Part shown: in pieces, positions 1-64,000 of the stretch | Layout: each line of letters opens with the position of its first letter | How positions within the stretch are numbered: the first letter of the stretch is position 1 | Origin: a virus | Lineage: Duplodnaviria; Heunggongvirae; Uroviricota; Caudoviricetes | IMG/VR virus record: IMGVR_UViG_3300005805_000054 | Location: 31,428-95,427 of that record | Strand: one strand, 5' to 3' | Length of the DNA stretch: 64,000 nt | The notes under the pieces: model-generated | The model's input: the letters and a program-made list of their open reading frames with translations, nothing else | Told to the model about the DNA's origin: nothing | Databases searched by the model: none | Translations under genes and position numbers: made by a program

Positions 1-244
1 TAGAAGCATACAATGTTGAGAACGATAAATTTAACAAAGGCAATGCAGCCGCTGGTACACGTGCCCGTAAAGCATTAGCAGAACTAGCTAAAGCAGTTAA
101 GGCTCGCCGTAATGAAATTACAGCAGAAAAAGCCGCACGTGCTGAAGAAAAAGCTAAAGCTAAGTAATTGTGATAAATATGTTGTAAGCTACACAACGGT
201 AGCTTACACTTCAAAACAAAAACCATCACAAAGGAAGGTTATCT

Positions 245-919
245 ATGAGTTATAACAAAACAAAAACAGATCCAGAGTTGGGTCAAAAAGTACACGAGTA
301 TCTAGTAAAAATGGGAGTCGAAACTCCTATCTTTAATTCTATTTTTGATCGTAAAGAAAAGATTGAAAAGATTGAAAAACATTTCAAGATCATCATGGAG
401 ACATTAGGTCTTGACCTCAACGATGACAGTTTAGAAGAAACACCCAAGCGTGTTGCTAAGATGTACGTCAACGAAATTTTCTGGGGCTTAGATTATGAAG
501 CGTTTCCCAAATGCACCACAGTTGATAATAAGATGCAGTATAATGAAATGGTGTGTGAACGCAATGTCAATGTACAATCAAACTGTGAACATCACTTTGT
601 CGTCATTGACGGTCTTGCCACTGTTGCTTACGTACCAAAAGACAAAGTACTTGGATTGAGTAAGATCAATCGTATCGTAGAATATTTCAGTAAGCGTCCT
701 CAAATTCAAGAACGATTGACTGAGCAAGTGTTCTATGCATTGCAGTATATCTTGGACACGGAAGATGTTGCAGTTATGATTGATGCACAACATTATTGTG
801 TTAAGAGTCGTGGTGTAGAAGACACTGGTAGTTCAACTGTCACTAGCAAACTAGGTGGCGGATTCAAAAGTGATCCAGCAGCACGAGCAGAGTTCTATCA
901 ATTAGCACGGGGACGATAA
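245..919 (+). CDS. folE: GTP cyclohydrolase I (FolE), first enzyme toward 7-deazaguanine/pterin precursors
   Basis: 224 aa; conserved GCH-I core including the CEHH zinc motif (VQSNCEHHFVVIDG) and C-terminal ...HYCVKSRGV... region; RBS AAGGAAGG upstream. Confidence 0.85.
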   Translation: MSYNKTKTDPELGQKVHEYLVKMGVETPIFNSIFDRKEKIEKIEKHFKIIMETLGLDLNDDSLEETPKRVAKMYVNEIFWGLDYEAFPKCTTVDNKMQYNEMVCERNVNVQSNCEHHFVVIDGLATVAYVPKDKVLGLSKINRIVEYFSKRPQIQERLTEQVFYALQYILDTEDVAVMIDAQHYCVKSRGVEDTGSSTVTSKLGGGFKSDPAARAEFYQLARGR

Positions 920-1101
920 TGAAATCTATTCCATTATGGCGTAAGTCTATCTATATGTTCTTTGCACCATTGTTCATTTTTGTTTGGATGATCTTTCATC
1001 CTAAACTAGTTTGGGCACAAGCAAAGAAAGAATGGAATGGTACATCAGCCTGCACTGGTGACTGTAATCAAGGACGCAGATGTAATTGTAGAGGAGAATA
1101 A
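919..1101 (+). CDS. small hydrophobic/Cys-rich hypothetical protein
   Basis: 60 aa ORF with ATGA overlap to folE stop; predicted TM segment (FFAPLFIFVWMIF); C-rich tail. Confidence 0.35.
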   Translation: MKSIPLWRKSIYMFFAPLFIFVWMIFHPKLVWAQAKKEWNGTSACTGDCNQGRRCNCRGE

Positions 1102-1102
1102 C

Positions 1103-1339
1103 ATGGGATTCAGAAAACCAATGGACTATAATAGTGTTAGCCATCAAATTTATATGTCAGGTGTAGAACTATACAGCCCTTACAACGACGGATACGTTCA
1201 ATTTGAAATCAAGAAAGACTTGTATAAACTCAAGTGGTTGATTGATGCAATGATGAAGGATAGTCCTGAGTTTGGAGGTGAGCAAGAGTTTGTAAACGAA
1301 CATGAAAAGACTATAATGTGGCGCACACTGACAAAATAA
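1103..1339 (+). CDS. hypothetical protein
   Basis: In-frame ATG with GAGGAG RBS at 1091-1096; 78 aa; translationally coupled to upstream ORF. Confidence 0.4.
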   Translation: MGFRKPMDYNSVSHQIYMSGVELYSPYNDGYVQFEIKKDLYKLKWLIDAMMKDSPEFGGEQEFVNEHEKTIMWRTLTK

Positions 1340-1344
1340 GATTA

Positions 1345-1593
1345 ATGAATAACATGACGAAAGAGGAAGCACGTGCTTTCATTCGTAAGGTTATGGGTCC
1401 TTCCAAACGAACGTTAGAGGGACAAGAGAAAGAAAACATATTACTATTGTTCAAACTAATAGAACCAGTCGAAACTACCAACAATCAACGATCTTTTACA
1501 GAAGAATATGTTCATGCAGGTAAAACATATTACGTTCATTACTTTGGCAGTGAAACAGAAGTAGAAGAAGTATTACCAGATGATATTCAATAA
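1345..1593 (+). CDS. hypothetical protein
   Basis: ORF continues in frame; ATG at 1345 lies just past the previous stop; ends overlapping the next gene. Confidence 0.35.
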   Translation: MNNMTKEEARAFIRKVMGPSKRTLEGQEKENILLLFKLIEPVETTNNQRSFTEEYVHAGKTYYVHYFGSETEVEEVLPDDIQ

Positions 1594-2050
1594 AGTTAAA
1601 GAATTAAAAGAGCAAGGTAAAAAAATTGGCATAACATTTAGTCAATTCGATATGCTACATGCAGGACATATCGCTATGCTTGCAGAAGCAAAAAATCATT
1701 GTGACTATCTAATTGCAGGACTACAAACAAATGCATCCATTGACCGCCCAGACACTAAAAACCCACCTATACAAAGTATTGTGGAACGTCAAATCCAGCT
1801 GGCGGCGTGTCGTTACGTTGACGAAGTGGTTGTGTATAGTACAGAGCAGGACCTCGTTGACCTCTTACTCATACTACCGGTGGATGTCAGAATCCTTGGT
1901 GTCGAATATGCCGACAAGGAGTTCACCGGTAAAAGTGAGTGTGAGCTCCGATCCATCGATCTTGTCTTTAACGGTAGAGATCACTCCTTCAGTTCCAGTA
2001 GCCTACGTAAACGTGTCTATGACAGTGAGTCCAACAAAAGGGGGCAATGA
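1580..2050 (+). CDS. cytidylyltransferase-like nucleotidyltransferase (HxGH family)
   Basis: 156 aa; N-terminal GITFSQFDMLHAGHIAML matches the (H/T)xGH motif of TagD/RfaE-domain-II/CTP-transferase Rossmann-like nucleotidyltransferases. Confidence 0.6.
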   Translation: MIFNKVKELKEQGKKIGITFSQFDMLHAGHIAMLAEAKNHCDYLIAGLQTNASIDRPDTKNPPIQSIVERQIQLAACRYVDEVVVYSTEQDLVDLLLILPVDVRILGVEYADKEFTGKSECELRSIDLVFNGRDHSFSSSSLRKRVYDSESNKRGQ

Positions 2051-2337
2051 TGAATGATTTTATAAACAAGTATAGAATTAAACATGTACGAGTTAGTAAA
2101 GACTATCATACTATAGATTACGGGTATAAGCTAGGATCAACTATTAGTTACAGTGGTCGTGAAGATTTCGTTGAAATGGAATTGCCTCGTAGTGCATTTG
2201 AAGAACTAACGAGTATGGATCGCAAGTTAGAGGACTGGTGTCGGGAAGAGGGTGAAGAAGCATATCTGCGTAGACAACATCCTGCAATCAAAGAAGCGTA
2301 TGAAAAATATTTAATGTTATTGGAGTTATACAGATGA
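2047..2337 (+). CDS. hypothetical protein
   Basis: 96 aa ORF; start overlaps the upstream stop and the 3' end overlaps the downstream start. Confidence 0.4.
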   Translation: MMNDFINKYRIKHVRVSKDYHTIDYGYKLGSTISYSGREDFVEMELPRSAFEELTSMDRKLEDWCREEGEEAYLRRQHPAIKEAYEKYLMLLELYR

Positions 2338-3128
2338 AAAGAATTTTAATTATGGGCTTACCCGGATCGGGTAAAACTTATCTAGCACAGTATGTACTAG
2401 AACATTTACAAAACGAAAAGAAAAAAGTAGGTTGGCTAAATGCCGATGATGTTCGTAAAAAATACAACGACTGGGACTTTAGTACCGAAGGTCGTGTACG
2501 TCAAAGTCTACGTATGCGTGAACTAGCAGATGCAATGACAGAGTATGATTATGTTATCTGTGACTTTGTTGCGCCTTTAGTTGAGATGCGTAACAACTTT
2601 AAAGCAGATTGGACTGTATGGGTTGACACTATCGACAAAGGTCGTTTTGAAGATACCAACAAAGCATTTATTCCACCTGATGTATATGACTTTAGAATTA
2701 CAGAACAACACGGTGAAAAATGGGGCGAGTTTATTGCCGCACATATATTAGACAATAGACGCAGACCAATTTTTGATTGGCAAAAAGAAACTGTACAGAT
2801 GTTGGGTCGTTGGCAACCATGGCATGAAGGACATCGTGCGCTGTTTGAACGTGCTATTGCCAAGACTGGACAAGTAGTTATTCAAATTAGAGACTGTCAA
2901 GGATGGCAAGGAAGTAATCCGTTTGCAATTGACCAAGTAAAAAGTTTTATCAAACGTGACTTAGATATGTTATATCAAGGTCAATATGAGATTCAAATTG
3001 TTCCAAATATTGTAAACATTACATATGGGCGTGATGTTGGATATAAAATTGAACAAGAAACGTTTGATGATGCAACCCATGCTATATCTGCCACAAAAAT
3101 CCGAAAAAGTTTAGGTTTTGGTAAATAA
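2334..3128 (+). CDS. bifunctional P-loop kinase / HxGH nucleotidyltransferase
   Basis: N-terminus ILIMGLPGSGKTYLAQ (Walker A, APS-kinase/gluconokinase-like); C-terminal half has GRWQPWHEGHRALFERA (HxGH nucleotidyltransferase motif). Confidence 0.55.
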   Translation: MKRILIMGLPGSGKTYLAQYVLEHLQNEKKKVGWLNADDVRKKYNDWDFSTEGRVRQSLRMRELADAMTEYDYVICDFVAPLVEMRNNFKADWTVWVDTIDKGRFEDTNKAFIPPDVYDFRITEQHGEKWGEFIAAHILDNRRRPIFDWQKETVQMLGRWQPWHEGHRALFERAIAKTGQVVIQIRDCQGWQGSNPFAIDQVKSFIKRDLDMLYQGQYEIQIVPNIVNITYGRDVGYKIEQETFDDATHAISATKIRKSLGFGK

Positions 3129-3157
3129 GAATAGCGGTCTTTTGGCATCACTCCCGC

Positions 3158-3186
3158 TTTACAAATTCTGCTGCCTATGCTATAAT
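3158..3186 (+). promoter_or_regulatory. sigma70-like promoter (TTTACA-N17-TATAAT) upstream of queD
   Basis: TTTACA 3158-3163, TATAAT 3181-3186, 17-bp spacer; ATG at 3204 with GGAGAA RBS. Confidence 0.45.
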
Positions 3187-3203
3187 CAACATAGGAGAAA
3201 ATC

Positions 3204-3686
3204 ATGGCAAACAAAAAATTCTTTTCAACAAAAACATACAGACAAATAGGTCCTGTAGCATATCGTCAATGGCGTGCAGACAGCCATTGTAACTTAATTC
3301 ATGGCTATGCTATGAGTTTTCACTTTGAGTTTGAGGCTGACACATTAGATGCCCGTAACTGGGTAACTGACTTTGGTGGATTGAAGCCACTAAAGGGAGT
3401 ATTAGAAGATTGGTTTGACCATACTCTATTAGTCGCACAAGATGACCCAATGCGTGAACATCTATTAGAGCTAGGTCGATTGAAACTAGCAAAGATTACA
3501 GAAGTAGAACGTACAGGTTGTGAAGGTATTGCTGACTTCTTGTATGAATACGTTAACACAATCTTTTTACCTAACTGCGGTAGTGAAGAGGCTAAACGTG
3601 TATGGTGCTGTAGAGTAGAAGTACGTGAGACTGATAGCAATATGGCAGGTAGAGGTGGTCATAGGGAAGACGGAGAGTTTGAATAA
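3204..3686 (+). CDS. queD: 6-carboxy-5,6,7,8-tetrahydropterin synthase (QueD/PTPS family)
   Basis: 160 aa; PTPS-fold signatures (HCNLIHGY... zinc-binding Cys/His region; C-terminal ...CRVEVRETD...); adjacent to folE and queE. Confidence 0.65.
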   Translation: MANKKFFSTKTYRQIGPVAYRQWRADSHCNLIHGYAMSFHFEFEADTLDARNWVTDFGGLKPLKGVLEDWFDHTLLVAQDDPMREHLLELGRLKLAKITEVERTGCEGIADFLYEYVNTIFLPNCGSEEAKRVWCCRVEVRETDSNMAGRGGHREDGEFE

Positions 3687-4306
3687 TGTTAGAAACAATT
3701 TGCGATACATTAGTTGAAGCATATAAACGCAATTGGATTACTAGTCGTGATGGCAATGTAAGTATTCGTCATCACGACCGTGACCACTTTTATATTACAC
3801 CAAGTGGTGTGCGTAAACAAACAATGCAACCAGACCAGTTTAAAAAAATCAGTATTCACGGCTTACTCTGGCAAGAAGAATTCTATACTGATATCAGTGC
3901 TAAACTAAAGCCTAGCGGAGAGATTCCACTACACTTCGGTTTACAAAGAGCAATGGGTCAGCATAGTAATGACGTTAGAGTAGTAGTTCATTTGCACCCT
4001 ACCTATTGTGTTGCGGCTATGCATCGTGGTATTGAGTTAAGTAGGCTTGCTGATGACTTTCCTGAACTAAGTCGCTACACTAGTGTAGCACCTAATGTAG
4101 GGGATGTGCCACCTATCAGTCAAGAACTTGCTGACCGTTGTCACGAAAATCTCAAGTTAGATGACTATGGCAATATTGCTTACGACATTGTGGGTATCAA
4201 AGGACACGGGGTTGTTGCCATCGATACTAGCCCGTGGAGGGCGTTTGAACATATAGAACGCCTCGAGCACATTTGCCAAATCGTATTAGCATCAGGGAAA
4301 TATTAA
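3686..4306 (+). CDS. class II aldolase/adducin-family protein (FucA/AraD-like aldolase or epimerase)
   Basis: 206 aa; SRDGNVSIR (phosphate-binding GN(L/V)S motif) and VVHLHPTY (HxH zinc ligands) typical of class II aldolase / L-ribulose-5-P 4-epimerase fold. Confidence 0.5.
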   Translation: MLETICDTLVEAYKRNWITSRDGNVSIRHHDRDHFYITPSGVRKQTMQPDQFKKISIHGLLWQEEFYTDISAKLKPSGEIPLHFGLQRAMGQHSNDVRVVVHLHPTYCVAAMHRGIELSRLADDFPELSRYTSVAPNVGDVPPISQELADRCHENLKLDDYGNIAYDIVGIKGHGVVAIDTSPWRAFEHIERLEHICQIVLASGKY

Positions 4307-4307
4307 C

Positions 4308-4943
4308 ATGAGTTATATAGTAGGATCATTGCCACCCGTCAAGTGCTTTGTTAAAAGAGAATTTCTCTATAATTTTGAAAAGGGTCACGGAGAATTAGAG
4401 CCTGCAATCTGGGTCAGTCTTAAAGCACTACGTGGGCAGGTGTTTCGCATTGAAAGTTTATTACCTAATTACGGAGCACTATATGACAAACTACCGATCC
4501 ACGCTTATGTATGGCAAAAAAATCACACAGGAAATTTACCCATAGATACATTACAACTCTGGGACTGCATGGGCTATCGTTTTACTATCATTGAAAAGAT
4601 AGGCTTACGTAATCTAGGTGTTAAGTTTTTAGGTAAAGACAAAGAATGGCATTATGGAACCTACTTATTTACAGTAGATTTTTGTGCTGACGGCATGGAT
4701 GTGGACACTGGATTTACTGAGGTTTCTGAAGAACATAAATCGTTTAATTTTATTAAGTTAGAGAATGGACAGTTTGCTTGTCAGCCTAACAACCGTTGCT
4801 TGTGGTACGATCAAAGTTTGATTCCCAGTGAAACTAAGTTTCCTGATTTTCAAGCGGCTCAAAATCTATGGACAGTAGACGGCACACGCAAATGGACTGC
4901 GGGGGATGATTGGTTTTATTCTATTGAGGAGAAACATGAATAG
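4308..4943 (+). CDS. hypothetical protein
   Basis: 211 aa ORF, tightly packed after upstream gene. Confidence 0.45.
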   Translation: MSYIVGSLPPVKCFVKREFLYNFEKGHGELEPAIWVSLKALRGQVFRIESLLPNYGALYDKLPIHAYVWQKNHTGNLPIDTLQLWDCMGYRFTIIEKIGLRNLGVKFLGKDKEWHYGTYLFTVDFCADGMDVDTGFTEVSEEHKSFNFIKLENGQFACQPNNRCLWYDQSLIPSETKFPDFQAAQNLWTVDGTRKWTAGDDWFYSIEEKHE

Positions 4944-5130
4944 TTTAGAAAAAATATGGGCAAGAGCAACCGGTCATTTAATGGGTAATACAGATGATGA
5001 TAGACCCGATGTTCCCATTCTTACATTAAGAGAAGCAAGAATTGCATTGTTCCTAAAAACTTTCTGGATTATACTACATGTGATAACATGTTGTTTCATC
5101 ATAGCAAATACATTACGTCATTGGTAACAT

Positions 5131-5322
5131 ATGAATAAAAAAATTAAAGAACTATGGGAAGAAGCCGCTCAACGAGATGACATAATGGATGAAAAACGTT
5201 ATGAACATTTTGCAGAGTTAGTAATTAGAGACTGCGCTAAACAAGTCAATCATCTTTATAAACAAGGTGGTGGAACTTGGGGTGAAGTTATTCTTAAACA
5301 TTTTGATGTAAAGATCAAATGA
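5131..5322 (+). CDS. small protein, divergent member of the MNERIRE paralog family
   Basis: MNKKIKELWEEAAQ...HFAELVIRDCAKQ...ILKHFDVKIK shares N-terminal, central FAEL(I/V)IR(D/E)C and C-terminal KHF.V motifs with ORFs at 26474, 26698, 27759, 29005, 31423 and 63803. Confidence 0.5.
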   Translation: MNKKIKELWEEAAQRDDIMDEKRYEHFAELVIRDCAKQVNHLYKQGGGTWGEVILKHFDVKIK

Positions 5323-5391
5323 TAAATAATAAAGGGTGAACGGATTGATCCTCCTTCTGTGCCAATACACAGATAGCCCATCTATTACTTA

Positions 5392-6174
5392 TTGGAGTAT
5401 CTTATGTTGAAGCAAACACTAATTGAAAAGTCCACGGTACCTAATATTAGGTATATAGACAGATATATTTCATACATTGAAAAATGTAAACTTATACCAA
5501 TCTTTGTTTCTTTTGAAAAACATCATATATTACCTAAATCGTTTGGTGGTAACAATATTAATAACTTAATAAAACTATCACCGAGACACCACTATATTGC
5601 CCATGTTTTACTAGCAAAAGCAACCGGATCTCCTAAAATGATTAAAGCATTACATAAAATGATGTATTCTAGAACAGGTGATGTTAAAAGAGATTATAAG
5701 ATTTCTAGTAGAATGTATGAGTATTTGAGAATTGAACATGCTAAAGTGGTAAGTGCTTATAGTAAAAATACAGTTACTGCTAAACATATGTTTACTAACG
5801 AAGTAAAGCGTATACCAAAAAAACTGTTTGACAAGTATAATGGAGTGTTATATGAGGCAATGGCTAAGGGTAGGAAAGATTCACAAGTGACAATAGAACT
5901 TAAAAGAATTGCCAGCAAAAAACTCAGAAAAGTTAAACAAGGTACTAGAGTAAGAAGTTTGGCCGCGTCAAAGTATTCATATATAACACCCAAAGGGTAT
6001 TGTGAAAATAGCACTGATCTGCTAAACTTATATAGTACTTTTACTAAAAATACATTAACTGTATTAGAAGATGAATTTGTGATTAGTCACAAATTTGCCA
6101 GTATCCACAATGAATTTAAAGATTATGTGGGTAAAAAATTAAAAGACATTGAATTTACAAGAAAGATAAAATGA
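5392..6174 (+). CDS. HNH homing endonuclease
   Basis: 260 aa; HHILPKSFGGNNINNLIKLSPRHHYIAH HNH motif followed by a basic DNA-binding C-terminal region; free-standing between queuosine-pathway genes. Confidence 0.6.
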   Translation: MEYLMLKQTLIEKSTVPNIRYIDRYISYIEKCKLIPIFVSFEKHHILPKSFGGNNINNLIKLSPRHHYIAHVLLAKATGSPKMIKALHKMMYSRTGDVKRDYKISSRMYEYLRIEHAKVVSAYSKNTVTAKHMFTNEVKRIPKKLFDKYNGVLYEAMAKGRKDSQVTIELKRIASKKLRKVKQGTRVRSLAASKYSYITPKGYCENSTDLLNLYSTFTKNTLTVLEDEFVISHKFASIHNEFKDYVGKKLKDIEFTRKIK

Positions 6175-7025
6175 GCAAGTTACATTATACAGAGTTATTT
6201 TATAGCATTCAAGGTGAGGGTAGATATACCGGTGTTCCATCTGTGTTCTTACGAACATTCGGATGTAACTTTAAATGCCGAAATTTCGGCAGAGATAAAA
6301 ATGATACTTCCGATAATCAAGAAGTAATGGATATTATAAAGAATATTGACAAGTATGACAAATTCAAAAGTCTACCACTAGTTAGTACAGGATGCGACAG
6401 TTATAGTTCAGTTTATCCTCAATTCAAATCTTTTGTCACTCATTCTGACACAGATGATATTGTTGACAGTATTATGGATATACTTCCTCACAAGCGTTGG
6501 ATGGATGAACATCTTGTTATCACAGGTGGTGAACCTCTACTCGGATGGCAAAGAGCGTATCCAGAACTACTTTCAAACTCTAAGATGAGTTCATTAAAAG
6601 AGATTACATTTGAAACTAATGGTACACAAGAATTGAGTACAGAGTTCAAAGAATATCTAAATATGTGGAAGATGCATCGTGAAAAGAACGCATTGACATT
6701 CAGTGTCAGTCCTAAATTAAGTATCAGCGGTGAGAAGTGGGAAGAAGCAATTTGTCCCGAAGTCATTCGTCAATATGAAAGTGTTGGCTTTGTCTATCTT
6801 AAATTTGTTGTAGCAAGTGAAGAAGATGTAGAAGAAGCAGAAAAAGCAGTTAAAGAATTTCGTGCTGGTGGATTCAGAGGTCCTGTTTACTTGATGCCAT
6901 GCGGTGGTGTCGAATCATTGTATAACATGAATGCTAAGAATGTAGCGATTGCGGCAATGAATCGTGGCTGGCGTTATAGTGACAGATTACAAGTACCATT
7001 GTTTAAAAACGAGTGGGGCACTTGA
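6171..7025 (+). CDS. queE: 7-carboxy-7-deazaguanine synthase (QueE, radical SAM)
   Basis: 284 aa; N-terminus LFYSIQGEGRYTGVPSVFLRTFGCNFKCRNF matches the QueE (QGEG...TGVP...R..GC...C) signature with a cluster-loop insertion (later TGCDSYS); ATGA overlap with the upstream gene. Confidence 0.7.
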   Translation: MSKLHYTELFYSIQGEGRYTGVPSVFLRTFGCNFKCRNFGRDKNDTSDNQEVMDIIKNIDKYDKFKSLPLVSTGCDSYSSVYPQFKSFVTHSDTDDIVDSIMDILPHKRWMDEHLVITGGEPLLGWQRAYPELLSNSKMSSLKEITFETNGTQELSTEFKEYLNMWKMHREKNALTFSVSPKLSISGEKWEEAICPEVIRQYESVGFVYLKFVVASEEDVEEAEKAVKEFRAGGFRGPVYLMPCGGVESLYNMNAKNVAIAAMNRGWRYSDRLQVPLFKNEWGT

Positions 7026-7417
7026 TGCCTCAGACGCAGGTACATGATTCATTTTACAGATGGTCATTAGGAGCCGAACTTAAATTTGCTTGGCTCCCCG
7101 AGACTTGCTATATATCAGGTAAACGCATTTGGTTAACGTATGGATACCGATTGACTAGACTAATCACTGGTCCCGGGGATACAATATTTGAACACAGATG
7201 GCACGATAAGAATGCCCATATTATATGGTTGTTGAAAAGGTAAATATATGTATGAATTAAGATATTTTGTCCGACCCGGTTGGGACGGACCTGAAAAAGT
7301 GTTACAATATAGAACACAATTTGAAGTATCTGATTATAGTTCTCCTAATGAAAATGGAAAATATATATCAGTAAAAAAATGGACTGAATGGCAAGATGTG
7401 CCTACAGTAGAAGATAA

Positions 7418-8743
7418 ATGAGAACATACGATAAACGAATTGGCTTTTTGGTAAGCTATCAGACATTAATACCCCATGGTGGTATCGGACAATTTACAAA
7501 AAGCTTTTGTGAGTTGATGGATAGTCACAATATCAAAGTTGATATTATTACTGACAAAGAACCGCAAGATAATGAATTCGTTAAATCTATTCCTGCAAAT
7601 GTAATTGCCCCCATTGAATCACTTAAGTATACCGATCATTCAAATATCTTTATGTACGGTGATACATTTTGCTATGAGCGTATGGCTAACTTTCGTAATG
7701 CTATTGTAGAAGCACTAGAACATAATTTATATGATGCACTGATATGCAACACATATGAGACCATTCAAGTTGCTAGTACAATGGGCTTAGAAGATGTAAT
7801 TCAAGTTATTGGATATACTCACTTAGAGAGTCAAATTTTTAAAGACACTAAGAATCCATTCTTGTATAATACGAATGTATTGATGCGTCAGCAACTAGAA
7901 ACAGATAATGTTTTTGTCGGTACGCAAAGCGTTTTCAATTTATTGAATGTAGATGGTACCGCGTTTCATCTACCTATTCCTATCACAGAACAGGAATTAC
8001 TAACTGAGCACACCGGTGAGCGTGAGGGGATATTGTTTGTTGGTCGATGGGAAGAAGGTAAGAATCCTGAATTGTTTATCGATTTAATAGAACAAACAAA
8101 ACTACCTGCAAAAGTTATGACTAGCCCAAACGGAGCCAAGAAGTTTGAAGAACGTTTGTCAAAGTTGGGTGTTAAGTATGATGTTCGTGCCAGTATCATC
8201 GGACAAGAGAAAGTAGACTTTATCAAGTCAAGTAGAATTGCATTTAATCCTAGCACTGTTGAAAGTTATGGAATGGCGTTCTATGAACAACATATACAAC
8301 TACCTACACTAGTATTAGAGAATCAACGTTGGACAAATAACTTCAATAAAGACTTTTTCTATACTTGTACTAAAAAAGACATGGCAAGTAAAGCAAAAGA
8401 ATTGTACGATATATTTGAAAAAGCAGAATCATGGTATAACTTAGGTTCACTGAAACATGCTAACCAACAAGAAGCAAATGTGTTTCACAAGTGGAATGAA
8501 TGCTTTAATGAATTCAACTCAAAAGAATCTAATACAAACACCGCTAAAATCTGTAGTGAGAACACAGTTAAATTACAAGATTACATCAAGGATTTAGGTC
8601 GTAAAGTTATTTGTATGGATGACATTCGCAGTGTGTTAACCAATAAACACAAGTTTAGAGTTATCTACTCAGACAATGATACTTACTTAACAAAAGACCC
8701 TAGCTTTGAACCCACAGAAGAAGAAAGTTTATTTTCATGGTAA
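7418..8743 (+). CDS. glycosyltransferase (GT-B fold, GT4-like)
   Basis: 441 aa; C-terminal domain with GILFVGRWEEGKNPELFIDL..., typical GT1/GT4 retaining glycosyltransferase core; overlaps the downstream epimerase by ATGGTAA. Confidence 0.5.
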   Translation: MRTYDKRIGFLVSYQTLIPHGGIGQFTKSFCELMDSHNIKVDIITDKEPQDNEFVKSIPANVIAPIESLKYTDHSNIFMYGDTFCYERMANFRNAIVEALEHNLYDALICNTYETIQVASTMGLEDVIQVIGYTHLESQIFKDTKNPFLYNTNVLMRQQLETDNVFVGTQSVFNLLNVDGTAFHLPIPITEQELLTEHTGEREGILFVGRWEEGKNPELFIDLIEQTKLPAKVMTSPNGAKKFEERLSKLGVKYDVRASIIGQEKVDFIKSSRIAFNPSTVESYGMAFYEQHIQLPTLVLENQRWTNNFNKDFFYTCTKKDMASKAKELYDIFEKAESWYNLGSLKHANQQEANVFHKWNECFNEFNSKESNTNTAKICSENTVKLQDYIKDLGRKVICMDDIRSVLTNKHKFRVIYSDNDTYLTKDPSFEPTEEESLFSW

Positions 8744-9564
8744 AAAAAGTTTTAATCACAGGTAGCTCAGGCTACATCGGCTCACATCTATGCAAGATGT
8801 TAGAAAATGACTATGAGGTTCACGGGCTGGATATTTGTATGCCACAAGTTCCAGTAAAGAAATTCCATCAAGTTAGCATTAATCAGCCATTCAATATTGA
8901 AGAAGAATATGATTGTGTAATTCATTTAGCCGCATTAGTTCGTGTTGCTGAAAGTGAGCAAATGCCTATCAAATATTATATCACTAACTTGAATGGCACG
9001 ATGAATGTAGTGAACAAAATTAAAACAAAAAACTTTATCTTTGCTAGTACAGGTGCCGCACAAGATTGTAGTAGTGCATATGGCATCAGTAAACGTGCGG
9101 CAGAAGATGTTGTGCATGAGTTCTACACACAGCATAGACCTACACCATATACTATCTTTAGATTTTACAATGTAATAGGAAGTACAGTAGTAGCGCCCAC
9201 TAACCCTGACGGACTAATGTACAATCTAGTGAAAGCACATGAGACCGGTGAGTTTACTATCTATGGTACAGACTATGAGAGGACAAGTGATGGAACTTGT
9301 GTCAGAGACTATGTACATGTAAACGAGATATGCGATGCCATAAAGCAAGCAATTGAGAAACCTTCTAATCAAATAGAATCATTAGGACATGGTGTTGGTT
9401 ATACGGTTAAAGAGATTGTTGATTTGTTTCAGAAAGTCAATGATACTGATTTTGAAGTAAAATACGGATCAAGAAGAAAGGGTGACATTGATGTTTCTGT
9501 ATTAGAAGAGGTGTCACCCTATATGAAGAACTTATATACTTTAGTACAGTTGCTAAAAGTTTAA
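8737..9564 (+). CDS. NAD-dependent epimerase/dehydratase (SDR family, UDP-sugar 4-epimerase-like)
   Basis: 275 aa; N-terminal VLITGSSGYIGSHLCKML (GxxGxxG Rossmann), YGISK (YxxxK catalytic motif). Confidence 0.7.
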   Translation: MVKKVLITGSSGYIGSHLCKMLENDYEVHGLDICMPQVPVKKFHQVSINQPFNIEEEYDCVIHLAALVRVAESEQMPIKYYITNLNGTMNVVNKIKTKNFIFASTGAAQDCSSAYGISKRAAEDVVHEFYTQHRPTPYTIFRFYNVIGSTVVAPTNPDGLMYNLVKAHETGEFTIYGTDYERTSDGTCVRDYVHVNEICDAIKQAIEKPSNQIESLGHGVGYTVKEIVDLFQKVNDTDFEVKYGSRRKGDIDVSVLEEVSPYMKNLYTLVQLLKV

Positions 9565-9595
9565 CGACTATAGTATTGGTTCAACACATTACTAT

Positions 9596-9787
9596 TTAAG
9601 CGGCACCGTAATCACCTTGAGAAAAGTGTATATCATAGTGTTCTCTGATAGAAACTAATTTTAGATTTGCAGGATCGTTATTGTCATGATTTCCGTCAAT
9701 GTGATGAATATCCATAAACTTTGGAATTTTTATCCCGTGAAATTCTTCATAAATCTTTCTATGGGATTTCATAAACTCTGTCCCCAC
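9596..9787 (-). CDS. short HNH endonuclease (possibly truncated)
   Basis: 63 aa; HHIDGNHDNNDPANLKLVSIREHYDIH HNH core; start overlaps SOD stop. Confidence 0.45.
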   Translation of the reverse strand: MGTEFMKSHRKIYEEFHGIKIPKFMDIHHIDGNHDNNDPANLKLVSIREHYDIHFSQGDYGAA

Positions 9788-10323
9788 CTTGTGTTAATTA
9801 CATTCCAGTTTATTATTTTCCATTGTTCGGATAGATATTTCTTTTTATTTGAACCATAGTCCAATAAAAACGCATGTTCCCACCAGTCAACTAATAACAA
9901 TATGTCATTGCGAACTTGATGATTTGGTATTGTTTTGATCTTACCATCAGTTGCTAAGTATATCCAACCACTACCTTGAATCTTCATAGCCTCAGTTTCA
10001 AACTGATCCTTCATACTATCATATGAGCCGTAGTGTTTGTTGATAAAGCCCATCATAGGACCATTTGGTTTATTATTGTTTCTTACTTCACGAAACTGAG
10101 GGAACAATGTATTATGCAAGAATGCACCTGCATAATTAAAGTCTCTATCGCCCTCTTTCTTGTTGTATCGTTCAGCATAACCATGCGCTAACTTGCCATA
10201 GTGTAAGTCCAATGTATCTACTGACAACACAGGACTTACCTCACTTGGCTCAAAGTTAAGCTGAATGATTTCTATATCTTGAGGCTTTGACTTATCCTCA
10301 AGTAACTGAATGATATCACGCAT
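9769..10323 (-). CDS. sodA: Fe/Mn superoxide dismutase
   Basis: 184 aa; LHYGKLAHGYAERYN..., ...FLHNTLFPQF..., DWWEHAFLLDY (the D-x-WEHAYY metal-ligand motif). Confidence 0.8.
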   Translation of the reverse strand: MRDIIQLLEDKSKPQDIEIIQLNFEPSEVSPVLSVDTLDLHYGKLAHGYAERYNKKEGDRDFNYAGAFLHNTLFPQFREVRNNNKPNGPMMGFINKHYGSYDSMKDQFETEAMKIQGSGWIYLATDGKIKTIPNHQVRNDILLLVDWWEHAFLLDYGSNKKKYLSEQWKIINWNVINTRWGQSL

Positions 10324-10324
10324 T

Positions 10325-12838
10325 TTAGTGTCTTAGTAACAACGTTGATATGATGTTAGGGTCATTAGCACTGATATCACCTTCGCCCGGAGCAACGATA
10401 ACATTGTACTTCATACCTTGAGGTATCGACTTACGCTTAGCCATATACTCATCGTATGATAAGATACTGTTAGCACTTAGTCCATACTCACTAGCCAATC
10501 TTTGTTTTAGTTCAGGTAACTTGTCAGGTTGTACTTGCCATTGGCCACTTGCCCCCTTAACTAAGTTTTTCTTTTCATCCTTAACTAACAAATCTTGGAA
10601 CAAATCATCTGGAACAATACGACTATTCTTAGTTGTATCTAAGTTGGCATCTTTTGCTTTAACTTGTTTCTCTTGACTTGTGTTAGCACCTTCACTCCAG
10701 TTGATAATGAAGTTAGGTGGTTTCTGTGCAAGTGCGGCACCTGCCATTTTTGTGTAAGCATAGAACTTAACATCAGGATGCTTTGCAGCCATCTTTAATG
10801 CCATGTCTAAGTATTCCGGACTAAAGAAGTCACCAGCATCGTGCCAACGAACAGTTGTTTGCCAGCCATTAGGGAATTTCTTATCACCTTTTTTACCAGC
10901 AACTGATTCTTTTGTAATCTCAGCACTTAGTTGATTGAAGAAGCCATCTGGGTCGTTCAATAGATATGTCAAGATACGACCGTCACTTTGCCACGGACCT
11001 TGGAACTGAACTTTACCACCCTTCATAGCGAAACAATCTACTTTACATGAACCAGCACCTGGACATGTGTTAACAATGATTAGATTGTTAGTTTGTTCAT
11101 CTAGTGCGATACCAGTCAATGCAGCAAAGCCAACGTTGAAGAATTGTTCAAACTCTCCGTTACTATGCTTCATCTTTTCGTTCTGCTTTAATAATGCTTT
11201 AGGACGAATCGCTAGAGTTTTCTTAACTGCGTCTTCATCATATGTCTTACCATCAGGACTCAAGTATGACACAACGCTTGAACGATGGATATAAGGCATC
11301 TTGTATCTGTCGCTCTTAGTCTTACCGGACACATACTTTTCATTGCCCTTCTTGTCAGTCTTGACATTACCTTGTTTGTCTACATCGGGCGTACCGACAA
11401 TACGATTCATATAGTCTTGAAACTCTTGACCACCAAACTCACGACTTTGTGCTGGTAGTTTAGTTGCTTCTTCTAAGCCAGATAGTTTACGAATTCTGTT
11501 TAAATGTTCTAGGCCTTCCGCCACAGCTTGCTTCAACTTTCTTCTTAGCATTGATTTGGCTTTATCAATGTCCATTCGGATATATGATCGTTCCATCCCA
11601 AACATTTCTGCTGCGGCGTTAGTCAATTCCTCGATATGATTTTTGAGTTCATCTACTGACATTTTTGAAAGATTAGGTTCCTCGGAATAATCAGAGCCTT
11701 CCGCCACACCTTCGTCTAAATCTGGATTCATCTTCTCGTATTCTCCAAGACCTTCGAACCAGCCCTCGTCATATTCTTCCGCTTCTTTGCTTCTAAGAGG
11801 AAAAGGATTGCGTTTTCTATTACCATTATACCCGTCACTAAATCCTTGGTCGTAAGGATCATCATAGCCCTCCGCCACACCTTGATCTTTGATGTTTAGT
11901 TGCTTTTTAGTATAGGCCACTGCGTCATCTAATGCGACCAAACCTTTTTGTTCAGAGTTCTTGCTCAATCCAGTATCATAAAGTTCATCACCGTTATAGA
12001 TACGAACCTGCCACCCCATTCCAGTATTGACCAAATCGTGTCTAAAGTTTCCTACCTTGACTGACTTGACTACATTCTTTCCCGAGCCTTCCGCCACACC
12101 TTGCTTTAAGCAATGTTTTAATTCTGCTACTGCTTCTTCATATGAGTCATAGCCCGCATTGTCTATATCGTAAGCATAACACTTCATATACCACTGACCA
12201 ACACCAGGACTTGACTCGCGGTCAATACCAACTTCGCCTACTGGTTCACCGTTTTTCTTAAACACGTTGCGTTGTTGGTCTGCATGACCTTCCGTCATGC
12301 CTTGCTGCCTGGCTTTTCTTTCAGCCGCCCTACGAGCAACTTCTTTTGGTGTGTGTGGGGTGCCATCAGCGTAAAATTTTGTATCTTTGCCGTACTTGGC
12401 CTGGCGAATGGCCTTTTGTGTTTTTGCTAAAGCAACTGCATCTCTAAATTGTTTTGTATCTTCAATGTCATCCAAAGAGCCTTCCGCCACACCTTGCTGT
12501 TTTCTACCATAACCTTGTCCGGCTGCTTTCAGTCCTTTGGATTTTTCGTTGCGACCTTTCAAGAAACCGGCATTATAATGTTTGAAGTTGTCTCCCCACT
12601 CTGCCTTGGCACGGTCCATATTATTACCTACACCTTCACGGCCATGTTTTAGGCCATACATATATGCAGTTCTTACTATGTCATTGTCTGTTAAGCCTTC
12701 CGCCACACCTTCTTCTGATTCTTCACCGGGCATGTCGCCAGCTTTAGCAACGAATTGCTGAGGTGTCATAATTTGGATACCACCAGGTGCTCCGGGCATC
12801 TTTGGCTCAGCGCCTTCCATTAAATGTCTGATTTTCAT
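10325..12838 (-). CDS. large (837 aa) protein with seven GVAEG/GMTEG repeat linkers and a ~400 aa C-terminal Cys-rich domain; candidate processed polyprotein / internal virion protein
   Basis: Seven copies of (Q/E)GVAEG (one is GMTEG) encoded by the near-identical nucleotide repeat ccttccgccacacc at 11514, 11694, 11866, 12084, 12286, 12477 and 12694; C-terminal domain contains NTCPGAGSCKVDCFAMKGG. Confidence 0.6.
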   Translation of the reverse strand: MKIRHLMEGAEPKMPGAPGGIQIMTPQQFVAKAGDMPGEESEEGVAEGLTDNDIVRTAYMYGLKHGREGVGNNMDRAKAEWGDNFKHYNAGFLKGRNEKSKGLKAAGQGYGRKQQGVAEGSLDDIEDTKQFRDAVALAKTQKAIRQAKYGKDTKFYADGTPHTPKEVARRAAERKARQQGMTEGHADQQRNVFKKNGEPVGEVGIDRESSPGVGQWYMKCYAYDIDNAGYDSYEEAVAELKHCLKQGVAEGSGKNVVKSVKVGNFRHDLVNTGMGWQVRIYNGDELYDTGLSKNSEQKGLVALDDAVAYTKKQLNIKDQGVAEGYDDPYDQGFSDGYNGNRKRNPFPLRSKEAEEYDEGWFEGLGEYEKMNPDLDEGVAEGSDYSEEPNLSKMSVDELKNHIEELTNAAAEMFGMERSYIRMDIDKAKSMLRRKLKQAVAEGLEHLNRIRKLSGLEEATKLPAQSREFGGQEFQDYMNRIVGTPDVDKQGNVKTDKKGNEKYVSGKTKSDRYKMPYIHRSSVVSYLSPDGKTYDEDAVKKTLAIRPKALLKQNEKMKHSNGEFEQFFNVGFAALTGIALDEQTNNLIIVNTCPGAGSCKVDCFAMKGGKVQFQGPWQSDGRILTYLLNDPDGFFNQLSAEITKESVAGKKGDKKFPNGWQTTVRWHDAGDFFSPEYLDMALKMAAKHPDVKFYAYTKMAGAALAQKPPNFIINWSEGANTSQEKQVKAKDANLDTTKNSRIVPDDLFQDLLVKDEKKNLVKGASGQWQVQPDKLPELKQRLASEYGLSANSILSYDEYMAKRKSIPQGMKYNVIVAPGEGDISANDPNIISTLLLRH

Positions 12839-13191
12839 TTCATATTCCTAATTTTTTGTTCGGCAATCATTACTAATTCTTGCATCTGTTCTACACTCTC
12901 GCAGTTCCATCTACGTAATGCTTTATTGATTGGGCTATCCGGATCTCTCTTAGTCTTAGCACTTGCATGTGCCTTCTTCATGCCACTCATACGAGCGCAG
13001 AATGATTTACGGCGTTTGGCAGCTTTAGAACCCTTCTTTAGTTTTGAAGGCTTAGTGGTAACAGCAGTCTTTAGTTTAGATCCTGGATTTTCCCTACGAT
13101 ATGCTTTTACCGCTTTACGGCTCATACCAGAAGTTTTGTCCTTTTTATTGACCTTTTGCCAATCTTCATTGATAATTTCATCTGCTCTCAT
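12835..13191 (-). CDS. small highly basic protein (Lys/Arg-rich), possible DNA-binding/internal protein
   Basis: 118 aa; about 30% K/R; ATGA-overlap with the downstream big ORF on the same strand. Confidence 0.5.
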   Translation of the reverse strand: MRADEIINEDWQKVNKKDKTSGMSRKAVKAYRRENPGSKLKTAVTTKPSKLKKGSKAAKRRKSFCARMSGMKKAHASAKTKRDPDSPINKALRRWNCESVEQMQELVMIAEQKIRNMK

Positions 13192-13208
13192 TTTAGTATC
13201 CTAAATAG

Positions 13209-13237
13209 TTGACTTTATTGCGTAGGTATGCTACACT
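13209..13237 (+). promoter_or_regulatory. candidate sigma70 promoter for uvdE (TTGACT-N17-TACACT)
   Basis: TTGACT 13209-13214, TACACT 13232-13237 in the divergent intergenic region. Confidence 0.35.
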
Positions 13238-13267
13238 GTATCTATTATTTATCATTTTGGTCTATCT

Positions 13268-14299
13268 ATGTATACAAATCAGTCAGTCAAACGCATTGGA
13301 TTTGCGTGTAAATGGGCAGAAATCAATAAGAAAGGTGAGATTGTTTCAGCCGAAGGTCTTAACACAGGCGGTACAACACAAGCATGGGCAAAGCGTAACA
13401 ACCGTAGTGTAGTAGAAGAAAAGATTATGGATGTTGCTAAACGCAATATTCTCAATACACATGCACTAGTTAAGAAAGTTGCAACACTTAATCCACAATT
13501 GCGTATGTTGCGTCTTACTAGTGATATGTTTTCATTTTATACCATGGATGGATACAAAGATTTCTGGCATAGTACCGATGTACAGAATAGCTTAGAACGT
13601 TGGATGGCACCTATCGGTGAAACTGCACGTGCCAATGATGTTCGTCTAAGTTTTCACCCCGATCAGTTTGTAGTTTTAGCAAGTGACCGTGAAGAAGTAG
13701 TAAATAAGAGTATAGAAGAATTTGAATATCATTGTGACATGGCTCGATGGATGGGTTATGGGCAAAAGTTTCAAGATATGAAAATCAATGTACATATCTC
13801 AGGACGTAGAGGACCACAAGGCATTAGAGATGTATACAACAGATTGTCGCCAGAAGCGAGAAACACACTTACACTAGAGAATGAGGAATATACACATGGA
13901 CTATCTGACTGCTTATCATTATCTGACCTCGTACCTACGGTCATGGACATCCATCACCACTCCATTCGGGAAATTGAATATATTAAATCTACTGATGACC
14001 GCATTAAAAAGGTTATTGACAGTTGGCGTGGTGTTCGTCCTACTATCCATTATTCTATTAGTAGGGAAGATGTACTTATCAACCATTCCAGATCAATCTT
14101 ACCCGATGTTAGTGCGTTGATTGAATCAGGACATAATAAACAAAAGTTACGGGCCCATAGTGACTATATGTGGTCAGATGCCGCAAACGATTGGGCATAC
14201 ACTCATTGGGATTGGGCCGATGTTATGGTGGAAGCAAAAGCCAAAAACCTAGCTAGTTTTAAACTGTTTGAGTATTGGAAAAGCCTTGAAATGAAGTGA
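13268..14299 (+). CDS. uvsE: UV DNA damage endonuclease (UvdE/UvsE family)
   Basis: 343 aa; collinear matches to the recalled B. subtilis UvsE sequence: VRLSFHPDQFVVLASD, INVHISGRRGPQG, TLTLENEE, MDIHHHS, HSDYMW, ADVMVEAKAKN. Confidence 0.8.
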   Translation: MYTNQSVKRIGFACKWAEINKKGEIVSAEGLNTGGTTQAWAKRNNRSVVEEKIMDVAKRNILNTHALVKKVATLNPQLRMLRLTSDMFSFYTMDGYKDFWHSTDVQNSLERWMAPIGETARANDVRLSFHPDQFVVLASDREEVVNKSIEEFEYHCDMARWMGYGQKFQDMKINVHISGRRGPQGIRDVYNRLSPEARNTLTLENEEYTHGLSDCLSLSDLVPTVMDIHHHSIREIEYIKSTDDRIKKVIDSWRGVRPTIHYSISREDVLINHSRSILPDVSALIESGHNKQKLRAHSDYMWSDAANDWAYTHWDWADVMVEAKAKNLASFKLFEYWKSLEMK

Positions 14300-14914
14300 T
14301 GGGTCTTTTTTGATAGATGCGACAAGTGTTTGGCTACATCCTAATATTTTAGAAATTTTTTTAACAGAATATCCTTCTGCGATAAATCTGAATATTTCTA
14401 TTAACGCATCTAGTCTATGCTCGTTTTTAGATTTGATGATAGAAATTTTTCTATCAATGGAACAGGGTAGTTTCTTACCAAACATCCCGTTCTTGTCTCC
14501 TTTCTTAGAAAGAGATAAATTTTCTTTCCAAGATGAATTCATTACCCTTCCTACAAAAGCCCTGGACCATTTTTCTTTTGTTTTGTCCGACGGTTTCCAT
14601 CCTTCTTTTGTTGGGGGTCTACTTCCTCCTTTATTAGCATTCCAGCCAATATTTCTATTTGGTCGTAGTGCTTCTTCCAATAAATAACATCCTTCTTCGG
14701 TACCTTGAAAAATAATAGTTTGAGTTATCTCATGTGTATGTTTCTGTAATACCCTACCAAAAAATGGATTTTTATCATTATATGTTCTTGAATCGTTTAA
14801 ATGTTCAGAGAGTCTGCGTTTGGGATTATTAGAAACACCTACATACCCTTCTGAGTTGATATCAGTATGATGCGGCAAATGAATCCAATAGACGGAATGC
14901 GTATAAATAGTCAT
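14249..14914 (-). CDS. GIY-YIG homing endonuclease (Seg-like)
   Basis: 221 aa; N-terminus MTIYTHSVYWIHL...GYVGVSNNPKRRLSEH (GIY-YIG core), basic C-terminal DNA-binding region; overlaps the 3' end of uvdE convergently. Confidence 0.7.
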   Translation of the reverse strand: MTIYTHSVYWIHLPHHTDINSEGYVGVSNNPKRRLSEHLNDSRTYNDKNPFFGRVLQKHTHEITQTIIFQGTEEGCYLLEEALRPNRNIGWNANKGGSRPPTKEGWKPSDKTKEKWSRAFVGRVMNSSWKENLSLSKKGDKNGMFGKKLPCSIDRKISIIKSKNEHRLDALIEIFRFIAEGYSVKKISKILGCSQTLVASIKKDPSLHFKAFPILKQFKTS

Positions 14915-15045
14915 GCTGATTGCTCCTTTGTAGCATTAGAGAGGGTGGGTATTTCCAGTACCGCGACTCTCATTTTTATTTATCATTTTACTTGACTTCT
15001 TGTGGTAAATATGATATGATTGACTGACTTACATGAAAGATACAA

Positions 15046-15477
15046 ATGTTTAACAAAATAAAAAATCTATTTAAGAAACCGGAAGTTATTCCTGAAGTAA
15101 AGAAAGAAAAGAAGCCTCGCAAGCCTAAGGAGAAGAAGGTTGCACCTGAACTTACTGCTAAAGAAAAAGCAACACAGGCAGGTGAGCCTTATGTTAACAT
15201 CATTAAGATGGAAGTAGATCCTAAGGACCTGAACAGCGGTCATATAGAACTTGACTTCAACGATAAGTTTGTATTGAATCTAATTCGTGCAGGTTACAAA
15301 ATGAAAGATACCGATACAGATAATGATATCGTAGATCGCTGGTGGACTAATTTATGTAGAGCAACTGTATTAGAAACCTTTGAACAAGAAATCGCTGATC
15401 CTGATAAACGGGCACCCGGAGATGTACGCAATGTAGTCACTCGGGATTTAGGAAACGGTCGTACTGAGGTTAGTTAA
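15046..15477 (+). CDS. hypothetical protein with Lys-rich N-terminus
   Basis: 143 aa ORF; ATGA overlap with the downstream HNH gene. Confidence 0.45.
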   Translation: MFNKIKNLFKKPEVIPEVKKEKKPRKPKEKKVAPELTAKEKATQAGEPYVNIIKMEVDPKDLNSGHIELDFNDKFVLNLIRAGYKMKDTDTDNDIVDRWWTNLCRATVLETFEQEIADPDKRAPGDVRNVVTRDLGNGRTEVS

Positions 15478-16520
15478 TGATTGAATGGCCAATAGAAATA
15501 ATAGATTCCAAATACAGAAGATGGTATGAGGGAATTATAAACAAAGCCAATAAACGAGGACTACCTGCTAAAAAATCTTCAATGCAATATGATGGTAACT
15601 ATACTGAATTACATCATATAGTCCCTAGGTCATTCGGTGGCAAGGATGATAAAACTAATCTAGTGCGGTTTACTGCCAGAGAACATTTTATATGTCATTG
15701 GTTATTAGTGAAAATGACAACAGGTAAGCATCGTGCTAAGATGGTAACTGCATTAATAATGATGACTGGTCAAGGAAGTAAATCTGCAAGATATTCTAGT
15801 ATCAATAAAAATAGTAAATGGTATGAAAAAATAAGAAAAGAATATGCTGAACAAGTCAGTAAAAGAATGTCTGGTAGAAAAGTTTCAGAAGAAACTAAAA
15901 AGAAATTAAGTATTGCTAAGACTGGCACAAAAATGTCAGATGAAGTAAAAAGAAAACAAAGTGAACGACAAAAAGGAAAGCCTAGAAATTTATCAGAAGA
16001 AGGTAGAAAAAGATTAATTGAAGCCCTAAAAAATAAAGTAGTAGTCGTATCAGAAGAAACAAGAAAGAAGCATAGCATAAACAATTCAGGTGCCGGCAAC
16101 CCTTTTTATGGTAAAAAACATTCACAAGAATCTATGGAAAAAATTCGTGAATATCATTCAAGACCCGAAATAAAAAAACAAAAAAGCGAGCGTGCCATGG
16201 GTGATAAAAATCCTGCAAAGCGCAGTGATGTTAGATTGTCTATTAGTAAAACACAAAAAGAAAGACTTGACAAAGAAAGAGCCACTGGTACCGGATACTT
16301 TAGTGCAGAACAAAAGGCTAAACGAAGCGAAGTGCAGACAGGTGCAAAAAACGGTAACGCAAAGACCTTTAAGTGTACATCTCCTAATGGGGAAGTACAC
16401 ATGGTTACAGGTCGGTTAAAAAAGTTTTGTAAAGAGTATAATTTATCATACGGATCTATTTTGGGTAAAGATATAGTGGAACATCGGGGATGGACTATAG
16501 AATTTATACCAAAAAAATAA
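15477..16520 (+). CDS. HNH homing endonuclease with NUMOD3-like repeats
   Basis: 347 aa; ELHHIVPRSFGGKDDKTNLVRFTAREHFICH HNH motif; repeated (S/K)EETKKKLS / NPFYGKKHSQES NUMOD3-type DNA-binding repeats. Confidence 0.65.
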   Translation: MIEWPIEIIDSKYRRWYEGIINKANKRGLPAKKSSMQYDGNYTELHHIVPRSFGGKDDKTNLVRFTAREHFICHWLLVKMTTGKHRAKMVTALIMMTGQGSKSARYSSINKNSKWYEKIRKEYAEQVSKRMSGRKVSEETKKKLSIAKTGTKMSDEVKRKQSERQKGKPRNLSEEGRKRLIEALKNKVVVVSEETRKKHSINNSGAGNPFYGKKHSQESMEKIREYHSRPEIKKQKSERAMGDKNPAKRSDVRLSISKTQKERLDKERATGTGYFSAEQKAKRSEVQTGAKNGNAKTFKCTSPNGEVHMVTGRLKKFCKEYNLSYGSILGKDIVEHRGWTIEFIPKK

Positions 16521-16523
16521 AGG

Positions 16524-16552
16524 TTGACAATAAATCATTTTGGGTGTATAAT
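16524..16552 (+). promoter_or_regulatory. early promoter cassette copy (TTGACAATAAAT-N-TATAAT)
   Basis: TTGACA 16524-16529, TATAAT 16547-16552, 17-bp spacer; followed by AGAGG RBS and ATG at 16584. Confidence 0.6.
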
Positions 16553-16583
16553 AGATGTATTGTAACTATTAAAGAGGTTTATC

Positions 16584-17324
16584 ATGGCTGGTAAAGAATA
16601 CTATGAAGGCAGGGATATGGAGAGCAATGTTATTCTCCATAGTCACTTAATCAAGTGTTTGAAATTTCAAACTATTGAAGTACGTGGTACAAACTCAACT
16701 AAAGGGGATGTAGTTGGTGTTGTTTCCGGTGTAGAAACTCCTATCAGTATCAAACACGGTAGTCAGAAAAATACGCAGGTACATTTACCCACGCTACGCA
16801 GTTTTGCTAAAGCTATGAACACACCTAGTGATATTACTGCTATGCTAGAACAATGGCTAGGTGTAGTAAATCAAAATCAATTTGAGGGATGGCTTAATGG
16901 CAAGACCCCGACTAAATTACAACAAAAGTATAAGCGTTTGTTTGCCAAAGATATTCCAAACTGGGATAATGTAGTAAAGTGGTTTAATGACAATCGTAAA
17001 ACACTAGCCGAACTATTAATTCAAGCAATGAATGGTGAGAAGCCGGCAAAGTATTTAGTGTGGGTAAACAAACAGAAAAAGTCATATCAAGTTGTTGATA
17101 TACAAACTCTAGTTGATTGGATTACTACAGATTGCATTTGGGTTACCGGTCCTCGTAATGGAGGTAGTACTTTGCGGTGTGAGTACAAAGGTAAACCAAT
17201 TTTTCATCTACAGATGAAAGGATCAGGTGGTTCGGGTGATGAGTACAATCACAACCCGCAATTTCACATTCATACATATTGGCCTGAAAAATCTATTATT
17301 CATCAAGGTGTTCTTGAGGCATAA
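16584..17324 (+). CDS. hypothetical protein
   Basis: 246 aa ORF with its own promoter and RBS. Confidence 0.5.
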   Translation: MAGKEYYEGRDMESNVILHSHLIKCLKFQTIEVRGTNSTKGDVVGVVSGVETPISIKHGSQKNTQVHLPTLRSFAKAMNTPSDITAMLEQWLGVVNQNQFEGWLNGKTPTKLQQKYKRLFAKDIPNWDNVVKWFNDNRKTLAELLIQAMNGEKPAKYLVWVNKQKKSYQVVDIQTLVDWITTDCIWVTGPRNGGSTLRCEYKGKPIFHLQMKGSGGSGDEYNHNPQFHIHTYWPEKSIIHQGVLEA

Positions 17325-17342
17325 ATACGTGACCGCAATTGT

Positions 17343-17370
17343 TGACAAGTTGCGTTTTAGAAAGTATAAT
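17343..17370 (+). promoter_or_regulatory. sigma70-like promoter (TTGACA-N16-TATAAT)
   Basis: TTGACA 17343-17348, TATAAT 17365-17370. Confidence 0.5.
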
Positions 17371-17375
17371 ACACT

Positions 17376-18629
17376 ATGCCAAAAAATTTAATATTTACCG
17401 AACAAGATTTTTTAAATCAGTTCAACCTACCTAACATTTCATTTACAGATTTTTGTAATAAAATTTGTGTACTTGATGTTATGGATCGTTCAGGTTCATT
17501 CGTTGTACGAAGTGACCTCGATACATTCGTAAACCGTGTCAGTAAAAAAGATGACAGAAAACAACGGTTAAATCTATATAAACAAAATCTATATAAGATT
17601 CTAGTTACAGATGCAAAGTCTACACTAACAGCTTGGTTTAAACGTTATGGTGAACTTAAAGAAAATGTTGACTATTACTTTAATATACCCAATGCTAATA
17701 TTTTAAACAATGATACCTTTACTGGTAGAACAAATAGCAAGTATGGTAAAATTTGTAAAAATATTAACTTTGTAAACTTCTATAATACAAAGAAACTATA
17801 CACGAACGATAGCGAATATACATTCGGCTTAATGCGTGTAATGTTTGAAGAATTCAAATTACGCAACAGTCTAGTGGGTCCTGCATTCTTTGACCATATC
17901 TGTAAGTATACCGATGATTCAGGTCAATTCTGGTTAGATTTTATGATCGGTGCTAATCGTGCTAGTATCTTTAACCCAGCAACATATAAAGGAATACTAG
18001 ACGAAGTATTTACTGGTGAAACTTTGTTTGCTCCGGTCATGGGATGGAATAGCTATCAGATTGCTTTTTATAACAGCAAATTCAAAAACTTTATTGCAAC
18101 AGATGTAATTCCTGATGTAGTAGAGAATGGTAAACTATTACAAGTTGAATATAACAAGTACAAAGATGCTAGTATTTTTGAATTAGCAGAAAAGAATATT
18201 GACTTATATTTGTGCCCGAGTGAACAATTAGACAGTAAACATGATTTTGGTAATAAGTATGCTAATAGTGTTGATGCTGTACTATTAAGTCCACCTTACT
18301 TTGATTTGGAAATCTATCCTAGCGATGACCAAAGTTTCAATAGTTTTCCTGACTATCAATCATGGTTACAAGGTTACTGGGAAGAAACAGTTAAGTTATC
18401 TGTTAAGGTAATGAAGCCCGGCGCTAAGTTTGGTTTTGTTATTAGCAATTATGTTAATAGACAGAAACAAATGACTACTATTAGTGAGGATATGCGTGAT
18501 GTAGTGCTAAAATATCTTACACTTGATAAGCAATATCGTGTACAGTGGAGTGCTATTTCGGGTACAAGACAAGCAAAGAAAACAAGAGGCGGTAACTTTG
18601 AAGATTTATGGGTATTTGTTAAGAAATAA
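17376..18629 (+). CDS. DNA methyltransferase (N6-adenine/N4-cytosine type, SPPY motif)
   Basis: 417 aa; LLSPPYFDLEIY motif IV of amino-methyltransferases. Confidence 0.55.
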   Translation: MPKNLIFTEQDFLNQFNLPNISFTDFCNKICVLDVMDRSGSFVVRSDLDTFVNRVSKKDDRKQRLNLYKQNLYKILVTDAKSTLTAWFKRYGELKENVDYYFNIPNANILNNDTFTGRTNSKYGKICKNINFVNFYNTKKLYTNDSEYTFGLMRVMFEEFKLRNSLVGPAFFDHICKYTDDSGQFWLDFMIGANRASIFNPATYKGILDEVFTGETLFAPVMGWNSYQIAFYNSKFKNFIATDVIPDVVENGKLLQVEYNKYKDASIFELAEKNIDLYLCPSEQLDSKHDFGNKYANSVDAVLLSPPYFDLEIYPSDDQSFNSFPDYQSWLQGYWEETVKLSVKVMKPGAKFGFVISNYVNRQKQMTTISEDMRDVVLKYLTLDKQYRVQWSAISGTRQAKKTRGGNFEDLWVFVKK

Positions 18630-18693
18630 CATTTGACAAAAACTAAATAGTAGTCTATAATAGACACATATCAACACATACCTACTTTCAAAA

Positions 18694-19692
18694 ATGAACT
18701 ACGCACTAATTGATACTGCCAACACTTTTTTTCGTGCTAGACATGTTGCTTCACGCAATAGTACACCTGAGGAGAAGATAGGCATGGCACTACACTTGAC
18801 ACTTGCCTCAGTCAATCAGGCAGTACGAAAGTATTCAATTGACCACGTAGTATTTTGCTTAGAGGGTCGTTCGTTTCGTAAGGACCTCTATGCTCCATAC
18901 AAGAGGAATCGTATTGTGGATCAAATGTCAGTCACTGAGGAAGAAGCCGAAGAGTCAAAACTTTTTTGGGAAACTTACGAAAAGTTTACAACCTACATCA
19001 AAGAAAAGACCAACGTAAGTGTCCTTCGCCATGAACGTGCTGAGGCAGATGACATGATTGCCCGCTTCATTCACTTACATCCAGAAGACAACCACTACAT
19101 AATTTCAACAGATACAGATTACAACCAGTTGATTACTGATAAAGTAAAACAATTTAATGGGGTTACCGGTGAACTTGCAACACTAGAGGGCTACTTTAAA
19201 GAATCAGGTAAGCCTGTACTAGACAAGGAAAAGAAGCCTAAACTACTTGAAGATCCTGAATACTTATTATTTAAAAAATTGATCCGCGGTGATGCAGGAG
19301 ACAACGTATTTGCGTCATATCCGGGCGTGAGAGAAGTTGGTAGCAAGAACAAAGTCGGCATCAAAGAAGCATTTGAAGATCGCCACAAGCAAGGTTTTAA
19401 TTACAACAATTTTATGTTGCAACGTTATACCGACCATGAGGGCAATGAAGTTCGTGTTAAGGATGCGTTTGAAAGAAACCGTACCTTGATTGATTTGAAG
19501 GCACAGCCACAAGAAATCAAAGATGCAGTTGACCAACGCATTCGGGAAAGTGTCCGTGTTACAACCATTCCCCAAGTTGGCATTCACTTTATGAAATTCT
19601 GTGGTAAATATGAACTTACGAAAATCTCTGAGCAGGCTGAAACTTATTCTAAGTGGCTTAATTCACCGTATAAAGGCACGTTACATGAGTAA
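18694..19692 (+). CDS. rnh: RNase H / 5'-3' flap endonuclease (T4 rnh-like, FEN family)
   Basis: 332 aa; collinear with the recalled T4 RNase H: IDTANTFFRA, EADDMIARF...YIISTDTDYNQL, GDAGDNVFAS. Confidence 0.8.
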   Translation: MNYALIDTANTFFRARHVASRNSTPEEKIGMALHLTLASVNQAVRKYSIDHVVFCLEGRSFRKDLYAPYKRNRIVDQMSVTEEEAEESKLFWETYEKFTTYIKEKTNVSVLRHERAEADDMIARFIHLHPEDNHYIISTDTDYNQLITDKVKQFNGVTGELATLEGYFKESGKPVLDKEKKPKLLEDPEYLLFKKLIRGDAGDNVFASYPGVREVGSKNKVGIKEAFEDRHKQGFNYNNFMLQRYTDHEGNEVRVKDAFERNRTLIDLKAQPQEIKDAVDQRIRESVRVTTIPQVGIHFMKFCGKYELTKISEQAETYSKWLNSPYKGTLHE

Positions 19693-19921
19693 CGTTTTAC
19701 AAAAACAATTATACGCAGGTATACTTGCCGTGTTGAATGACCGAGATTCATACTACCAGTCTGGCATTGGTAAGAAGGGTGAATATAATCATTTCAACGA
19801 TAGTGGTAAAGAAGCTATAATGAATTTTGTTGAAACGTTTGCTCCATTAATGTTGAAGCAACAGAACTTAGAATTAGATGAACGTGCAAAAAAGATTATG
19901 TGGGAAGAATTGAAAAAATGA
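19685..19921 (+). CDS. hypothetical protein
   Basis: In-frame ATG overlapping the rnh stop (ATGAGTAA); 78 aa. Confidence 0.4.
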   Translation: MSNVLQKQLYAGILAVLNDRDSYYQSGIGKKGEYNHFNDSGKEAIMNFVETFAPLMLKQQNLELDERAKKIMWEELKK

Positions 19922-20145
19922 CATTCACTACACCAGAAAATCGTTTCAAACGTATTAGTGATAGTGACCAACACTTTTACATGAATGATGGCATCAAAAT
20001 AGTACCACGTGCTTCCATTGAAGTTAATCAAAACATCCCTTATAATTATAAACTGATTATATCTGAATGTATGGAAAGAGGTTGGGTTAAGCCAGTAGCA
20101 CATGTAAAGACCAAAGAACTGTTCTGGGAAGTGTTAGGAGATTGA
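19918..20145 (+). CDS. hypothetical protein
   Basis: ATGA start/stop overlap with the previous ORF; 75 aa. Confidence 0.4.
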   Translation: MTFTTPENRFKRISDSDQHFYMNDGIKIVPRASIEVNQNIPYNYKLIISECMERGWVKPVAHVKTKELFWEVLGD

Positions 20146-20146
20146 T

Positions 20147-20380
20147 ATGAACGACAAAGACATGAACAACATTCTGTTTATCCTCAACAGAAGCCAAGAA
20201 GAACTAGAAGCATGGTGGCATGGCATGGATCCTGAGGATCAAGAATATGCTATGTGGATCATCAAATCATATCGTGAAGAACTTGTACGTATGCAAGAAA
20301 CGTATGAGGACCTATGCCCAATAGATCAGAAAGAGGATTTATCAATTGCTAAAAACTATTTGAAAAAGTTTCAACTATGA
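20147..20380 (+). CDS. hypothetical protein
   Basis: 77 aa ORF in a tightly packed same-strand array. Confidence 0.4.
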   Translation: MNDKDMNNILFILNRSQEELEAWWHGMDPEDQEYAMWIIKSYREELVRMQETYEDLCPIDQKEDLSIAKNYLKKFQL

Positions 20381-20841
20381 AGAAAGTTTATTATGAAAAA
20401 ATTGGACGTAGATATCATCCTGTGGCTGAGTATGATAACAATCTTTTGGACAGTTTCCCTAAAGGTGCTCACTTGGTCCTCTGTTACCCGGGAGGATCCA
20501 GCCGTAGGTTTAACGTGGAACCTAATCATGCCGCGATGATTGCCGCAGGTAGAGTAGCAGAAGAAAAAATATCAGAAGTTATTCGTAAGGCTAGTGAACT
20601 GAAACCACAACGTGCGCCCTTAACACCCAACCAACATAAAGCTTGGAAAAAACTAGCAAAAGAGTTTGGTGACGAACTTTGTATGTTGCAAGGCGCAAGT
20701 ACACGTGATATTGCCGAAGCTGGGGTAAAGGCTATGATAGAAGAGGCTGAAAAACTTATGGCAAACCCTGCAGTGAAGAAAGCATATGAACATTTTATGT
20801 TAGTATGTGAATTAACCAAAGAACATAATGAAATCACGTGA
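20377..20841 (+). CDS. hypothetical protein
   Basis: 154 aa ORF; overlapping start/stop coupling. Confidence 0.45.
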   Translation: MKKVYYEKIGRRYHPVAEYDNNLLDSFPKGAHLVLCYPGGSSRRFNVEPNHAAMIAAGRVAEEKISEVIRKASELKPQRAPLTPNQHKAWKKLAKEFGDELCMLQGASTRDIAEAGVKAMIEEAEKLMANPAVKKAYEHFMLVCELTKEHNEIT

Positions 20842-21124
20842 AGAAATTATTACTGATATGTGTTACACATATCGTCATGATTATGGTTTAGACAAGGATC
20901 CCGATGATCCTCCCTGGACAGCAGGCATGACACCTGATGAGCGTAAAGGTCTGTATAATACCATGAGTCAAATCTTTGAACATAACATTGAACCAATGTT
21001 GAATCAATATAATGATTTAAACGAAGGTAATAGTGTTGTCCTACCCAAAGATAAAGAACATGCTGAAGCTATGGTAAGAATTGGTATGTTTTATTTGGAG
21101 CAAAAGAATGGCAAGCCTAGCTGA
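20828..21124 (+). CDS. hypothetical protein
   Basis: 98 aa ORF. Confidence 0.4.
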   Translation: MKSREEIITDMCYTYRHDYGLDKDPDDPPWTAGMTPDERKGLYNTMSQIFEHNIEPMLNQYNDLNEGNSVVLPKDKEHAEAMVRIGMFYLEQKNGKPS

Positions 21125-21383
21125 TTATTTTGAAAAGAATCGTTATAAGCCTAAATATGAGTTTATGGCTAGGGTAACTGGTATGTATGGTAAAATCAGA
21201 TGGATTGGTAGTGTAGGGAATGACACTGTTATTAGTGAACAGCGTGGACCCGAACTACATATTCATTTGGATTTACCATTAAAGATTGACGGAAAGTATA
21301 CTAGTGTGTTAGTATGTACACACAAGGGCGTAACACGATTAACTAATTTTGATGACGAACCTTCAACAAAGAAAAAGAAATAA
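21108..21383 (+). CDS. hypothetical protein
   Basis: ORF 21081..21383; internal ATG at 21108 is the more likely start. Confidence 0.35.
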   Translation: MASLADYFEKNRYKPKYEFMARVTGMYGKIRWIGSVGNDTVISEQRGPELHIHLDLPLKIDGKYTSVLVCTHKGVTRLTNFDDEPSTKKKK

Positions 21384-21385
21384 CT

Positions 21386-21853
21386 ATGACTGATAAATCA
21401 CTAATTGCAAAACCTGTAGTTAAAAATCAATTTTGGATTGTTACTGACGGAGATGAAAAAGTCGGTAATGTGTTGGCAGACGGATCAGGCTTTGAAGTGA
21501 AGCTAAACGGTAACAAAACACATTACAAGAATACAAAAGCAATTGAGCGCATTACTAACATTAAGTTTGAGAATGTAGGTAAGTTTAAAACTACTGTAAA
21601 AGACTTGCCATTTAGTGAGTATCCTACAACTGCAAAGATATATAACAGTATGCTGGATGTGAAGCGTAAACTACATTTGTTTACAAAAACTGTAAAAAGC
21701 AAGTGTTATTATGCCGCAGGATGGTATACAGTTAAGCAAGGTGCTGAAAGTAAAGCAATTTTCTGCCCTAAATACATCTTTATTCAGCGTTATGAGTACA
21801 CCGGACCCTATAAAACTAAGTCCGAGGCAGAAAATGTGCTAAATAGTATATGA
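21386..21853 (+). CDS. hypothetical protein
   Basis: 155 aa ORF. Confidence 0.45.
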   Translation: MTDKSLIAKPVVKNQFWIVTDGDEKVGNVLADGSGFEVKLNGNKTHYKNTKAIERITNIKFENVGKFKTTVKDLPFSEYPTTAKIYNSMLDVKRKLHLFTKTVKSKCYYAAGWYTVKQGAESKAIFCPKYIFIQRYEYTGPYKTKSEAENVLNSI

Positions 21854-22059
21854 TTATAATAAAACGTTTTATTGATAGAGTATCAGCTAGTGAGAGTAAA
21901 ACCGGAACAAACGTGATTCTTCCTATGGAAGAAGCAAGAATGTTGCGTGATGAACTAGCAAAACTACTGTCAGATAATTACGATTTATTAAACAACAAAA
22001 AGGAATCCATTGACAATACGGTAATTCAAGTTGAAGTCAATGGTGGTAAATGGTCATGA
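21850..22059 (+). CDS. hypothetical protein
   Basis: 69 aa ORF with ATGA overlap. Confidence 0.35.
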   Translation: MIIIKRFIDRVSASESKTGTNVILPMEEARMLRDELAKLLSDNYDLLNNKKESIDNTVIQVEVNGGKWS

Positions 22060-22349
22060 GTAGAACACAACCTAAATTATTATTAGAGATTGTAGATAAA
22101 GTTACATATAAATGTGACCAGATCGTAGAAGCTTCAGGCATATGGGCAGTATTTTATGACAATCAACCTATCAATCTAAAATCACAACATTATCAGGATC
22201 CTGATGCTACGCCTAAATATAAAAAGACTAGCTTCAGTAATCCAGGTCATGCTAGAAATCTTTGCCGTAAACTCAATGCTCAATTCAAAACAGACAAGTT
22301 CACAGTTGTCTTTATGAATCAAGGTACTTGTGTTTATCCAGATGAGTGA
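22050..22349 (+). CDS. hypothetical protein
   Basis: 99 aa ORF. Confidence 0.4.
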   Translation: MVMSRTQPKLLLEIVDKVTYKCDQIVEASGIWAVFYDNQPINLKSQHYQDPDATPKYKKTSFSNPGHARNLCRKLNAQFKTDKFTVVFMNQGTCVYPDE

Positions 22350-22749
22350 CAGAAAATCTTTAAAACAAATCATTACTGAAGCTGTGGCAAAAGAGTTGCC
22401 ACACGAATTGAACGAAGAAAAGTCTACACCAGCAGATGACTTATTATTTAAGTGGTGGCAGACCGGTAGGGGTGAGGGACTTAGATTAACCGACTACGGT
22501 GATTTAGCATTCAGAATGGCTGAGATAGAATTCTATCAATACGACCTAGCAACAAGACCAGCCGATGGATACTATTCATGGGTAATGGAACTCAACAAGA
22601 AAATCAAATGCCCCTACTATATGGGGGTAAATAAAGATGGAAAGAAAAGTAAACCATTCATTAGATTCTATGATAGTAAAATCGCTATGATGGTGAGTTT
22701 ATATGGAAATGTGAATGAATACTTAGATTCAATAAAGGTAAGAAAATGA
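22330..22749 (+). CDS. hypothetical protein
   Basis: 139 aa ORF. Confidence 0.45.
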   Translation: MFIQMSDRKSLKQIITEAVAKELPHELNEEKSTPADDLLFKWWQTGRGEGLRLTDYGDLAFRMAEIEFYQYDLATRPADGYYSWVMELNKKIKCPYYMGVNKDGKKSKPFIRFYDSKIAMMVSLYGNVNEYLDSIKVRK

Positions 22750-22913
22750 CAGAAGAAAAGAAAAGTTCAAATCCATTTATCAACATGGCTAACGAAGCTA
22801 AAAAGAAAAATGCACCAATGATTACTGGAAAGAAAAGTGAGCAGAAAGCTCCTAAGCCTAGCAAGGGCTTTGGTGGTGCGTCAGTGGTTCGTAGAACCGG
22901 GCGTGGTGGTTAA
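22746..22913 (+). CDS. small Lys/Gly-rich hypothetical protein
   Basis: 55 aa; ATGA overlap with upstream ORF; ends RRTGRGG*. Confidence 0.3.
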   Translation: MTEEKKSSNPFINMANEAKKKNAPMITGKKSEQKAPKPSKGFGGASVVRRTGRGG

Positions 22914-23401
22914 TACCAAACACCCTCATTACGCATACGTCGGATAGTGTATAGGTAAGTGCTACATATAGCATAGCATCGTACATTTACCATACTGAGT
23001 AAACTGCGGTCATTTATCTCTGGTAAAAACATAACACTATTTGCGTTGATAGGTACTGTGCCCGGAGTAATCAATTTACCATTGCTAGCAGTAGCATATG
23101 GTGGAGGTGGAGTGCTTGCGTCAAAATGAAAATAGTTTGGATATAATGTGCTTGGTTGAGTCGCAATCCAAGTTTGCATATCCGTGTTAACTGCATTAAT
23201 GTAAAATCTATTACCCTGTATATACTTCTCAGTGACTTCAATTAGAGGTTGACCATTACCTACATACAGTTTGTTGTTTATTCTCCAAACATCAATTAAA
23301 CAGGAAAACCCCTTTTGTTGGGCTTTACTTATTTGTTTGGGCGTATTGGCATCTTCATAATCTTTGCCATCGTAGATTCCTTGATAAGATATATAGAACA
23401 T
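22910..23401 (-). CDS. hypothetical protein (Tyr/Pro/Asn-rich)
   Basis: 163 aa minus-strand ORF, convergent with the plus-strand array. Confidence 0.45.
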   Translation of the reverse strand: MFYISYQGIYDGKDYEDANTPKQISKAQQKGFSCLIDVWRINNKLYVGNGQPLIEVTEKYIQGNRFYINAVNTDMQTWIATQPSTLYPNYFHFDASTPPPPYATASNGKLITPGTVPINANSVMFLPEINDRSLLSMVNVRCYAICSTYLYTIRRMRNEGVWY

Positions 23402-23490
23402 ATTGTATTTATGTCAACGGAATCAATAGCTAATGCGTTATATATATGTAGACATTGAAATCTACTTCATTAACTTAAAGGAAACTTAAA

Positions 23491-23754
23491 ATGAAAACAT
23501 TAGCAATCGCCCTTATCGCTACATTATCCGTAGCAACAGCAATGGCTCAGGCCACTGCCGCAAAACCAGCAACAACTGCTACGGCAGCTACAGCACCGGC
23601 TGCACCTGCTAAGGCAGAAGCACCAAAAGAAGAAATGAAGTTGGCTAAGAAGAAGGAAGACAAGAAGGCAGATGCCACTAAAAGTGCCCCTGCCAAGACA
23701 CAAGCGGCTACAGCAACAACTGCTCCGAAAGCAGACGCCAAGCCAGCTAAGTGA
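23491..23754 (+). CDS. secreted Ala/Thr/Pro/Lys low-complexity protein
   Basis: 87 aa; signal peptide MKTLAIALIATLSVATAMAQA; then AKPATTATAATAPAAPAKAEAPK... repeats; RBS AAGGAAA. Confidence 0.5.
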   Translation: MKTLAIALIATLSVATAMAQATAAKPATTATAATAPAAPAKAEAPKEEMKLAKKKEDKKADATKSAPAKTQAATATTAPKADAKPAK

Positions 23755-23959
23755 AGTAGATGATGACGATTGCTACGAGATAGTTGATTTAGACTTGCAT
23801 CGTAGTTATGGTCGCCCAAAGCTAATCCATACTAATCTATGGGATGATGATGAAGAATTACCCAAACATATCACCGATAGATTAGCTATAATTAGAGAGA
23901 AGGCTCTACAAAAATATAGAGAAGTTATGTTATAATGTCTCTACAGGTGATAAATACTT

Positions 23960-24295
23960 GTGAAGTTAGGGGTTCTTCATAAAAACCCAATTTTTAAACA
24001 CACACATAGGAGATATAAAATGTTTAACACAGCAACTTACGCCTTTATTGACGGCGTTTCAGACTTCAAAAAGAAATTCGTAGAACAAACAGTTCAACAC
24101 GAAGGCATCAAAAATGCAATGAATTCATTCGTTGATGCACAAGCAAAATATACTAAGTCAGCCGCAGATGCAGGAATGCAATCAATGATGGCTTTGGGTA
24201 TGATTTTCAGTAGCAAAGATTTCTACACACAATTAGCTGACCAGTATAAAGCAATGGTTCCGGCTTTCAATACAAACAAAACTAAGGCTAAGTAA
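23960..24295 (+). CDS. hypothetical protein
   Basis: 111 aa ORF with AGGAG RBS. Confidence 0.45.
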   Translation: MKLGVLHKNPIFKHTHRRYKMFNTATYAFIDGVSDFKKKFVEQTVQHEGIKNAMNSFVDAQAKYTKSAADAGMQSMMALGMIFSSKDFYTQLADQYKAMVPAFNTNKTKAK

Positions 24296-24669
24296 TTATG
24301 AAACTTTTAGGAATGCTAATAGCGTTCCTAGGTTTCTCTACGGACACCTACGGAACAGAGCTAGAAAAATACATTGTAGGACAGAATCCACAAAATGCAG
24401 GCGACATTGAGCGATTAACCTACGAGTTCCATCGCAAACAATCTGATTGGAGATTTCTATGAAAAAAATGTTCACACAATTTTATGATTTTTTACTAAGT
24501 TGGGGAGAGGTACTATATGAATATCGCAAAGCTAACGGAACTAAAAACTATTACTAATTGGTGGCCCGTCTCGGATGAAGAGTGGGAACGTTTAAATTTT
24601 CCCGAAAGATTTGAACAACCTAAAAAAATATTTTATACTATATAAACATTAACACACTAAGGAAATAAA

Positions 24670-24942
24670 ATGACAGACTTTACACCAAAAATGCCAGAAG
24701 TTAAATTTAACAAAAATGGCTATGAGCTACGCACTGATATATTAGCTATGGCTAAAGATATGGTTCAATCAGAGTATTCTATGAAATTTCATGGTTGGGA
24801 AATGAGCGCCAAGCGTGATGAGAAGACCAATCAGATCGTTAGCACAGTTGAAATGCCACAGTTTCCGGGCCTAGACAGGATTCTTGAAACTGCTGAAAAG
24901 ATGTACGGCTTTGTTAATCAAAGCACACAGTCTAAAAAGTAA
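24670..24942 (+). CDS. hypothetical protein
   Basis: 90 aa ORF; RBS AAGGAAA; followed by an intrinsic terminator. Confidence 0.45.
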   Translation: MTDFTPKMPEVKFNKNGYELRTDILAMAKDMVQSEYSMKFHGWEMSAKRDEKTNQIVSTVEMPQFPGLDRILETAEKMYGFVNQSTQSKK

Positions 24943-24960
24943 TACTTTTAGTTTTAATAA

Positions 24961-24988
24961 AAAGCCCCAATAATTGGGGCTTTTTTGT
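24961..24988 (+). terminator. rho-independent terminator
   Basis: aaagccccaataattggggcttttttgtg: 8-bp GC stem plus T-tract. Confidence 0.7.
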
Positions 24989-24997
24989 GCCTAAAAT

Positions 24998-25026
24998 TTG
25001 ACAATAAATGGGTAATAGCGTATAAT
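24998..25026 (+). promoter_or_regulatory. early promoter cassette copy (TTGACAATAAATGG-N-TATAAT)
   Basis: TTGACA 24998-25003, TATAAT 25021-25026, 17-bp spacer. Confidence 0.6.
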
Positions 25027-25057
25027 CTATACATAGATTGAAACAAAGGAGTTCGAA

Positions 25058-25306
25058 ATGAAATTTAAAATTCTGTACACTAGCCCAGTTTTCAAAAACG
25101 CTGATGGTTCTGGTCGTCAATTCATGATTCCCTTGAACGCAATCAAAACATATGCAAAGCGTGATGCCGCACTGATGGCAATGATGGAAATGGGTGGCAT
25201 CCATGCTACCCTGACTACTGAATTCATGGCACATCGCAGGACTATGATGTCCGCAAAGCGTAAAATTGAACGTGAAGGTTGGTTCTGCGATACAGTGTCG
25301 GCCTAA
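25058..25306 (+). CDS. hypothetical protein
   Basis: 82 aa; AAGGAG RBS. Confidence 0.45.
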   Translation: MKFKILYTSPVFKNADGSGRQFMIPLNAIKTYAKRDAALMAMMEMGGIHATLTTEFMAHRRTMMSAKRKIEREGWFCDTVSA

Positions 25307-25309
25307 AGG

Positions 25310-25338
25310 TTGACAATAAATCGGTTCGAGTATATAAT
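25310..25338 (+). promoter_or_regulatory. early promoter cassette copy
   Basis: TTGACAATAAATCGG...TATATAATAGAATCTTAAACAGT; TTGACA 25310-25315, TATAAT 25333-25338. Confidence 0.65.
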
Positions 25339-25371
25339 AGAATCTTAAACAGTTAAACAACGGAGTTAAAC

Positions 25372-25629
25372 ATGAAAGCATTAAAAGCATATATCGACAA
25401 GAAGAATCAGTGGAACGCTATTTTCAAAGGTCGTCAATATGAAATCCAAACTTCTAAAGGTCGTCAAGAAGTTGCTGCCTGCATCGATGCTGATCTTAGC
25501 CCCGAGAATTTGACTTGTGATGGCGAATTGCCCCGTAGTCAGGTTCAAGCTAAGTATCGTTCATTGACTAGTGCGGCACGTGATTTGCAAAAGTTGGACC
25601 CATCTGTTAAGTTTTACGAATTCGCTTAA
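25372..25629 (+). CDS. hypothetical protein
   Basis: 85 aa; RBS ACGGAG. Confidence 0.45.
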   Translation: MKALKAYIDKKNQWNAIFKGRQYEIQTSKGRQEVAACIDADLSPENLTCDGELPRSQVQAKYRSLTSAARDLQKLDPSVKFYEFA

Positions 25630-25638
25630 GGAGTAGTT

Positions 25639-26295
25639 ATGGCTCGCTATCAGAAACCTGTAGTCAATTACAATGCTGATGATGTGTGGGGTGCGGCAGT
25701 TGCGGCACAACGCATCAATGGTAAGTATGTTAAACTGGGCATGATTTCCGAATCTGATCCTGCTATCAATCGACAATCTAACCGACAGATTGTGAACAGT
25801 TTTTTAGCTGACCCATTCACTATCACCGACGAGGATCGTGTACAGGGGAAACAGGTTCGTACTTTCTTTCAAGCATACACTTTCAAAATCTTGCAGGGTA
25901 AGGCACTTAGTGAATTCAACAACACCGCAATGTTGATTTCCAATCGTGATGTAATTACCAGTGAATATGATGTTGCAGTCATTACAAGTTTGCCATCAAG
26001 CTATGAGCGTGGTGTTAAACAACAAACAGTTGACCAGCGTATCAATTTTGCACGTGGTGGTTATGTCGGCACAGTTGGTAATAAAATTCAAGTTGCTAAT
26101 GTCGAAGTATTGAAATGTATATATTCTGAAAAGTGGGGAACACATTTTGCTACTTGTATTACTAGTGAAGACCAAGTGTTGTTCTTTGCTATTAAAAATA
26201 AATTAGAAGTTGGTAATACAATTTCTATTCAAGGCACTGTGAAGGCACAGCGCAACCCTAATACAACACAACTTAATCGTGTAAAGGTGATATAA
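25639..26295 (+). CDS. hypothetical protein
   Basis: 218 aa; RBS AAGGAG. Confidence 0.5.
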   Translation: MARYQKPVVNYNADDVWGAAVAAQRINGKYVKLGMISESDPAINRQSNRQIVNSFLADPFTITDEDRVQGKQVRTFFQAYTFKILQGKALSEFNNTAMLISNRDVITSEYDVAVITSLPSSYERGVKQQTVDQRINFARGGYVGTVGNKIQVANVEVLKCIYSEKWGTHFATCITSEDQVLFFAIKNKLEVGNTISIQGTVKAQRNPNTTQLNRVKVI

Positions 26296-26477
26296 TGAAT
26301 ACAGTAGTTTGGATTATGGTCATGTTTACATACGGTAGTAATGTTAACACCGGCTCTGAATTTTCTAGTTTAGAGAAGTGTCAACGTGCCGCTGATGTGA
26401 TTACACAATCAGCAAATGACAGAATGACTATTATTAGTGGTATTCGTAAACCCTGGTGTGTAAGGATTGAAAAATGA
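26295..26477 (+). CDS. small membrane protein
   Basis: 60 aa; TM segment NTVVWIMVMFTYG; ATGA overlaps at both ends. Confidence 0.4.
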   Translation: MNTVVWIMVMFTYGSNVNTGSEFSSLEKCQRAADVITQSANDRMTIISGIRKPWCVRIEK

Positions 26478-26701
26478 ACGAACGAATTCGAGAACTGGCT
26501 GAACAGGCTGGTTGTGATTGGTGGGAAGGCAGGGCACAACGAGATATGACTCGTTGTGATACCGAATTACAAAAGTTCGCCGAGTTGATTGTTCGGGAAT
26601 GTATTGCTCAGTGTGAGAAAAATGCAGAGAACGAATGGTTGGGTTCTGGTAGCAAGTTAAGTGCATTTAATATTAAAGAACATTTCGGAGTTGAAGAATG
26701 A
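26474..26701 (+). CDS. MNERIRE-family small protein (paralog 1)
   Basis: MNERIRELAEQAG...KFAELIVRECIAQC...KEHFGVEE; the 3' GGAGTTGAAGAATGA overlaps the next start. Confidence 0.6.
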   Translation: MNERIRELAEQAGCDWWEGRAQRDMTRCDTELQKFAELIVRECIAQCEKNAENEWLGSGSKLSAFNIKEHFGVEE

Positions 26702-26943
26702 ACGAACGAATTAGAAAACTTGCTGAACAGGCTGGTGCAGTTTTTACTGATGTTCATGCAGTCTCATTGTTAGACGATGAGATAGAAAAGTTCGCCGAGT
26801 TGATTGTGAAAGAATGTGCTGGTATTGCTGATGGGTTGTCCAAACTATATCCGCGAACCGATGTAGGGTTTGATGTTGGATATACTATGGGCACAACAAG
26901 GGCGACAAAAGAGATTAAAGAACATTTCGGAGTTGAAGAATGA
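26698..26943 (+). CDS. MNERIRE-family small protein (paralog 2)
   Basis: MNERIRKLAEQAG...KFAELIVKECAG...KEHFGVEE; tandem to paralog 1. Confidence 0.6.
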   Translation: MNERIRKLAEQAGAVFTDVHAVSLLDDEIEKFAELIVKECAGIADGLSKLYPRTDVGFDVGYTMGTTRATKEIKEHFGVEE

Positions 26944-27068
26944 CTAAATTTTTAGTAGGTTTTATTCTTGGTATTGTCGTATCGACAGTTGGCTTTAGTG
27001 GTATCGCTAAAATGGCTGACAACGGTGTAAACAAAGTTAAAGAAGTAACGCAGGAACAGGTGAAATAA

Positions 27069-27497
27069 ATGGGCTTAGATATGTATGCTTATGTTGCCAG
27101 CAGAAAAGGACAACAAGATGAATTTTATGAAACTGCCGAGTTTGATAAAACAGTTAATGAGTTTGTAAGCAAGACAGTTAACAAGCCACACGAACTTGCT
27201 TATTGGCGTAAACATCCTAACTTGCATGGTTGGATGGAAAGTCTTTGGATTAGTAAAGGCAAACCTGGTACAGGTAATACTGATGCTGTTTTCAATGGCA
27301 TTGAACTTGAACTAACTTGGGATGACTTGGATGAACTTGAACGAGCTATTCGTCATGGTCAACTCCCAGACACATCAGGTTTCTTCTTTGGTAAGCCGGC
27401 AGACAATCATTACTATAAACAAGACCTTGAGTTTGTAAACAACGCTAAGGCAGAAGTGTTCTTAGGCTTGAAAGTATTTTACAATAGTAGCTGGTAA
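27069..27497 (+). CDS. hypothetical protein
   Basis: 142 aa ORF. Confidence 0.45.
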   Translation: MGLDMYAYVASRKGQQDEFYETAEFDKTVNEFVSKTVNKPHELAYWRKHPNLHGWMESLWISKGKPGTGNTDAVFNGIELELTWDDLDELERAIRHGQLPDTSGFFFGKPADNHYYKQDLEFVNNAKAEVFLGLKVFYNSSW

Positions 27498-27758
27498 TGT
27501 ATATCACCAACAAGTACGATTCAATCAGACTGCCTTATAGTGAAGAACTGTTAGAGTGGCTGATTGAAACTTATCCTTTTTCACAGTATATGGTGGTAGA
27601 ATGAAAGAAGAAAAATTCAAACAGTTGGTTGATGAAATCGAAGAATTTATCGGTGGGCACAATCAAAGTAATCCGCACTATTTGTTTGATGAAGAAATCA
27701 TCAAAGCATTTTCACACTACAAAAAGAAACATGTTAAGAAAGCATTAGAGGAATTGCG

Positions 27759-28088
27759 ATGAACGATAATATCAAAGCTGGCGGAGACATTCACGCAGGT
27801 GATGGTGGCTATAGTATAGGCACACAAGAAAAGTATGACGAGTTTGTCAAAGGTCGCAACCAATCATTGGGCAAGATGCGAATTCGACAACTTGCTGAAC
27901 AGTCTACTACTTACATTGAGCCTACATCTAACAGTGGTGAGGGTTGGATCTTTGACAAAGAAAAGTTCGCCGAGTTGATTGTTCGGGAGTGTGCCGACCT
28001 GTGTGACAGGTTTCAAGCAAGAGATGTAGGTATGCAACCTGCAGAATGTGCCGGTGCTATTCGTAAAATGTTTGGAGTTAAAGAATGA
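27759..28088 (+). CDS. MNERIRE-family protein with N-terminal extension (paralog 3)
   Basis: ...MRIRQLAEQS...KFAELIVRECADLC...RKMFGVKE; 3' GGAGTTAAAGAATGA couples to the next ORF. Confidence 0.55.
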   Translation: MNDNIKAGGDIHAGDGGYSIGTQEKYDEFVKGRNQSLGKMRIRQLAEQSTTYIEPTSNSGEGWIFDKEKFAELIVRECADLCDRFQARDVGMQPAECAGAIRKMFGVKE

Positions 28089-28480
28089 ACCTAACATATC
28101 ATAGCAAAAACAAGTTGATGCAGACTTTTGCACATTGGCGTGTGCCTAAAGAGTTTGCCGATCCAATGTTTAACTACCTTGTGCATGGATATAGTCCCGG
28201 TAGTTGTTTCACAAGTGTCCTGGCTAATGATTTTGCAAGTGCAATCTCACGCAGTCATCCATCTAATACTATTGAAGCATTAAAGACTTTGGTCGGTTGG
28301 ATTCGTGATACTATGCCTATTGAAGCCTATGGCAGTTATGAAAAGGTATCAGGTTGGAGCCGTATTAATCCGGAACAGCGTAGAATTATTTTGGAACACA
28401 ACAATTTAATTTTTACTAGCAAGGAAGAAGTAATTAAAATTCTGAAGGATGAACCTTCAGTTGAGCCCGTATTATATTAA
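28085..28480 (+). CDS. hypothetical protein
   Basis: 131 aa ORF. Confidence 0.45.
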   Translation: MNLTYHSKNKLMQTFAHWRVPKEFADPMFNYLVHGYSPGSCFTSVLANDFASAISRSHPSNTIEALKTLVGWIRDTMPIEAYGSYEKVSGWSRINPEQRRIILEHNNLIFTSKEEVIKILKDEPSVEPVLY

Positions 28481-28488
28481 GGAAACAT

Positions 28489-29001
28489 ATGGCAATTTTA
28501 TATCGTATTAAACCAACTGATAAAAAGTCAATCGAGGCTTTCTATGATGTTTACAGCAAAGACGCACAAGGTAATATCCGTAGTTGGAGTGTTACCGAAA
28601 TGTATCGATGGGGTCAAGGCTTTGTTGAGGATGTAATTGATTTACCCTACAGTGATGACAAAGAACATTCAGTTGATCCTCAAATTGGTTGGGGTTGTGA
28701 ACTTGAGGACCTTTGTGCAGTAGATTTTGAGTTTGACGATAGTTTTACCGAAGAAGAAAAAGAACAAATTGAAAACTGTTGGAATGACGGTGACCCAAAT
28801 GATGAGTATGAAAGATCGGGCGTAGCCTGGTTATATGACGGTGACCATAATTGGCAAGTTGACTATGATAGTGTGACAATTTATGGGCCATTTAAGGTTG
28901 ACAAAATTGACGAGGAAGTGTATAATGAGACTATTGAAGAAGTTGAATTAAAACCCCGTCCACCGTTTGAAGCAACAACAGCATGGCCATTCTCAGGATA
29001 A
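28489..29001 (+). CDS. acidic hypothetical protein
   Basis: 170 aa, strongly D/E-rich with conserved Trp residues. Confidence 0.45.
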   Translation: MAILYRIKPTDKKSIEAFYDVYSKDAQGNIRSWSVTEMYRWGQGFVEDVIDLPYSDDKEHSVDPQIGWGCELEDLCAVDFEFDDSFTEEEKEQIENCWNDGDPNDEYERSGVAWLYDGDHNWQVDYDSVTIYGPFKVDKIDEEVYNETIEEVELKPRPPFEATTAWPFSG

Positions 29002-29004
29002 AAC

Positions 29005-29250
29005 ATGAACGAACGAATTAAACAACTTGCTGAACAGGCTGAAAAGCAGGTTCGTGTTAAAACAAAATCCAATCTGGGTTATATGGGTTTTGAAATTGAC
29101 GAAGACGAATTTAGACGGGTGTTCGCCGAGTTGATTGTGAGACAATGTGCCGAAGTTGGACTGGATAGCGTTGAAGATGGCGATGACCTGGATGCTATTA
29201 TGAAGCGTGTACATAACAACATTTTGAAACATTTCGGAGTTGAAAAATGA
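29005..29250 (+). CDS. MNERIRE-family small protein (paralog 4)
   Basis: MNERIKQLAEQAEK...VFAELIVRQCAEV...LKHFGVEK; the 3' end overlaps the ligase start (GGAGTTGAAAAATGA). Confidence 0.6.
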   Translation: MNERIKQLAEQAEKQVRVKTKSNLGYMGFEIDEDEFRRVFAELIVRQCAEVGLDSVEDGDDLDAIMKRVHNNILKHFGVEK

Positions 29251-30596
29251 GTGCAAGTTGGATTAATAAACTAAACGAATCAGATAGCCGCCTGCACAAG
29301 GAAGATGTTATCAAACAAGCATTAGAGGCGTGTGTTCTCGGTAGCACAAATAGTCAAGTATTTCTAGGCTTTCTCAAAGCCTGCTACAACCCCTACGTAA
29401 CATTTGGTGTCAAGCAAATCCCTGACTCAGTTGGCATCACTGGTGCAGAAAATCCCTGGACTGAATTTAATGAATTGATACTACAACTAAGTCAGCGTAG
29501 ATTGACCGGGCATGCCGCCCGTGATGCTATTCAAGAAATGGCAGAGCGTTTTGACAGTGAAGAATGGAATACATTCCTTGCCCCTGTATTGCGTAGAGAT
29601 ATGCGGGCAGGCATTTCAGATAAAACAATCAACAAAATTTGTAAGGGTACTGATTACGAGATCCCAATCTTTGGTTGTCAACTTGCAACTAATAGCGAAG
29701 GTCGCCCTGAGATGAAGGGTACTAAACGCCTCGAGCCTAAGCTTGATGGTGTTCGTGCATTGTTCATGGTAATTCCTAGTGATGATGGTGAAATCACTAC
29801 TATCTGTTTCAGTCGTAATGGCAAACAGTTTGACAACTTTGGTCACATTGAAGAACAGATTCGGGATAATTATACTACGATTGTTCGTGCTTGTGTAGGT
29901 GCCGATCAAGGTCGTAGTTTGATTAATGGTTTTGTGTTAGATGGTGAAGTGATCGGCAACACATTCCAAGAACTTATGCGACAAGCACGCCGTAAATCTG
30001 ATGTGCAGGCAGATGACAGTGTGTTTAATATCTTTGATATTATTCCATTACAAGACTTTAGGCGCGGTCACTGGAATGCTCAGTTGCGTAAGCGTATTGC
30101 ATTGCTTGATAACATGCGTCCTGTGATTCACAATATGCCTAACGTTGAATTGTTGCCACACATCATGGTTGACCTTGATACTGCGGCAGGTAAGGATCAA
30201 CTTGAGCGTTATGCTAAGGACAATGTGAACGCAGGGTTCGAGGGCATTATGGTGAAATCCGTAGACGCTCCTTACGAATGTAAGCGCAATACCTCGTGGA
30301 TGAAATGGAAACCTGTGTATGATTACGACTTGACGGTTATCGGTGTAGAGGAAGGCACAGGTAAAAATATTGGTCGTATGGGCGCATTAGTATGCGAAGG
30401 GGTTGATGATGAAAAACACATCACAGTCAATGTCGGGTCTGGATATACAGATGAAGAACGGCAATCATATTGGAATGATAAGAGTTTGGTCATTGGGCAG
30501 ACTGCTGTAGTTATGGCAGACGCAATTACACAAAACCGCGACGGGACTTACTCACTCCGTTTTCCAAGATTCAAGACATTTAGGGACGATAAGTAA
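29247..30596 (+). CDS. ATP-dependent DNA ligase
   Basis: 449 aa; motif I LEPKLDGVRAL (KxDGxR adenylation lysine), motif IV EGIMVK, motif V ...LVCEGV..., C-terminal OB-like region. Confidence 0.7.
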   Translation: MSASWINKLNESDSRLHKEDVIKQALEACVLGSTNSQVFLGFLKACYNPYVTFGVKQIPDSVGITGAENPWTEFNELILQLSQRRLTGHAARDAIQEMAERFDSEEWNTFLAPVLRRDMRAGISDKTINKICKGTDYEIPIFGCQLATNSEGRPEMKGTKRLEPKLDGVRALFMVIPSDDGEITTICFSRNGKQFDNFGHIEEQIRDNYTTIVRACVGADQGRSLINGFVLDGEVIGNTFQELMRQARRKSDVQADDSVFNIFDIIPLQDFRRGHWNAQLRKRIALLDNMRPVIHNMPNVELLPHIMVDLDTAAGKDQLERYAKDNVNAGFEGIMVKSVDAPYECKRNTSWMKWKPVYDYDLTVIGVEEGTGKNIGRMGALVCEGVDDEKHITVNVGSGYTDEERQSYWNDKSLVIGQTAVVMADAITQNRDGTYSLRFPRFKTFRDDK

Positions 30597-30643
30597 ACCA
30601 TCATAATACCGTCAAAGGCATAAATACATGTATGGAGAGTATT

Positions 30644-31426
30644 ATGAAACATACATGTGATTATGGATGCGGCGCAGAGGGTTTTTTCTTTAATGAGAAG
30701 TCAAAAAAATGGTGTTGTTTGGAAAGTGTCAAAAAATGCCCGGGTGTTCAGGAAAAGAAAAAACAGACATTGTTAAAGAAATACGGTGTGACCAATGTAA
30801 GTCAACTTAGTGATATTCAAGAACGGAAGAAAAAAACCTGGATAGAAAAATACGGAGTTGATAACCCATCCAAAGCACCAGAAATAGTACAAAAAATAAA
30901 AGACAAATGGGAAATCATTGATGCCAAACGAAAGGTGACAATGGTTGACAAATATGGTGTAGATAGTTATAATAAGACTACTGAGTTTTCAGAAAGAAGA
31001 AAAGCAACTTGGACTGAAAAATACGGTGTTGACAATCCCACAAAGAATGTAGACATTTTTCATAAGGCGTTTGTATCCAGAGCAAAGTCAGAGTATTCAA
31101 CTAAAACAATGACAATGCCAAGTGGTAAGACAATCAGGTATCAAGGATTTGAGAATCAAGTAATTGAAGATTTATTGAAAGCAGGTATACACGAAGATGA
31201 TATCGTAACAGGTCCAGGTAATGTCCCTCACATTCAATATGAGTTTGAAGGCAAAATTTGTAGATATTACCCTGACATATATCTTCCTAAACTTAATCAA
31301 ATAATTGAAGTGAAGTCGTTATACACTTGGAACAAATACAAACAAAAGAACTTAGCGAAATACAAAGCAACAAAAGAAGCAGGATTTAAGGTAAACATTG
31401 TTATCAAACGAAAAAATGGAAAATGA
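30644..31426 (+). CDS. Cys-rich protein with four KYGVxNxxK repeats; possible homing-endonuclease-type DNA-binding protein
   Basis: N-terminus CDYGCGAEGFFFNEKSKKWCCLESVKKC; repeats KKYGVTNVSQ / EKYGVDNPSK / DKYGVDSYNK / EKYGVDNPTK similar in style to NUMOD-type modules; GGAGAG RBS before the ATG at 30644. Confidence 0.4.
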   Translation: MKHTCDYGCGAEGFFFNEKSKKWCCLESVKKCPGVQEKKKQTLLKKYGVTNVSQLSDIQERKKKTWIEKYGVDNPSKAPEIVQKIKDKWEIIDAKRKVTMVDKYGVDSYNKTTEFSERRKATWTEKYGVDNPTKNVDIFHKAFVSRAKSEYSTKTMTMPSGKTIRYQGFENQVIEDLLKAGIHEDDIVTGPGNVPHIQYEFEGKICRYYPDIYLPKLNQIIEVKSLYTWNKYKQKNLAKYKATKEAGFKVNIVIKRKNGK

Positions 31427-31665
31427 ACAAACGAATTCGAGAACTTCATATGCAGGCGCAACAAGAGGCTTTCAATGAACCAATTGATATTGAAAATTGT
31501 GCAGTAGAAGATATAAAAGGATTCAGTCAACAAGTTTACGAAAAGTTTGCTGAGTTGATTGCTTACGAATGCATCGACCTTGCGCTAGGATCAAGTCATA
31601 GAGAAGATGATATGGGTGCTATCATTGCCAATAAGATTAGAAAACATTTTGGAGTTGAAGAATGA
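31423..31665 (+). CDS. MNERIRE-family small protein (paralog 5)
   Basis: MNKRIRELHMQAQ...KFAELIAYECIDL...RKHFGVEE. Confidence 0.55.
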   Translation: MNKRIRELHMQAQQEAFNEPIDIENCAVEDIKGFSQQVYEKFAELIAYECIDLALGSSHREDDMGAIIANKIRKHFGVEE

Positions 31666-31846
31666 TTAAAGTTTTGTTATTTTTTGTATTAATTTTTGCA
31701 CTATTCTTTTTGGGTATCAAGACTATACGAAATATTACCGGTAAAGAGGCATTAGCCTTGACAAAAATTGTAGGGTATAGTATAGTATGTGCTATACTGA
31801 CAGTTGCAGTATTAATTTCAATCGTTGTTATTTTTTAAGGATTCAT

Positions 31847-32644
31847 ATGAAAAACGTTTTTAAGATTTCCGCTATCGTTGCACTTGTAGCACTTGCAACG
31901 GGATGCACCCGTATCGAAACTGGTGAAGTTGGCGTACGTGTTGGCTTTGATAAACAAGTACAAAGTGGCGAGTTGCTGCCAGGTTCGTTTAATCAAGTAT
32001 TGATTGGCGATGTGCTTACATTCCCAGTTAAGGATGTTAACGTGGTGCTGGAGAATATGACTCCTGTTGCTAAAGATAACAGCACAATGAAAGACTTGGA
32101 TGCTGTGGTTGTTTACAACATCAACCCGCAACAAGTTGCCGAGTTGTATGCAACTAAGAACAAGAGCTTTCACGCTGAAGCTAAAGGCGACACTTATGTA
32201 ATGTATAACTACATTGTTCAAAATGCTCGTAATGCTATCTACAAGGCAGCACGTAAGTATGAAGCATTGGACATGGCAGACAATCGCACTGACATGGAAA
32301 ACTACATCAAGGAAGAAATTGTTCGCAACCTTTCTGAAGAAAAGTTGGACGGTTCCATTATGATCAGCCAGGTTATGATTCGCAATGTGTTGCCTTCTGA
32401 CACTGTTGTTGAGAGTGCCAACGCATTGGTTCGTAGTAAGAACGAACTCAAGCAGAAGGAAGTTGAAGTAAAAACTGCTGAGGCTGAAAGCCGTCGTATG
32501 GCAGCACTGGCTAATAACTCTGGCGCATCAATTGCATTCATGCAGGCTCAAGCTATGCTGAATATCTCAGAAGGCATTAAGAACGGTCAGGTACAGACAA
32601 TCGTTGTGCCATCCAACTTCAATGCTTTGATGATGCCAAAATGA
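31847..32644 (+). CDS. SPFH/band-7 (prohibitin/HflC-like) domain lipoprotein
   Basis: Start at ATG 31847 after TAAGGA RBS; lipobox LVALATGC; IETGEVGVRVGFDKQV... SPFH N-terminus; C-terminal coiled coil. Confidence 0.55.
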   Translation: MKNVFKISAIVALVALATGCTRIETGEVGVRVGFDKQVQSGELLPGSFNQVLIGDVLTFPVKDVNVVLENMTPVAKDNSTMKDLDAVVVYNINPQQVAELYATKNKSFHAEAKGDTYVMYNYIVQNARNAIYKAARKYEALDMADNRTDMENYIKEEIVRNLSEEKLDGSIMISQVMIRNVLPSDTVVESANALVRSKNELKQKEVEVKTAEAESRRMAALANNSGASIAFMQAQAMLNISEGIKNGQVQTIVVPSNFNALMMPK

Positions 32645-32755
32645 CATTCAACGAGTTTGTATATTTTATATGCGGAATCGTATGGGGTGTATGGATAATA
32701 CACCCTATAATTGATATAGGTAAAAAGATTTGGAAGAACGCTAAGGAGGCGCATA

Positions 32756-33847
32756 ATGGTAACAATCGTAAAACATGAATGGCATCAACACGATAGGCAA
32801 TATGCCATTGAACTTGATGAAGCACTATTAAGTGAAATCTATCCTGATTTGGATGAGGATGAGATTGTACAAAAACTCACAGACATTCAATCAGGTGAAG
32901 TTGATTTCGAAGAAGTTATCAATGATGCCTATGAGAATGACGTAGAGCTTGAATGGGACTTTCAATACGATGACTGCTGGACTGACCGTAAAGGTGGATA
33001 TGAGGTTACCTATGAATTAGGTGATGAATCAAGTTGGCATAATGTAGAAGAACCAGTTGATGAGGCTGATTTGGAAGCAGACCTTGAAGAACTTAAGCGT
33101 GAGTTTGAACAACTACCAGTAGAAGATAAAATTTCCGCACACTGGCCATCGCCAGATAGCGATTTCGTAGAAACTGCTAAATGGCCCTTTGAAGATGACG
33201 AGGATGATGGTTCATTAAAAGAAAGTTATCCGGAAGATACATATACAATTCGTATCTGGGGTCGTACACGTGAGATTGGTGTACATAAGATTAAGAAAGC
33301 ACAATACGAACATTGGAGTAGTGAAGAACACGAAGATGATTTGAGCGATGCCCTTAACGAGAACTATGATTACGATGATAATGAGACTCCTGAGGCCGCA
33401 CGATTTGATTTGCCTTATTACGAGTATCAAGGCAAACATTCATTCTGGGGCTTTGACCAAGATGATACTCACATGACTATTGAGAATAGCGAAGGTGAGA
33501 CTATCTACGATGGTGATTTGGAATCATTCTTTAGTGACGCACACGGTGATGAAGATAGTCGTTGGGAAACATCAGAAGAACAAGAAGAACTATATCCAGA
33601 ACATTTGGGTAAGGGCTATTGGTTGATGTGGACACAAGGTGGTAAAGGTTCTTGTATTCAAACTACTATTGAAGGTGTGTTTGAACCTAAGAAACTTAAA
33701 GCACTATATTGGGATGTTCAAGGTACAAGTGTTGTCACCCGACTTGTATATGATGGCGTTGAACTTGATGACGAGGGTATGGACAGTGACCATGATAACT
33801 GGCGTGGTCAATGGTCTACATTTAGTGTACATCATAATAAAAAATGA
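32756..33847 (+). CDS. highly acidic Trp-rich protein (possible DNA mimic)
   Basis: 363 aa; extreme D/E content with many W/Y/F; no enzymatic motifs. Confidence 0.5.
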   Translation: MVTIVKHEWHQHDRQYAIELDEALLSEIYPDLDEDEIVQKLTDIQSGEVDFEEVINDAYENDVELEWDFQYDDCWTDRKGGYEVTYELGDESSWHNVEEPVDEADLEADLEELKREFEQLPVEDKISAHWPSPDSDFVETAKWPFEDDEDDGSLKESYPEDTYTIRIWGRTREIGVHKIKKAQYEHWSSEEHEDDLSDALNENYDYDDNETPEAARFDLPYYEYQGKHSFWGFDQDDTHMTIENSEGETIYDGDLESFFSDAHGDEDSRWETSEEQEELYPEHLGKGYWLMWTQGGKGSCIQTTIEGVFEPKKLKALYWDVQGTSVVTRLVYDGVELDDEGMDSDHDNWRGQWSTFSVHHNKK

Positions 33848-34047
33848 TGACAGAAGAAATGCAACGATGTGTAGGCAAGACCTACACATTCGAAGATGGT
33901 AATAGCATTACTGTTATTCAAATCAAACGCCGAGATGAAGAACAATACTGGGTTACGTATTTGGTGAATACTGGTCCTGGTGTTCCCGCTAAATTTGTTT
34001 TAGAATGGGAACAATTCAAAGACCACTATATTCACTTATTCCCATAA
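33844..34047 (+). CDS. hypothetical protein
   Basis: 67 aa; ATGA overlap. Confidence 0.4.
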   Translation: MMTEEMQRCVGKTYTFEDGNSITVIQIKRRDEEQYWVTYLVNTGPGVPAKFVLEWEQFKDHYIHLFP

Positions 34048-34085
34048 TATGTAGATTAATAGGTCAACACATAACTAAATATTAG

Positions 34086-35741
34086 ATGCGCCTTAATTTT
34101 TTATCATTCTCAAATCTCACACTATTAGTAGCACTATCGCTTAGTTCGGTAGCTGCCTGGTATAGTATCATCGGCTTAACCGCTATCTTTGCAGGTGCGG
34201 TTATTCCTGTTATCATCATGGGTGGTATCCTAGAAGTAGGAAAGATTACTGCTACAGTATGGCTACGTAAATATTGGCGCCGTGCTGGTTGGTTATTAAA
34301 ACTATACCTAGTACCCGCTGTTATTGCACTTGCATTGCTTACTTCTATGGGCATTTTTGGTTTCTTAAGTAAAGCACACATGGAACATGGTATCAGTACT
34401 GGTGATAGTCAAGCCAAACTATCACTCTATGATGAAAAGATTAAAACACAACGAGACAATATTGAGTTAGCACGAAAAGCATTAACTCAAATGGACAATC
34501 AAGTTGACCAACGATTAAGTCGCGGTGATAGCGAGAATAGTGCTGAACGTGCCGTACAGATTCGTAGACAACAAACAGGTGAGCGCACTAAACTACAAAA
34601 AGAAATTGGTGATGCTCAAAAAGAAATTGCTAAACTAAATGAAGAACGAGCACCTATTGCGGCAGAGAATCGCAAGATAGAAGCAGAAGTTGGACCTATC
34701 AAGTATATTGCCGCATTGATTTACGGTGACAATGCTGATAACAATACACTAGAAGCGGCAGTACGTTGGGTTATTATCCTATTAGTTATTGTGTTTGATC
34801 CACTAGCCATTGCACTTGTTCTTGCGGCTAATGCAAGCAAAGAATGGGATAAAGAAGAACCTGTCAAAGAAGAATCTGGATATGAACCTGACGATGGTCC
34901 ACTAACTGACAAACAACTTGAACAGGTAGAAGAAACTGCTAAGGAAGACTTACCTGATGGTGAGTTGATTACTAAATCAGAGTTGTTTCCGGATGAATCT
35001 ATCAAGTGTTATAAATGCGGTACACCATTAATGGATGCTCCTAGTATCGGACTGTTCTGCCCTAATAAACAATGTGATGTAATAGACAATACTAAAGGCA
35101 TAGCGTGGACATTCATTCCACCTGAACCAATCGTAGAGCCTGAAAAGTCTATAGCAGAACTACATCCTTACTTGAATAAACCATTTGAACACTTTGAAAA
35201 CTTAGAACCAATGGTATATAAATCAGAAGTAGCAGAAAAACCAACTAAGCCAAAAAAGAAACGTGTCAAAAAAGAAGTAAAGCCTAATCCAGAGCCAGAG
35301 CCTACTGTTGATGCTAATGGCATGGATGTAAAACAAGACTTGCCATTCAAAGAATTACCTGGCGGCTATGTTTCATATCAAGGTAAGCATATGAATAAAG
35401 ATGCATTGTTTAGCCAGCATCCAGAATTCTTAAAATTATCTGCTGACGCTAGTAAACCTGTTAATAGCAGTTTTGGATCTAAATTTCCGAATGATGCTAA
35501 CAAGGGCGATGTGTTTACTAGAGTAGATGTATTACCCAATAAAGTGTTTAAGTATGATGGAAGAAATTGGATTGAGATTAATAAAGAAACATCCAACACA
35601 TACCTTTATAACACCAAATACCTTGAGTACCTTATTGAAATGATTGACAAGGGTGAATACGATCCTGAGTTATTATCAGACAATGAACGTGCCCAAATTG
35701 AAGATCATATTAAAATCAACAAACTTAACCAAAGTCATTGA
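34086..35741 (+). CDS. integral membrane protein with coiled-coil and zinc-ribbon (CxxC...CxxxxC)
   Basis: 551 aa; about four N-terminal TM helices, a long coiled-coil, CYKCGTPLMDAPSIGLFCPNKQCD zinc ribbon, a further TM (VIILLVIVFDPLAIALVLA). Confidence 0.55.
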   Translation: MRLNFLSFSNLTLLVALSLSSVAAWYSIIGLTAIFAGAVIPVIIMGGILEVGKITATVWLRKYWRRAGWLLKLYLVPAVIALALLTSMGIFGFLSKAHMEHGISTGDSQAKLSLYDEKIKTQRDNIELARKALTQMDNQVDQRLSRGDSENSAERAVQIRRQQTGERTKLQKEIGDAQKEIAKLNEERAPIAAENRKIEAEVGPIKYIAALIYGDNADNNTLEAAVRWVIILLVIVFDPLAIALVLAANASKEWDKEEPVKEESGYEPDDGPLTDKQLEQVEETAKEDLPDGELITKSELFPDESIKCYKCGTPLMDAPSIGLFCPNKQCDVIDNTKGIAWTFIPPEPIVEPEKSIAELHPYLNKPFEHFENLEPMVYKSEVAEKPTKPKKKRVKKEVKPNPEPEPTVDANGMDVKQDLPFKELPGGYVSYQGKHMNKDALFSQHPEFLKLSADASKPVNSSFGSKFPNDANKGDVFTRVDVLPNKVFKYDGRNWIEINKETSNTYLYNTKYLEYLIEMIDKGEYDPELLSDNERAQIEDHIKINKLNQSH

Positions 35742-35766
35742 CAACTAGTTACATTTAGCGTATAAT
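35738..35766 (+). promoter_or_regulatory. sigma70-like promoter (TTGACA-N17-TATAAT)
   Basis: TTGACA 35738-35743, TATAAT 35761-35766, immediately upstream of the lipoprotein gene. Confidence 0.5.
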
Positions 35767-35797
35767 AACTCTATCTGTAACTACAACCGAAGTATAT

Positions 35798-36466
35798 ATG
35801 AAACTCAAACTTTTAGCAATCTCAGTAGCACTAGTGTTGGCTGGGTGTTCATCAACTAGTAAAAATGCAAGTGTAGAATCTGCACCTATTACTGCTATCA
35901 ATGCACAAAAACTTACCTCTAGTTTTAAGCGACAGGGTATTAAGATTGAATGGTCTTGTGCATTCGGTACAGGACTGTTCGGCATGAGTGATGCATTGTG
36001 TGTCAAAGGTGAAATTCAAGCTATTGAAGTCACTGGCTACGCAAACAGTTTTGGTAATAGCGAAGCATTGCGTGAACGTGCATTTATTGCCGCAGAGATG
36101 GATGCTAAAGCACGATTGATTCGTTTTATGAACGAGGGTGTTGGCTCTAACAACTTTGCCAATACTGTCACTAAGAACGTAGAGAAAGCGCAAGACCGCA
36201 TTAAGAATCGCATCAAGTCCGACGAGGATGTTGAAATGAGCGATACAGATGCCGGTAAAGATACAAACTTTGCTATCCGTGAAAACAACAACGAGGTTGT
36301 TCGTACACTAAGTGAAAGCATTCGTAACAATGCTGAAGGTAAACTGCGTGGTGCATTACTCAAAGATACTGAAATCGTAGATAGACAAACTGTTAAAGCA
36401 GTTATTCGCTGGGATCATAATACTGAACGTGCCGCAACATACATGCGTAAACGCTTTGGTAACTGA
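35798..36466 (+). CDS. lipoprotein
   Basis: 222 aa; signal plus lipobox MKLKLLAISVALVLAGCSS. Confidence 0.55.
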   Translation: MKLKLLAISVALVLAGCSSTSKNASVESAPITAINAQKLTSSFKRQGIKIEWSCAFGTGLFGMSDALCVKGEIQAIEVTGYANSFGNSEALRERAFIAAEMDAKARLIRFMNEGVGSNNFANTVTKNVEKAQDRIKNRIKSDEDVEMSDTDAGKDTNFAIRENNNEVVRTLSESIRNNAEGKLRGALLKDTEIVDRQTVKAVIRWDHNTERAATYMRKRFGN

Positions 36467-37437
36467 TGAAATACCTGGTAGTACTACTAACTCTTGTTTG
36501 TAATATTGCATTAGCACAACCGATACGTGTAGAAGGTATCGGTAGTACATTACGACAGGCTAAAGATAACGCATTTAAAACTGCGGTAGAATTACAAGTT
36601 GGTTCTGTTCTAGTCAACGAATTAGAATCAAAAGACACCAAACTCATACGCAATGACATTATAAATTATAGTGCGGGCTATGTTGATAGTTATAAAATTA
36701 TCACTACTAACTCATACGATAATAAAGTTGTCGTCATAATTGATGTGTGGGTATCATCGAGCAAAATTGCAAATAGAATTTTAGGGACTAGCACTAATCC
36801 TAAAATATTTGACAATCAAACACAAAGCACACGATACGAAACTTATATCCAATCAAAACGTAATGGGGATATGTTGTTGCGTAGTGTGTTGAATGATTAT
36901 CCAAGTAAGGCATTTAGAGTACAACAAGGTCAACATAAGTTTGGTGTTGGTACTGACCGTAATCCTTTTATTGAAATAGGCTTTACTTTCAGATGGAACT
37001 ATAATTACATTGAATCATTCAATGAAACACTATCACTAATTGAAGATGGTAGCAACGGATTGTTTAGAACAAGCCCCGGCAATATCATCACTATGGCAAA
37101 AGACCCTAAAGATTATGTCTTGGGAAAAAAGAATCATTACAAATTCAATGATGTATTGGCTATGCATACTATCATTGATAGATTTAATAATTACAAGCCT
37201 AATATACAATTGATGATACACAATCAAAACAATAGTGTGTTTTATAAACAATGCTATACACCAGAATCGTTTACAGGAAGAAAGCCTGGATTATATTCTA
37301 TAGGAGATACCCTTATACTCTATGGCAATCAAACAGAAAACAATATAATAAGAATTCGTCTATCAAACATTGGTGATGCATTGAGATTTATAGAACGAAT
37401 TGAACTAAGTGTCGTTGGACATGAAAGTTGTAAGTGA
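36466..37437 (+). CDS. secreted protein
   Basis: 323 aa; signal peptide MKYLVVLLTLVCNIALAQP; ATGA overlap with the lipoprotein gene. Confidence 0.5.
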   Translation: MKYLVVLLTLVCNIALAQPIRVEGIGSTLRQAKDNAFKTAVELQVGSVLVNELESKDTKLIRNDIINYSAGYVDSYKIITTNSYDNKVVVIIDVWVSSSKIANRILGTSTNPKIFDNQTQSTRYETYIQSKRNGDMLLRSVLNDYPSKAFRVQQGQHKFGVGTDRNPFIEIGFTFRWNYNYIESFNETLSLIEDGSNGLFRTSPGNIITMAKDPKDYVLGKKNHYKFNDVLAMHTIIDRFNNYKPNIQLMIHNQNNSVFYKQCYTPESFTGRKPGLYSIGDTLILYGNQTENNIIRIRLSNIGDALRFIERIELSVVGHESCK

Positions 37438-37461
37438 ATAACAAAACAGATAAGTAGAACT

Positions 37462-38664
37462 ATGCCAACAGAAACAAAACTAAACCATTGCACTTTTTGT
37501 GATAAACACAAAGATGATGTTAAAAAACTAATTGTTAGTGAGGATGTAGCAATTTGCAGTGATTGTGTAGACCTATGCAATAAATTGATGCTAGACGAGG
37601 AGAATGAAAAACTAGAACCAGTTGAACATAGTGTATCATATGATCCTGAATCTATTAAAGAATTTCTTGACCAGCACATTATTGGACAAGATAGTGCCAA
37701 GAGTGTATTGAGTGTAGCTATTGCTAATCATTATAAACGCATTAACAAGCCACCAAAAGACTTGGAAATCTCTAAAGGTAATGTATTATTGATTGGTCCT
37801 ACTGGTAGCGGTAAAACATTACTTGCTAAGACTGTAGCAAAATACTTGGAAGTTCCCTTCATTGTAGCAGATGCAACAAGTATCACAGAAGCAGGATATG
37901 TAGGTGATGATGTTGAGTCAATGATTAGTATGCTAGTCAATGCCGCCGGCGGTGATCCTAGATTAGCAGAGCGTGGTATTGTGTTTGTTGACGAGATTGA
38001 CAAGATTGCCCGTCGAGGTGAAAGTGCTAGTATCACACGTGATGTATCAGGTGAGGGTGTTCAACAAGCATTGCTTAAGTTAGTTGAAGGTACTATTTGT
38101 CGGATTCCGGCTAGTGGTGGACGTAAGCATCCCGGTGGTGATATGCTTGAGATTAATACCAAAGACATTCTATTCATTGCTGGTGGTGCGTTTGTTGGAT
38201 TAAAAGAAATCATCAACAACCGTGAGAATGGTACAAGCATTGGCTTTGGTGCAGAGATTAAAGACAATCGTAAAGAATCAGAGTTGAATAATGTATCACC
38301 TGATGATTTAGTAAGATTCGGTATGATTCCTGAATTCATTGGTCGTTTTACTACTACAGTAAGTGTGAGCGACTTGACTAAGGATGAACTGATTAAGGTC
38401 CTTAAAGAAGTTAAGAACAACTATATTGACCAATATAAGTATTTGCTCAGTTTAGACAATGTTGCAATAGAGTTTACTGAGGATGCATTGGATCAACTAG
38501 CAGAAAATTGCTTGAAACTAAAGACAGGTGCACGTGGATTGCATACTGAGATTGAGCGCACATTAATGCCTCATATGTTTAACACTAAGACATATCGGAA
38601 AAACAACGTTACAGAGATAAATATAGATAGAGATTTAGTTTTGGAGCCAAAATCAGTAGTATGA
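37462..38664 (+). CDS. clpX: ATP-dependent Clp protease ATP-binding subunit ClpX
   Basis: 400 aa; N-terminal C4 zinc-binding domain (CTFCDK...CSDCVDLC), Walker A LLIGPTGSGKTLLAKT, GYVG pore loop, Walker B FVDEIDK, sensor and IGF-like regions. Confidence 0.85.
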   Translation: MPTETKLNHCTFCDKHKDDVKKLIVSEDVAICSDCVDLCNKLMLDEENEKLEPVEHSVSYDPESIKEFLDQHIIGQDSAKSVLSVAIANHYKRINKPPKDLEISKGNVLLIGPTGSGKTLLAKTVAKYLEVPFIVADATSITEAGYVGDDVESMISMLVNAAGGDPRLAERGIVFVDEIDKIARRGESASITRDVSGEGVQQALLKLVEGTICRIPASGGRKHPGGDMLEINTKDILFIAGGAFVGLKEIINNRENGTSIGFGAEIKDNRKESELNNVSPDDLVRFGMIPEFIGRFTTTVSVSDLTKDELIKVLKEVKNNYIDQYKYLLSLDNVAIEFTEDALDQLAENCLKLKTGARGLHTEIERTLMPHMFNTKTYRKNNVTEINIDRDLVLEPKSVV

Positions 38665-38876
38665 GTGGAAGAAAAGTATTAGTGCAAGACGGTAACTTTG
38701 ACAAAGCATTGCGTAAATTCAAAAAGAAGATTACGGATTCTGGGTTACTGCAGGAAGTTAGGGATAGACAACAATATGTCAAGCCCGCAGTCCAGCGCAA
38801 ACTTGCAAAAAGCCAGGCAAAAAGACGTTGGCAGAAATACTTACGTGACCAAAGTCTTCCTAAGAAAGACTTTTGA
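38661..38876 (+). CDS. rpsU: ribosomal protein bS21 homolog
   Basis: 71 aa; MSGRKVLVQDGNFDKALRKFKKKITDSGLLQEVRDRQQYVKPAVQRKLAKSQAKRRWQK is collinear with bacterial S21 (recalled as [52 protein letters not shown]...). Confidence 0.7.
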   Translation: MSGRKVLVQDGNFDKALRKFKKKITDSGLLQEVRDRQQYVKPAVQRKLAKSQAKRRWQKYLRDQSLPKKDF

Positions 38877-38981
38877 GTTCCAAAATAATAGATTTTTTTG
38901 CGTGTTTTAGTATAATAAATACGTATGTAGATGCCGATGGTCGGGTCTACAACAGTCATAACTTGCTTAATAGGAGAAAAA

Positions 38982-39419
38982 ATGACAAAAACTTTAACCC
39001 TTCGTTCCCTCGACATTCCGTCAATCGCTAAATTTGGTATCGGTTTCGATAACATGTTTGATGAACTTGCACGAATGAATAGTCAACAATCACTTAACTA
39101 TCCCCCATATAACATCGTCAAGAATACCGAAGATTCCTTCGATATTCAAGTAGCTGTATCTGGCTTTAGTCAGGGTGAAATTCAAGTTAACCTTGACAAC
39201 CGTGTATTGACTATCAAGGGACAGAAGAATGAGGAACTCATTGCTGAGTATCTACATAAAGGTATCAGTACACGTGATTTTGTGCGTGAGTTTACACTAG
39301 CAGAACACGTTGAGGTAATCAATGCTTCACAAAAAGATGGTATTTTGACTATTCAACTAGAACGAATTGTTCCGGAAGAAAAGAAGCCAAAAGCTATTGT
39401 TATTACTTACACTAAGTAA
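38982..39419 (+). CDS. small heat-shock protein (Hsp20/alpha-crystallin, IbpA-like)
   Basis: Start at 38982 after AGGAG; YPPYNIVK...FDIQVAVSGFSQGEIQVNLDNRVLTIKGQ...GILTIQLER alpha-crystallin domain. Confidence 0.8.
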   Translation: MTKTLTLRSLDIPSIAKFGIGFDNMFDELARMNSQQSLNYPPYNIVKNTEDSFDIQVAVSGFSQGEIQVNLDNRVLTIKGQKNEELIAEYLHKGISTRDFVREFTLAEHVEVINASQKDGILTIQLERIVPEEKKPKAIVITYTK

Positions 39420-39480
39420 TATAATAGAGGTTCAATAAATAAGTGTGCGGGGGAACTCGCACACATTAACAAAGAAAATT

Positions 39481-39798
39481 ATGTCTAAAACTGATACTAA
39501 AACTGATACTAAAATTAAAATCAAACCTAATCTTGCTTTAAGAGAGCCTCCATTGTATAAAATCATTTATATCAATGATGAAGTGACCAGCATGAATTTT
39601 GTCGTAAACAGCTTGATTAGTTATTTTAATTATAACGAAGATACAGCTACATTATTAACGCATAACATTCATAGTGAAGGTAGTGCCATCGTAGCTGTAT
39701 TGCCCTATGAAATTGCAGAACAACGCGGAATTGAAGTTACACTAGACGCACGTAGTCAAGGTTTCCCGCTACAAATCAAAGTAGAAGCTGAAGCTTAA
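39481..39798 (+). CDS. clpS: ClpS-like Clp protease adaptor
   Basis: LYKIIYINDEVTSMNFVVNSLISYF...ATLLTHNIHSEGSAIVAVLPYEIAEQ matches the ClpS core; N-terminal TDTKTDTK tandem repeat. Confidence 0.6.
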   Translation: MSKTDTKTDTKIKIKPNLALREPPLYKIIYINDEVTSMNFVVNSLISYFNYNEDTATLLTHNIHSEGSAIVAVLPYEIAEQRGIEVTLDARSQGFPLQIKVEAEA

Positions 39799-40502
39799 AT
39801 TTCTATATCTATTCGCTTAGGCCAATAAGGCTCTTTGCCGAAACAAGAATTGTTGATATAATTTATATTGTCTATAGTTGTGTCAACAATCTTATCATAA
39901 CTCCCGTAAACCCAATGACTGACTTTAAATTCAGTATCGCTAAGTAATGTATCTTTTAGCGCAAAATACTCTGATATATTGTGCGGTTCTTCTCCAAAGA
40001 ACAGTTCGGGGCTAGGTGCTGAATGTGTGACTACTAGGATCTTTTTCACATCTAGATGTAATTGTAGCTTTCCTAAACTAAGTCCTAGATATTGAATATC
40101 TTCCATGTGCTGTGCATGAAGATGGAGTTTTTCTAACTCTGAATCTAGTTCCATTTCTATCTTATTTACATACCAGCCGTTGCAGCCAAGTATTGCAATT
40201 CCGTTGATTATTACAACATGCTTGTGTAGATATGCGACATTTGCTATAGTCCTACACAATTTGTTTAATTCATCATGGCGGTGTTTTACAAAGTGCATAG
40301 ATTCGTGTTCAGACGAACCTGCTATGTAAAACACCCCTTGATAAAATCTACTCAAATGAAGCAGTGTTTGATGTACTACTCGCAAGTTATTGCTAATATT
40401 ACCGGCTATAACTAGGTACAGGCTAGTAGCCTTCCCGTCCCAGTTAAATTCATCTTCAGCGTCCAGATTAAGGTCGCTGATAACATCAAACCCTATTTTC
40501 AT
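39795..40502 (-). CDS. calcineurin-like metallophosphoesterase-like protein (motifs degenerate)
   Basis: 235 aa; ISDLNL / AGNISN / GSSEHE / VVTHSAP resemble phosphoesterase motifs I-IV with substitutions. Confidence 0.4.
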   Translation of the reverse strand: MKIGFDVISDLNLDAEDEFNWDGKATSLYLVIAGNISNNLRVVHQTLLHLSRFYQGVFYIAGSSEHESMHFVKHRHDELNKLCRTIANVAYLHKHVVIINGIAILGCNGWYVNKIEMELDSELEKLHLHAQHMEDIQYLGLSLGKLQLHLDVKKILVVTHSAPSPELFFGEEPHNISEYFALKDTLLSDTEFKVSHWVYGSYDKIVDTTIDNINYINNSCFGKEPYWPKRIDIEI

Positions 40503-40834
40503 TAAGCCTGAGGCTTAGCCTTAGTTGCTCTTGGCTTAGCAGGGGCTTTTGCTTTTGTAGCTGCCGGAGCTTTTGCTTTTGCTGGTGCTCTAGGCTTTGC
40601 CGGTGCTTTGGCTTTTACAGGTTTAACTGCCTCTACAACCAAAGGAATCGGTGTAGTTGCGGCTGGCTCCGGTACTTTGTACGGGGCAGTGACATTATCC
40701 GGGGCAGATGTGACTACTTCATCTGGTTTCTTCTCATCACGGATGAAAAACCACCAAAGTGCGCCACCCAAAAATACTAATGCTACAATAATTTCCATTT
40801 GAATTCTCCTAAACATATATTTAATCGGATTCAT
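40502..40834 (-). CDS. membrane-anchored protein with Pro/Ala/Lys (KAPAK) repeat tail
   Basis: 110 aa; N-terminal TM (IIVALVFLGGALWWFFI), then AKAPAKPRAPAKAKAPAATKAKAPAKPRATKAKPQA low-complexity tail (TonB/H1-like). Confidence 0.45.
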   Translation of the reverse strand: MNPIKYMFRRIQMEIIVALVFLGGALWWFFIRDEKKPDEVVTSAPDNVTAPYKVPEPAATTPIPLVVEAVKPVKAKAPAKPRAPAKAKAPAATKAKAPAKPRATKAKPQA

Positions 40835-40898
40835 TCCATAAACTTTTTTTCCTGATAACTGTGTAGTTTCTGCGATGGAATAGTATTATAAATACATC

Positions 40899-41390
40899 AT
40901 GTTCAGAAAAGCTAATCTCGCCGAACTTATGCGTGAGGAGTTACCTCCTATAGCATATCAAAAACGTCTTTGTTATAGGACCGACTATAACGAAGTAGTA
41001 TCACTTTATCGTTTAATTAATAAGACGATTTTCAACAATAAACTAATCATGCCTGAGATTGAGGTTATGCCCCGTTGTAGAAAATACTGGGGAATGTGCT
41101 ACGGTGCAACTACTATGCCCACTAAGTCTAAAAGCTATTGTAAAATTAGAATGATGGACAAATGGTATTGCCGTCAATGGTTAATTACTATATTAGCACA
41201 TGAAATGTGTCACCAATATCAGTGGGATGTTGAGGGTCTAAAAAGACTTCATATAGGAAAAGAACCTATTATGAGTCATGGACCTAGTTTCTTTATATTC
41301 CGAGACAAATTAAAGAAATATGGAATCTGTTTAAAAAGCGCACATAGCAGACGCAGATGGTTCCTACATCAAAACTTGTTTAAGTGTTAA
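40899..41390 (+). CDS. SprT-like zinc metallopeptidase domain protein
   Basis: 163 aa; ITILAHEMCHQYQW contains the HExxH motif in a SprT-like context. Confidence 0.5.
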   Translation: MFRKANLAELMREELPPIAYQKRLCYRTDYNEVVSLYRLINKTIFNNKLIMPEIEVMPRCRKYWGMCYGATTMPTKSKSYCKIRMMDKWYCRQWLITILAHEMCHQYQWDVEGLKRLHIGKEPIMSHGPSFFIFRDKLKKYGICLKSAHSRRRWFLHQNLFKC

Positions 41391-42494
41391 TTATTTTAAG
41401 TTTGGATTGTCTACGACATTGCCAAACTGGTCAACAAGAATAACATCTTTCTTTCCCGTCTTACCAATACCGCGAGTTAATGTCACACCTAGAGGACGAA
41501 TACCCGCAATGCCTAATGCGCCTCCGTTACGGGTACTATCATTACGTAGTAACCAAACCATCATGTGACTTTCTGGGATCTCAGCGGCATTAGTAATAAC
41601 AGCATGACATTGAACCGTGACGTTATTATCTACTTGCTTGAAATGCTCTGGCTTGAATGTTTGAACGACAACACCTCCTTTAGGATTTAAGTCATTACCA
41701 AATACAGCACTCAATGCCTCTTGTTCAGTTGGCTCCATGACAATCTCTTTAGATAACGCATAAACAGGAACGGGGCCCGACTTCATTTTGCGTTCGCCAA
41801 CTGGCTGTAATTTTACGATACCATCTTTGATTAGTTTGTCTAATATAGAACGAGCCCGTTGACCAAACATATTATCAGCACTTTCCCACATATCCGCATC
41901 TAGCTTTTTAATACTGATTGGCAAACTGCCTCTTTCACTGGTCAATACCACATCAGCTTTCTTGCGGTCTGCCGTGTCACGACCGGCAACTTCAACATTT
42001 GTACAGTTACGAATAGTCATTTTCTTACCACGTGGATCAACGAATGTAACATTAGCCGAACCATATTTCTGAATCAATGACTGTAGCAAACTAGCCATTT
42101 CTAATTCATTAGCAACACCGGCACTATTATCACCTTGCTTGCCCGTGTCTTTAACCACAACTGTAATTGGACTATTACTGAATACAACTCCGCCCAAACT
42201 ACTGATACCTGGATCAGCACTATATTCTGCGTCTCCTTCGGGAAGTTGTTTTTGTAAGATTGCTAAAATTTCATTAAGTATGGCAGTACGGAACTCATTT
42301 TTCTTTTGTCCAGCTGGGATTTGAACCAATACATTAATCTTGTTTCCGTTTGGTTTCAAATCTTCATAACCATTCTTACGAAGAATCTGTTCAACTTGAC
42401 CCTTAGTCACAGGTTGGGGTTGAATATCAACTTTACCAGCGGTTGGTTGGGCGGCTCTTTCTACCAAAGTTCTTGCAAATTCGTTGTATCTCAT
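41391..42494 (-). CDS. hypothetical protein
   Basis: 367 aa minus-strand ORF between the SprT-like gene and clpP; no recognised motifs. Confidence 0.5.
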   Translation of the reverse strand: MRYNEFARTLVERAAQPTAGKVDIQPQPVTKGQVEQILRKNGYEDLKPNGNKINVLVQIPAGQKKNEFRTAILNEILAILQKQLPEGDAEYSADPGISSLGGVVFSNSPITVVVKDTGKQGDNSAGVANELEMASLLQSLIQKYGSANVTFVDPRGKKMTIRNCTNVEVAGRDTADRKKADVVLTSERGSLPISIKKLDADMWESADNMFGQRARSILDKLIKDGIVKLQPVGERKMKSGPVPVYALSKEIVMEPTEQEALSAVFGNDLNPKGGVVVQTFKPEHFKQVDNNVTVQCHAVITNAAEIPESHMMVWLLRNDSTRNGGALGIAGIRPLGVTLTRGIGKTGKKDVILVDQFGNVVDNPNLK

Positions 42495-42575
42495 ATATAA
42501 TATCTCAAAGAGTTAATGAAGTGATAATTATATCACCGATTCTATATTTATCGAAAATTTTATAAAAGGAAACTT

Positions 42576-43163
42576 ATGAGTCTAGTCCCAATCGTCATTG
42601 AACAAACAGCTAAAGGTGAGCGTAGTTATGACATTTACAGCCGTCTATTGCGTGACCGTGTTATTTTGCTTGAGGGCGAAGTGCATGACCAAATGGCGAA
42701 CTTGATTGTTGCCCAGCTACTGTTCTTGGAATCTGAGGGTGAGAAGGATATCTCAATGTACATTAATAGCCCAGGAGGTAGCGTAACTGCTGGTATGGCT
42801 ATCTATGATTGTATGCAATTCATCAAACCCGATGTGCAGACAATCGTTATGGGACAAGCATGTTCAATGGGTAGTTTGCTTGCTAATGCAGGTGCACCCG
42901 GCAAACGTATGATGTTGCCAAACGCACGACACATGATTCATCAACCCAGTGGTGGTGCCCGAGGTATGCAAAGTGACATTGAAATCAGCTACAAAGAAAT
43001 CACATACTTGAAAAAGCGATTGACTGATATCTATGTCAAGCACAACAGTGCAGGAAAGACATATGAAGAATTTGAACGGGATATGGATCGTGACAAGTTT
43101 ATGAGTGCTGACGAAGCATTAGCATATGGTCTAATCGACAAAATCATCGATAAACGCAATTAA
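42576..43163 (+). CDS. clpP: ATP-dependent Clp protease proteolytic subunit ClpP
   Basis: 195 aa; [34 protein letters not shown] (Ser), [19 protein letters not shown] (His) catalytic-triad context. Confidence 0.9.
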
Positions 43164-43235
43164 ACACACTTTACCCATCTTATAGTCAGTATTTTTCTAA
43201 TCATAAATACAATATGACTAACAGATGGGTAACCC

Positions 43236-46106
43236 ATGGATGATTTAGATCCGCGTAAATTATACGAACTTTCGGAATCTCTTAACGAACTTACCGGTAC
43301 AGTAAAATATACCGATGAGGCAATGCGGTCCATGCTGGGACCTCAAGCCGAGGCCAACAAGAAGCTAAAAGAATCCGGCAAAGCTAGATCCGATGTAGAG
43401 GCGGCCGGGGCAGAACAGCGGAATAAAGAGTTAAACAAACAAGCAGAAGCTGAAGGTAAACAACAGAAACTATTTGAAGATGAACTGCGCTATCGAGGTT
43501 ATAAGCTAGATGCAACCAACAACTTAAGCAAAACAACCACAGAGCTTTCTGTAGCTCAAAAACAATCACTTGAAACATTAGATAAGCGCATTAGCAAAGA
43601 GCGTGAACTTGCTAGGGCTGCCGAAGACCCAGTCAAGGAGTTTAGACGCCTAAGCACCAGTGTCAACAGTCTTGATGGCATTATGGGTAAGTTGCAAGAG
43701 GGTATGTTTGAGATGACCGGCAAGAGTGTGGGCTGGGCAGCTAGCCTCACCTTAGTTACGTCAATTTTCAGTGGAGTTACTAAAGCCGCTATGGGAATGG
43801 CTGAATCCTTGTTCAATGGTGAGCGTGGTGCCAAAGTTGGCGCCAAGGCAATGAAGGATTTGAACGGGACAGTATCCAAAGCCTTATACTTAATCGGTGG
43901 GGTGATGATGTTCACCGGTGTCGGTACTGCTGTAAAGATATTAGGTGGTGTCGTTGCCGCATTTGGATTTGCGTTAGAAAAATCGACTAAACTCATTGAG
44001 ATGGGTGCAGAGTATAACGATAAGGTATACGATTCATTCAACAAACTAAGTGAAGTAGGACTAACAACGTCAAAGGGCATGAGTGGTGTTAGTACTACCT
44101 TAGAAAAATTAAACTTAACCAGTGCTGAAATTGAAAAATTCAATTCACTATTAGTATCTGGATCAAAAGATTTAGCATTGTTTGGTGGAACTGCATCTAG
44201 TGGATTAGAAAAATTTGCAGGTGTAGCAAATCAAATCACAGGTCTTGAAGGGCCGGCTAAGGAACTTAACAGAAAGTTATTGTTACTTGGTATATCAAGT
44301 GACGAACAAAGAGAACATACATTAAAGTACATGGCCTTGCAAACACGCATGGGCATGGCGCAAGGCAAAACCCAAGCTGATTTAGTTAAAGGTTCTGTTG
44401 CCTACATGGAAGAACTAGATAGAATTGCCGCTATTACTGGTATAGGTCGTAAAGAACAAGAAGAAGCACAGAAGCAGGTAATGGCAATTGAAGAACTGCG
44501 CGCCGCTATGTACCAGGCTGAAAAGTCAGGTGATACTAAACGACAAGCAGAATTAGAGCAGGCAATGAAATACTCTACCCGCTTAATGGCAGAGGGTAGA
44601 AAGAAAGAAGCAGCCGGTGTTGCTAAGTATTATGCCGCAGGTAAAAATGTTATTGATGCTGAGTCTGCAATGGCAATGCAAAATAGTGCAGGTGCTATTG
44701 AAGCTATTAGTAAAGGTAAGAAAGGTGAAGTCGTTTATCAAGCAGGTATTGAAAGTGCAAGAGAATCTGCAAAACGAACGGCCGGTACAAAACGAATTGG
44801 TGGTGATGTATCTAATTTAATTGGTGACTTTAACGCTACACTTGATGCTATTAAAGCTAGTGACAAACTACAAGCTGAGGTTAAAAAATCAGGTTTAACT
44901 CCGGAAGCATATGCTAAAAAAATTCAAGAAGATAAACAAAAAGGCGATGATGAGGTATTAAAGAAAAATGTAGAAGCTATACAGATTCAACAGAAGGCTG
45001 GCTTGAATTTTGACCAAGCTGCCAAACTTATGGACGGTGCCGGTCTTGCAATGGCTTCATCAGTTAAAGCATTTAATGAAGCAGTAAAATTATTTCAACA
45101 AGCTTCCGGTACTGGCCCAACACAAGGTGCAGGAGTAGAGAAAGCTAGACAGGCAGATACCGCGGCATTGAATAAACAACAAGCCGCAATGGATGCTAAT
45201 AAGAAAACACAATCTGATCCTAATGCTACTGCAAAACAAAAAGCAGAAGCACAAAAAGCAGAGGATGATGCCAATAAAGAATCAATGAAGGCAATGGCGG
45301 CTAAGAGAGAAGCCTTGTTCAAAGAACAAAATGAGTTGCGTGAGTTAAACAAAAAACAACGTGGTGCTGGCAAAGAAGTCTTTAAGACTATGGAAGACGC
45401 ACGAAAGGCTGGTGCGGCGCCGGCTGCTCCGGCAGCAGAACCGGTAGCAATGGGAAATGAAGGTAGAAGAGGATCAACACCCTCACCTAGTAGTGCATCA
45501 GAGGCTCATAGTGAGGGAGAATCAGGTAAGGCAGCGGAACCAACTGCGCCAAAGACGGCTCCACCTGTACCATTAAAATCAAGCTCAACTAAATCTGATT
45601 TATTGATAGCAAACGAACCGGTCACTGCTGATAAGCCATTAAGTATGGCACAACTGGCAGCAATAGAATTATCATTAGGTTCTGGTAACTCTTATCCTGC
45701 TCATGTCATGGATAAGTATAACAGTCAGAAAGCAAATAAAGCTTCTCCTGTTGCCCCGACTTCTTCTGAAACAATACCTATTAACAAAGCCGATATCGGT
45801 GGTGTCTTTGATGGTCCTGGTAAGAATTCAGTAATGCTAAACAGCAGTAGCATGCCTGCTAACGATATACTAACTTCATTAAGAGAATCATTTGGTAGTG
45901 TGCAAAAGAAGTCAATTGAGAGTGAAGTACCAAAATTAACTAAATTTAATACGATGTCACTAGGTGGCAGGGGAGGCTCTAGTAGTTCAATGGACATACT
46001 AGAAAGATTTACCGACATTATGGAACAAAAAATGTCTGATGTGATAGATGCCATCTCCGATAACAACAATATTAAAGAAGAAATACTATTGTACTCCAAA
46101 GCATAA
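43236..46106 (+). CDS. large coiled-coil protein with hydrophobic segments (tape-measure-like / injected structural protein?)
   Basis: 956 aa; extended coiled-coil, two hydrophobic stretches (AASLTLVTSIFSGV, YLIGGVMMFTGVGTAVKILGGVVAAFGFAL), Pro/Ala/Ser-rich disordered C-terminal region. Confidence 0.55.
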   Translation: MDDLDPRKLYELSESLNELTGTVKYTDEAMRSMLGPQAEANKKLKESGKARSDVEAAGAEQRNKELNKQAEAEGKQQKLFEDELRYRGYKLDATNNLSKTTTELSVAQKQSLETLDKRISKERELARAAEDPVKEFRRLSTSVNSLDGIMGKLQEGMFEMTGKSVGWAASLTLVTSIFSGVTKAAMGMAESLFNGERGAKVGAKAMKDLNGTVSKALYLIGGVMMFTGVGTAVKILGGVVAAFGFALEKSTKLIEMGAEYNDKVYDSFNKLSEVGLTTSKGMSGVSTTLEKLNLTSAEIEKFNSLLVSGSKDLALFGGTASSGLEKFAGVANQITGLEGPAKELNRKLLLLGISSDEQREHTLKYMALQTRMGMAQGKTQADLVKGSVAYMEELDRIAAITGIGRKEQEEAQKQVMAIEELRAAMYQAEKSGDTKRQAELEQAMKYSTRLMAEGRKKEAAGVAKYYAAGKNVIDAESAMAMQNSAGAIEAISKGKKGEVVYQAGIESARESAKRTAGTKRIGGDVSNLIGDFNATLDAIKASDKLQAEVKKSGLTPEAYAKKIQEDKQKGDDEVLKKNVEAIQIQQKAGLNFDQAAKLMDGAGLAMASSVKAFNEAVKLFQQASGTGPTQGAGVEKARQADTAALNKQQAAMDANKKTQSDPNATAKQKAEAQKAEDDANKESMKAMAAKREALFKEQNELRELNKKQRGAGKEVFKTMEDARKAGAAPAAPAAEPVAMGNEGRRGSTPSPSSASEAHSEGESGKAAEPTAPKTAPPVPLKSSSTKSDLLIANEPVTADKPLSMAQLAAIELSLGSGNSYPAHVMDKYNSQKANKASPVAPTSSETIPINKADIGGVFDGPGKNSVMLNSSSMPANDILTSLRESFGSVQKKSIESEVPKLTKFNTMSLGGRGGSSSSMDILERFTDIMEQKMSDVIDAISDNNNIKEEILLYSKA

Positions 46107-46126
46107 TTCTTAGCATAGTCACATAA

Positions 46127-46144
46127 TTGTCATCGTACTGTCAT
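46127..46144 (+). promoter_or_regulatory. Pho box (PhoB binding site) upstream of pstS
   Basis: TTGTCAT-cgta-CTGTCAT: two 7-bp direct repeats with a 4-bp spacer, about 50 bp upstream of the pstS ATG. Confidence 0.6.
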
Positions 46145-46193
46145 ATTTCCTGAAGTAAATACTTGTGTAATAAACACACAAGGAGACTATTAC

Positions 46194-47201
46194 ATGAAAA
46201 AACTAACAGCATTAGTAGGTGCATTACTAATATCAACGGTCGCATTTAGTGCAGACATCACAGGAGCAGGTGCTACCTTCCCATTCCCGATCTATGCTAA
46301 GTGGGCTGAAGGCTACAAAAAAGCTACAGGCACAGGCATGAACTATCAAAGCATTGGAAGTTCGGGCGGCATTAGACAAATCAACGCAAAGACAGTAGAA
46401 TTTGGTGCTACAGATGCTCCAGTAAGCGGAGAGAATTTAGACAAGATGGGTCAAGTTCAGTTTCCTGCTATCATCGGCGGAACAGTGCCTGTAGTAAACT
46501 TAGACGGATTCAAGCCCGGCGAACTACGCATCACCGGACCTGTTATGGCTGAAGTGTTTATGGGCAATATTAATCGTTGGAATGACCCTAAACTAGTAGC
46601 ACTAAATCCAGGTAAGAATTTGCCTAATACAGAGATAACTATTGTACATCGTGCTGATGGCAGTGGCACAACATTCAACTGGACCGATTACTTGGCTACA
46701 GTCAGTCCAGAGTGGTTACAGCGTGTTGGTCGTGGCGCCGCAGTTAAGTGGCCAGCTGCTACATCAGTAGGTGGCAAGGGCAATGAAGGTGTTGCAGCCA
46801 ACGTCAACAGAATCAAAGGTTCAATTGGTTATGTAGAGTATGCTTATGTTAAGAAAAACAACATGACGTTCCTACAATTACAAAACAAGAGTGGTAAGTA
46901 TGTTAGTCCAGATGACTTAACATTTGCCGCAGCCGCTGACGGTGCTGATTGGTTCAGTGTTCCGGGTATGGGACTGAGTATTGTGGATCAAAAGAATCCT
47001 AATGCTTGGCCAGTAAGTTCGGCAAGTTTTATTATCATGTACAAAGAACCAAAGAACAAAGCTACTAGTGATGAAGTGTTAAAGTTTTTTGATTGGGCAT
47101 TTAAGAATGGTAAGAAAGATGCTGTAGATTTAGATTACGTGCCTTTACCAGATGCACTAACAAAGCAGATCCGTGAGCGTGTTTGGACACAGATAAAATA
47201 A
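46194..47201 (+). CDS. pstS: phosphate ABC transporter substrate-binding protein PstS
   Basis: 335 aa; signal peptide; GAGATFPFPIYAKWAEGYKKATG...YQSIGSSGGI...FGATDAP signature of PstS. Confidence 0.85.
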   Translation: MKKLTALVGALLISTVAFSADITGAGATFPFPIYAKWAEGYKKATGTGMNYQSIGSSGGIRQINAKTVEFGATDAPVSGENLDKMGQVQFPAIIGGTVPVVNLDGFKPGELRITGPVMAEVFMGNINRWNDPKLVALNPGKNLPNTEITIVHRADGSGTTFNWTDYLATVSPEWLQRVGRGAAVKWPAATSVGGKGNEGVAANVNRIKGSIGYVEYAYVKKNNMTFLQLQNKSGKYVSPDDLTFAAAADGADWFSVPGMGLSIVDQKNPNAWPVSSASFIIMYKEPKNKATSDEVLKFFDWAFKNGKKDAVDLDYVPLPDALTKQIRERVWTQIK

Positions 47202-47213
47202 CTGACTTTTAAC

Positions 47214-47245
47214 AAAAAAGGCCCCAAACAAAGGGGCTTTTTTAT
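47214..47245 (+). terminator. rho-independent terminator
   Basis: aaaaaaggccccaaacaaaggggctttttta. Confidence 0.7.
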
Positions 47246-47254
47246 GCCCAATAT

Positions 47255-47283
47255 TTGACATTAAATGGATTTGGGCTTATAAT
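47255..47283 (+). promoter_or_regulatory. early promoter cassette copy
   Basis: TTGACATTAAATGG-N-TATAAT; TTGACA 47255-47260, TATAAT 47278-47283. Confidence 0.6.
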
Positions 47284-47313
47284 ACATGTATTGAATCGAT
47301 AAAAGGAACTGAA

Positions 47314-47556
47314 ATGACTGAATTTGAATCTAAGTGCTACGGTATGTCTGAGTCTGATATCCGCGAGCAGTACATGGAAAGTATTACCGCTAAGTTCTCT
47401 GGTCTGGAGATGGTCGTGATGGGCATCATGAGTGACTGCCAAGAAATGATGGCAATGGGTACAGGTCCTCGTTCAGTTGAATACGTTCGTAAACAAATGA
47501 ATGTAGCTAAGTTTATCCTCTCTGAAATGATGGATCAAAAAGAAGCCCAAATTTGA
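47314..47556 (+). CDS. hypothetical protein
   Basis: 80 aa; RBS AAGGAA. Confidence 0.45.
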   Translation: MTEFESKCYGMSESDIREQYMESITAKFSGLEMVVMGIMSDCQEMMAMGTGPRSVEYVRKQMNVAKFILSEMMDQKEAQI

Positions 47557-47581
47557 CAATAAATGGGTTTGGTGCTATAAT
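47553..47581 (+). promoter_or_regulatory. early promoter cassette copy
   Basis: TTGACAATAAATGGGTTTGGTGCTATAATAGAATCTTAGACAGT; overlaps the stop of the upstream ORF. Confidence 0.65.
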
Positions 47582-47613
47582 AGAATCTTAGACAGTAAAG
47601 AAAAGGAAACAAA

Positions 47614-47829
47614 ATGGCAAACTACTCAATGTACACAGGTTTTGGTAACGATGCTGTTGACGCAATCGTGCGTAGTGCAAAAGTACTCAAAATGGAATGG
47701 CCCCAAGTTCTTGCTGAACTCCGTAGTTTGGCTGACCGTTTCCCCGAAGAATTTGGTGAGGCTACTGACACCGCAGTCCGTGAGTGTGTCTATGACGCCC
47801 TAGGCTTTGACACTCCTTTCTATATCTAA
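47614..47829 (+). CDS. hypothetical protein
   Basis: 71 aa; RBS AAGGAAA. Confidence 0.45.
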   Translation: MANYSMYTGFGNDAVDAIVRSAKVLKMEWPQVLAELRSLADRFPEEFGEATDTAVRECVYDALGFDTPFYI

Positions 47830-47840
47830 GGAACTAACAA

Positions 47841-48065
47841 ATGAACTGGTTATACATTCCGGAAATGGACTATGGTAGCGCCCGCCGAAAGTTAATCATG
47901 CACATGTTTGACACCACTCCGGACGCGGCATACTGTGTGAACCGCAAGTATCGCCCGCAAATGAAAAATGATACTGACTTGCGCCGATTGGTGAAGACAG
48001 GCAAGCTGAAACTAAAGCGCATGGGTATGCCAGGCTCCAGATACACATACCTAGTAAAAGCCTAA
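47841..48065 (+). CDS. hypothetical protein
   Basis: 74 aa; RBS AAGGAA. Confidence 0.45.
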   Translation: MNWLYIPEMDYGSARRKLIMHMFDTTPDAAYCVNRKYRPQMKNDTDLRRLVKTGKLKLKRMGMPGSRYTYLVKA

Positions 48066-48068
48066 AAT

Positions 48069-48097
48069 TTGACAATAAATGGTTTTGGGTATATAAT
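48069..48097 (+). promoter_or_regulatory. early promoter cassette copy (near-identical to the copy at 58174)
   Basis: TTGACAATAAATGGTTTTGGGTATATAATAGAATCTTAGACAGTCAACTAAAGGACACAAAATG; 64-bp identity with 58174-58237 except one base. Confidence 0.7.
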
Positions 48098-48129
48098 AGA
48101 ATCTTAGACAGTCAACTAAAGGACACAAA

Positions 48130-48291
48130 ATGCTGAAATCTGAACTTCAACAAGCAATTGACAAACTGAAAGAAGCCCGAGATTTGGTCTATAAAGCATT
48201 GGGTGATACCGATGCAGGAAACATGACTGTTCAGAATATTGAGGCAGCTATTGACGACCTCGAGGCTGATCTTGAATTTATGTTTGGTTGA
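48130..48291 (+). CDS. small hypothetical protein
   Basis: 53 aa (MLKSELQQAIDKLKEARDL...); the stop overlaps the next promoter's -35. Confidence 0.35.
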   Translation: MLKSELQQAIDKLKEARDLVYKALGDTDAGNMTVQNIEAAIDDLEADLEFMFG

Positions 48292-48316
48292 CAATAAATC
48301 CAAACTCTGATACAAT
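48288..48316 (+). promoter_or_regulatory. early promoter upstream of rIIA
   Basis: TTGACAATAAATCC...TACAAT; TTGACA 48288-48293, TACAAT 48311-48316. Confidence 0.55.
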
Positions 48317-48348
48317 ACTTGTATTGACACTGAAAAACAGGAATTTTA

Positions 48349-50508
48349 ATGATTATCAATCATGCACCCCAAAACGAAGCAATCATGTCCAACGTGGGCG
48401 AGATTGGTGAGTTCCGCATTCGCAATAGTGCGAAGGCTTTCAACATTCTGTCCTCAGGTTTGTATGCAAACAAAATCCGAGCAATCGTCCGAGAATTGTC
48501 CTGCAACGCTGTTGACTCACATACGGCAGCTGGCAAACAAAACACCCCCTTTGATGTTCACTTGCCCAACAGTCTCGAACCCTGGTTCTCAATCCGAGAC
48601 TATGGTACTGGTCTGTCGCACGACCAAGTCACTAACATCTACACCACTTACTTTGAAAGTACTAAAACAGCGTCCAATGAATTCATCGGTGCGTTGGGTC
48701 TCGGTAGCAAGTCTCCATTCTCTTACACTGACAACTTCACCGTTACAGCGATTAAAGACGGTGTTAAAGGTATTTACACAGCCTTCATCAACGAACAAGG
48801 TGTCCCGTCTATCGCTAAAATGATGGATGAACAAACTACTGATCCAGCTGGTGTTGAGGTTCGTTTTGCTGTGGAAGAACGTTACGACTTTGACAAGTTC
48901 CGTCAAGAGGCAAAGTCTGTTTACGAATACTTCAAACTGCGCCCAGTAATTTCTGGCAACCAAGAGTTTAAGTTTAAGGATCCTGAGTACAAGGAAAAAG
49001 ATATCATCCCGGGTGTTCACTATCATACTGATGGTCAACGTAGCTATGCTATCATGGGTAACATCAAGTACCCGATTGATGTGCCTAATGCTGAAAAGTC
49101 ACTCGACGGTCTGCAAGGTCTGTTGAGTTGCGGTCTTGTGATGGAATTCAAAATTGGTGAACTCGACTTTCAAGCGTCACGTGAAGGTCTGAGTTACATC
49201 CCGCAAACTATCGAGGCTATCAAAAACAAATTGGTAGCATTGAACGCACAATTGGCAATTCATATCGCACAAGAGGCCGACAAGATTACCAACTTGTGGG
49301 AACGTGCTGATTATTTGGAAAAGCGTCATGTTGACTATTTGTTCTGTACAGCCGTGCAGAAGTATGTTACTGATACAAAGTTTGAATTGTACACTCCACA
49401 GCACAATCGTTGGAATGCAAAGAAGACCTTCAAGTTTGAAGTGAAACATTTGGCAAGTACTTACAACATTGCATTGCGTGGTTTCAGTAAGAGCCCTAGT
49501 TATGCTGCCTGTTCTACACTAAAGCCAACTCATAATTACAACAGTGTAAACGGTCAAGCTGTAACTCGTGATGAATGGGAAATCTCTGTTATCCCCAATG
49601 TACACTTTGTTATCAACGATACTAAAGTTGGTGCTACTGAACGTGCAAAACATCACTGGAAGACTTCTACTGACATTAACAACCAATATAGTTCTAGTGT
49701 GTATGTGATTGAGGCTGCTGACAAATCTAAGCCAATTGACACTAAGGCTTTCTTCACCGCAATGTCTAACCCTCCTGAATCTAAGATTCTGCAGGCTAGT
49801 TCGTTGCTTGAAAAAGAACGTGCAGGTGGTATGGGTCAGAACGTTACTATCATGCGACTGGAAGAAGGTCGTAGTCGTGGTTGGCGTGATCGTGCTGAAA
49901 TGGTATGGCGTGATGGTGGCAAGGCTGGCTCATTTGATGCTAAACAAACTTACTACTACTTGCCATTGAGCGGTTACAAGAATCTTGGTACTGTTGAGGA
50001 TATCAAGACTCTGGAAGTTCACTTGCGTAAGAGTGGTATCTACACTGATCACATTTATGGCGTGCGTAAAGGTGACATTGAAGCTATCAAGGCTCAAAAG
50101 AACTGGGTTAACCTTGACGAACATGTTAAGGGCAAACTGGCACTGTTGGGTCAGGCTGATGTGATGGGACTTGTGAAGCAAAGCATCGGCTGGAAAGATT
50201 TGTATGAGTTCGGAGCATCTAAACTTATCAAGGATGCGTCAAGTCCATATATGATTCTATTCAACACATTCAAGGATGTGAAATCCACAGATGCAAATTT
50301 GCGTCAAAGTCTAGAATGGCTCTGTCGTCAGTATAAGGTTACCAGTCAATCAAACATTGATCCTAGCGCATTGATTGATAAGTATACCAAAGAAGTTGAG
50401 GATGTGTATACCCGATATCCCCTTCTGAAGGCAATTAGTAAATATAACACCGAAGTGAAGGCAATTTCGGATTATATCACTATGGTTGATAAGTATCATC
50501 CTGTTTAA
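48349..50508 (+). CDS. rIIA: rIIA-like protein (GHKL/histidine-kinase-type ATPase fold)
   Basis: 719 aa (T4 rIIA is about 725 aa); N-terminal GHKL boxes: ELSCNAVDSH (N box), DYGTGLS (G1), GALGLGSKS (G2); followed downstream by an rIIB homolog. Confidence 0.65.
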   Translation: MIINHAPQNEAIMSNVGEIGEFRIRNSAKAFNILSSGLYANKIRAIVRELSCNAVDSHTAAGKQNTPFDVHLPNSLEPWFSIRDYGTGLSHDQVTNIYTTYFESTKTASNEFIGALGLGSKSPFSYTDNFTVTAIKDGVKGIYTAFINEQGVPSIAKMMDEQTTDPAGVEVRFAVEERYDFDKFRQEAKSVYEYFKLRPVISGNQEFKFKDPEYKEKDIIPGVHYHTDGQRSYAIMGNIKYPIDVPNAEKSLDGLQGLLSCGLVMEFKIGELDFQASREGLSYIPQTIEAIKNKLVALNAQLAIHIAQEADKITNLWERADYLEKRHVDYLFCTAVQKYVTDTKFELYTPQHNRWNAKKTFKFEVKHLASTYNIALRGFSKSPSYAACSTLKPTHNYNSVNGQAVTRDEWEISVIPNVHFVINDTKVGATERAKHHWKTSTDINNQYSSSVYVIEAADKSKPIDTKAFFTAMSNPPESKILQASSLLEKERAGGMGQNVTIMRLEEGRSRGWRDRAEMVWRDGGKAGSFDAKQTYYYLPLSGYKNLGTVEDIKTLEVHLRKSGIYTDHIYGVRKGDIEAIKAQKNWVNLDEHVKGKLALLGQADVMGLVKQSIGWKDLYEFGASKLIKDASSPYMILFNTFKDVKSTDANLRQSLEWLCRQYKVTSQSNIDPSALIDKYTKEVEDVYTRYPLLKAISKYNTEVKAISDYITMVDKYHPV

Positions 50509-51325
50509 ATAGTGTCCAATCCTTGATGGTTTTCCCGTCAAGGATTTTTCCTAAAAAATGAAGGCTGATATTATATTTTGTTCTAAACTCATACTTGGTT
50601 AAGCATTCGCTAACCCCGGAAGAGTGTTGAAAATGAAATTTAGTCATATCACATCTAGGATTATTTGTACCTATCTTAGCATTACGCTGTGATTGTTTGG
50701 TAATAGGGTTGTTACGCAATTCTATTTGTGATTGACGGAATACAGGATCTTCCCAGAGTTTTCTATGGGCATCTGCTATTTTCTCCGTTACCTCAGGTTT
50801 GTTCCTAGCCTCAGTGAGAAGTTTAATTTGTTGTTGCTTCCATTCACTATCACCCCAATTATCTAGCATAGTATGCTTCTTTACTTTAATGGCTTCCGGT
50901 TTGTTCTGTGCTTCTTTTTGGGCTACAGACCTGTTGAAAAAAGATTCAGGAGTTTTGTTACCTTCAAGCATCCCGTTAATCATTCTTTCTCTTACTTCAG
51001 GTACTGATGTATCAATCGCTTTGCCGTCGGACTTGTTCAAGTAATCTTCTCTTGAAGTGACCTTCAGTCTCTTTAAAACTCTATGTTCCCATAGTCTGGC
51101 TTTTGTTGAATCAACAAATTTTTTGCGGATAATCTTAATATCAGGTTCGCCGTGCTCTTTCACATAATCTGATACATAATTACTGGATGTAAAATAGTCA
51201 ATCCAAAATTCTGAAGGGTGACAGTTTTGTGCGAATCTGACTCCATAATACTTCATCCCGGTTTTGGACCATTTTATAAAGTAGGTATAAGGTGTATAAA
51301 TAGTCATGCTGGTGCTTCCTTTCAA
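50480..51325 (-). CDS. GIY-YIG homing endonuclease inserted between rIIA and rIIB
   Basis: 281 aa; MTIYTPYTYFIKWSKTGMKYYGVRF...EFWIDYFTSS GIY-YIG core; C-terminal basic repeats; the 3' end overlaps the rIIA 3' end. Confidence 0.65.
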   Translation of the reverse strand: MKGSTSMTIYTPYTYFIKWSKTGMKYYGVRFAQNCHPSEFWIDYFTSSNYVSDYVKEHGEPDIKIIRKKFVDSTKARLWEHRVLKRLKVTSREDYLNKSDGKAIDTSVPEVRERMINGMLEGNKTPESFFNRSVAQKEAQNKPEAIKVKKHTMLDNWGDSEWKQQQIKLLTEARNKPEVTEKIADAHRKLWEDPVFRQSQIELRNNPITKQSQRNAKIGTNNPRCDMTKFHFQHSSGVSECLTKYEFRTKYNISLHFLGKILDGKTIKDWTLFKQDDTYQP

Positions 51326-51411
51326 GATATGAGCGTTAGAGTAGTCGGAGAGGTAAGAGACTCGTGGACTACACTTTTATTTATCATTGTGCCCAAAAAC
51401 TTCAAAATTAG

Positions 51412-51440
51412 TTGACAGAAAACATGTTTTCAGTTATACT
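51412..51440 (+). promoter_or_regulatory. sigma70-like promoter for rIIB (TTGACA-N17-TATACT)
   Basis: TTGACA 51412-51417, TATACT 51435-51440. Confidence 0.5.
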
Positions 51441-51472
51441 CTATCTATAAATTAACTCTTTAAGGATTTTTC

Positions 51473-52528
51473 ATGTCGTACCCTTTCATCATGCAGGGCA
51501 ATAGTATCACAGTTGTGATTGGTTCTAAGCCCCACACAATCTCTAAGAGCCACATCACTTTCCAGAAGGTTCTCGATGCTATCAAAGCACAAGATTGGAA
51601 CTTGGTTAAAGACATTATCGAACCAGTCAAGGTTGTTCTCAACTATGGCAAGGGCAATGTAAGTGTCCAGGGCGAGGAATTGTTCTGGAAAGGTAAGCCA
51701 ATGCACAATGCATTGAGCAACCGAATGATTTCAATGTTGCAAGAAGGCTTCCCCGTTGAACCTCTGGTCAACTTCATGGAGAACTTGATGACTAACCCAT
51801 CTAAGCGGGCAGTCACTGAGTTGTATGGCTTCTTGGAAAAGAACAGCTTGCCAATCACTCCTGATGGTTGCTTCTTGGCTTACAAGAAAGTTCGTAACGA
51901 CTTCTTGGACATTCACAGTGGCACTATGGACAATAGCGTCGGTAAGATTGTTGAAATGGAACGTAACGAAGTTGATGACAACAAGGATCAAACTTGTTCA
52001 ACTGGTTTGCACTTCTGTTCACAAGACTATCTGCCACACTTTGGCAATGGCTACGATAGCCGTGTTGTTATCTTGAAGATCAACCCTGCTGATGTGGTCT
52101 CTATCCCTAGCGACTACAACAACGCTAAAGGTCGTGCATGTCGTTATGAAGTTGTCGGTGAAATCGGCAACGATGGTGACAAGATTGACAATGCTTTCAA
52201 TAAGCCTGTGCAGTCTAACGCTAGTAACAACATTGCTAAGCCAGTTACCCCGGTAGCAAAAGCACCAAAGACTGGTTCAAGTGAATTCTATCGTGGTTAC
52301 ACTGATGGATATGAAGGTCGTGACTATGCTCTGCCTGATAGCAACCGTAAAGACTATGACGAAGGTTACGAAAAGGGACAGATGCATAGCGAAGATGGCT
52401 ACGATCCTCGCTATCAGTATGTGAGTACACCAGCAGGTTGGACTCGACACAGTGATGGTAAAGTAAGTCCTCCACCAGGAACTACTTTTAATGCACAAAG
52501 TGGTGCGTGGCCCTTCCCAACTAAGTAA
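51473..52528 (+). CDS. rIIB: rIIB-like protein
   Basis: 351 aa; long collinear similarity to T4 rIIB as recalled (NPSKRAVTELYGFLEKNSLPITPDGCFLAYKKVRNDFLDIHSGTMDNSVGKIVEM...QTCSTGLHFCSQDYLPHFG...RVVILKINPADVVSIPSDYNNAKGRACRYEVVGEIG). Confidence 0.7.
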   Translation: MSYPFIMQGNSITVVIGSKPHTISKSHITFQKVLDAIKAQDWNLVKDIIEPVKVVLNYGKGNVSVQGEELFWKGKPMHNALSNRMISMLQEGFPVEPLVNFMENLMTNPSKRAVTELYGFLEKNSLPITPDGCFLAYKKVRNDFLDIHSGTMDNSVGKIVEMERNEVDDNKDQTCSTGLHFCSQDYLPHFGNGYDSRVVILKINPADVVSIPSDYNNAKGRACRYEVVGEIGNDGDKIDNAFNKPVQSNASNNIAKPVTPVAKAPKTGSSEFYRGYTDGYEGRDYALPDSNRKDYDEGYEKGQMHSEDGYDPRYQYVSTPAGWTRHSDGKVSPPPGTTFNAQSGAWPFPTK

Positions 52529-52545
52529 TACTTAGTACTACAAAT

Positions 52546-52569
52546 TAGCCCCTTAGTTGGGGCTTTTTT
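52546..52569 (+). terminator. rho-independent terminator
   Basis: agccccttagttggggcttttttg. Confidence 0.65.
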
Positions 52570-52574
52570 GTGGC

Positions 52575-52603
52575 TTGACAATAAATCAGTTTGGGCGTAT
52601 AAT
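52575..52603 (+). promoter_or_regulatory. early promoter cassette copy
   Basis: TTGACAATAAATCAGTTTGGGCGTATAAT; TTGACA 52575-52580, TATAAT 52598-52603. Confidence 0.6.
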
Positions 52604-52609
52604 ACTAAC

Positions 52610-52801
52610 ATGAACTACAAAATGACAACTTACGAACGCATCAGTGAGAAACTACTGAAGGGTCAGCCCAAGGCAAAGAGATTCGGTCTATTTGACGGTA
52701 AGCGTTTTTGGACAGGAACAAAGAGCCTGCATAGGACAAAGCAATCAAGACTTTGGCGACTTTTCTGGCGATTGAAGGTTGACAGAAAAAGTAAAGTCTG
52801 A
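52610..52801 (+). CDS. small basic hypothetical protein (possibly leaderless)
   Basis: ATG at 52610 lies 7 nt after the -10; the listed ORF start at 52568 would precede the promoter. Confidence 0.35.
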   Translation: MNYKMTTYERISEKLLKGQPKAKRFGLFDGKRFWTGTKSLHRTKQSRLWRLFWRLKVDRKSKV

Positions 52802-52869
52802 TACAATAAGATAAATAAAACAAAGCAACGAGATAGACTCCGCGCTGACATTATTGAAAGGATTTTTCA

Positions 52870-53226
52870 ATGTCTAAAGCAACTACATTCACCATCAAAA
52901 AAGCCTATGCACTCAGTGCCATAGACAAAGCAGGCAAGCGTGTCTATTACGACACTGACTCACACAGCGGCGGTTATCCATACTGGAGCCCGTGGCTTGA
53001 CCAACACAAGACTTGGAAATCGCTAGACGAGATTCCTACATTCTCTAGCACAGACTACATGCGTAAGGATGTTAACAGCATTGAAGTTCTGGAAGTTAAA
53101 ATTCAAGCCAAGGTAGTTTCTACTACTGAAATCGTTAGTGAAGTCCGAGCAAAAGCTATGGCAGAGATTGAGAAACTTGAACAAGAACTACGCCGTAAAG
53201 TCGCAATGTTGGAAGGTACAAAATGA
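52870..53226 (+). CDS. hypothetical protein
   Basis: 118 aa; RBS AAAGGA. Confidence 0.45.
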   Translation: MSKATTFTIKKAYALSAIDKAGKRVYYDTDSHSGGYPYWSPWLDQHKTWKSLDEIPTFSSTDYMRKDVNSIEVLEVKIQAKVVSTTEIVSEVRAKAMAEIEKLEQELRRKVAMLEGTK

Positions 53227-53402
53227 CTAAGCAATACGAAATCACTGTGAAGATTTTGGTCACCGTGCCCAATGACAATAGTTTGGGTATGAATGCAGAT
53301 CAATGGGCCGGCAAAATTGCGGGCGACTGGGCAAACATGGCGCTGACTTACAGAAACATCGGCGCTGATGAAGTTGTGGAAGTAACTGCAAAGGAAGCAT
53401 AA
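53223..53402 (+). CDS. small hypothetical protein
   Basis: 59 aa; ATGA overlap upstream; stop 2 nt before the natV ATG. Confidence 0.35.
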   Translation: MTKQYEITVKILVTVPNDNSLGMNADQWAGKIAGDWANMALTYRNIGADEVVEVTAKEA

Positions 53403-53403
53403 A

Positions 53404-54423
53404 ATGTCTAAAAAATACAACACACTGGTCCTTATTGGACGCTTTCAACCCCTGCACAATGCTCACCTTGAGATTATCAAACGTGCCACAGCATTGACTG
53501 ACCAACTGATTATCATCACTGGTTCTGCAAAACAACCTCGCACATACAAGAATCCCTTCACAAGTGCCGAACGTGCAGTAATGATTAAGAACGCTACTCG
53601 CGGTCTTGATATGCAGGTCTACATTGAAGAAAACATTGACACCATTTATAACGACCAAGCATGGGCAGTGCGTGTTCAAGGCATTGTAAGCAAGTACAAC
53701 TTACTTGGTGGCAAGGTCGGTATCATCGGTCACAAGAAAGATGATTCTAGTTTTTACCTTGACATGTTCCCGCAATGGGGATATGAGAATGTAGGACTCA
53801 TTGAATTTTTGAGTGCTGTTGACATTCGTGACCTGTATTTTAAGCGTGATGTTAACATGAAATTTATTCAAGGTGTGGTTCCGGAAACTACATTTGATTT
53901 CTTAGAACAGTTCCGCACTACGCCTGAGTATGAACAAATTATCCGCGAACGTGAGTTTGTAGCTAACTACAAAAAGCAATATGCATCGTTGCCTTATCCC
54001 CCAATCTTCTCTACTGCGGATGCGGTCGTAATTCAATCAGGTCATGTACTGATGATTAAACGCCGTAGCGAACCCGGTAAAGGTCTGTGGGCATTGCCCG
54101 GTGGTTATGTGAATGCTAACACGGACAAGAGTGTAGAGGATGCGGCTATTCGTGAACTCAGAGAAGAAACAATGATTAAAGTGCCCGCACCCGTATTGCG
54201 AGGTAGCATCAAGCGTAGTAAGGTCTTTGATGCGATTGGTCGTAGTCCGCGTGGTCGTATTATCACCCATGCATTTCACATTGAATTACCCGATGGTGAA
54301 CTGCCTAAAGTAAAAGGCAGTGATGATGCTGAAAAGGCACGTTGGGTTCCTATTGCAGAGGTCAAGTCAGAGGAAACTTTTGAGGACCACTACGAAATTT
54401 TGCAACACTTTCTTGGAGCTTGA
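53404..54423 (+). CDS. natV: bifunctional NMN adenylyltransferase / Nudix hydrolase (NadM-Nudix, NatV-like)
   Basis: 339 aa; N-terminus LIGRFQPLHNAHLEII (archaeal-type NMNAT HxxH), C-terminal Nudix box GGYVNANTDKSVEDAAIRELREETMIKV. Confidence 0.8.
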   Translation: MSKKYNTLVLIGRFQPLHNAHLEIIKRATALTDQLIIITGSAKQPRTYKNPFTSAERAVMIKNATRGLDMQVYIEENIDTIYNDQAWAVRVQGIVSKYNLLGGKVGIIGHKKDDSSFYLDMFPQWGYENVGLIEFLSAVDIRDLYFKRDVNMKFIQGVVPETTFDFLEQFRTTPEYEQIIREREFVANYKKQYASLPYPPIFSTADAVVIQSGHVLMIKRRSEPGKGLWALPGGYVNANTDKSVEDAAIRELREETMIKVPAPVLRGSIKRSKVFDAIGRSPRGRIITHAFHIELPDGELPKVKGSDDAEKARWVPIAEVKSEETFEDHYEILQHFLGA

Positions 54424-54424
54424 T

Positions 54425-54934
54425 ATGAGACATTATACAAACACAGACAATCCAATTGACTTCCCAAAGTCTTATTTGAAGTACAAAAAGGGCAATCTAC
54501 TTGACCTAGCAGAAGCAGGTGACTTTGATGTTATTGTTCAAGGCTGTAATTGCTTTAACACTATGGGCGGCGGCATTGCCCGTGAGATTCGTGAACGCTA
54601 TCCAATGGCAACACTAGTTGACAACGAAACAGAAAAAGGTGATTACAACAAACTCGGTAATTACACTACTGCCTTCACTGGAAAGTTCTTGATTGCCAAC
54701 GCTTATACACAGTACAATATGAGCCAAGGTGCAGATGTGTTTGAATACACTGCATTTGAATTGATTTTACAAAAGTTAATTCACGCATACGGTAACAAAC
54801 GACTAGGTTTCCCTTATATCGGCATGGGCCTAGCAGGTGGAAATAAAGAAACTATTATGGCAATGTTGGAAGACTTTGCTCAAGGAGTTTCGGCCGCGGG
54901 CGGCACAGTGACATTGGTGGAGTTTGTACAATGA
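54425..54934 (+). CDS. Macro domain protein (ADP-ribose binding/processing)
   Basis: 169 aa from the ATG at 54425 (TGAtATG after the natV stop); DVIVQGCNCFNTMGGGIAREIRERYP Macro-domain diphosphate-binding loop. Confidence 0.65.
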   Translation: MRHYTNTDNPIDFPKSYLKYKKGNLLDLAEAGDFDVIVQGCNCFNTMGGGIAREIRERYPMATLVDNETEKGDYNKLGNYTTAFTGKFLIANAYTQYNMSQGADVFEYTAFELILQKLIHAYGNKRLGFPYIGMGLAGGNKETIMAMLEDFAQGVSAAGGTVTLVEFVQ

Positions 54935-55407
54935 AACATATCAAATCACCTGACCGTTACGATAACGATAACATCTTTATCGGTGATGTATTCTTGGCAG
55001 GTTCTATTGAAATGGGTACTGCTGAACCCTGGCAAGAACGATTGGTCAATGAGTTCAAAGACACTGACATTCGTTTCTTAAATCCTCGGCGTGATGACTG
55101 GGATTCATCATGGGTACAGGAAGCAAGCAACTCTCAATTCGCTCAACAAGTTAATTGGGAATTGGACGCATTAGATTACAGCGACTTGATTGTATTTTAT
55201 TTTGATCCAAACACTAAAAGCCCTATCACCTTAATGGAATTAGGACTTTACGCCGCAAGCGGAAAAGTAATTGTATGTTGCCCGGATGGATTCTGGCGCA
55301 AAGGCAATGTAGAGATTGTATGCCAAAGACACAATGTAACTTTAGTTAACAGTTTTGATGAATTGGTCAATGCTGTCAAGAAAGAAACTAAGTTTTGGGC
55401 AACATAA
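54931..55407 (+). CDS. nucleoside 2-deoxyribosyltransferase-like protein (PF05014-like/SLOG-type fold)
   Basis: 158 aa; IFIGDVFLAGSIEMG...DLIVFYFDP...SPITLMELGLYAASGKVIVCCPDGFW matches the NDT/DNPH1-like core. Confidence 0.55.
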   Translation: MKHIKSPDRYDNDNIFIGDVFLAGSIEMGTAEPWQERLVNEFKDTDIRFLNPRRDDWDSSWVQEASNSQFAQQVNWELDALDYSDLIVFYFDPNTKSPITLMELGLYAASGKVIVCCPDGFWRKGNVEIVCQRHNVTLVNSFDELVNAVKKETKFWAT

Positions 55408-55411
55408 ACAG

Positions 55412-55440
55412 TTGACATTAAAATAGGTTAGTGTTATACT
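55412..55440 (+). promoter_or_regulatory. sigma70-like promoter for nadV (TTGACA-N17-TATACT)
   Basis: TTGACA 55412-55417, TATACT 55435-55440. Confidence 0.5.
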
Positions 55441-55493
55441 GTAAACAAGTCCTAGCGATAGACGCAAGGCAATTTAACTTAAAAGGAACTTTT

Positions 55494-56891
55494 ATGAAAC
55501 TCTCACATAATCCCATTTTGAACACAGATTCCTATAAGTGTTCAATGTTTTTACAAATGCCTCCAGGAACTACTGGTGTTTATTCATACATTGAATCCCG
55601 CGGGGGGCGTTACGATCAAACAGTATTCTTCGGACTACAGGCTTTTATCAAAGAGTACCTACTCGAACCCATTACTCAAGCCGACATTGATGTGGCTGAA
55701 GAAATCCTTACCGCACACGGTGAGCCTTTCAACCGAGCAGGATGGCAATACATACTGGACAAGCACAATGGATACCTCCCGGTTGTCATCAGAGCAGTCT
55801 CTGAAGGAACGGTTGTGCCAGTTAGAAATGTTCTTGCTACAATTGAAAACACAGATCCAGAATGCTTCTGGTTGACTACTTGGCTTGAGACTGCATTGCT
55901 CCGAGCAGTGTGGTACGGTACTACTGTATCTACACAAAGCAAATACATTAAAAACATCATCGCCGAATACTTGGAGAAATCAGGTGACCCTACAACTATT
56001 GACTTTAAGCTTCACGACTTCGGTGCTCGTGGCGTATCTTCTATGGAGTCTGCTGGTATTGGCAGTGCCGCACACCTTGTCAACTTCATGGGTACCGACA
56101 CTATTACTGGTGTTTTGTTTGCTCGTGAATACTACAATGCTGGTATCGCTGGTTTTTCAATCCCAGCCGCAGAGCATTCAACAATCACCAGTTGGGGTCG
56201 TGCAGGTGAAGTAAAAGCATACAGCAACATGGTTAGTCAATTCGGCAAGCCAGGTGCATTGTTGGCAGTTGTATCTGACAGCTACGACATTTACGAAGCA
56301 TGCCGCATGTGGGGCACTGAGTTGAAACAACAAGTGATTGATAGCGGTGCTACAGTTGTTATTCGTCCAGACAGTGGTGATCCAGTTGATGTGTTGCCAA
56401 AGATGTTCCGCATTTTGGCTGAAGGTTTCGGCTACACTACAAACAGTAAAGGCTACAAAGTACTGAACAATGTTCGTGTATTGTGGGGTGACGGTATCAA
56501 CCAATTGGGCATCAAGTCAATTCTTGGGGTGATTGTTGATGTACATGGCTACAGCATGGATAACATTGCATTCGGTATGGGTGGTGCATTGTTGCAACAA
56601 CTTGACCGTGATACACAAAAGTTCGCTATGAAGTGTTCAAGTGCAGAAGTCAACGGTGAATGGGTTGATGTGTTCAAAGATCCAATCACTGACCAAGTGA
56701 AAGCCTCTAAGAAAGGTCGTGTCACTCTTTGGCAATCCGGTGGTGAATTCGCATCTAGTGTTGAAGCACCAAGAGGATGGACTGACAAAGGCATTGGTCC
56801 TTGGACTGATGCTCTGGTGGAAGTATTCCGTGATGGTAAACTCATCCGCGAATACACCTTTAACGAAGTTCGTGCCAACAGCATGAAATAA
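55494..56891 (+). CDS. nadV: nicotinamide phosphoribosyltransferase (NadV/NAMPT)
   Basis: 465 aa from the ATG at 55494 (RBS AAAAGGAA); NPILNTDSYKCSMF N-terminus, HDFGARGVSS, GTDTITGV, RPDSGDPVD signature regions of NAMPT. Confidence 0.85.
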   Translation: MKLSHNPILNTDSYKCSMFLQMPPGTTGVYSYIESRGGRYDQTVFFGLQAFIKEYLLEPITQADIDVAEEILTAHGEPFNRAGWQYILDKHNGYLPVVIRAVSEGTVVPVRNVLATIENTDPECFWLTTWLETALLRAVWYGTTVSTQSKYIKNIIAEYLEKSGDPTTIDFKLHDFGARGVSSMESAGIGSAAHLVNFMGTDTITGVLFAREYYNAGIAGFSIPAAEHSTITSWGRAGEVKAYSNMVSQFGKPGALLAVVSDSYDIYEACRMWGTELKQQVIDSGATVVIRPDSGDPVDVLPKMFRILAEGFGYTTNSKGYKVLNNVRVLWGDGINQLGIKSILGVIVDVHGYSMDNIAFGMGGALLQQLDRDTQKFAMKCSSAEVNGEWVDVFKDPITDQVKASKKGRVTLWQSGGEFASSVEAPRGWTDKGIGPWTDALVEVFRDGKLIREYTFNEVRANSMK

Positions 56892-56893
56892 AG

Positions 56894-56920
56894 AAAGGGG
56901 CACTTGCCCTTTTCTTCTTT
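56894..56920 (+). terminator. rho-independent terminator after nadV
   Basis: aaaggggcacttgcccttttcttcttt. Confidence 0.6.
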
Positions 56921-56984
56921 ACAATAACTCCAATCTCTAGTACAATCTAGTTTCTAAATCGTTAAATCTTTTTGAAAGACACAC

Positions 56985-58043
56985 ATGGCACATTTTCTCA
57001 AATCGGGTAACACATATCAAGTCGCCTCTGATGAAGCAATGGATATTCATGCTCTGTTACCTGCAGGTAACTACACTGTCAAACAAAACCCAATGACAGG
57101 TGCATACTTCTTGGAACACATTGAAGACTTCAATTCCCCATCGAAGATTTATGGCGACTGCCTCAAGAACACTGACAGAGTGATTCAAACTTTCTTGTCT
57201 CGTCCAAATGCAACTGGTGTTATGTTGACTGGTGAGAAGGGTTCTGGTAAGACACTACTGACCAAGAACATTGCAATTGAATTGGCAAAGCAAGGCATTC
57301 CTACTATTGTCATCAATGCTCCTTTGCATGGTGACCAGTTCAATACATTCATTCAAACTATCACGCAACCATGTGCTGTATTGTTTGATGAATTTGAAAA
57401 GACCTATGATCGGGATCAACAAGAATCTATTCTAACACTGTTGGATGGTGTGTTCCCTACTAAAAAGTTGTTTATGTTGACAACTAACGACAAATACCGT
57501 GTTGACTATCACATGCGTAATCGTCCTGGTCGTATCTTCTACATGCTTGACTTTAAAGGTCTGGACACTAACTTCATTCGTGAGTTCTGTGAAGACAATT
57601 TGAAAAATAAGGAATACACTGAAAAGGTTGTGAATATCTCTAGCCTCTTTGCTGAATTCAACTTTGACATGCTGAAGGCATTGGTTGAAGAAATGAATCG
57701 CTACAACGAAACTCCGCAGGAAGCATTGCGTATGCTGAACGCTAAGCCAGAGTTTGATGGTGGTGCAAAGTACGATGTTGAGGTTATTCATCAAGGCAAG
57801 TCTATCACTGATACTAATCGTGATATGTTCGAAGGTAATCCTCTGCAACCCAATGGGGTTGAGATTGGTTTCGATACTAACCCAGACGATGACTCTGCTG
57901 ATTACATCTACAAGACCTTCAATGCTAACGCATTGGTCTCGGTTGATGCGGCATCTGGTAAGTTCATCTTTGAAGATAAGGGAACCCGAGTTATTCTGAC
58001 TAAGGTCAAGAACAAGTCTTACGATTACTTTGCGGCCTTTTGA
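56985..58043 (+). CDS. AAA+ ATPase of unknown function
   Basis: 352 aa; Walker A LTGEKGSGKTLLTK, Walker B VLFDEFEK, arginine-finger region NRPGRIFY. Confidence 0.6.
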   Translation: MAHFLKSGNTYQVASDEAMDIHALLPAGNYTVKQNPMTGAYFLEHIEDFNSPSKIYGDCLKNTDRVIQTFLSRPNATGVMLTGEKGSGKTLLTKNIAIELAKQGIPTIVINAPLHGDQFNTFIQTITQPCAVLFDEFEKTYDRDQQESILTLLDGVFPTKKLFMLTTNDKYRVDYHMRNRPGRIFYMLDFKGLDTNFIREFCEDNLKNKEYTEKVVNISSLFAEFNFDMLKALVEEMNRYNETPQEALRMLNAKPEFDGGAKYDVEVIHQGKSITDTNRDMFEGNPLQPNGVEIGFDTNPDDDSADYIYKTFNANALVSVDAASGKFIFEDKGTRVILTKVKNKSYDYFAAF

Positions 58044-58047
58044 CTAT

Positions 58048-58164
58048 AAAATGAGTACTTTTATATCTGATAAAGGTAAACAAAAGTACTCATTTTGACC
58101 CCTCAGGGGCTTCAAAATCGCTAGAGGTTTCAGGAACATATCTTGATACACTTCTAGCGATTTT
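58048..58164. repeat. intergenic region with two long perfect inverted repeats and a small GC hairpin
   Basis: aaaatgagtactttt (58048-58062) / aaaagtactcatttt (58083-58097), 15/15; cccc-tca-gggg hairpin 58099-58109; aaaatcgctaga (58114-58125) / tctagcgatttt (58153-58164), 12/12. Confidence 0.7.
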
Positions 58165-58173
58165 AGCCATTTG

Positions 58174-58202
58174 TTGACAATAAATGGATTTGGGTATATA
58201 AT
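58174..58202 (+). promoter_or_regulatory. early promoter cassette copy (near-identical to 48069)
   Basis: TTGACAATAAATGGATTTGGGTATATAATAGAATCTTAGACAGTCAACTAAAGGACACAAAATG. Confidence 0.7.
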
Positions 58203-58234
58203 AGAATCTTAGACAGTCAACTAAAGGACACAAA

Positions 58235-58507
58235 ATGCGTACAAAAACTATCATCGACGGCTTCAAAAATTCACAAAAATTCCGTGTAATTTTCAAGGGT
58301 GATGGATCTGAAAACGATGTTGGTATGTATATGACCATCAAGCAAATGACCGAGCAATTTGCTACAGTTACAGCCCGCACAGTTTGCTGGGAAGCATTGA
58401 TGAAATTGTCTTATATGCGTTACAATGCCAAAAAAGACAATGCCCTCATGCCCGTAGGACTCGGTGTTACAATTCGTGGTAAACAAGTCCAAGTTGACTT
58501 GGTTTAA
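58235..58507 (+). CDS. hypothetical protein
   Basis: 90 aa; the promoter cassette plus AAAGGA RBS directly upstream. Confidence 0.5.
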   Translation: MRTKTIIDGFKNSQKFRVIFKGDGSENDVGMYMTIKQMTEQFATVTARTVCWEALMKLSYMRYNAKKDNALMPVGLGVTIRGKQVQVDLV

Positions 58508-58509
58508 TC

Positions 58510-58938
58510 ATGGCGGCATCATCATTGTTAGAAGTGTCCACATTAAAGCCAAATGCACTTTGGCTTAGGAATAGATCAAACCCTATTACGGCACTTAAAA
58601 CTTGCTATAACAAAATTAAAAGTTGTTGCAATTTAAATGTTCGCCGTAAAGAGCGTGGTATTACTCTAGAGGTAACATTTGAACAATGTTTGGAATTGTA
58701 TCATAAACAAAATGGCAAGTGTGCTATATCCGGAAGAGTGTTAGTTGGTAACGCAGGACACGTTGATAAAATTTCAATTGATAGAATTGATTCCACTTTA
58801 TCATATAACATTGACAACATTCAATTGGTTACTGTACAAGTAAACCGCGGCAAAATGGACTTTTTAGAAGAAGATTTTATTGCAATGTGTGCGGCAGTTA
58901 CCGAATTTCAGAAGAAAGTAAAAGCTTCCAAAGGTTGA
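58510..58938 (+). CDS. HNH-like endonuclease domain protein
   Basis: 142 aa; CAISGRVL...HVDKISIDRIDSTLSYNIDNIQLV...VNRGK resembles compact HNH nucleases; the stop overlaps the next promoter. Confidence 0.4.
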   Translation: MAASSLLEVSTLKPNALWLRNRSNPITALKTCYNKIKSCCNLNVRRKERGITLEVTFEQCLELYHKQNGKCAISGRVLVGNAGHVDKISIDRIDSTLSYNIDNIQLVTVQVNRGKMDFLEEDFIAMCAAVTEFQKKVKASKG

Positions 58939-58963
58939 CAATAAATCGGTTTGGGTATATAAT
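58935..58963 (+). promoter_or_regulatory. early promoter cassette copy
   Basis: TTGACAATAAATCGGTTTGGGTATATAATAGAATCTTAGACAGTTAAATAAAGGACTTCAAAATG. Confidence 0.65.
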
Positions 58964-58996
58964 AGAATCTTAGACAGTTAAATAAAGGACTTCAAA

Positions 58997-59479
58997 ATGG
59001 CAACTCGCTCTACAATCGCTCTTGAATTCGCTGATGGTACTATTGGTCAAGTGTACTGTCACTGGGATGGTTACTTGTCTAACAACGGTAAAATCCTGTT
59101 TGAGAATTATTCTAATCCCTTTGTCGTGCGTGACTTGATTGACCTCGGTGGCTTGTCTAGCTTGCGTCCAACAATTGGTACAAAGCATCCCTTCAGTATG
59201 TTTGAAGCAAACATGACACAGGATGAATTTTATAATCTGTATCGTGACATGTGTACCTTCTATGGTCGTGACCGCGGCGAAGGTGAGTCCGATGCAACAT
59301 ACTTCAAGGACTTTGCTGATTACAGAGCCAATGGTCAAGCGGAAGAATATGATTACATTTTGCGTAATGTGAACGGTGTTGCTACATGGTTTGTATCCGA
59401 TCACGGTGATGACTTTGTTTTGTTGACAGAGGCTTTTGCTAAAGAAGCCGAAGCAGAAAAAGAAGAATTGCCCCTGTAA
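58997..59479 (+). CDS. hypothetical protein
   Basis: 160 aa. Confidence 0.5.
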   Translation: MATRSTIALEFADGTIGQVYCHWDGYLSNNGKILFENYSNPFVVRDLIDLGGLSSLRPTIGTKHPFSMFEANMTQDEFYNLYRDMCTFYGRDRGEGESDATYFKDFADYRANGQAEEYDYILRNVNGVATWFVSDHGDDFVLLTEAFAKEAEAEKEELPL

Positions 59480-59494
59480 AGTAGAGGAATTAAA

Positions 59495-59758
59495 ATGAGT
59501 TCGTTACAAAAATTAGTTAAGAAATTTGGTCTTGTACAAGACAAACGTTTCAAAAAAGGTAAAGTGTTTCGTCTGAGAAACGGGATTCCTAATCGGGATG
59601 TCCTAGAAAAAATAGGATATGATTTGATATGCGTTGATAGTGGTAGTGTTGTTTACAGATGTTGGAATGATGGTTCCGTAGTGTCCTCATCGATGTACAA
59701 GGGTGACTTTGTATTTGACGACAAAGCAAACAGTTCTTACAAATATGACATGTATTAA
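59495..59758 (+). CDS. hypothetical protein
   Basis: 87 aa; RBS GAGGAA. Confidence 0.45.
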   Translation: MSSLQKLVKKFGLVQDKRFKKGKVFRLRNGIPNRDVLEKIGYDLICVDSGSVVYRCWNDGSVVSSSMYKGDFVFDDKANSSYKYDMY

Positions 59759-59767
59759 GGAGCAAAA

Positions 59768-60097
59768 ATGGAAGCAGTAGTAGAAACAACAGTTTGGAAT
59801 GATAGCAACAATGCCAATCATACATACTTGCTTGACGGATCCAAAATGGTTGCGTACATCAAGGTTGGTTCTACTACCCCATTCTATTTCAAAAATCCAA
59901 TTACAATCGACAAGCGTGGTCGCAAATTTATAGCAGTAAAGCCCAATCCTTTCAAGGCAATTAAAGAAAAAAGTACAATCATCAAAGTGTCTGGTAGCAA
60001 AGGCAATGTCTATTCTATCGACACCGAAGAAAAAACATGCACGTGCCCGGGTTACCTGTATCGCGGTAGTTGTAAACACATTTTGGAGTTAGCATGA
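59768..60097 (+). CDS. SWIM zinc-finger protein
   Basis: 109 aa; CTCPGYLYRGSCKHILE matches the CxCxnCxH SWIM motif. Confidence 0.5.
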   Translation: MEAVVETTVWNDSNNANHTYLLDGSKMVAYIKVGSTTPFYFKNPITIDKRGRKFIAVKPNPFKAIKEKSTIIKVSGSKGNVYSIDTEEKTCTCPGYLYRGSCKHILELA

Positions 60098-60224
60098 ACT
60101 ATAACATTAATTGGTCTCAAAACTATCCCGGTTGGGAAAATTATGCTGAAAAGCTTTTGGAATTGACACTTGAGTTTAGTGATTTTACAGAAGCCAAAGA
60201 AGTTATCGCACGAATTAAATCATT

Positions 60225-60545
60225 GTGAATAAAATACCTAACAAATTTCGCCCCAGTTCAAGTATGACTACCAAGAGTATCATGCGTGAACGCCGTAAGC
60301 ACGGTGCATTGCTAGGCAGTTACAACTGGCAAAGCCGTGTTGAATGGTATCCTGCTGGTTATAAACTTAATCGCAAGACCATTTTTAAACAGTTTGGAAA
60401 GCTTCACTATCTAGCTTGCCACAGTCCTGAGCCAATCACAAAGAAGTGGCAGAGTGCATACAATAATTTTTACAATAAACATTTTGGTTCTTTCAAGGCA
60501 AGTGTCCGATATCTTAATAATTGGTCTTGCCACAATTGGTTATGA
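60225..60545 (+). CDS. hypothetical basic protein
   Basis: 106 aa. Confidence 0.4.
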   Translation: MNKIPNKFRPSSSMTTKSIMRERRKHGALLGSYNWQSRVEWYPAGYKLNRKTIFKQFGKLHYLACHSPEPITKKWQSAYNNFYNKHFGSFKASVRYLNNWSCHNWL

Positions 60546-60748
60546 ATGAAAAACTAAACACATTTAGGGCATTGCAAGAATTGCCACCAGTAGTGACAAG
60601 TTTTTGGTGCCGCTTTAATTGGCACAATTGGACTAAGTGGGGCCCTGTGGAAAGTAACAACAGTTCAATCTGGGCACGCCAAAACCGGTTCTGTATTCAT
60701 TGCAATGCATTTGAACAAAAGAAGTGGGAAATGTGGGAAATAAGATGA
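60542..60748 (+). CDS. hypothetical Cys/His/Trp-rich protein
   Basis: ATGA overlap start; FWCRFNWHNW...FCIHCNAF possible zinc-binding. Confidence 0.35.
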   Translation: MNEKLNTFRALQELPPVVTSFWCRFNWHNWTKWGPVESNNSSIWARQNRFCIHCNAFEQKKWEMWEIR

Positions 60749-60975
60749 ACAGTTCACAAAGACGGAAGAGTAAAAGAGAATTCCCCTATCTAATTAAGTT
60801 ATTCCCTGGCAATGGTATGCATTATTATGAACACGATGACCATGTAGAAGAGGCACGTAAATGGTGCAAGCAGAATTGCAGTGGAACCTACAATGTCAAT
60901 GCATATTGGGACCATGCTAAATTCAAGTTTGCTACAGAAAAGGATGCGGTTATATTCGCATTAAAATGGTTATGA
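60745..60975 (+). CDS. hypothetical protein
   Basis: ATGA overlap start; 76 aa. Confidence 0.35.
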   Translation: MNSSQRRKSKREFPYLIKLFPGNGMHYYEHDDHVEEARKWCKQNCSGTYNVNAYWDHAKFKFATEKDAVIFALKWL

Positions 60976-61166
60976 AATTTGAATCAGTCATTGTTATAGC
61001 CTGTGTAATAATACTTGCCGTCACCGTGGTATATGCCAACTATGAGGTTGACAACAAAAGAGTAATAAGATATAATTGTGATATAGCAGAATTTCACCCC
61101 GACTACCCAGTGGCAGTCAAAGAAAAATGTAGAGAATTATTAAATGAAAATCGCACTAGCAAGTGA
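60966..61166 (+). CDS. small membrane protein
   Basis: 66 aa; TM VIVIACVIILAVTVVYA. Confidence 0.4.
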   Translation: MVMKFESVIVIACVIILAVTVVYANYEVDNKRVIRYNCDIAEFHPDYPVAVKEKCRELLNENRTSK

Positions 61167-61992
61167 CCTGCACTTAGAGTTTCAGGACATCAACCTCAAG
61201 AACACAGAAGGTGCTGAGGTACTCATCCTATCGGGTGACATTATGGTTGCAGAGGACCTGCATAATCATCCCGAAATGGATTATGGAATGTACAGTAATG
61301 TCAATATTGCTGACCTCGGTCGTAGACAAGCTACCGCATTGCGCTTCCGTGACTTCCTCAAGCGTGTAAGTTTTGAGTTCCCTCATGTTGTGTATGTTGC
61401 GGGTAACCATGAATTCTATCACGGTAAGTGGAAGGCTAGCTTACAACATTTGCGTGATGAATGTGCAAAGTTCCCTAATGTTTACTTTTTGGAACGTGAT
61501 GTTAAGGTAATCAATGAAGTGTCCTTTATTGGTGCTACATTGTGGACTGACTGTAATAAGGGAGATCCATTAACATTACACGCACTAGCTGATATGATGA
61601 ATGATTATCGTATTATCCGTAATGACGAACATGGGTATAGTAAATTACGCCCCACACATACAATGTATCGCCATCAGCAAACACTTTCATACTTGAAAGC
61701 TATCCTTCCTGACATGAAGGATAAGAAGGTTGTGTTCGCAGGACATCATGGTCCTTCTGCAATGAGTACACATCCACGATATGTCAATGAGTATTTGATG
61801 AACGGTGGTTATCGCAGTGACCTAAGTGAATTGATTTTGGATCATCCAGAGATTGTTCTTTGGACTCATGGTCACATGCATGACCCATTTGACTACATGA
61901 TTGGTACTACCAGAGTGGTATGCAATCCTCGCGGTTATGCGGGCCATGATGAGCAAGCTGATGTATTTCAGCTAAAGTTTTTGGACATCTAA
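61144..61992 (+). CDS. calcineurin-like metallophosphoesterase
   Basis: 282 aa; ASDLHLE (motif I), LSGDI (II), VAGNHEF (III), GHHG and THGHMH (V/VI). Confidence 0.7.
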   Translation: MKIALASDLHLEFQDINLKNTEGAEVLILSGDIMVAEDLHNHPEMDYGMYSNVNIADLGRRQATALRFRDFLKRVSFEFPHVVYVAGNHEFYHGKWKASLQHLRDECAKFPNVYFLERDVKVINEVSFIGATLWTDCNKGDPLTLHALADMMNDYRIIRNDEHGYSKLRPTHTMYRHQQTLSYLKAILPDMKDKKVVFAGHHGPSAMSTHPRYVNEYLMNGGYRSDLSELILDHPEIVLWTHGHMHDPFDYMIGTTRVVCNPRGYAGHDEQADVFQLKFLDI

Positions 61993-62088
61993 ATGAAAAC
62001 AGGTGTCCAGAATGTGTTGTATGATGGTAAAATATATCGTATAATCTATTCACGTTGTGAGAACAACGAATTTTTAAAGGAAATGAAA

Positions 62089-62349
62089 ATGAACGTAACT
62101 AAGCAAACACGTGTCCTAGAGGCACTACAATCTGGTGAAGAACTCACTGCAAAGCAAATCTCTGCACGTTTTGGTATTAAGAACCCAACAGCAACTATCT
62201 CTAACATTCGTTTGAGTGGTTTTGCAGTTTACGCTAACAAGCGTACCAACAAGCTTGGTGGTACTTTTACCAAGTACCGCTTGGGTCAACCTAGCCGTGA
62301 GTTGGTAGCCGCAGGCTATCGTGCAATGTCTTTGGGCATCGCAGTCTAA
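62089..62349 (+). CDS. small putative DNA-binding (winged-helix-like) protein
   Basis: The ORF extends from 61993; the internal ATG at 62089 after AAGGAAA is the more probable start; ...LTAKQISARFGIKNPTATISNIRLSG... HTH-like. Confidence 0.35.
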   Translation: MNVTKQTRVLEALQSGEELTAKQISARFGIKNPTATISNIRLSGFAVYANKRTNKLGGTFTKYRLGQPSRELVAAGYRAMSLGIAV

Positions 62350-62368
62350 TCTCTATGAGATGACATGA

Positions 62369-62392
62369 AAAGGGTGATTCGTCACCCTTTTT
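62369..62392. terminator. bidirectional rho-independent terminator between convergent genes
   Basis: aaagggtgattcgtcaccctttttc: 9-bp perfect stem, T-tract on the plus strand and A-tract on the minus strand. Confidence 0.7.
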
Positions 62393-62923
62393 CTACCTTT
62401 GTTTTATCTTCTTTGGTTTTCTAAGGGCAGCCTTATGTTCCTCTGATAATGGTCTACGGAGTTTAGCCTTAACTTCTTCGGATCTTGGTCTACCCTTCAT
62501 CTTTAAGCTTCTAAGTTGTTTGCTTCCCTCAGATTGTGGGCCCATTTTAATTCCCTTATTCCAAGGTATTTGACCTTTTCTTTTAGTAAGTTCGGATTCT
62601 GTTTTTGGAATACCTTTATTCCATGGAGTTCTACCAGAAGGTCCTTCCCCACCGTCTGTTAAATTCCTAAGTATCCCTGTTCCTTGGTCTTTTCTCCCAT
62701 ACCATCCTATTAGTTTTCTTTCAATAGCGAATGAACCGATTTCAGTTAAATTTTCTTCAACTATTATGACCCTATTGAAATCTTCCGGGACTGTTGTGTT
62801 TTTGTGCTTTTTTATTGCCCTATTACCTTGACCTTTTCCTATATAATAAGGTGTTCCGTCGGGTCGTATATATGCGTAAACATAAAACCCTGAGGGCGGG
62901 TTTGATTTTGAATAAATATTCAT
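62393..62923 (-). CDS. GIY-YIG homing endonuclease with NUMOD3-like repeats
   Basis: 176 aa; [37 protein letters not shown] core; repeated [10 protein letters not shown] / [17 protein letters not shown]3-like repeats. Confidence 0.7.
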
Positions 62924-62999
62924 GCTGATGCTCCTTAATAGCGTTAGAGTAGTTGGGAATCCCCATTCCGCGAACTACACTTTTATTTAGTCTAAAAGG

Positions 63000-63028
63000 T
63001 TGATTTTTATTTGAAAGTGTGTTATAAT
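63000..63028 (+). promoter_or_regulatory. sigma70-like promoter (TTGATT-N17-TATAAT)
   Basis: TTGATT 63000-63005, TATAAT 63023-63028; upstream of the ORF at 63052 with RBS AGGAGAA. Confidence 0.45.
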
Positions 63029-63051
63029 AAACTTATTCTTAGGAGAATTCA

Positions 63052-63591
63052 ATGAGTTTGTTCAATATATTTCACCGAATAATGGTTAAACTAGGTAGGC
63101 ATCGTCTAATCCCGGATAGAAGGACCGGGGAAGACTATATGGATAGATATTATCTCTTTTTGAAAGACCGTAGTTGGTTTCCCTTTAATCTTACACTACA
63201 TAAAATTGTGCGTAGTGATGACCCTATCATGCACGATCACCCCTGGAGTTATTTGACTATTGTACTTAAAGGTGGTTACTGGGAGCATACACCAGTCTTT
63301 AGTAGTGAAGGCAAGATGATTGCAGAATTTCAAACATGGCGTGGTCCAGGTTCTATCATTAAGCGTAGTGCAGGTGAGTATCACTGGCTTGAACTTGATG
63401 AAAAGGTAGGACCTGCAACAACATTGTTTTTTATGGGTAAACAACAGCGTGAGTGGGGATTCTTAACAAACACAAAGACAGGAAAGAATCGTTGGATTCA
63501 ATGGGAATTGTATTTGAATAATTATAAAGAATATCACAAACAATACATTGAACCCAAGATTACACAAATGGCAAACAAAAAGAAGGATTGA
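63052..63591 (+). CDS. hypothetical protein
   Basis: 179 aa. Confidence 0.5.
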   Translation: MSLFNIFHRIMVKLGRHRLIPDRRTGEDYMDRYYLFLKDRSWFPFNLTLHKIVRSDDPIMHDHPWSYLTIVLKGGYWEHTPVFSSEGKMIAEFQTWRGPGSIIKRSAGEYHWLELDEKVGPATTLFFMGKQQREWGFLTNTKTGKNRWIQWELYLNNYKEYHKQYIEPKITQMANKKKD

Positions 63592-63806
63592 TTATGGCTG
63601 ATAGATTTGATTTAGAACAGCATATTATGAAATGCTGGAATGTTACTGAGGACATTAACTTGCTCAATTACAATGTATTAGAAAAAGATATGTCCAAAGA
63701 TGAAATCAGTAATTACTTGCTTGGGTTAAAAACAATCTATGAATGTAAATTTGAAGATTTGTTTGATACATTCAGCGAATTAATTGAGAAGGGTAAGATT
63801 AAATGA
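63588..63806 (+). CDS. hypothetical protein
   Basis: 72 aa; ATGA overlaps at both ends. Confidence 0.4.
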   Translation: MIMADRFDLEQHIMKCWNVTEDINLLNYNVLEKDMSKDEISNYLLGLKTIYECKFEDLFDTFSELIEKGKIK

Positions 63807-64000
63807 ACGAACGAATTAGAGAACTTATCAACCAAATGGATCAAGCAGGTCTTCCATATGGCGATAATGCCATGACCGTCACAGACAGAGACTTGGAATA
63901 TTTCGCCGAGTTGATTGTAGAAGAATGTATGACAATGTGTGATACTGTATCTGCTGATTATCTAAAACATCGCAAAGGTGCATTTGACTTTCAAGATAAG
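63803..64000 (+). CDS. MNERIRE-family small protein (paralog 6; runs off the window end)
   Basis: MNERIRELINQMDQAG...YFAELIVEECMTMC... Confidence 0.5.
   Translation, partial: MNERIRELINQMDQAGLPYGDNAMTVTDRDLEYFAELIVEECMTMCDTVSADYLKHRKGAFDFQDK

Follow-up and report, generated by a model that had tools for sequence, protein, structure and literature searches.

In large lytic phages such as T4, conservation of the early promoters extends past the hexamers, and the -35 element of T4 is GTTTAC-like. T4-type phages also carry promoter-early stem-loop (PeSL) cassettes, which have been described for RB49/phi1, PST/T4 and nt-1/KVP40; recombination between neighboring cassettes yields minicircles, and in RB49 the crossover lies inside the cassette (PMC2839356, PMC4122927). 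The -35 sequence for PST/T4 is TTTACW (PMC4122927). Three pairs of cultured T4-type phages underlie the view that short regulatory cassettes serve as joints in the modular shuffling of genes.

The DNA analyzed here, called the window, is a 64-kb stretch of phage DNA that contains a family of repeated promoter elements. These elements resemble PeSLs in being repeated intergenic cassettes with an A/T-rich stretch that carries the upstream stop codon, in having (by sequence alone) a near-perfect TTGACA-N17-TATAAT like that of RB49/phi1 followed by an SD and an ATG, and in clustering among ORFans in variable regions, next to sites where related genomes differ by an insertion, deletion or replacement. 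In some copies a stem-loop lies 5′ of the -10 or overlaps it. In contrast, a stem-loop or terminator is integral to the PeSL; here 4 of the 10 window copies have one, and about 6% of the cassettes of the clade have a terminator-like hairpin. The leader has an invariant start-proximal block, the sequence is conserved across an uncultured clade rather than within one phage pair, and the carrier is known from genes of 25-36% identity, whereas the carriers of PeSLs are T4-type. The original prediction had assigned the elements to the PeSL configuration; the promoter, the SD and ATG, the ORFan setting and the link to indels agree with this assignment, but the stem-loop does not.

Other known systems match in part. 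Like T4-type early promoters, the cassettes are numerous, point the same way and are predicted to be very strong promoters of the sigma70 type; they have an extended consensus particular to their family, follow an A-rich stretch, and belong to the kind that drives small host-takeover genes, but their hexamers are the E. coli consensus itself and their conservation extends into the transcribed leader. Lambdoid morons (PMC2839356) are also single genes that bring a promoter, in some cases a terminator as well, and are present in one related genome and absent from another; they lack a common flanking repeat, whereas every unit here starts with the same 30-64 bp. Integron cassettes with attC sites (PMC2839356) are similar as arrays of small ORFs split by a repeat of about 60 bp, with content that varies between relatives. 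The repeat here, however, lacks the imperfect inverted repeats of attC and is a promoter pointing into each gene, and no integrase was noticed among the window genes.

To describe the family, the window was searched with TTGACAATAAATSG, allowing up to 2 mismatches. This search gave 11 matches (2.1 expected), 10 of them family copies on the + strand (Table 1); the remaining match is an overlap on the - strand at 58167. The ten positions named in the original prediction were all correct, each on the + strand and with a 17-bp spacer. It had put the number at about 11, but no eleventh family copy was found in the window; the closest candidate is 55412 (TTGACATTAAAATAGG...TATACT). Matches to TATAATAGAATCTTAGACAGTYAA with up to 3 mismatches were found at five copies (25310, 47553, 48069, 58174 and 58935), with 0 expected by chance. 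The ten cassettes, promoter plus leader, are 35-62 bp long, have exact stretches in common of up to 47 nt, and are all oriented toward an ATG at a fixed distance. As had been proposed, copies 48069 and 58174 are nearly identical (63/64, from the -35 through the ATG), and the ORFs behind them show no similarity when compared with each other.

The perfect sequence TTGACA-N17-TATAAT occurs 15 times on the + strand and 0 times on the - strand (0.02 in shuffles); with up to 1 mismatch, these counts are 21 and 1 (0.6 in shuffles). It is present in 9 of the 10 family copies, the exception being 48288, which has TACAAT. The non-family sites are part of the same + strand promoter set as the cassettes. 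The reading of the repeats as promoter cassettes is supported by sequence, as they are consensus sigma70-type and stand in front of ORFans. The original prediction of small ORFs with an AAGGA(A/G) SD held only in part. AAGGA is present in 6 of the 10 copies, while the others have AAGAGG, ACGGAG or CAGGAA, or in the case of 52575 no SD, and the driven ORFs are not all small: rIIA, behind 48288, has 719 aa, and the ORF behind 16524 has 246 aa. The SD lies 7-9 nt before the ATG in 9 of 10 copies. The mRNA of copy 52575 would be leaderless, because its ATG is located 6 nt after TATAAT with no SD.

Table 1. Cassettes, terminators and other promoter sites in the window.
Feature	Coordinates	Strand	Gene driven and context
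Cassette, non-A leader (TATAAT-AGATGTATTG..), SD AAGAGG	16524..16583	+	Drives 246-aa ORF 16584-17324; begins 3 nt past stop of homing-endonuclease-like ORF 15477-16520
Perfect TTGACA-N17-TATAAT outside the repeat family	17342..17370	+	
Intrinsic terminator, AAGCCCCAATAATTGGGGCTT + T-run	24962..24982	+	Directly 5′ of cassette 24998
Cassette, 7+2+7 dyad AATCTAT-AC-ATAGATT over -10/start	24998..25057	+	Drives 82-aa ORF 25058-25306
Class A cassette, AGAATCTTAAACAGT with 1 mismatch, SD ACGGAG	25310..25371	+	Drives 85-aa ORF 25372-25629
Intrinsic terminator	47219..47239	+	3′ of PstS-like gene, directly 5′ of cassette 47255
Class B cassette, 12-bp palindrome AATACATGTATT overlapping -10	47255..47313	+	Drives 80-aa ORF 47314-47556
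Class A cassette, extended -10 (TGC-TATAAT)	47553..47613	+	Drives 71-aa ORF 47614-47829; stop of ORF 47314-47556 is TGA within its -35 hexamer
Class A cassette	48069..48129	+	Drives 53-aa ORF 48130-48291; near-twin of 58174
Class B cassette, TACAAT, dyad CAATAC-TT-GTATTG	48288..48348	+	Drives rIIA 48349-50508; stop of ORF 48130-48291 is TGA in its -35
Intrinsic terminator	52547..52564	+	3′ of rIIB, directly 5′ of cassette 52575
Cassette without SD	52575..52609	+	ATG 52610, 63-aa ORF 52610-52801; conserved in relative L066
Structured intergenic stretch, two 15-16-bp hairpins + CCCCTCAGGGG	58047..58164	+	5′ of cassette 58174
Class A cassette	58174..58234	+	Drives 90-aa ORF 58235-58507
Class A cassette	58935..58996	+	Drives 160-aa ORF 58997-59479; stop of ORF 58510-58938 is TGA in its -35
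Further perfect non-family TTGACA-N17-TATAAT sites	18633, 28898, 30945, 35738, 61048	+	
11/12 sites	31758, 51412, 52779, 55412	+	

The 5′ part of the cassette is an A-rich stretch that usually holds the stop codon of the upstream ORF, with the consensus ..ccAAAat directly before TTGACA. The -35 consensus is extended to TTGACAATAAAT, the 3′ half of the spacer is loosely conserved (GGnTTTGGGTA), and the -10 is the consensus hexamer. A leader of about 27-30 nt follows, and then an AAAGGA-like SD and the ATG. The AGAATCTTAGACAGT leader was found in only 5 of the 10 copies; the remaining 5 differ in their leaders, and in four of these the -10/start region has dyad symmetry. Class A copies have the invariant start-proximal block (..CTTAGACAGT) and no dyad, whereas class B copies have a dyad over the -10/start. 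Syntenic pairs diverged by 0.1% at the -35, 0.7% at ATAAAT and 0.3% at the -10, compared to 13-15% for the flanking CDS and 28.6% for the spacer's 3′ half. The leader is unstructured (MFE -0.1 to -3.5 kcal/mol, z about 0), and with no Rfam match a structured or known leader RNA was ruled out. The best reading of the cassettes is that each joins a putative early promoter of the host sigma70 type to a short leader without structure; we infer their early timing.

The intrinsic terminators that had been proposed directly before three copies (24998, 47255 and 52575) were all located, and one further copy, 58174, has long upstream hairpins; the folded stretch 58030-58180 has an MFE of -54.8 kcal/mol (z -8.8). 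Across the clade, a terminator-like hairpin was found at 22 of 366 cassettes (about 6%), compared to 1.7% of random positions, and the 80 nt upstream had an MFE of -20 kcal/mol or lower at 14% of cassettes and 6% of controls. About 81% of cassettes (517 of 635) adjoin an ORF that ends within 20 nt of the -35 or inside it, and therefore leave no room for a terminator. The short A/T-rich dyads over the -10 of non-A copies are too weak to be terminators. A conserved CCCAAA..TTTGGG stem around the -35 was also considered and rejected, as permuted pairings scored equally (4.00 vs 3.96) with no covariation, and stems of 8-9 bp occur in only 5 of 114 copies. The stem-loop or terminator is a minority feature of the cassettes and not a general one, unlike in PeSLs.

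At least 118 IMG/VR contigs have the exact 21-mer, and at least 118 have the 29-mer core. Neither 185,579 prokaryote genomes nor cultured phages contain the 21-mer, and a looser core pattern matched only 6 MAG contigs of unrelated taxa, which argues against a host or prophage origin. Among 50,697 phage records, neither the 46-60 kb region (megablast) nor one cassette (blastn) had a match, and a literature search for the cassette motif returned nothing relevant. The carrier is read as an uncultivated large lytic phage, probably from freshwater. It has no close cultured relative, with protein identities of 36% or less. Its rIIA is 30-36% identical to those of KVP40-like phages and T4, and rIIB is present; relatives encode UvsX-, UvsW-, gp41- and DexA-like genes (25-28% identity), and the best ligase matches, at 33% identity or less, are to Bacillus-group phages. 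No T4 structural genes were found in the fetched loci of relatives, which cover early regions only, and no T4 structural or replisome core genes were found in the sampled DNA. The T4 late-promoter motif TATAAATA was not enriched (3 vs 5.6 expected), and a T4-type ancestry of the carrier is unproven. The cassette-driven genes have no Pfam family, and their PHROG matches are only to families of unknown function.

Gene order around the cassettes was compared with that in relatives, which were assembled metagenome contigs throughout. The 280 cassettes of the clade that were analyzed have 175 upstream contexts and 89 downstream genes, joined in 214 combinations. Homologs of the 90-aa ORF 58235-58507 lie behind 11 distinct upstream contexts, the 160-aa ORF 58997-59479 has 10, and a homolog of the 85-aa ORF 25372-25629 is located after ClpP in relative L011. 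A cassette was present at 33 of 96 rearranged junctions and at 4 of 49 conserved junctions (p = 5e-4, odds ratio about 6-fold). The modular shuffling put forward in the original prediction is borne out to the extent that the cassette joins many neighbors and is enriched at rearranged junctions, but 63 of the 96 have no cassette; many differences in gene order, but not the majority, are marked by a cassette. The adjacency seen in the window at cassette regions was kept in 0/14, 0/10, 0/17, 0/3, 1/23 and 0/13 loci of relatives, and in the regions predicted to be recombination-prone (24.9-26, 47.2-48.3 and 58.1-59 kb) gene adjacency is indeed broken. Cassette density was overstated as a marker of plasticity, as the cassette-free 20-21, 26-29 and 59-62 kb regions are equally plastic, and many tight gene-gene junctions are broken too. 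The conserved block at 37.4-43.2 kb contains no cassette, in a sample of 64 kb of the genome. Cassette-bounded indels between related phages, a further expectation, were found: the indel ends that were examined coincide with cassette edges (the stop codon, the first base of the -35, or the ATG) and do not fall inside. Cassette 48069 lies in a 462-bp segment (47826-48287) that is missing from L066, and the 423-bp indel 58507-58929 ends 1-5 nt before the -35 of cassette 58935.

These observations are probably best explained if the cassettes are early-promoter elements of an uncultivated phage that act as preferred recombination joints for swapping small promoter-equipped genes. Host sigma70 RNA polymerase would fire the cassette promoters right after infection, with transcription predicted to start about 7 nt after TATAAT, where the ATG of leaderless copies sits. 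The cassettes and their edges would then be the preferred joints for homologous or microhomology recombination, and small promoter-equipped genes would be swapped, inserted and deleted among related phages, as proposed for PeSLs. Such a role is suggested because there are dozens of copies with 30-64 bp of near identity, and because relatives encode UvsX- and UvsW-like proteins. We infer from comparison of the contigs that the cassettes are probably mobile.

The strongest alternative, which we regard as possible but rather unlikely, is that the cassettes are only promoters. Accessory early genes would carry their own strong promoter, as in moron-type accretion, and the cassettes would mark the boundaries of these units and mediate nothing; genes would be gained and lost via illegitimate recombination, events linked to homing endonucleases, or homologous exchange in flanking genes. 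The cassette-free junctions and the broken tight junctions mean that the enrichment may only reflect the accessory status of cassette-led genes, and the cassette-free regions are as mosaic as the rest. The window has four homing-endonuclease-like ORFs, and the position of indel ends at the edges of cassettes would also be expected if promoter-plus-gene units were joined illegitimately. Within a genome, copies resembled each other little more than they did copies from other genomes (13.4 vs 14.8 of 39 sites), so concerted evolution is weak, which is in line with this alternative. However, the enrichment at rearranged junctions speaks against it, and a promoter-plus-gene unit predicts a spacer that is linked to its gene. 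The spacer distance for the same gene with a new upstream neighbor was 3.48, near that of unrelated pairs (3.82) and far from that of syntenic pairs (2.08). In addition, the leader was still partly common to groups with the same upstream neighbor and a new gene (2.98 vs 3.94 for unrelated pairs). The spacer and the leader are partly linked to either flank, and nothing beyond partial linkage can be claimed. A pair-level result that pointed to crossovers between spacer and leader was weakened when averaged over independent groups, and was set aside. Spacer hypervariability was likewise rejected as proof of gene conversion, as the mean divergence (28%) is on par with that of codon position 3 (33%). 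Pairs that appear near-identical share a conserved island of about 350 bp, with genomes that are 20-38% diverged elsewhere; a local excess remains inside this island.

It is improbable, although compatible with the preferred-joint explanation, that the conservation of the cassettes is due to a dedicated regulator. The class A (A/T)TAGACAGT would be a tag read on the DNA or at the 5′ end of early mRNAs, and the class B dyads would be operators, bound by a phage factor that sets the timing of early expression or ends it. When only the promoter core is used to gather cassettes, the 6 nt that follow the -10 are variable (AGAATC, ACATAC, CATTAC, ACAATC, AGAGTC) and TAGACAGT is constant, and the distance from this block to GGA is fixed among the cassettes listed. 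A dyad with arms of 5 bp or more spans the -10/start in 48% of non-A cassettes, compared to 17% of shuffles, and TACAAT co-occurs with a mirrored G (19/32 vs 22/95). On the other hand, no candidate factor emerged, class A lacks a dyad, the leader shows neither RNA structure nor an Rfam match, and an antisense partner of TAGACAGT was discarded because the window has no - strand copy. Promoter escape alone can constrain the initial transcribed sequence, and a regulator accounts for the conservation but not for the shuffling. A more specific proposal, which we hold to be doubtful, is that the (A/U)UAGACAGU block, at its fixed distance from the SD, is a common 5′ tag on early mRNAs across the clade, read by a dedicated phage or host factor; this factor could, for example, be a translational switch or a nuclease, or determine non-canonical initiation. 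If true, the tag would be a global control of early expression, with the hypervariable spacer and the SD-ATG linker tuning the output of each gene.

Finally, it is very improbable that the shuffling is only apparent and results from assembling metagenomes across 45-64-bp repeats: relatives known as assembled contigs and long exact shared stretches mean that some joins between relatives could be chimeric, but many contigs from separate samples have the same joins and the same spacer variants, several loci show indels such as 58507-58929, reads of 100-150 nt span a cassette, and the window's protein and neighborhood are also found on an independent run assembly.

The cassette type itself is already known from PeSLs; what is new is the spread of the 21-mer over at least 118 contigs, the 214 combinations, and the enrichment at rearranged junctions. 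The results temper the idea of cassettes as shuffling joints, in that most gene-content changes in the clade need no cassette and the terminator half is dispensable. This phage clade and its early genes can be pulled from metagenomes with the 21-mer and the 29-mer as specific probes. The PeSL-like layout now extends to a lineage with no cultured member, with hundreds of copies over at least about 200 contigs, and with this many natural copies the breakpoints, the linkage within cassettes and the junction reads can be tested at population scale.

The motif TTGACAATAAATSG, searched with at most 2 mismatches, matched the window 11 times against 2.1 expected, and the ten copies listed in the original prediction were recovered as ten + strand matches at exactly their positions, by which they are named here (16524, 24998, 25310, 47255, 47553, 48069, 48288, 52575, 58174 and 58935). 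A longer block, TATAATAGAATCTTAGACAGTYAA, occurred 5 times in the window where none was expected. As an observation the prediction was confirmed as a whole: the 17-bp spacer is present in 10 of 10 copies, and copies 48069 and 58174, described as nearly identical, differ at 1 of 64 positions from the -35 through the ATG, while the ORFs behind them show no similarity to each other. Two details were overstated, as the AAGGA Shine-Dalgarno sequence (SD) attributed to every copy was found in only 6 of 10, and the small ORF expected behind each copy is replaced at 48288 by rIIA (719 aa). Perfect TTGACA-N17-TATAAT sites numbered 15 on the + strand and 0 on the - strand of the window, and 21 and 1, respectively, with at most 1 mismatch, compared to 0.02 and 0.6 such sites expected from dinucleotide shuffles. 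The ten repeats belong to this larger set of + strand promoters.

Only five of the ten copies (class A: 25310, 47553, 48069, 58174 and 58935) carry the AGAATCTTAGACAGT leader, and the remaining five have different leaders. At copy 52575 (52598-52612), the ATG at 52610 comes 6 nt after TATAAT, and because of this spacing the copy has no SD; the same leaderless layout (TATAATACACTTATGAAC...) is common in related contigs. Other leader classes found in the clade of relatives are ACTTGTATTGA / ACATGTATTGA, ..ATACACTGAGAAAACGGAG and a leaderless class, whose ATG occupies the 7th position downstream of the -10. In cassettes retrieved with the promoter core as the sole criterion, the six bases 3′ of the -10 were variable and (A/T)TAGACAGT was retained, this block beginning at about the expected transcription start. 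The leaders lack secondary structure and matched no Rfam family. Of the non-A cassettes, 48% have a short dyad whose centre lies 3 nt past the -10, compared to 17% in shuffles, and TACAAT in these cassettes co-occurs with a mirrored G.

The promoter-early stem-loop (PeSL) element is defined by its composite of promoter and stem-loop (PMC2839356, PMC4122927). As predicted, intrinsic terminators are located directly 5′ of three copies (24998, 47255 and 52575), and a fourth, 58174, stands behind a strongly structured 118-nt intergenic stretch (58047-58164) that is located between an AAA-ATPase-like gene and the cassette and contains two 15-16-bp hairpins plus CCCCTCAGGGG (58030-58180 folded: MFE -54.8 kcal/mol, z -8.8). 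The GAGTAC...GTACTC hairpin in this stretch resembles terminator-like hairpins of relatives. The other 6 copies overlap the stop codon upstream of them or begin 0-3 nt past it; the TGA within the -35 TTGACA is the stop of the upstream ORF in copies 47553, 48288 and 58935 (47554-47556, 48289-48291 and 58936-58938). Across the clade, 517 of 635 cassettes abut an ORF, and in 262 of 635 the -35 TGA closes an open frame of 70 nt or more. A terminator-like hairpin was found upstream of 22 of 366 cassettes versus 1.7% at random positions, and an MFE of -20 kcal/mol or lower in the 80 nt upstream for 14% of cassettes versus 6% of controls. Since terminators or hairpins accompany few copies and most abut an ORF, the promoter-plus-stem-loop composite is the minority state here; in contrast to PeSL, the element does not have the stem-loop as an integral component. 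An inverted repeat around the -35 was ruled out as a conserved stem, as it showed no covariation. A GTTGYR-AAAAA-YRCAAC hairpin with compensatory C-G/T-A changes lies 10-25 nt 5′ of the -35 in about 10% of relatives' cassettes (e.g. L001, L008, L012, L044, L078), and adjoins 0 window cassettes.

At least 118 IMG/VR contig stretches, some from contigs of 230-524 kb, contain the exact 21-mer TATAATAGAATCTTAGACAGT, which was found in 0 of 185,579 prokaryote genomes; the 29-mer core with one position free occurred at least 118 times in IMG/VR. The cassette was not found among cultured phages, and its motif had no match in the literature searched. The whole cassette precedes many different genes in these contigs, many of which show synteny to the window (65-95% nucleotide identity). 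Conserved within it are an A-rich stretch, TTGACAATAAAT, a GGnTTTGGGTA spacer, the TATAAT box, the leader, and AAAGGA with the ATG after it. Between syntenic pairs, divergence was 0.1% in the -35 hexamer, 0.3% in the -10 hexamer, 0.7% in ATAAAT and 28.6% in the 3′ 11 nt of the spacer, with 13% in the upstream and 15.5% in the downstream CDS.

Gene-order maps showed a conserved ClpX ... ClpP block (37.4-43.2 kb), behind which every relative has its own array of small genes led by cassettes. Homologues of the window genes at 25.4, 47.3, 47.6, 58.2 and 59.0 kb adjoin one another in other phages, and both 43.2-47.2 kb (956-aa ORF and PstS) and the rIIA-to-58 kb segment are absent at that place in several relatives. 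Distinct cassettes with the TAGACAGT leader numbered 280 and had 175 upstream contexts and 89 downstream genes in 214 combinations, and the homologues of genes 58235 and 58997 had 11 and 10 upstream contexts in relatives, respectively. The predicted cassette-bounded indels were found at two copies. L038 and L116, two related loci, lack 423 bp (58507-58929; ORF 58510-58938), a gap that stops 1-5 nt short of the -35 of cassette 58935. A third, L066, lacks 462 bp (47826-48287; ORF, cassette, ORF), a gap that reaches precisely to the -35 of cassette 48288, and has an additional ORF between this cassette and rIIA with a duplicated 15-nt SD-ATG stretch on both sides. Counted over unique gene pairs, 33 of 96 rearranged pairs had a cassette between them, versus 4 of 49 conserved ones (Fisher p = 5e-4). 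All cassette-holding window junctions are broken in relatives, as are many cassette-free ones, and most rearrangements involve no cassette. The PeSL interpretation holds in part: the early-promoter cassettes are PeSL-like in function and context, but without an integral stem-loop and with a cassette at only a minority of the rearrangements. Mobility and early timing are inferred.

Mean distances in the 3′ half of the spacer (11 nt) and the 12-nt 3′ leader, averaged over independent groups, were 2.08 and 1.16 for syntenic cassettes, 3.07 and 2.98 for the same upstream with a new gene, 3.48 and 2.87 for the same gene with a new upstream, and 3.82 and 3.94 for unrelated cassettes. The intermediate values indicate that the cassette interior is only partly linked to either flank, which disfavours both a promoter that simply stays with the upstream gene and one that simply moves with the gene. 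An earlier pair-level analysis gave a sharper picture, but was inflated by repeated pairs. Partial linkage fits exchange points scattered over the cassette and its edges. Non-orthologous copies were slightly more alike within one locus than across loci (13.4 versus 14.8 of 39 sites). The UvsX- and UvsW-like proteins of relatives provide a T4-style recombination system; according to work cited in PMC2839356, such a system needs only short homology. One orthologous cassette (before ATGACTACAGAATTC...; L003, L064, L095, L104, L050, L073) has almost identical flanks from -200 to +150 on contigs whose divergence beyond this range is 20-38%. Inside this ~350-bp island the differences amount to 5 of 11 positions in the spacer 3′ half and 2-3 of 7 in the SD-ATG linker, an excess that short-patch conversion, expression-level selection or assembly effects may have caused. 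Certain spacer variants recur, and some of these produce an extended -10.

Megablast returned no close cultured phage. Identity of rIIA to KVP40-like phages is about 30%, and that of the window ligase to any match is at most 33%; one window protein was recovered unchanged on an assembly of run SRR2962413. UvsX-like proteins were found at 28 and UvsW-like proteins at 23 loci of relatives (e.g. L129, L097, L169, L113, L099, L100), and these and the gp41- and DexA-like proteins are 25-28% identical to those of T4. The sampled DNA of related loci yielded no T4 structural genes, and T4-type ancestry of the carrier is unproven. The rIIA-rIIB gap is only 17 nt in relatives L007 and L066, which marks the homing-endonuclease-like ORF between these genes as inserted specifically in this lineage; rIIB is now preceded by a separate 11/12 promoter at 51412. 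The 956-aa ORF (43236-46106) has its start codon within a palindrome, ATGGGTAACCCAT (43224-43238), and similar CTATGGGTAACCCATG stretches lie 3′ of some promoters in relatives (L009, L056).

Genes and dyads of the window
Feature	Position	Strand	Remark
7-deazaguanine cluster (FolE ... QueE-like)	245-7025		
Homing-endonuclease-like ORF	5392-6174		inside 7-deazaguanine cluster
UvdE	13268-14299		auxiliary gene
Homing-endonuclease-like ORF	15477-16520		
Imperfect dyad over -10/start region	copy 16524	+	
Dyad AATCTAT-AC-ATAGATT	copy 24998	+	clear
Homing-endonuclease-like ORF	30632-31426		holds perfect consensus promoter at 30945
ClpX-like	37462-38664		auxiliary gene, paired with ClpP
ClpP-like	42576-43163		auxiliary gene, paired with ClpX-like
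PstS-like phosphate-binding protein	46194-47201		auxiliary gene
Dyad AATACATGTATT	copy 47255	+	clear
Dyad CAATAC-TT-GTATTG	copy 48288	+	clear
Homing-endonuclease-like ORF	50480-51325	-	between rIIA and rIIB
NMNAT/NUDIX protein	53404-54423		auxiliary gene, NAD salvage
NadV	55431-56891		auxiliary gene, NAD salvage
rIIA, rIIB			encoded proteins
ATP-dependent DNA ligase; RNase H-like 5′-3′ exonuclease			encoded proteins

Elements of this type are already known. The novelty lies in their occurrence in an uncultured lineage, with unusually strict, clade-wide sequence conservation, and in a natural data set big enough for testing the shuffling hypothesis.

Follow-up and report, generated by a model that had tools for sequence, protein, structure and literature searches.

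In Escherichia coli, the genes for ClpXP, ClpS, ribosomal protein bS21, and the small heat-shock protein IbpA belong to four separate operons (clpP-clpX, clpS-clpA, rpsU-dnaG-rpoD, and ibpA). In the Pseudomonas phages PA5oct and MIJ3 (Wroclawvirus), by contrast, ClpX, an overlapping S21, Hsp20, and ClpS follow one another (EST35_0255-0260), with ClpP about 7.5 kb downstream. The papers on both phages annotate this cassette without discussing it (for PA5oct, PMC7318152). PA5oct transcription depends on the host RNA polymerase, is rifampicin sensitive, and uses sigma70-type TTGAC/TATAATA promoters (PMC7318152). A stretch of about 26 kb in PA5oct also holds the genes for FtsH, an FtsH-interacting membrane protein, ClpP, DnaJ, and ClpA.

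A looser version of the order, ClpX ... Hsp20 ... ClpS ... ClpP on one strand, occurs in Agrobacterium phage Atu_ph07 and Sinorhizobium phage Phosso, where the genes span about 28 kb with many inserts, including a thymidine kinase between Hsp20 and ClpS, and where ClpA, ClpB, and DnaJ are additionally carried. The seven Clp proteins of Atu_ph07 have been discussed (PMC6102473), as have ClpP, ClpS, SprT, Hsp20, ClpA, and ClpX of jumbo phages more broadly (PMC7824862). In addition, Chen et al. 2022 surveyed 900 published phages and found Hsp20 (n=127) and two Clp protease pVOGs (n=50 and 47) within ten genes of bS21 (PMC9723584).

Here, we describe a related locus of an uncultivated giant phage in a 64-kb stretch of DNA, referred to as the window, whose phage origin is evidenced by genes for rIIA/rIIB, homing endonucleases, and NAMPT and by 278 IMG/VR relatives with contigs of up to 524 kb. 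An earlier note on this DNA had named seven proteostasis-related genes, and Pfam profiles placed all of them in the proposed families above gathering cut-offs. Residue alignments revealed that catalytic and docking motifs are intact in the cassette proteins, and all motifs that define bacterial ClpX, ClpP, and ClpS of the ClpXP and ClpS-ClpAP systems are retained. The order ClpX>S21>Hsp20>ClpS>phosphoesterase, with the last gene on the minus strand, is found in 100 of 125 distinct loci of relatives, and dN/dS is about 0.03 to 0.2 for every cassette gene. A ClpX-S21-Hsp20-ClpS core with ClpP a few kilobases away is thus supported as a conserved, selected cassette and not a chance neighborhood. 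This part of the colocalized set described in the earlier note stands, while the SPFH gene falls outside it. The block is interrupted by three minus-strand genes (39795-40502, 40502-40834, and 41391-42494).

Compared with PA5oct, the cassette proteins share 29 to 52% identity, and the order is kept at 42% ClpX identity. PA5oct differs in having two extra small genes between S21 and Hsp20 and in lacking a convergent phosphoesterase after ClpS, a metallophosphoesterase being located upstream instead. Identity to Atu_ph07 and Phosso is 66 to 70% for ClpP and 50% for ClpX. Unlike in bacteria, genes of four operons are joined in a phage-specific order, and clpS does not adjoin clpA. Because cultured jumbo phages, PA5oct among them, already have this block in their annotation, and because jumbo-phage Clp sets have been discussed (PMC6102473, PMC7824862), the novelty previously attached to the colocalization cannot be upheld; the locus adds a new member to a known kind and does not constitute a new system. 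To the earlier description we add a variable slot after ClpX, filled by S21, IF3, or DnaK, and a putative phage-borne ibpA-type thermometer.

The first part of the cassette is headed by a sigma70-type promoter (TTGACA-N17-TATAAT, a 12/12 match; 35738..35766, plus strand) that precedes lipo222-sec323-clpX-rpsU and is conserved at the same position in relatives. Perfect sigma70 promoters number 15 in the window, versus 0.12 expected. The two plus-strand genes ahead of clpX (35798..37437) encode envelope proteins, a lipoprotein (35798-36466) and a secreted protein (36466-37437), as evidenced by the signal and lipobox in their translations. They are syntenic across the clade, with dN/dS of 0.02 to 0.5, and matched nothing in Pfam or PHROG.

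The ClpX unfoldase (37462..38664, plus strand) has Pfam scores of 108.5 bits for AAA_2, 45.7 for zf-C4_ClpX, and 37.2 for ClpB_D2-small and exceeds the NCBIfam ClpX equivalog cut-off (512.9 versus 359). Alignment to E. coli ClpX (8e91) located the zinc finger (C10/C13/C32/C35), Walker A (112-119), the pore-1 loop GYVG (145-148), Walker B (D177/E178), RKH (221-223), the IGF loop (260-262), and sensor-2 GARGL. Ribosomal protein bS21 follows (38661..38876, plus strand; 71 aa; Pfam Ribosomal_S21, 62.2; NCBIfam TIGR00030, 62.1 versus 28.95), with dN/dS of 0.01 to 0.21. The ATGA coupling reported in the earlier note is evident in the sequence, where the clpX stop overlaps the rpsU start at 38661-38664; all 102 ClpX/S21 junctions among relatives overlap, 94 of them in the ATGA form. 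Freshwater phages studied by Chen et al. 2022 and by Mizuno et al. 2019 likewise encode bS21 of canonical length. In their five clades, predicted to infect Bacteroidota, the bS21 gene lies on the reverse strand among terminase, portal, and capsid genes and is expressed late. The bS21 gene described here instead follows an early-type promoter and is coupled to clpX, and the genes of this phage rely on Shine-Dalgarno (SD) sites.

S21 is missing from 14 of the 125 loci and is therefore nonessential to the cassette. Relatives L059 and L060 carry DnaK (HSP70, 850 bits) in the slot after ClpX, Atu_ph07 and Phosso carry IF3 there instead of S21, and Vibrio phage 2.275.O has IF3, S21, and ClpS. That other translation or chaperone genes fill this slot argues for a functional theme. 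The variability of the slot (S21, DnaK, or empty) could also be taken to mean that the locus is an insertion hotspot collecting host-derived genes whose adjacency is mechanistically meaningless, as could the gain and loss of SprT and SPFH, the homing endonucleases close by, and the separate promoters in the cassette. We regard this explanation as improbable, given that the five-gene order is fixed in most loci and persists in the divergent PA5oct, the 4-nt ClpX/S21 overlap is conserved, purifying selection is strong, and the genes in the variable slot all belong to translation or chaperone functions.

The ClpP peptidase (42576..43163, plus strand; Pfam CLP_protease, 265.7) carries the triad S97/H122/D173 by PDB alignment. 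Relatives have a sigma70-type promoter 5' of this gene, and in many divergent relatives no ClpP was found in the vicinity of the cassette. Several RefSeq records, including those of Atu_ph07 and PA5oct, label its homologue a head maturation protease. A rival explanation would be virion morphogenesis, with ClpP maturing proheads and ClpX and Hsp20 acting as capsid or tail assembly chaperones. Virion assembly is among the options raised by Attai et al. (PMC6102473), and in phage clades other than this one, Chen et al. found that bS21 adjoins structural genes (PMC9723584). However, the protein is of the cellular type, scoring 304.7 against a cut-off of 249 for the NCBIfam ClpP subfamily and 102 against 120 for the ClpP-related head-maturation model. 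Moreover, no structural genes were found within the 64-kb window, PA5oct encodes its prohead protease separately, as gp152 (PMC7318152), and its cassette proteins lack the ESI-MS/MS virion mark that neighboring genes carry. A morphogenetic role is thus the most improbable of the explanations considered here.

The third core gene encodes an IbpA-like small heat-shock protein with an alpha-crystallin domain (38982..39419, plus strand; Pfam HSP20, 65.9); its best NCBIfam match is IbpA (110.6, below the equivalog cut-off of 212). The start at 38982 given in the earlier note is preferred over that of the ORF finder (38931), since both the alignment to ROSE_3 and a strong SD site put the AUG at 38982. 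S21 and Hsp20 are separated by 105 nt. Just 5' of the Hsp20 leader, a ATAAATAC box (38915..38922, plus strand) is a possible promoter that resembles the T4 late promoter TATAAATA and is kept in relatives as (A/T)ATAAATA(C/T). The octamer also occurs directly 5' of other window genes, although its count is not enriched (7 versus 4.3 expected).

The leader (38925..38987, plus strand) is a ROSE-like two-hairpin element, as evidenced by a match to Rfam ROSE_3 and by covariation. Hairpin I, GUAGAUGCCGAUGGUCGGGUCUAC, has compensatory changes in 8 of 10 pairs, and UUGCU and GGAG are invariant among relatives. Hairpin II (CUUGCU-UAAU-AGGAG) is predicted to occlude the SD site and an outer GUCAU/AUGAC stem the AUG; the folding z-score is -2.89. 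In a nearest-neighbor model, the AUG-occluding stem did not melt up to 50°C. The experimentally characterized reference is the Pseudomonas ibpA thermometer (Rfam ROSE_3, RF02523; PMC3669281). Like it, the phage element is about 60 nt long and consists of two hairpins, carries the core GAUGCCGA..UCGGGUC in a GC-rich hairpin I, pairs the U(U/C)GCU of hairpin II with the SD site, and has an IbpA-type protein directly downstream. The motif itself also occurs 5' of Pseudomonas ibpA homologues (82 of 120 genome matches), and in PA5oct, Hsp20 is preceded by a two-hairpin UUGC/AGGAG leader of the same architecture. Unlike the reference, the phage leader scores 26 to 35 bits, below the gathering threshold of 43 (full-length match at 26.4 bits, E=0.078, in the window and 34.5 bits in relative L123), and has a shorter hairpin II, an AUG that is predicted to be paired rather than unpaired, and the ATAAATAC box in place of a sigma32 promoter. 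It also differs in being carried on a phage, and its temperature response is putative.

Directly 3' of the Hsp20 stop lie a conserved AATATAATAG box and a covarying hairpin, GTGTGCGGGGGAACTCGCACAC (39418..39464, plus strand; hairpin at 39443-39464). Compensatory changes affect 7 of its 9 pairs, a T-run follows it in most relatives, and in the window the terminator-like call is on the minus strand; the hairpin is likely an intrinsic, possibly bidirectional, terminator or an attenuator ahead of clpS. On the basis of the promoters and RNA structures, the locus is predicted to comprise at least four differently controlled transcription units and not one operon. Overlapping stops and starts, previously read as a sign of coexpression, are confined to clpX and rpsU, as the S21-Hsp20 and Hsp20-ClpS junctions (the latter 61 nt) are gapped and predicted to be under separate control.

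The ClpS N-degron adaptor (39481..39798, plus strand; Pfam ClpS, 80.1) aligns to E. coli ClpS (2w9r/1mbu) with the equivalents of E. coli pocket residues N34, D35, T38, M40, and H66 kept and D36 replaced by E; E79 is kept and K84 is R. Convergent with clpS, a metallophosphoesterase-like gene (39795..40502, minus strand; PHROG 1649, 2.7e-9; no Pfam match) is present here in 100 of 125 loci and is a conserved cassette member.

ClpS is an adaptor for ClpA or ClpC, not ClpX, and phage ClpXP plus ClpS is therefore no self-contained N-degron pathway. Because ClpA was found neither in the 64-kb window nor placed on the clade's large contigs, the partner of ClpS is assumed. Conservation of the pocket and ClpA-contact residues, together with early-type sigma70 promoters ahead of ClpX and ClpP, would suit a takeover in which ClpXP, and ClpS with ClpAP, target particular host proteins such as defense systems, regulators, or hibernation factors. 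According to the argument of Iyer et al., the ClpP, ClpS, and SprT peptidases that occur patchily among jumbo phages are used against host proteins (PMC7824862). ClpS might then serve mainly to inhibit or redirect host ClpAP, since in E. coli, ClpS turns ClpA away from substrates that bear the ssrA tag (Dougan et al. 2002, as cited in PMC6102473). Nevertheless, a dedicated adaptor, degron, or target is not identifiable from sequence, the holdase (with DnaK, DnaJ, or FtsH in relatives) better matches general proteostasis, and the cassette shows strong conservation, not a patchy distribution. We consider such targeting doubtful, though less so than the hotspot or morphogenetic explanations; a general support role and targeted proteolysis would be hard to distinguish at the level of sequence.

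With moderate confidence, we propose instead that this lineage-conserved jumbo-phage cassette adds phage-made parts to the host translation-initiation and protein-quality-control machinery during infection. The activities, partners, timing, and targets that we infer for its products are as follows. Host RNA polymerase with sigma70 would transcribe lipo222-sec323-clpX-rpsU early, and coupling through the ATGA overlap would yield ClpX and bS21 together. ClpX hexamers could use their IGF loops to dock on ClpP, either the phage protein, expressed from a promoter of its own, or that of the host, and so form active ClpXP, while phage bS21 would join host 30S subunits. The IbpA-type holdase would have a separate start signal, its ROSE-like leader hiding the SD site and AUG and opening on heat or an equivalent trigger. 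ClpS would take N-degron substrates to a ClpA-type unfoldase, which could be that of the host or a ClpA that the phage encodes at another site, an arrangement seen in all cultured relatives examined. As a result, a cell mass-producing hundreds of phage proteins may stay translating and free of aggregates, with proteolysis possibly redirected.

Two further genes look accessory. The SprT-like zinc metallopeptidase (40899..41390, plus strand; Pfam SprT-like, 33.3 versus 25.6), with the HExxH motif H101-E102-M-C-H105, is present in about two-thirds of the close relatives and in 37 of the 115 others. The other gene encodes an SPFH/Band_7-domain lipoprotein (31847..32644, plus strand; Pfam Band_7, 61.6 bits; PHROG 200 "lipoprotein," 1.5e-31) whose lipoprotein signal ends in ...LATGC. 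The Band_7 lipoprotein of the earlier note is thus real, but its proposed HflK/HflC affinity is not borne out, as no NCBIfam HflK or HflC model matched. A distance of 4.8 kb, occupied by unrelated genes, separates it from ClpX. We exclude it from the cassette because it is sporadic there, with only about 10 of the 80 close relatives and 2 of the 115 others carrying it nearby, and because homologues occur in 193 unrelated phage records. The purposes offered in the earlier note, namely degradation of host defense proteins, polyprotein processing, and a bias in translation, are hypothetical. Elsewhere in the window, the "GVAEG" protein that the note linked to such processing is encoded by an unrelated ORF (10325-12838, minus strand).

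All seven genes that the earlier note had assigned to a proteostasis module at 31847-43163 were recovered in place in an ORF map of 30-45 kb, and a Pfam scan scored every one above its gathering threshold. These are an SPFH/Band_7 gene (31847-32644, +; PF01145, 61.6 bits against a threshold of 23.6); clpX (37462-38664, +; AAA_2 108.5, zf-C4_ClpX 45.7, and ClpB_D2-small 37.2); rpsU, coding for a 71-aa ribosomal protein bS21 (38661-38876, +; Ribosomal_S21, 62.2 bits against 27); an HSP20 gene with an alpha-crystallin domain (start at 38982, +; PF00011, 65.9 against 20.8); a gene with a ClpS domain (PF02617, 80.1 against 23); a SprT-like gene (40899-41390, +; PF10263, 33.3 against 25.6); and clpP (42576-43163, +; CLP_protease, 265.7 bits). 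Against the curated cut-offs of NCBIfam, ClpX passes NF003745 (512.9 versus 359) and TIGR00382 (489.1 versus 370.75), and bS21, which is of canonical length, passes TIGR00030 (62.1 versus 28.95). ClpP passes NF001368 (304.7 versus 249) and falls slightly short of TIGR00493 (292.9 versus 308.6). Hsp20 scores below the IbpA equivalog cut-off (NF008013, 110.6 versus 212) and is best classed from its sequence as IbpA-like, not as an equivalog. ClpS, at 55 to 69 bits, lies below every NCBIfam ClpS equivalog cut-off (112 to 159), and no NCBIfam model matched SprT or SPFH (E<=1e-3 for SPFH).

Alignment to E. coli ClpX (8e91) revealed that the phage ClpX keeps the C4 zinc finger N-domain, Walker A/B, the pore-1 GYVG, the RKH loop, the sensor-2 Arg, and the IGF loop, which is the docking loop for ClpP. 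The ClpP triad, as aligned to solved ClpPs, consists of S97 in GQACSMG, H122 in MIHQP, and D173 in DRDKF, all in canonical contexts, and the HExxH motif of SprT reads in translation as H101-E102-x-x-H105. We propose that a ClpXP protease would be assembled from phage ClpX with phage (or host) ClpP. A morphogenetic role is unlikely, and ClpP was rejected as a prohead protease, as evidenced by its score of 102 against the cut-off of 120 for the head-maturation ClpP-related model NF045542 and by its passing the cellular ClpP model.

To establish module membership, the window proteins were searched by tblastn against 80 IMG/VR relatives and 115 further loci found via the RNA motif of the Hsp20 leader, which left 125 distinct ClpX loci after the removal of duplicates. 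The order ClpX, S21, Hsp20, ClpS, and a phosphoesterase gene on the minus strand is present in 100 of the 125; in another 14, S21 is the single missing gene, and the remaining loci are truncated. In the window, the clpX stop overlaps the rpsU start, as the earlier note had reported, with ATGA common to both at 38661-38664; the two genes overlap at 102 of 102 junctions, by the 4-nt ATGA in 94 of them. Where close relatives have enough flanking sequence, almost all carry ClpP 3 to 4 kb 3' of the cassette; in the tblastn of the 115 further loci, many divergent relatives showed no ClpP close to it. About two thirds of the close relatives have SprT. For SPFH, a position close to the cassette was seen in only about 10 of the 80 close relatives and in 2 of the 115 other loci. 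Its homologs are spread over 193 records from unrelated phages (of Salmonella, Acinetobacter, Escherichia, and Synechococcus), and this synteny and distribution rule it out as a member. From the locus order counts, the distance of ClpP, and the occurrence of SprT and SPFH, the core is therefore ClpX-(S21)-Hsp20-ClpS-phosphoesterase with ClpP nearby, with SprT as a facultative gene and SPFH as an accessory lipoprotein independent of it. The earlier note had also placed this lipoprotein in the HflK/HflC family that regulates FtsH; the SPFH domain stands, the protein matches no HflK/HflC model in NCBIfam, and the link to FtsH holds at the superfamily level only. No FtsH was found among the window ORFs scanned.

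The cassette is widespread: in addition to the 125 distinct ClpX-bearing loci in the sample, IMG/VR contains at least 278 relatives of ClpX, whose contigs reach 524 kb (typically 230 to 364 kb), and the cassette occurs in cultured Pseudomonas phages. Pairwise dN/dS across the clade ranges from 0.03 to 0.2 for ClpX, S21, Hsp20, ClpS, ClpP, SprT, and the phosphoesterase. The cassette is under strong selection, and the view that it marks a meaningless hotspot, where genes would merely have accumulated, is unlikely.

Several observations touch on this gene order. The conserved phosphoesterase-like gene (39795-40502, -), convergent with clpS, has PHROG 1649 as its sole match and none in Pfam. Because its motifs look degenerate by eye (SDLNL for DxH, AGNIS for GDxxDR, and GSSEHE for GNHE), its product may be catalytically inactive. 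At 32756-37437 (+), five further genes show the same degree of synteny with clpX as do the cassette genes: they encode an acidic protein of 363 aa, a 67-aa protein, a membrane protein of 551 aa that weakly matches DUF4407, a lipoprotein, and a secreted protein. The genes for the lipoprotein and the secreted protein are predicted to use the same promoter as clpX. Also, the 524,565-bp record IMGVR_UViG_3300027749_002876 carries two diverged whole cassettes (loci L002 and L012) about 400 kb apart, with ClpX copies 93% and 81% identical to the window ClpX; this arrangement suggests that the record joins two related phage genomes end to end and is not a single genome of 524 kb.

Megablast returned no DNA-level match to the 11.3 kb region among GenBank phages, and identity was therefore drawn from protein-level and IMG/VR comparisons. 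The Pseudomonas jumbo phage PA5oct is annotated with ClpX (EST35_0255), an overlapping S21 (0256), two small genes, a heat-shock protein (0259), and ClpS (0260), followed 3' by an FtsH-interacting membrane protein, FtsH, and DNA ligase; its ClpP lies at 180.4 kb and a DnaJ-ClpA at 193.6 kb. Identities between PA5oct and the window are 42% for ClpX, 52% for S21, 30% for Hsp20, and 29% for ClpS. The same annotated cassette is present in MIJ3, Callisto, Cassandra, and other cultured Pseudomonas phages. The papers on PA5oct and MIJ3 discuss FtsH and TilS and never mention Clp, S21, or heat shock, all three of which also go unmentioned in a 2026 jumbo-phage review. Work by Attai et al. described seven Clp-family proteins in the Agrobacterium phage Atu_ph07 (PMC6102473), and Iyer et al. 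noted ClpP, ClpS, SprT, Hsp20, and ClpA/ClpX in jumbo phages (PMC7824862). Chen et al., examining genes at most 10 genes from bS21 in 900 phages, counted Hsp20 127 times and Clp protease pVOGs 50 and 47 times (PMC9723584). Because of these three papers and the PA5oct-type annotations, databases already contain the gene set and its co-localization, and the literature covers them in part. In that literature, we found no description of the cassette as a fixed unit, of coupling between ClpX and a 30S initiation factor, of a variable slot, or of a thermometer; the putative additions made here, as read from sequence, are the ClpX-S21/IF3 coupling and a phage-borne ROSE-like leader.

The slot directly 3' of ClpX holds bS21 in most loci and is empty in some. 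Two IMG/VR relatives, L059 (11267-13189) and L060, carry a full-length DnaK/Hsp70 (HSP70, 850 bits) where the window has S21. Among cultured phages, Atu_ph07 and the Sinorhizobium phage Phosso have IF3 in the slot, and Vibrio phage 2.275.O has IF3, S21, and a ClpS-like gene in a row. All of the slot occupants found are genes for translation initiation or protein folding. Phage G gp259, which also lies 3' of ClpX, could not be called as IF3 because it has no Pfam match. It is just conceivable, and we hold it to be improbable, that clpX and a 30S initiation component (bS21 in the window and PA5oct, IF3 in Atu_ph07 and Phosso, and IF3 plus S21 in the Vibrio jumbo phage) are invariantly coupled in translation because of a direct functional link, in which phage ClpX would act on host ribosomes, for example by extracting host bS21, IF3, or hibernation factors from the 30S subunit, and a co-made phage factor would replace them, with temperature- or stress-gated, ROSE-controlled Hsp20 and ClpS alongside. 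If true, this replacement would be a ribosome takeover driven by an unfoldase.

Hsp20 is preceded by a structured leader to which Rfam ROSE_3 aligns full length at 38925-38987 (+), with 26.4 bits and, over 18.5 kb, E=0.078. In this alignment, the AUG falls at 38982, the start that had been proposed earlier. ROSE_3 aligns at the same leader position in the divergent relatives L123 and L138, and the gathering score of 43 is reached by neither the window (26.4 bits), nor L123 (34.5), nor L138 (24.7), with PA5oct undetected. In a comparison of 36 distinct leaders, 8 of the 10 hairpin I pairs show compensatory changes, and UUGCU and GGAG are invariant. The 3' hairpin pairs CUUGCU with the SD element AGGAG, both invariant, and the 5' hairpin is stable. 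At least 120 viral stretches contain the motif GATGCCGA-N1-2-GTCGGGTC...TYGCT, and Hsp20 lies directly 3' of it in 111 of 115 new viral loci. The same motif in bacterial genomes belongs mostly to Pseudomonas and allies, and 82 of 120 matches have an Hsp20 homolog directly 3', and matches 5' of Pseudomonas ibpA homologs carry the motif of the phage leader. Krajewski et al. experimentally characterized the ROSE-like ibpA thermometer of Pseudomonas, with which the phage leader has its two-hairpin architecture in common (PMC3669281); the PA5oct leader has the same architecture as that of the window. The phage leader is ROSE-like and homologous to the Pseudomonas ibpA RNA thermometer; its covariation is strong, and its conservation extends to more than 100 viral loci and to PA5oct. 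ViennaRNA predicted occlusion of the AUG and SD from 4 to 50 C with little change and no clear melting, in a nearest-neighbor model that omits the non-canonical pairs of ROSE elements. A limited literature search found no report of a phage-borne ROSE-type thermometer; if the leader is one, the phage would time a chaperone by sensing temperature or proteotoxic stress.

The earlier note had taken the clpX-rpsU-Hsp20-clpS order as a sign of co-expression, and this holds for clpX and rpsU only, through their ATGA overlap. Beyond that pair, a single co-expressed operon is unsupported because separate, conserved promoter-like elements are predicted before lipo222 (the lipoprotein gene at 35798-36466), Hsp20, ClpS, and ClpP, a hairpin precedes ClpS, and three minus-strand genes break up the block. 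Perfect TTGACA-N17-TATAAT promoters number 15 in the window (e.g., at 16524, 24998, 35738, 47553, and 58174), against 0.12 expected, and every one is on the plus strand. They share the extended consensus TTGACAATAAATGGnTTTGGGtnTATAAT with an extra conserved spacer element, which implies a strong, probably early class dependent on host sigma70. One of them, at 35738-35766 and conserved at that position in relatives, heads lipo222, sec323 (the secreted-protein gene at 36466-37437), clpX, and rpsU. Just 5' of the clpX ATG, at 37445-37461 (+), the window and its relatives have the conserved sequence AGATAAGTA(t/g)(t/a)a(a/c)(t/c)ATG, and clpX, unlike most window genes, has no Shine-Dalgarno sequence.

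Upstream of Hsp20, a conserved ATAAATAC box precedes the structured leader. The Hsp20-ClpS gap (39418-39464, +) holds a conserved AATATAATAG box right after the Hsp20 stop and then the hairpin, which has compensatory changes at 7 of 9 pairs and a 3' T-run in most relatives; the window itself has this run on the minus-strand side. This hairpin looks like a terminator or attenuator, possibly bidirectional. In relatives, ClpP has its own predicted sigma70-type promoter, and in the window a minus-strand 367-aa gene is inserted 5' of clpP. An inverted repeat, GTGATA-ATTA-TATCAC, at 42521-42536 (+) accompanies this insertion; it overlaps a weak promoter-like site 5' of clpP and could be an operator.

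ATAAATAC resembles the T4 late promoter TATAAATA, and its seven copies (17321, 23405 on the minus strand, 23950, 30620, 38915, 40888, and 43203) all lie just 5' of gene starts, including those of Hsp20, SprT, DUF7487, and a 956-aa ORF; before SprT and DUF7487, it ends 4 to 5 nt from the ATG. Neither ATAAATAC (7 versus 4.3 expected) nor TATAAATA (3 versus 5.6 expected) is enriched in the window, and the late-promoter reading of ATAAATAC is therefore kept as a lead only. AWTATAATAG was rejected as a general promoter motif on its single occurrence in the window.

ClpS is an adaptor of ClpA and ClpC, not of ClpX (cited in PMC6102473 and PMC7824862). In alignments to solved structures, the equivalents of the E. 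coli ClpS pocket residues N34, D35, T38, M40, and H66 are identical and D36 is replaced by E; for the contacts to the ClpA N-domain, E79 is identical and K84 is replaced by R. These key residues are those of the established ClpS literature. No ClpA was found among the ORFs scanned in the 64 kb window. IMG/VR searches with Atu_ph07 ClpA and a 7-sequence ClpA alignment did not, among the matches listed, place ClpA on the large contigs of the clade, and the names of contigs with ClpA matches had no overlap with those of cassette contigs among the matches listed. All of the cultured relatives examined (PA5oct, Atu_ph07, Phosso, and Vibrio 2.275.O) encode ClpA elsewhere in the genome, as do Rak2-like phages, and because of this a phage ClpA elsewhere in this ~350 kb genome is plausible. 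Host ClpA is the alternative. Iyer et al. predicted that jumbo-phage ClpS feeds host ClpAP (PMC7824862).

The earlier observation of clustered proteostasis genes is thus confirmed, and its interpretation, that the phage replaces or rewires host protein quality control, is partly supported. The evidence best fits a conserved jumbo-phage cassette for the support of translation and proteostasis, in which ClpX and bS21 would be synthesized early and in a coupled manner, the IbpA-type holdase would be under separate control gated by RNA structure, and ClpS would feed or modulate a ClpA-type protease. A live rival to this role is the targeted breakdown of host proteins. Because PA5oct and P. aeruginosa are genetically tractable, the entry of bS21 into ribosomes, the pairing of ClpX with phage or host ClpP, the effect of ClpS on ClpAP, and thermometer control of the sHSP are directly testable in this phage.

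The window is phage DNA, as evidenced by rIIA/rIIB, homing endonucleases, NAMPT, a PstS-like gene, an ATP-dependent ligase, UvdE, and a NadR-like NMNAT-Nudix gene; its exact contig is present as a metagenome assembly in ENA. SD usage and the perfect sigma70 promoters argue against a Bacteroidota host, and the resemblance of the Hsp20 leader to that of Pseudomonas ibpA is a hint of a gammaproteobacterial donor, and of a donor only. Elsewhere, the "GVAEG protein" of the earlier note is a minus-strand 837-aa ORF (10325-12838) that contains five GVAEG repeats together with a GP88 (PF17338) domain; it lies 25 kb from the cassette and is unrelated to it. Auxiliary genes encode a PstS-like phosphate-binding protein (46194-47201), a NadR-like NMNAT-Nudix fusion (53404-54423), NAMPT (55431-56891), and a UvdE UV endonuclease (13268-14299); the NMNAT-Nudix fusion adjoins NAMPT, and the two form an NAD salvage pair.
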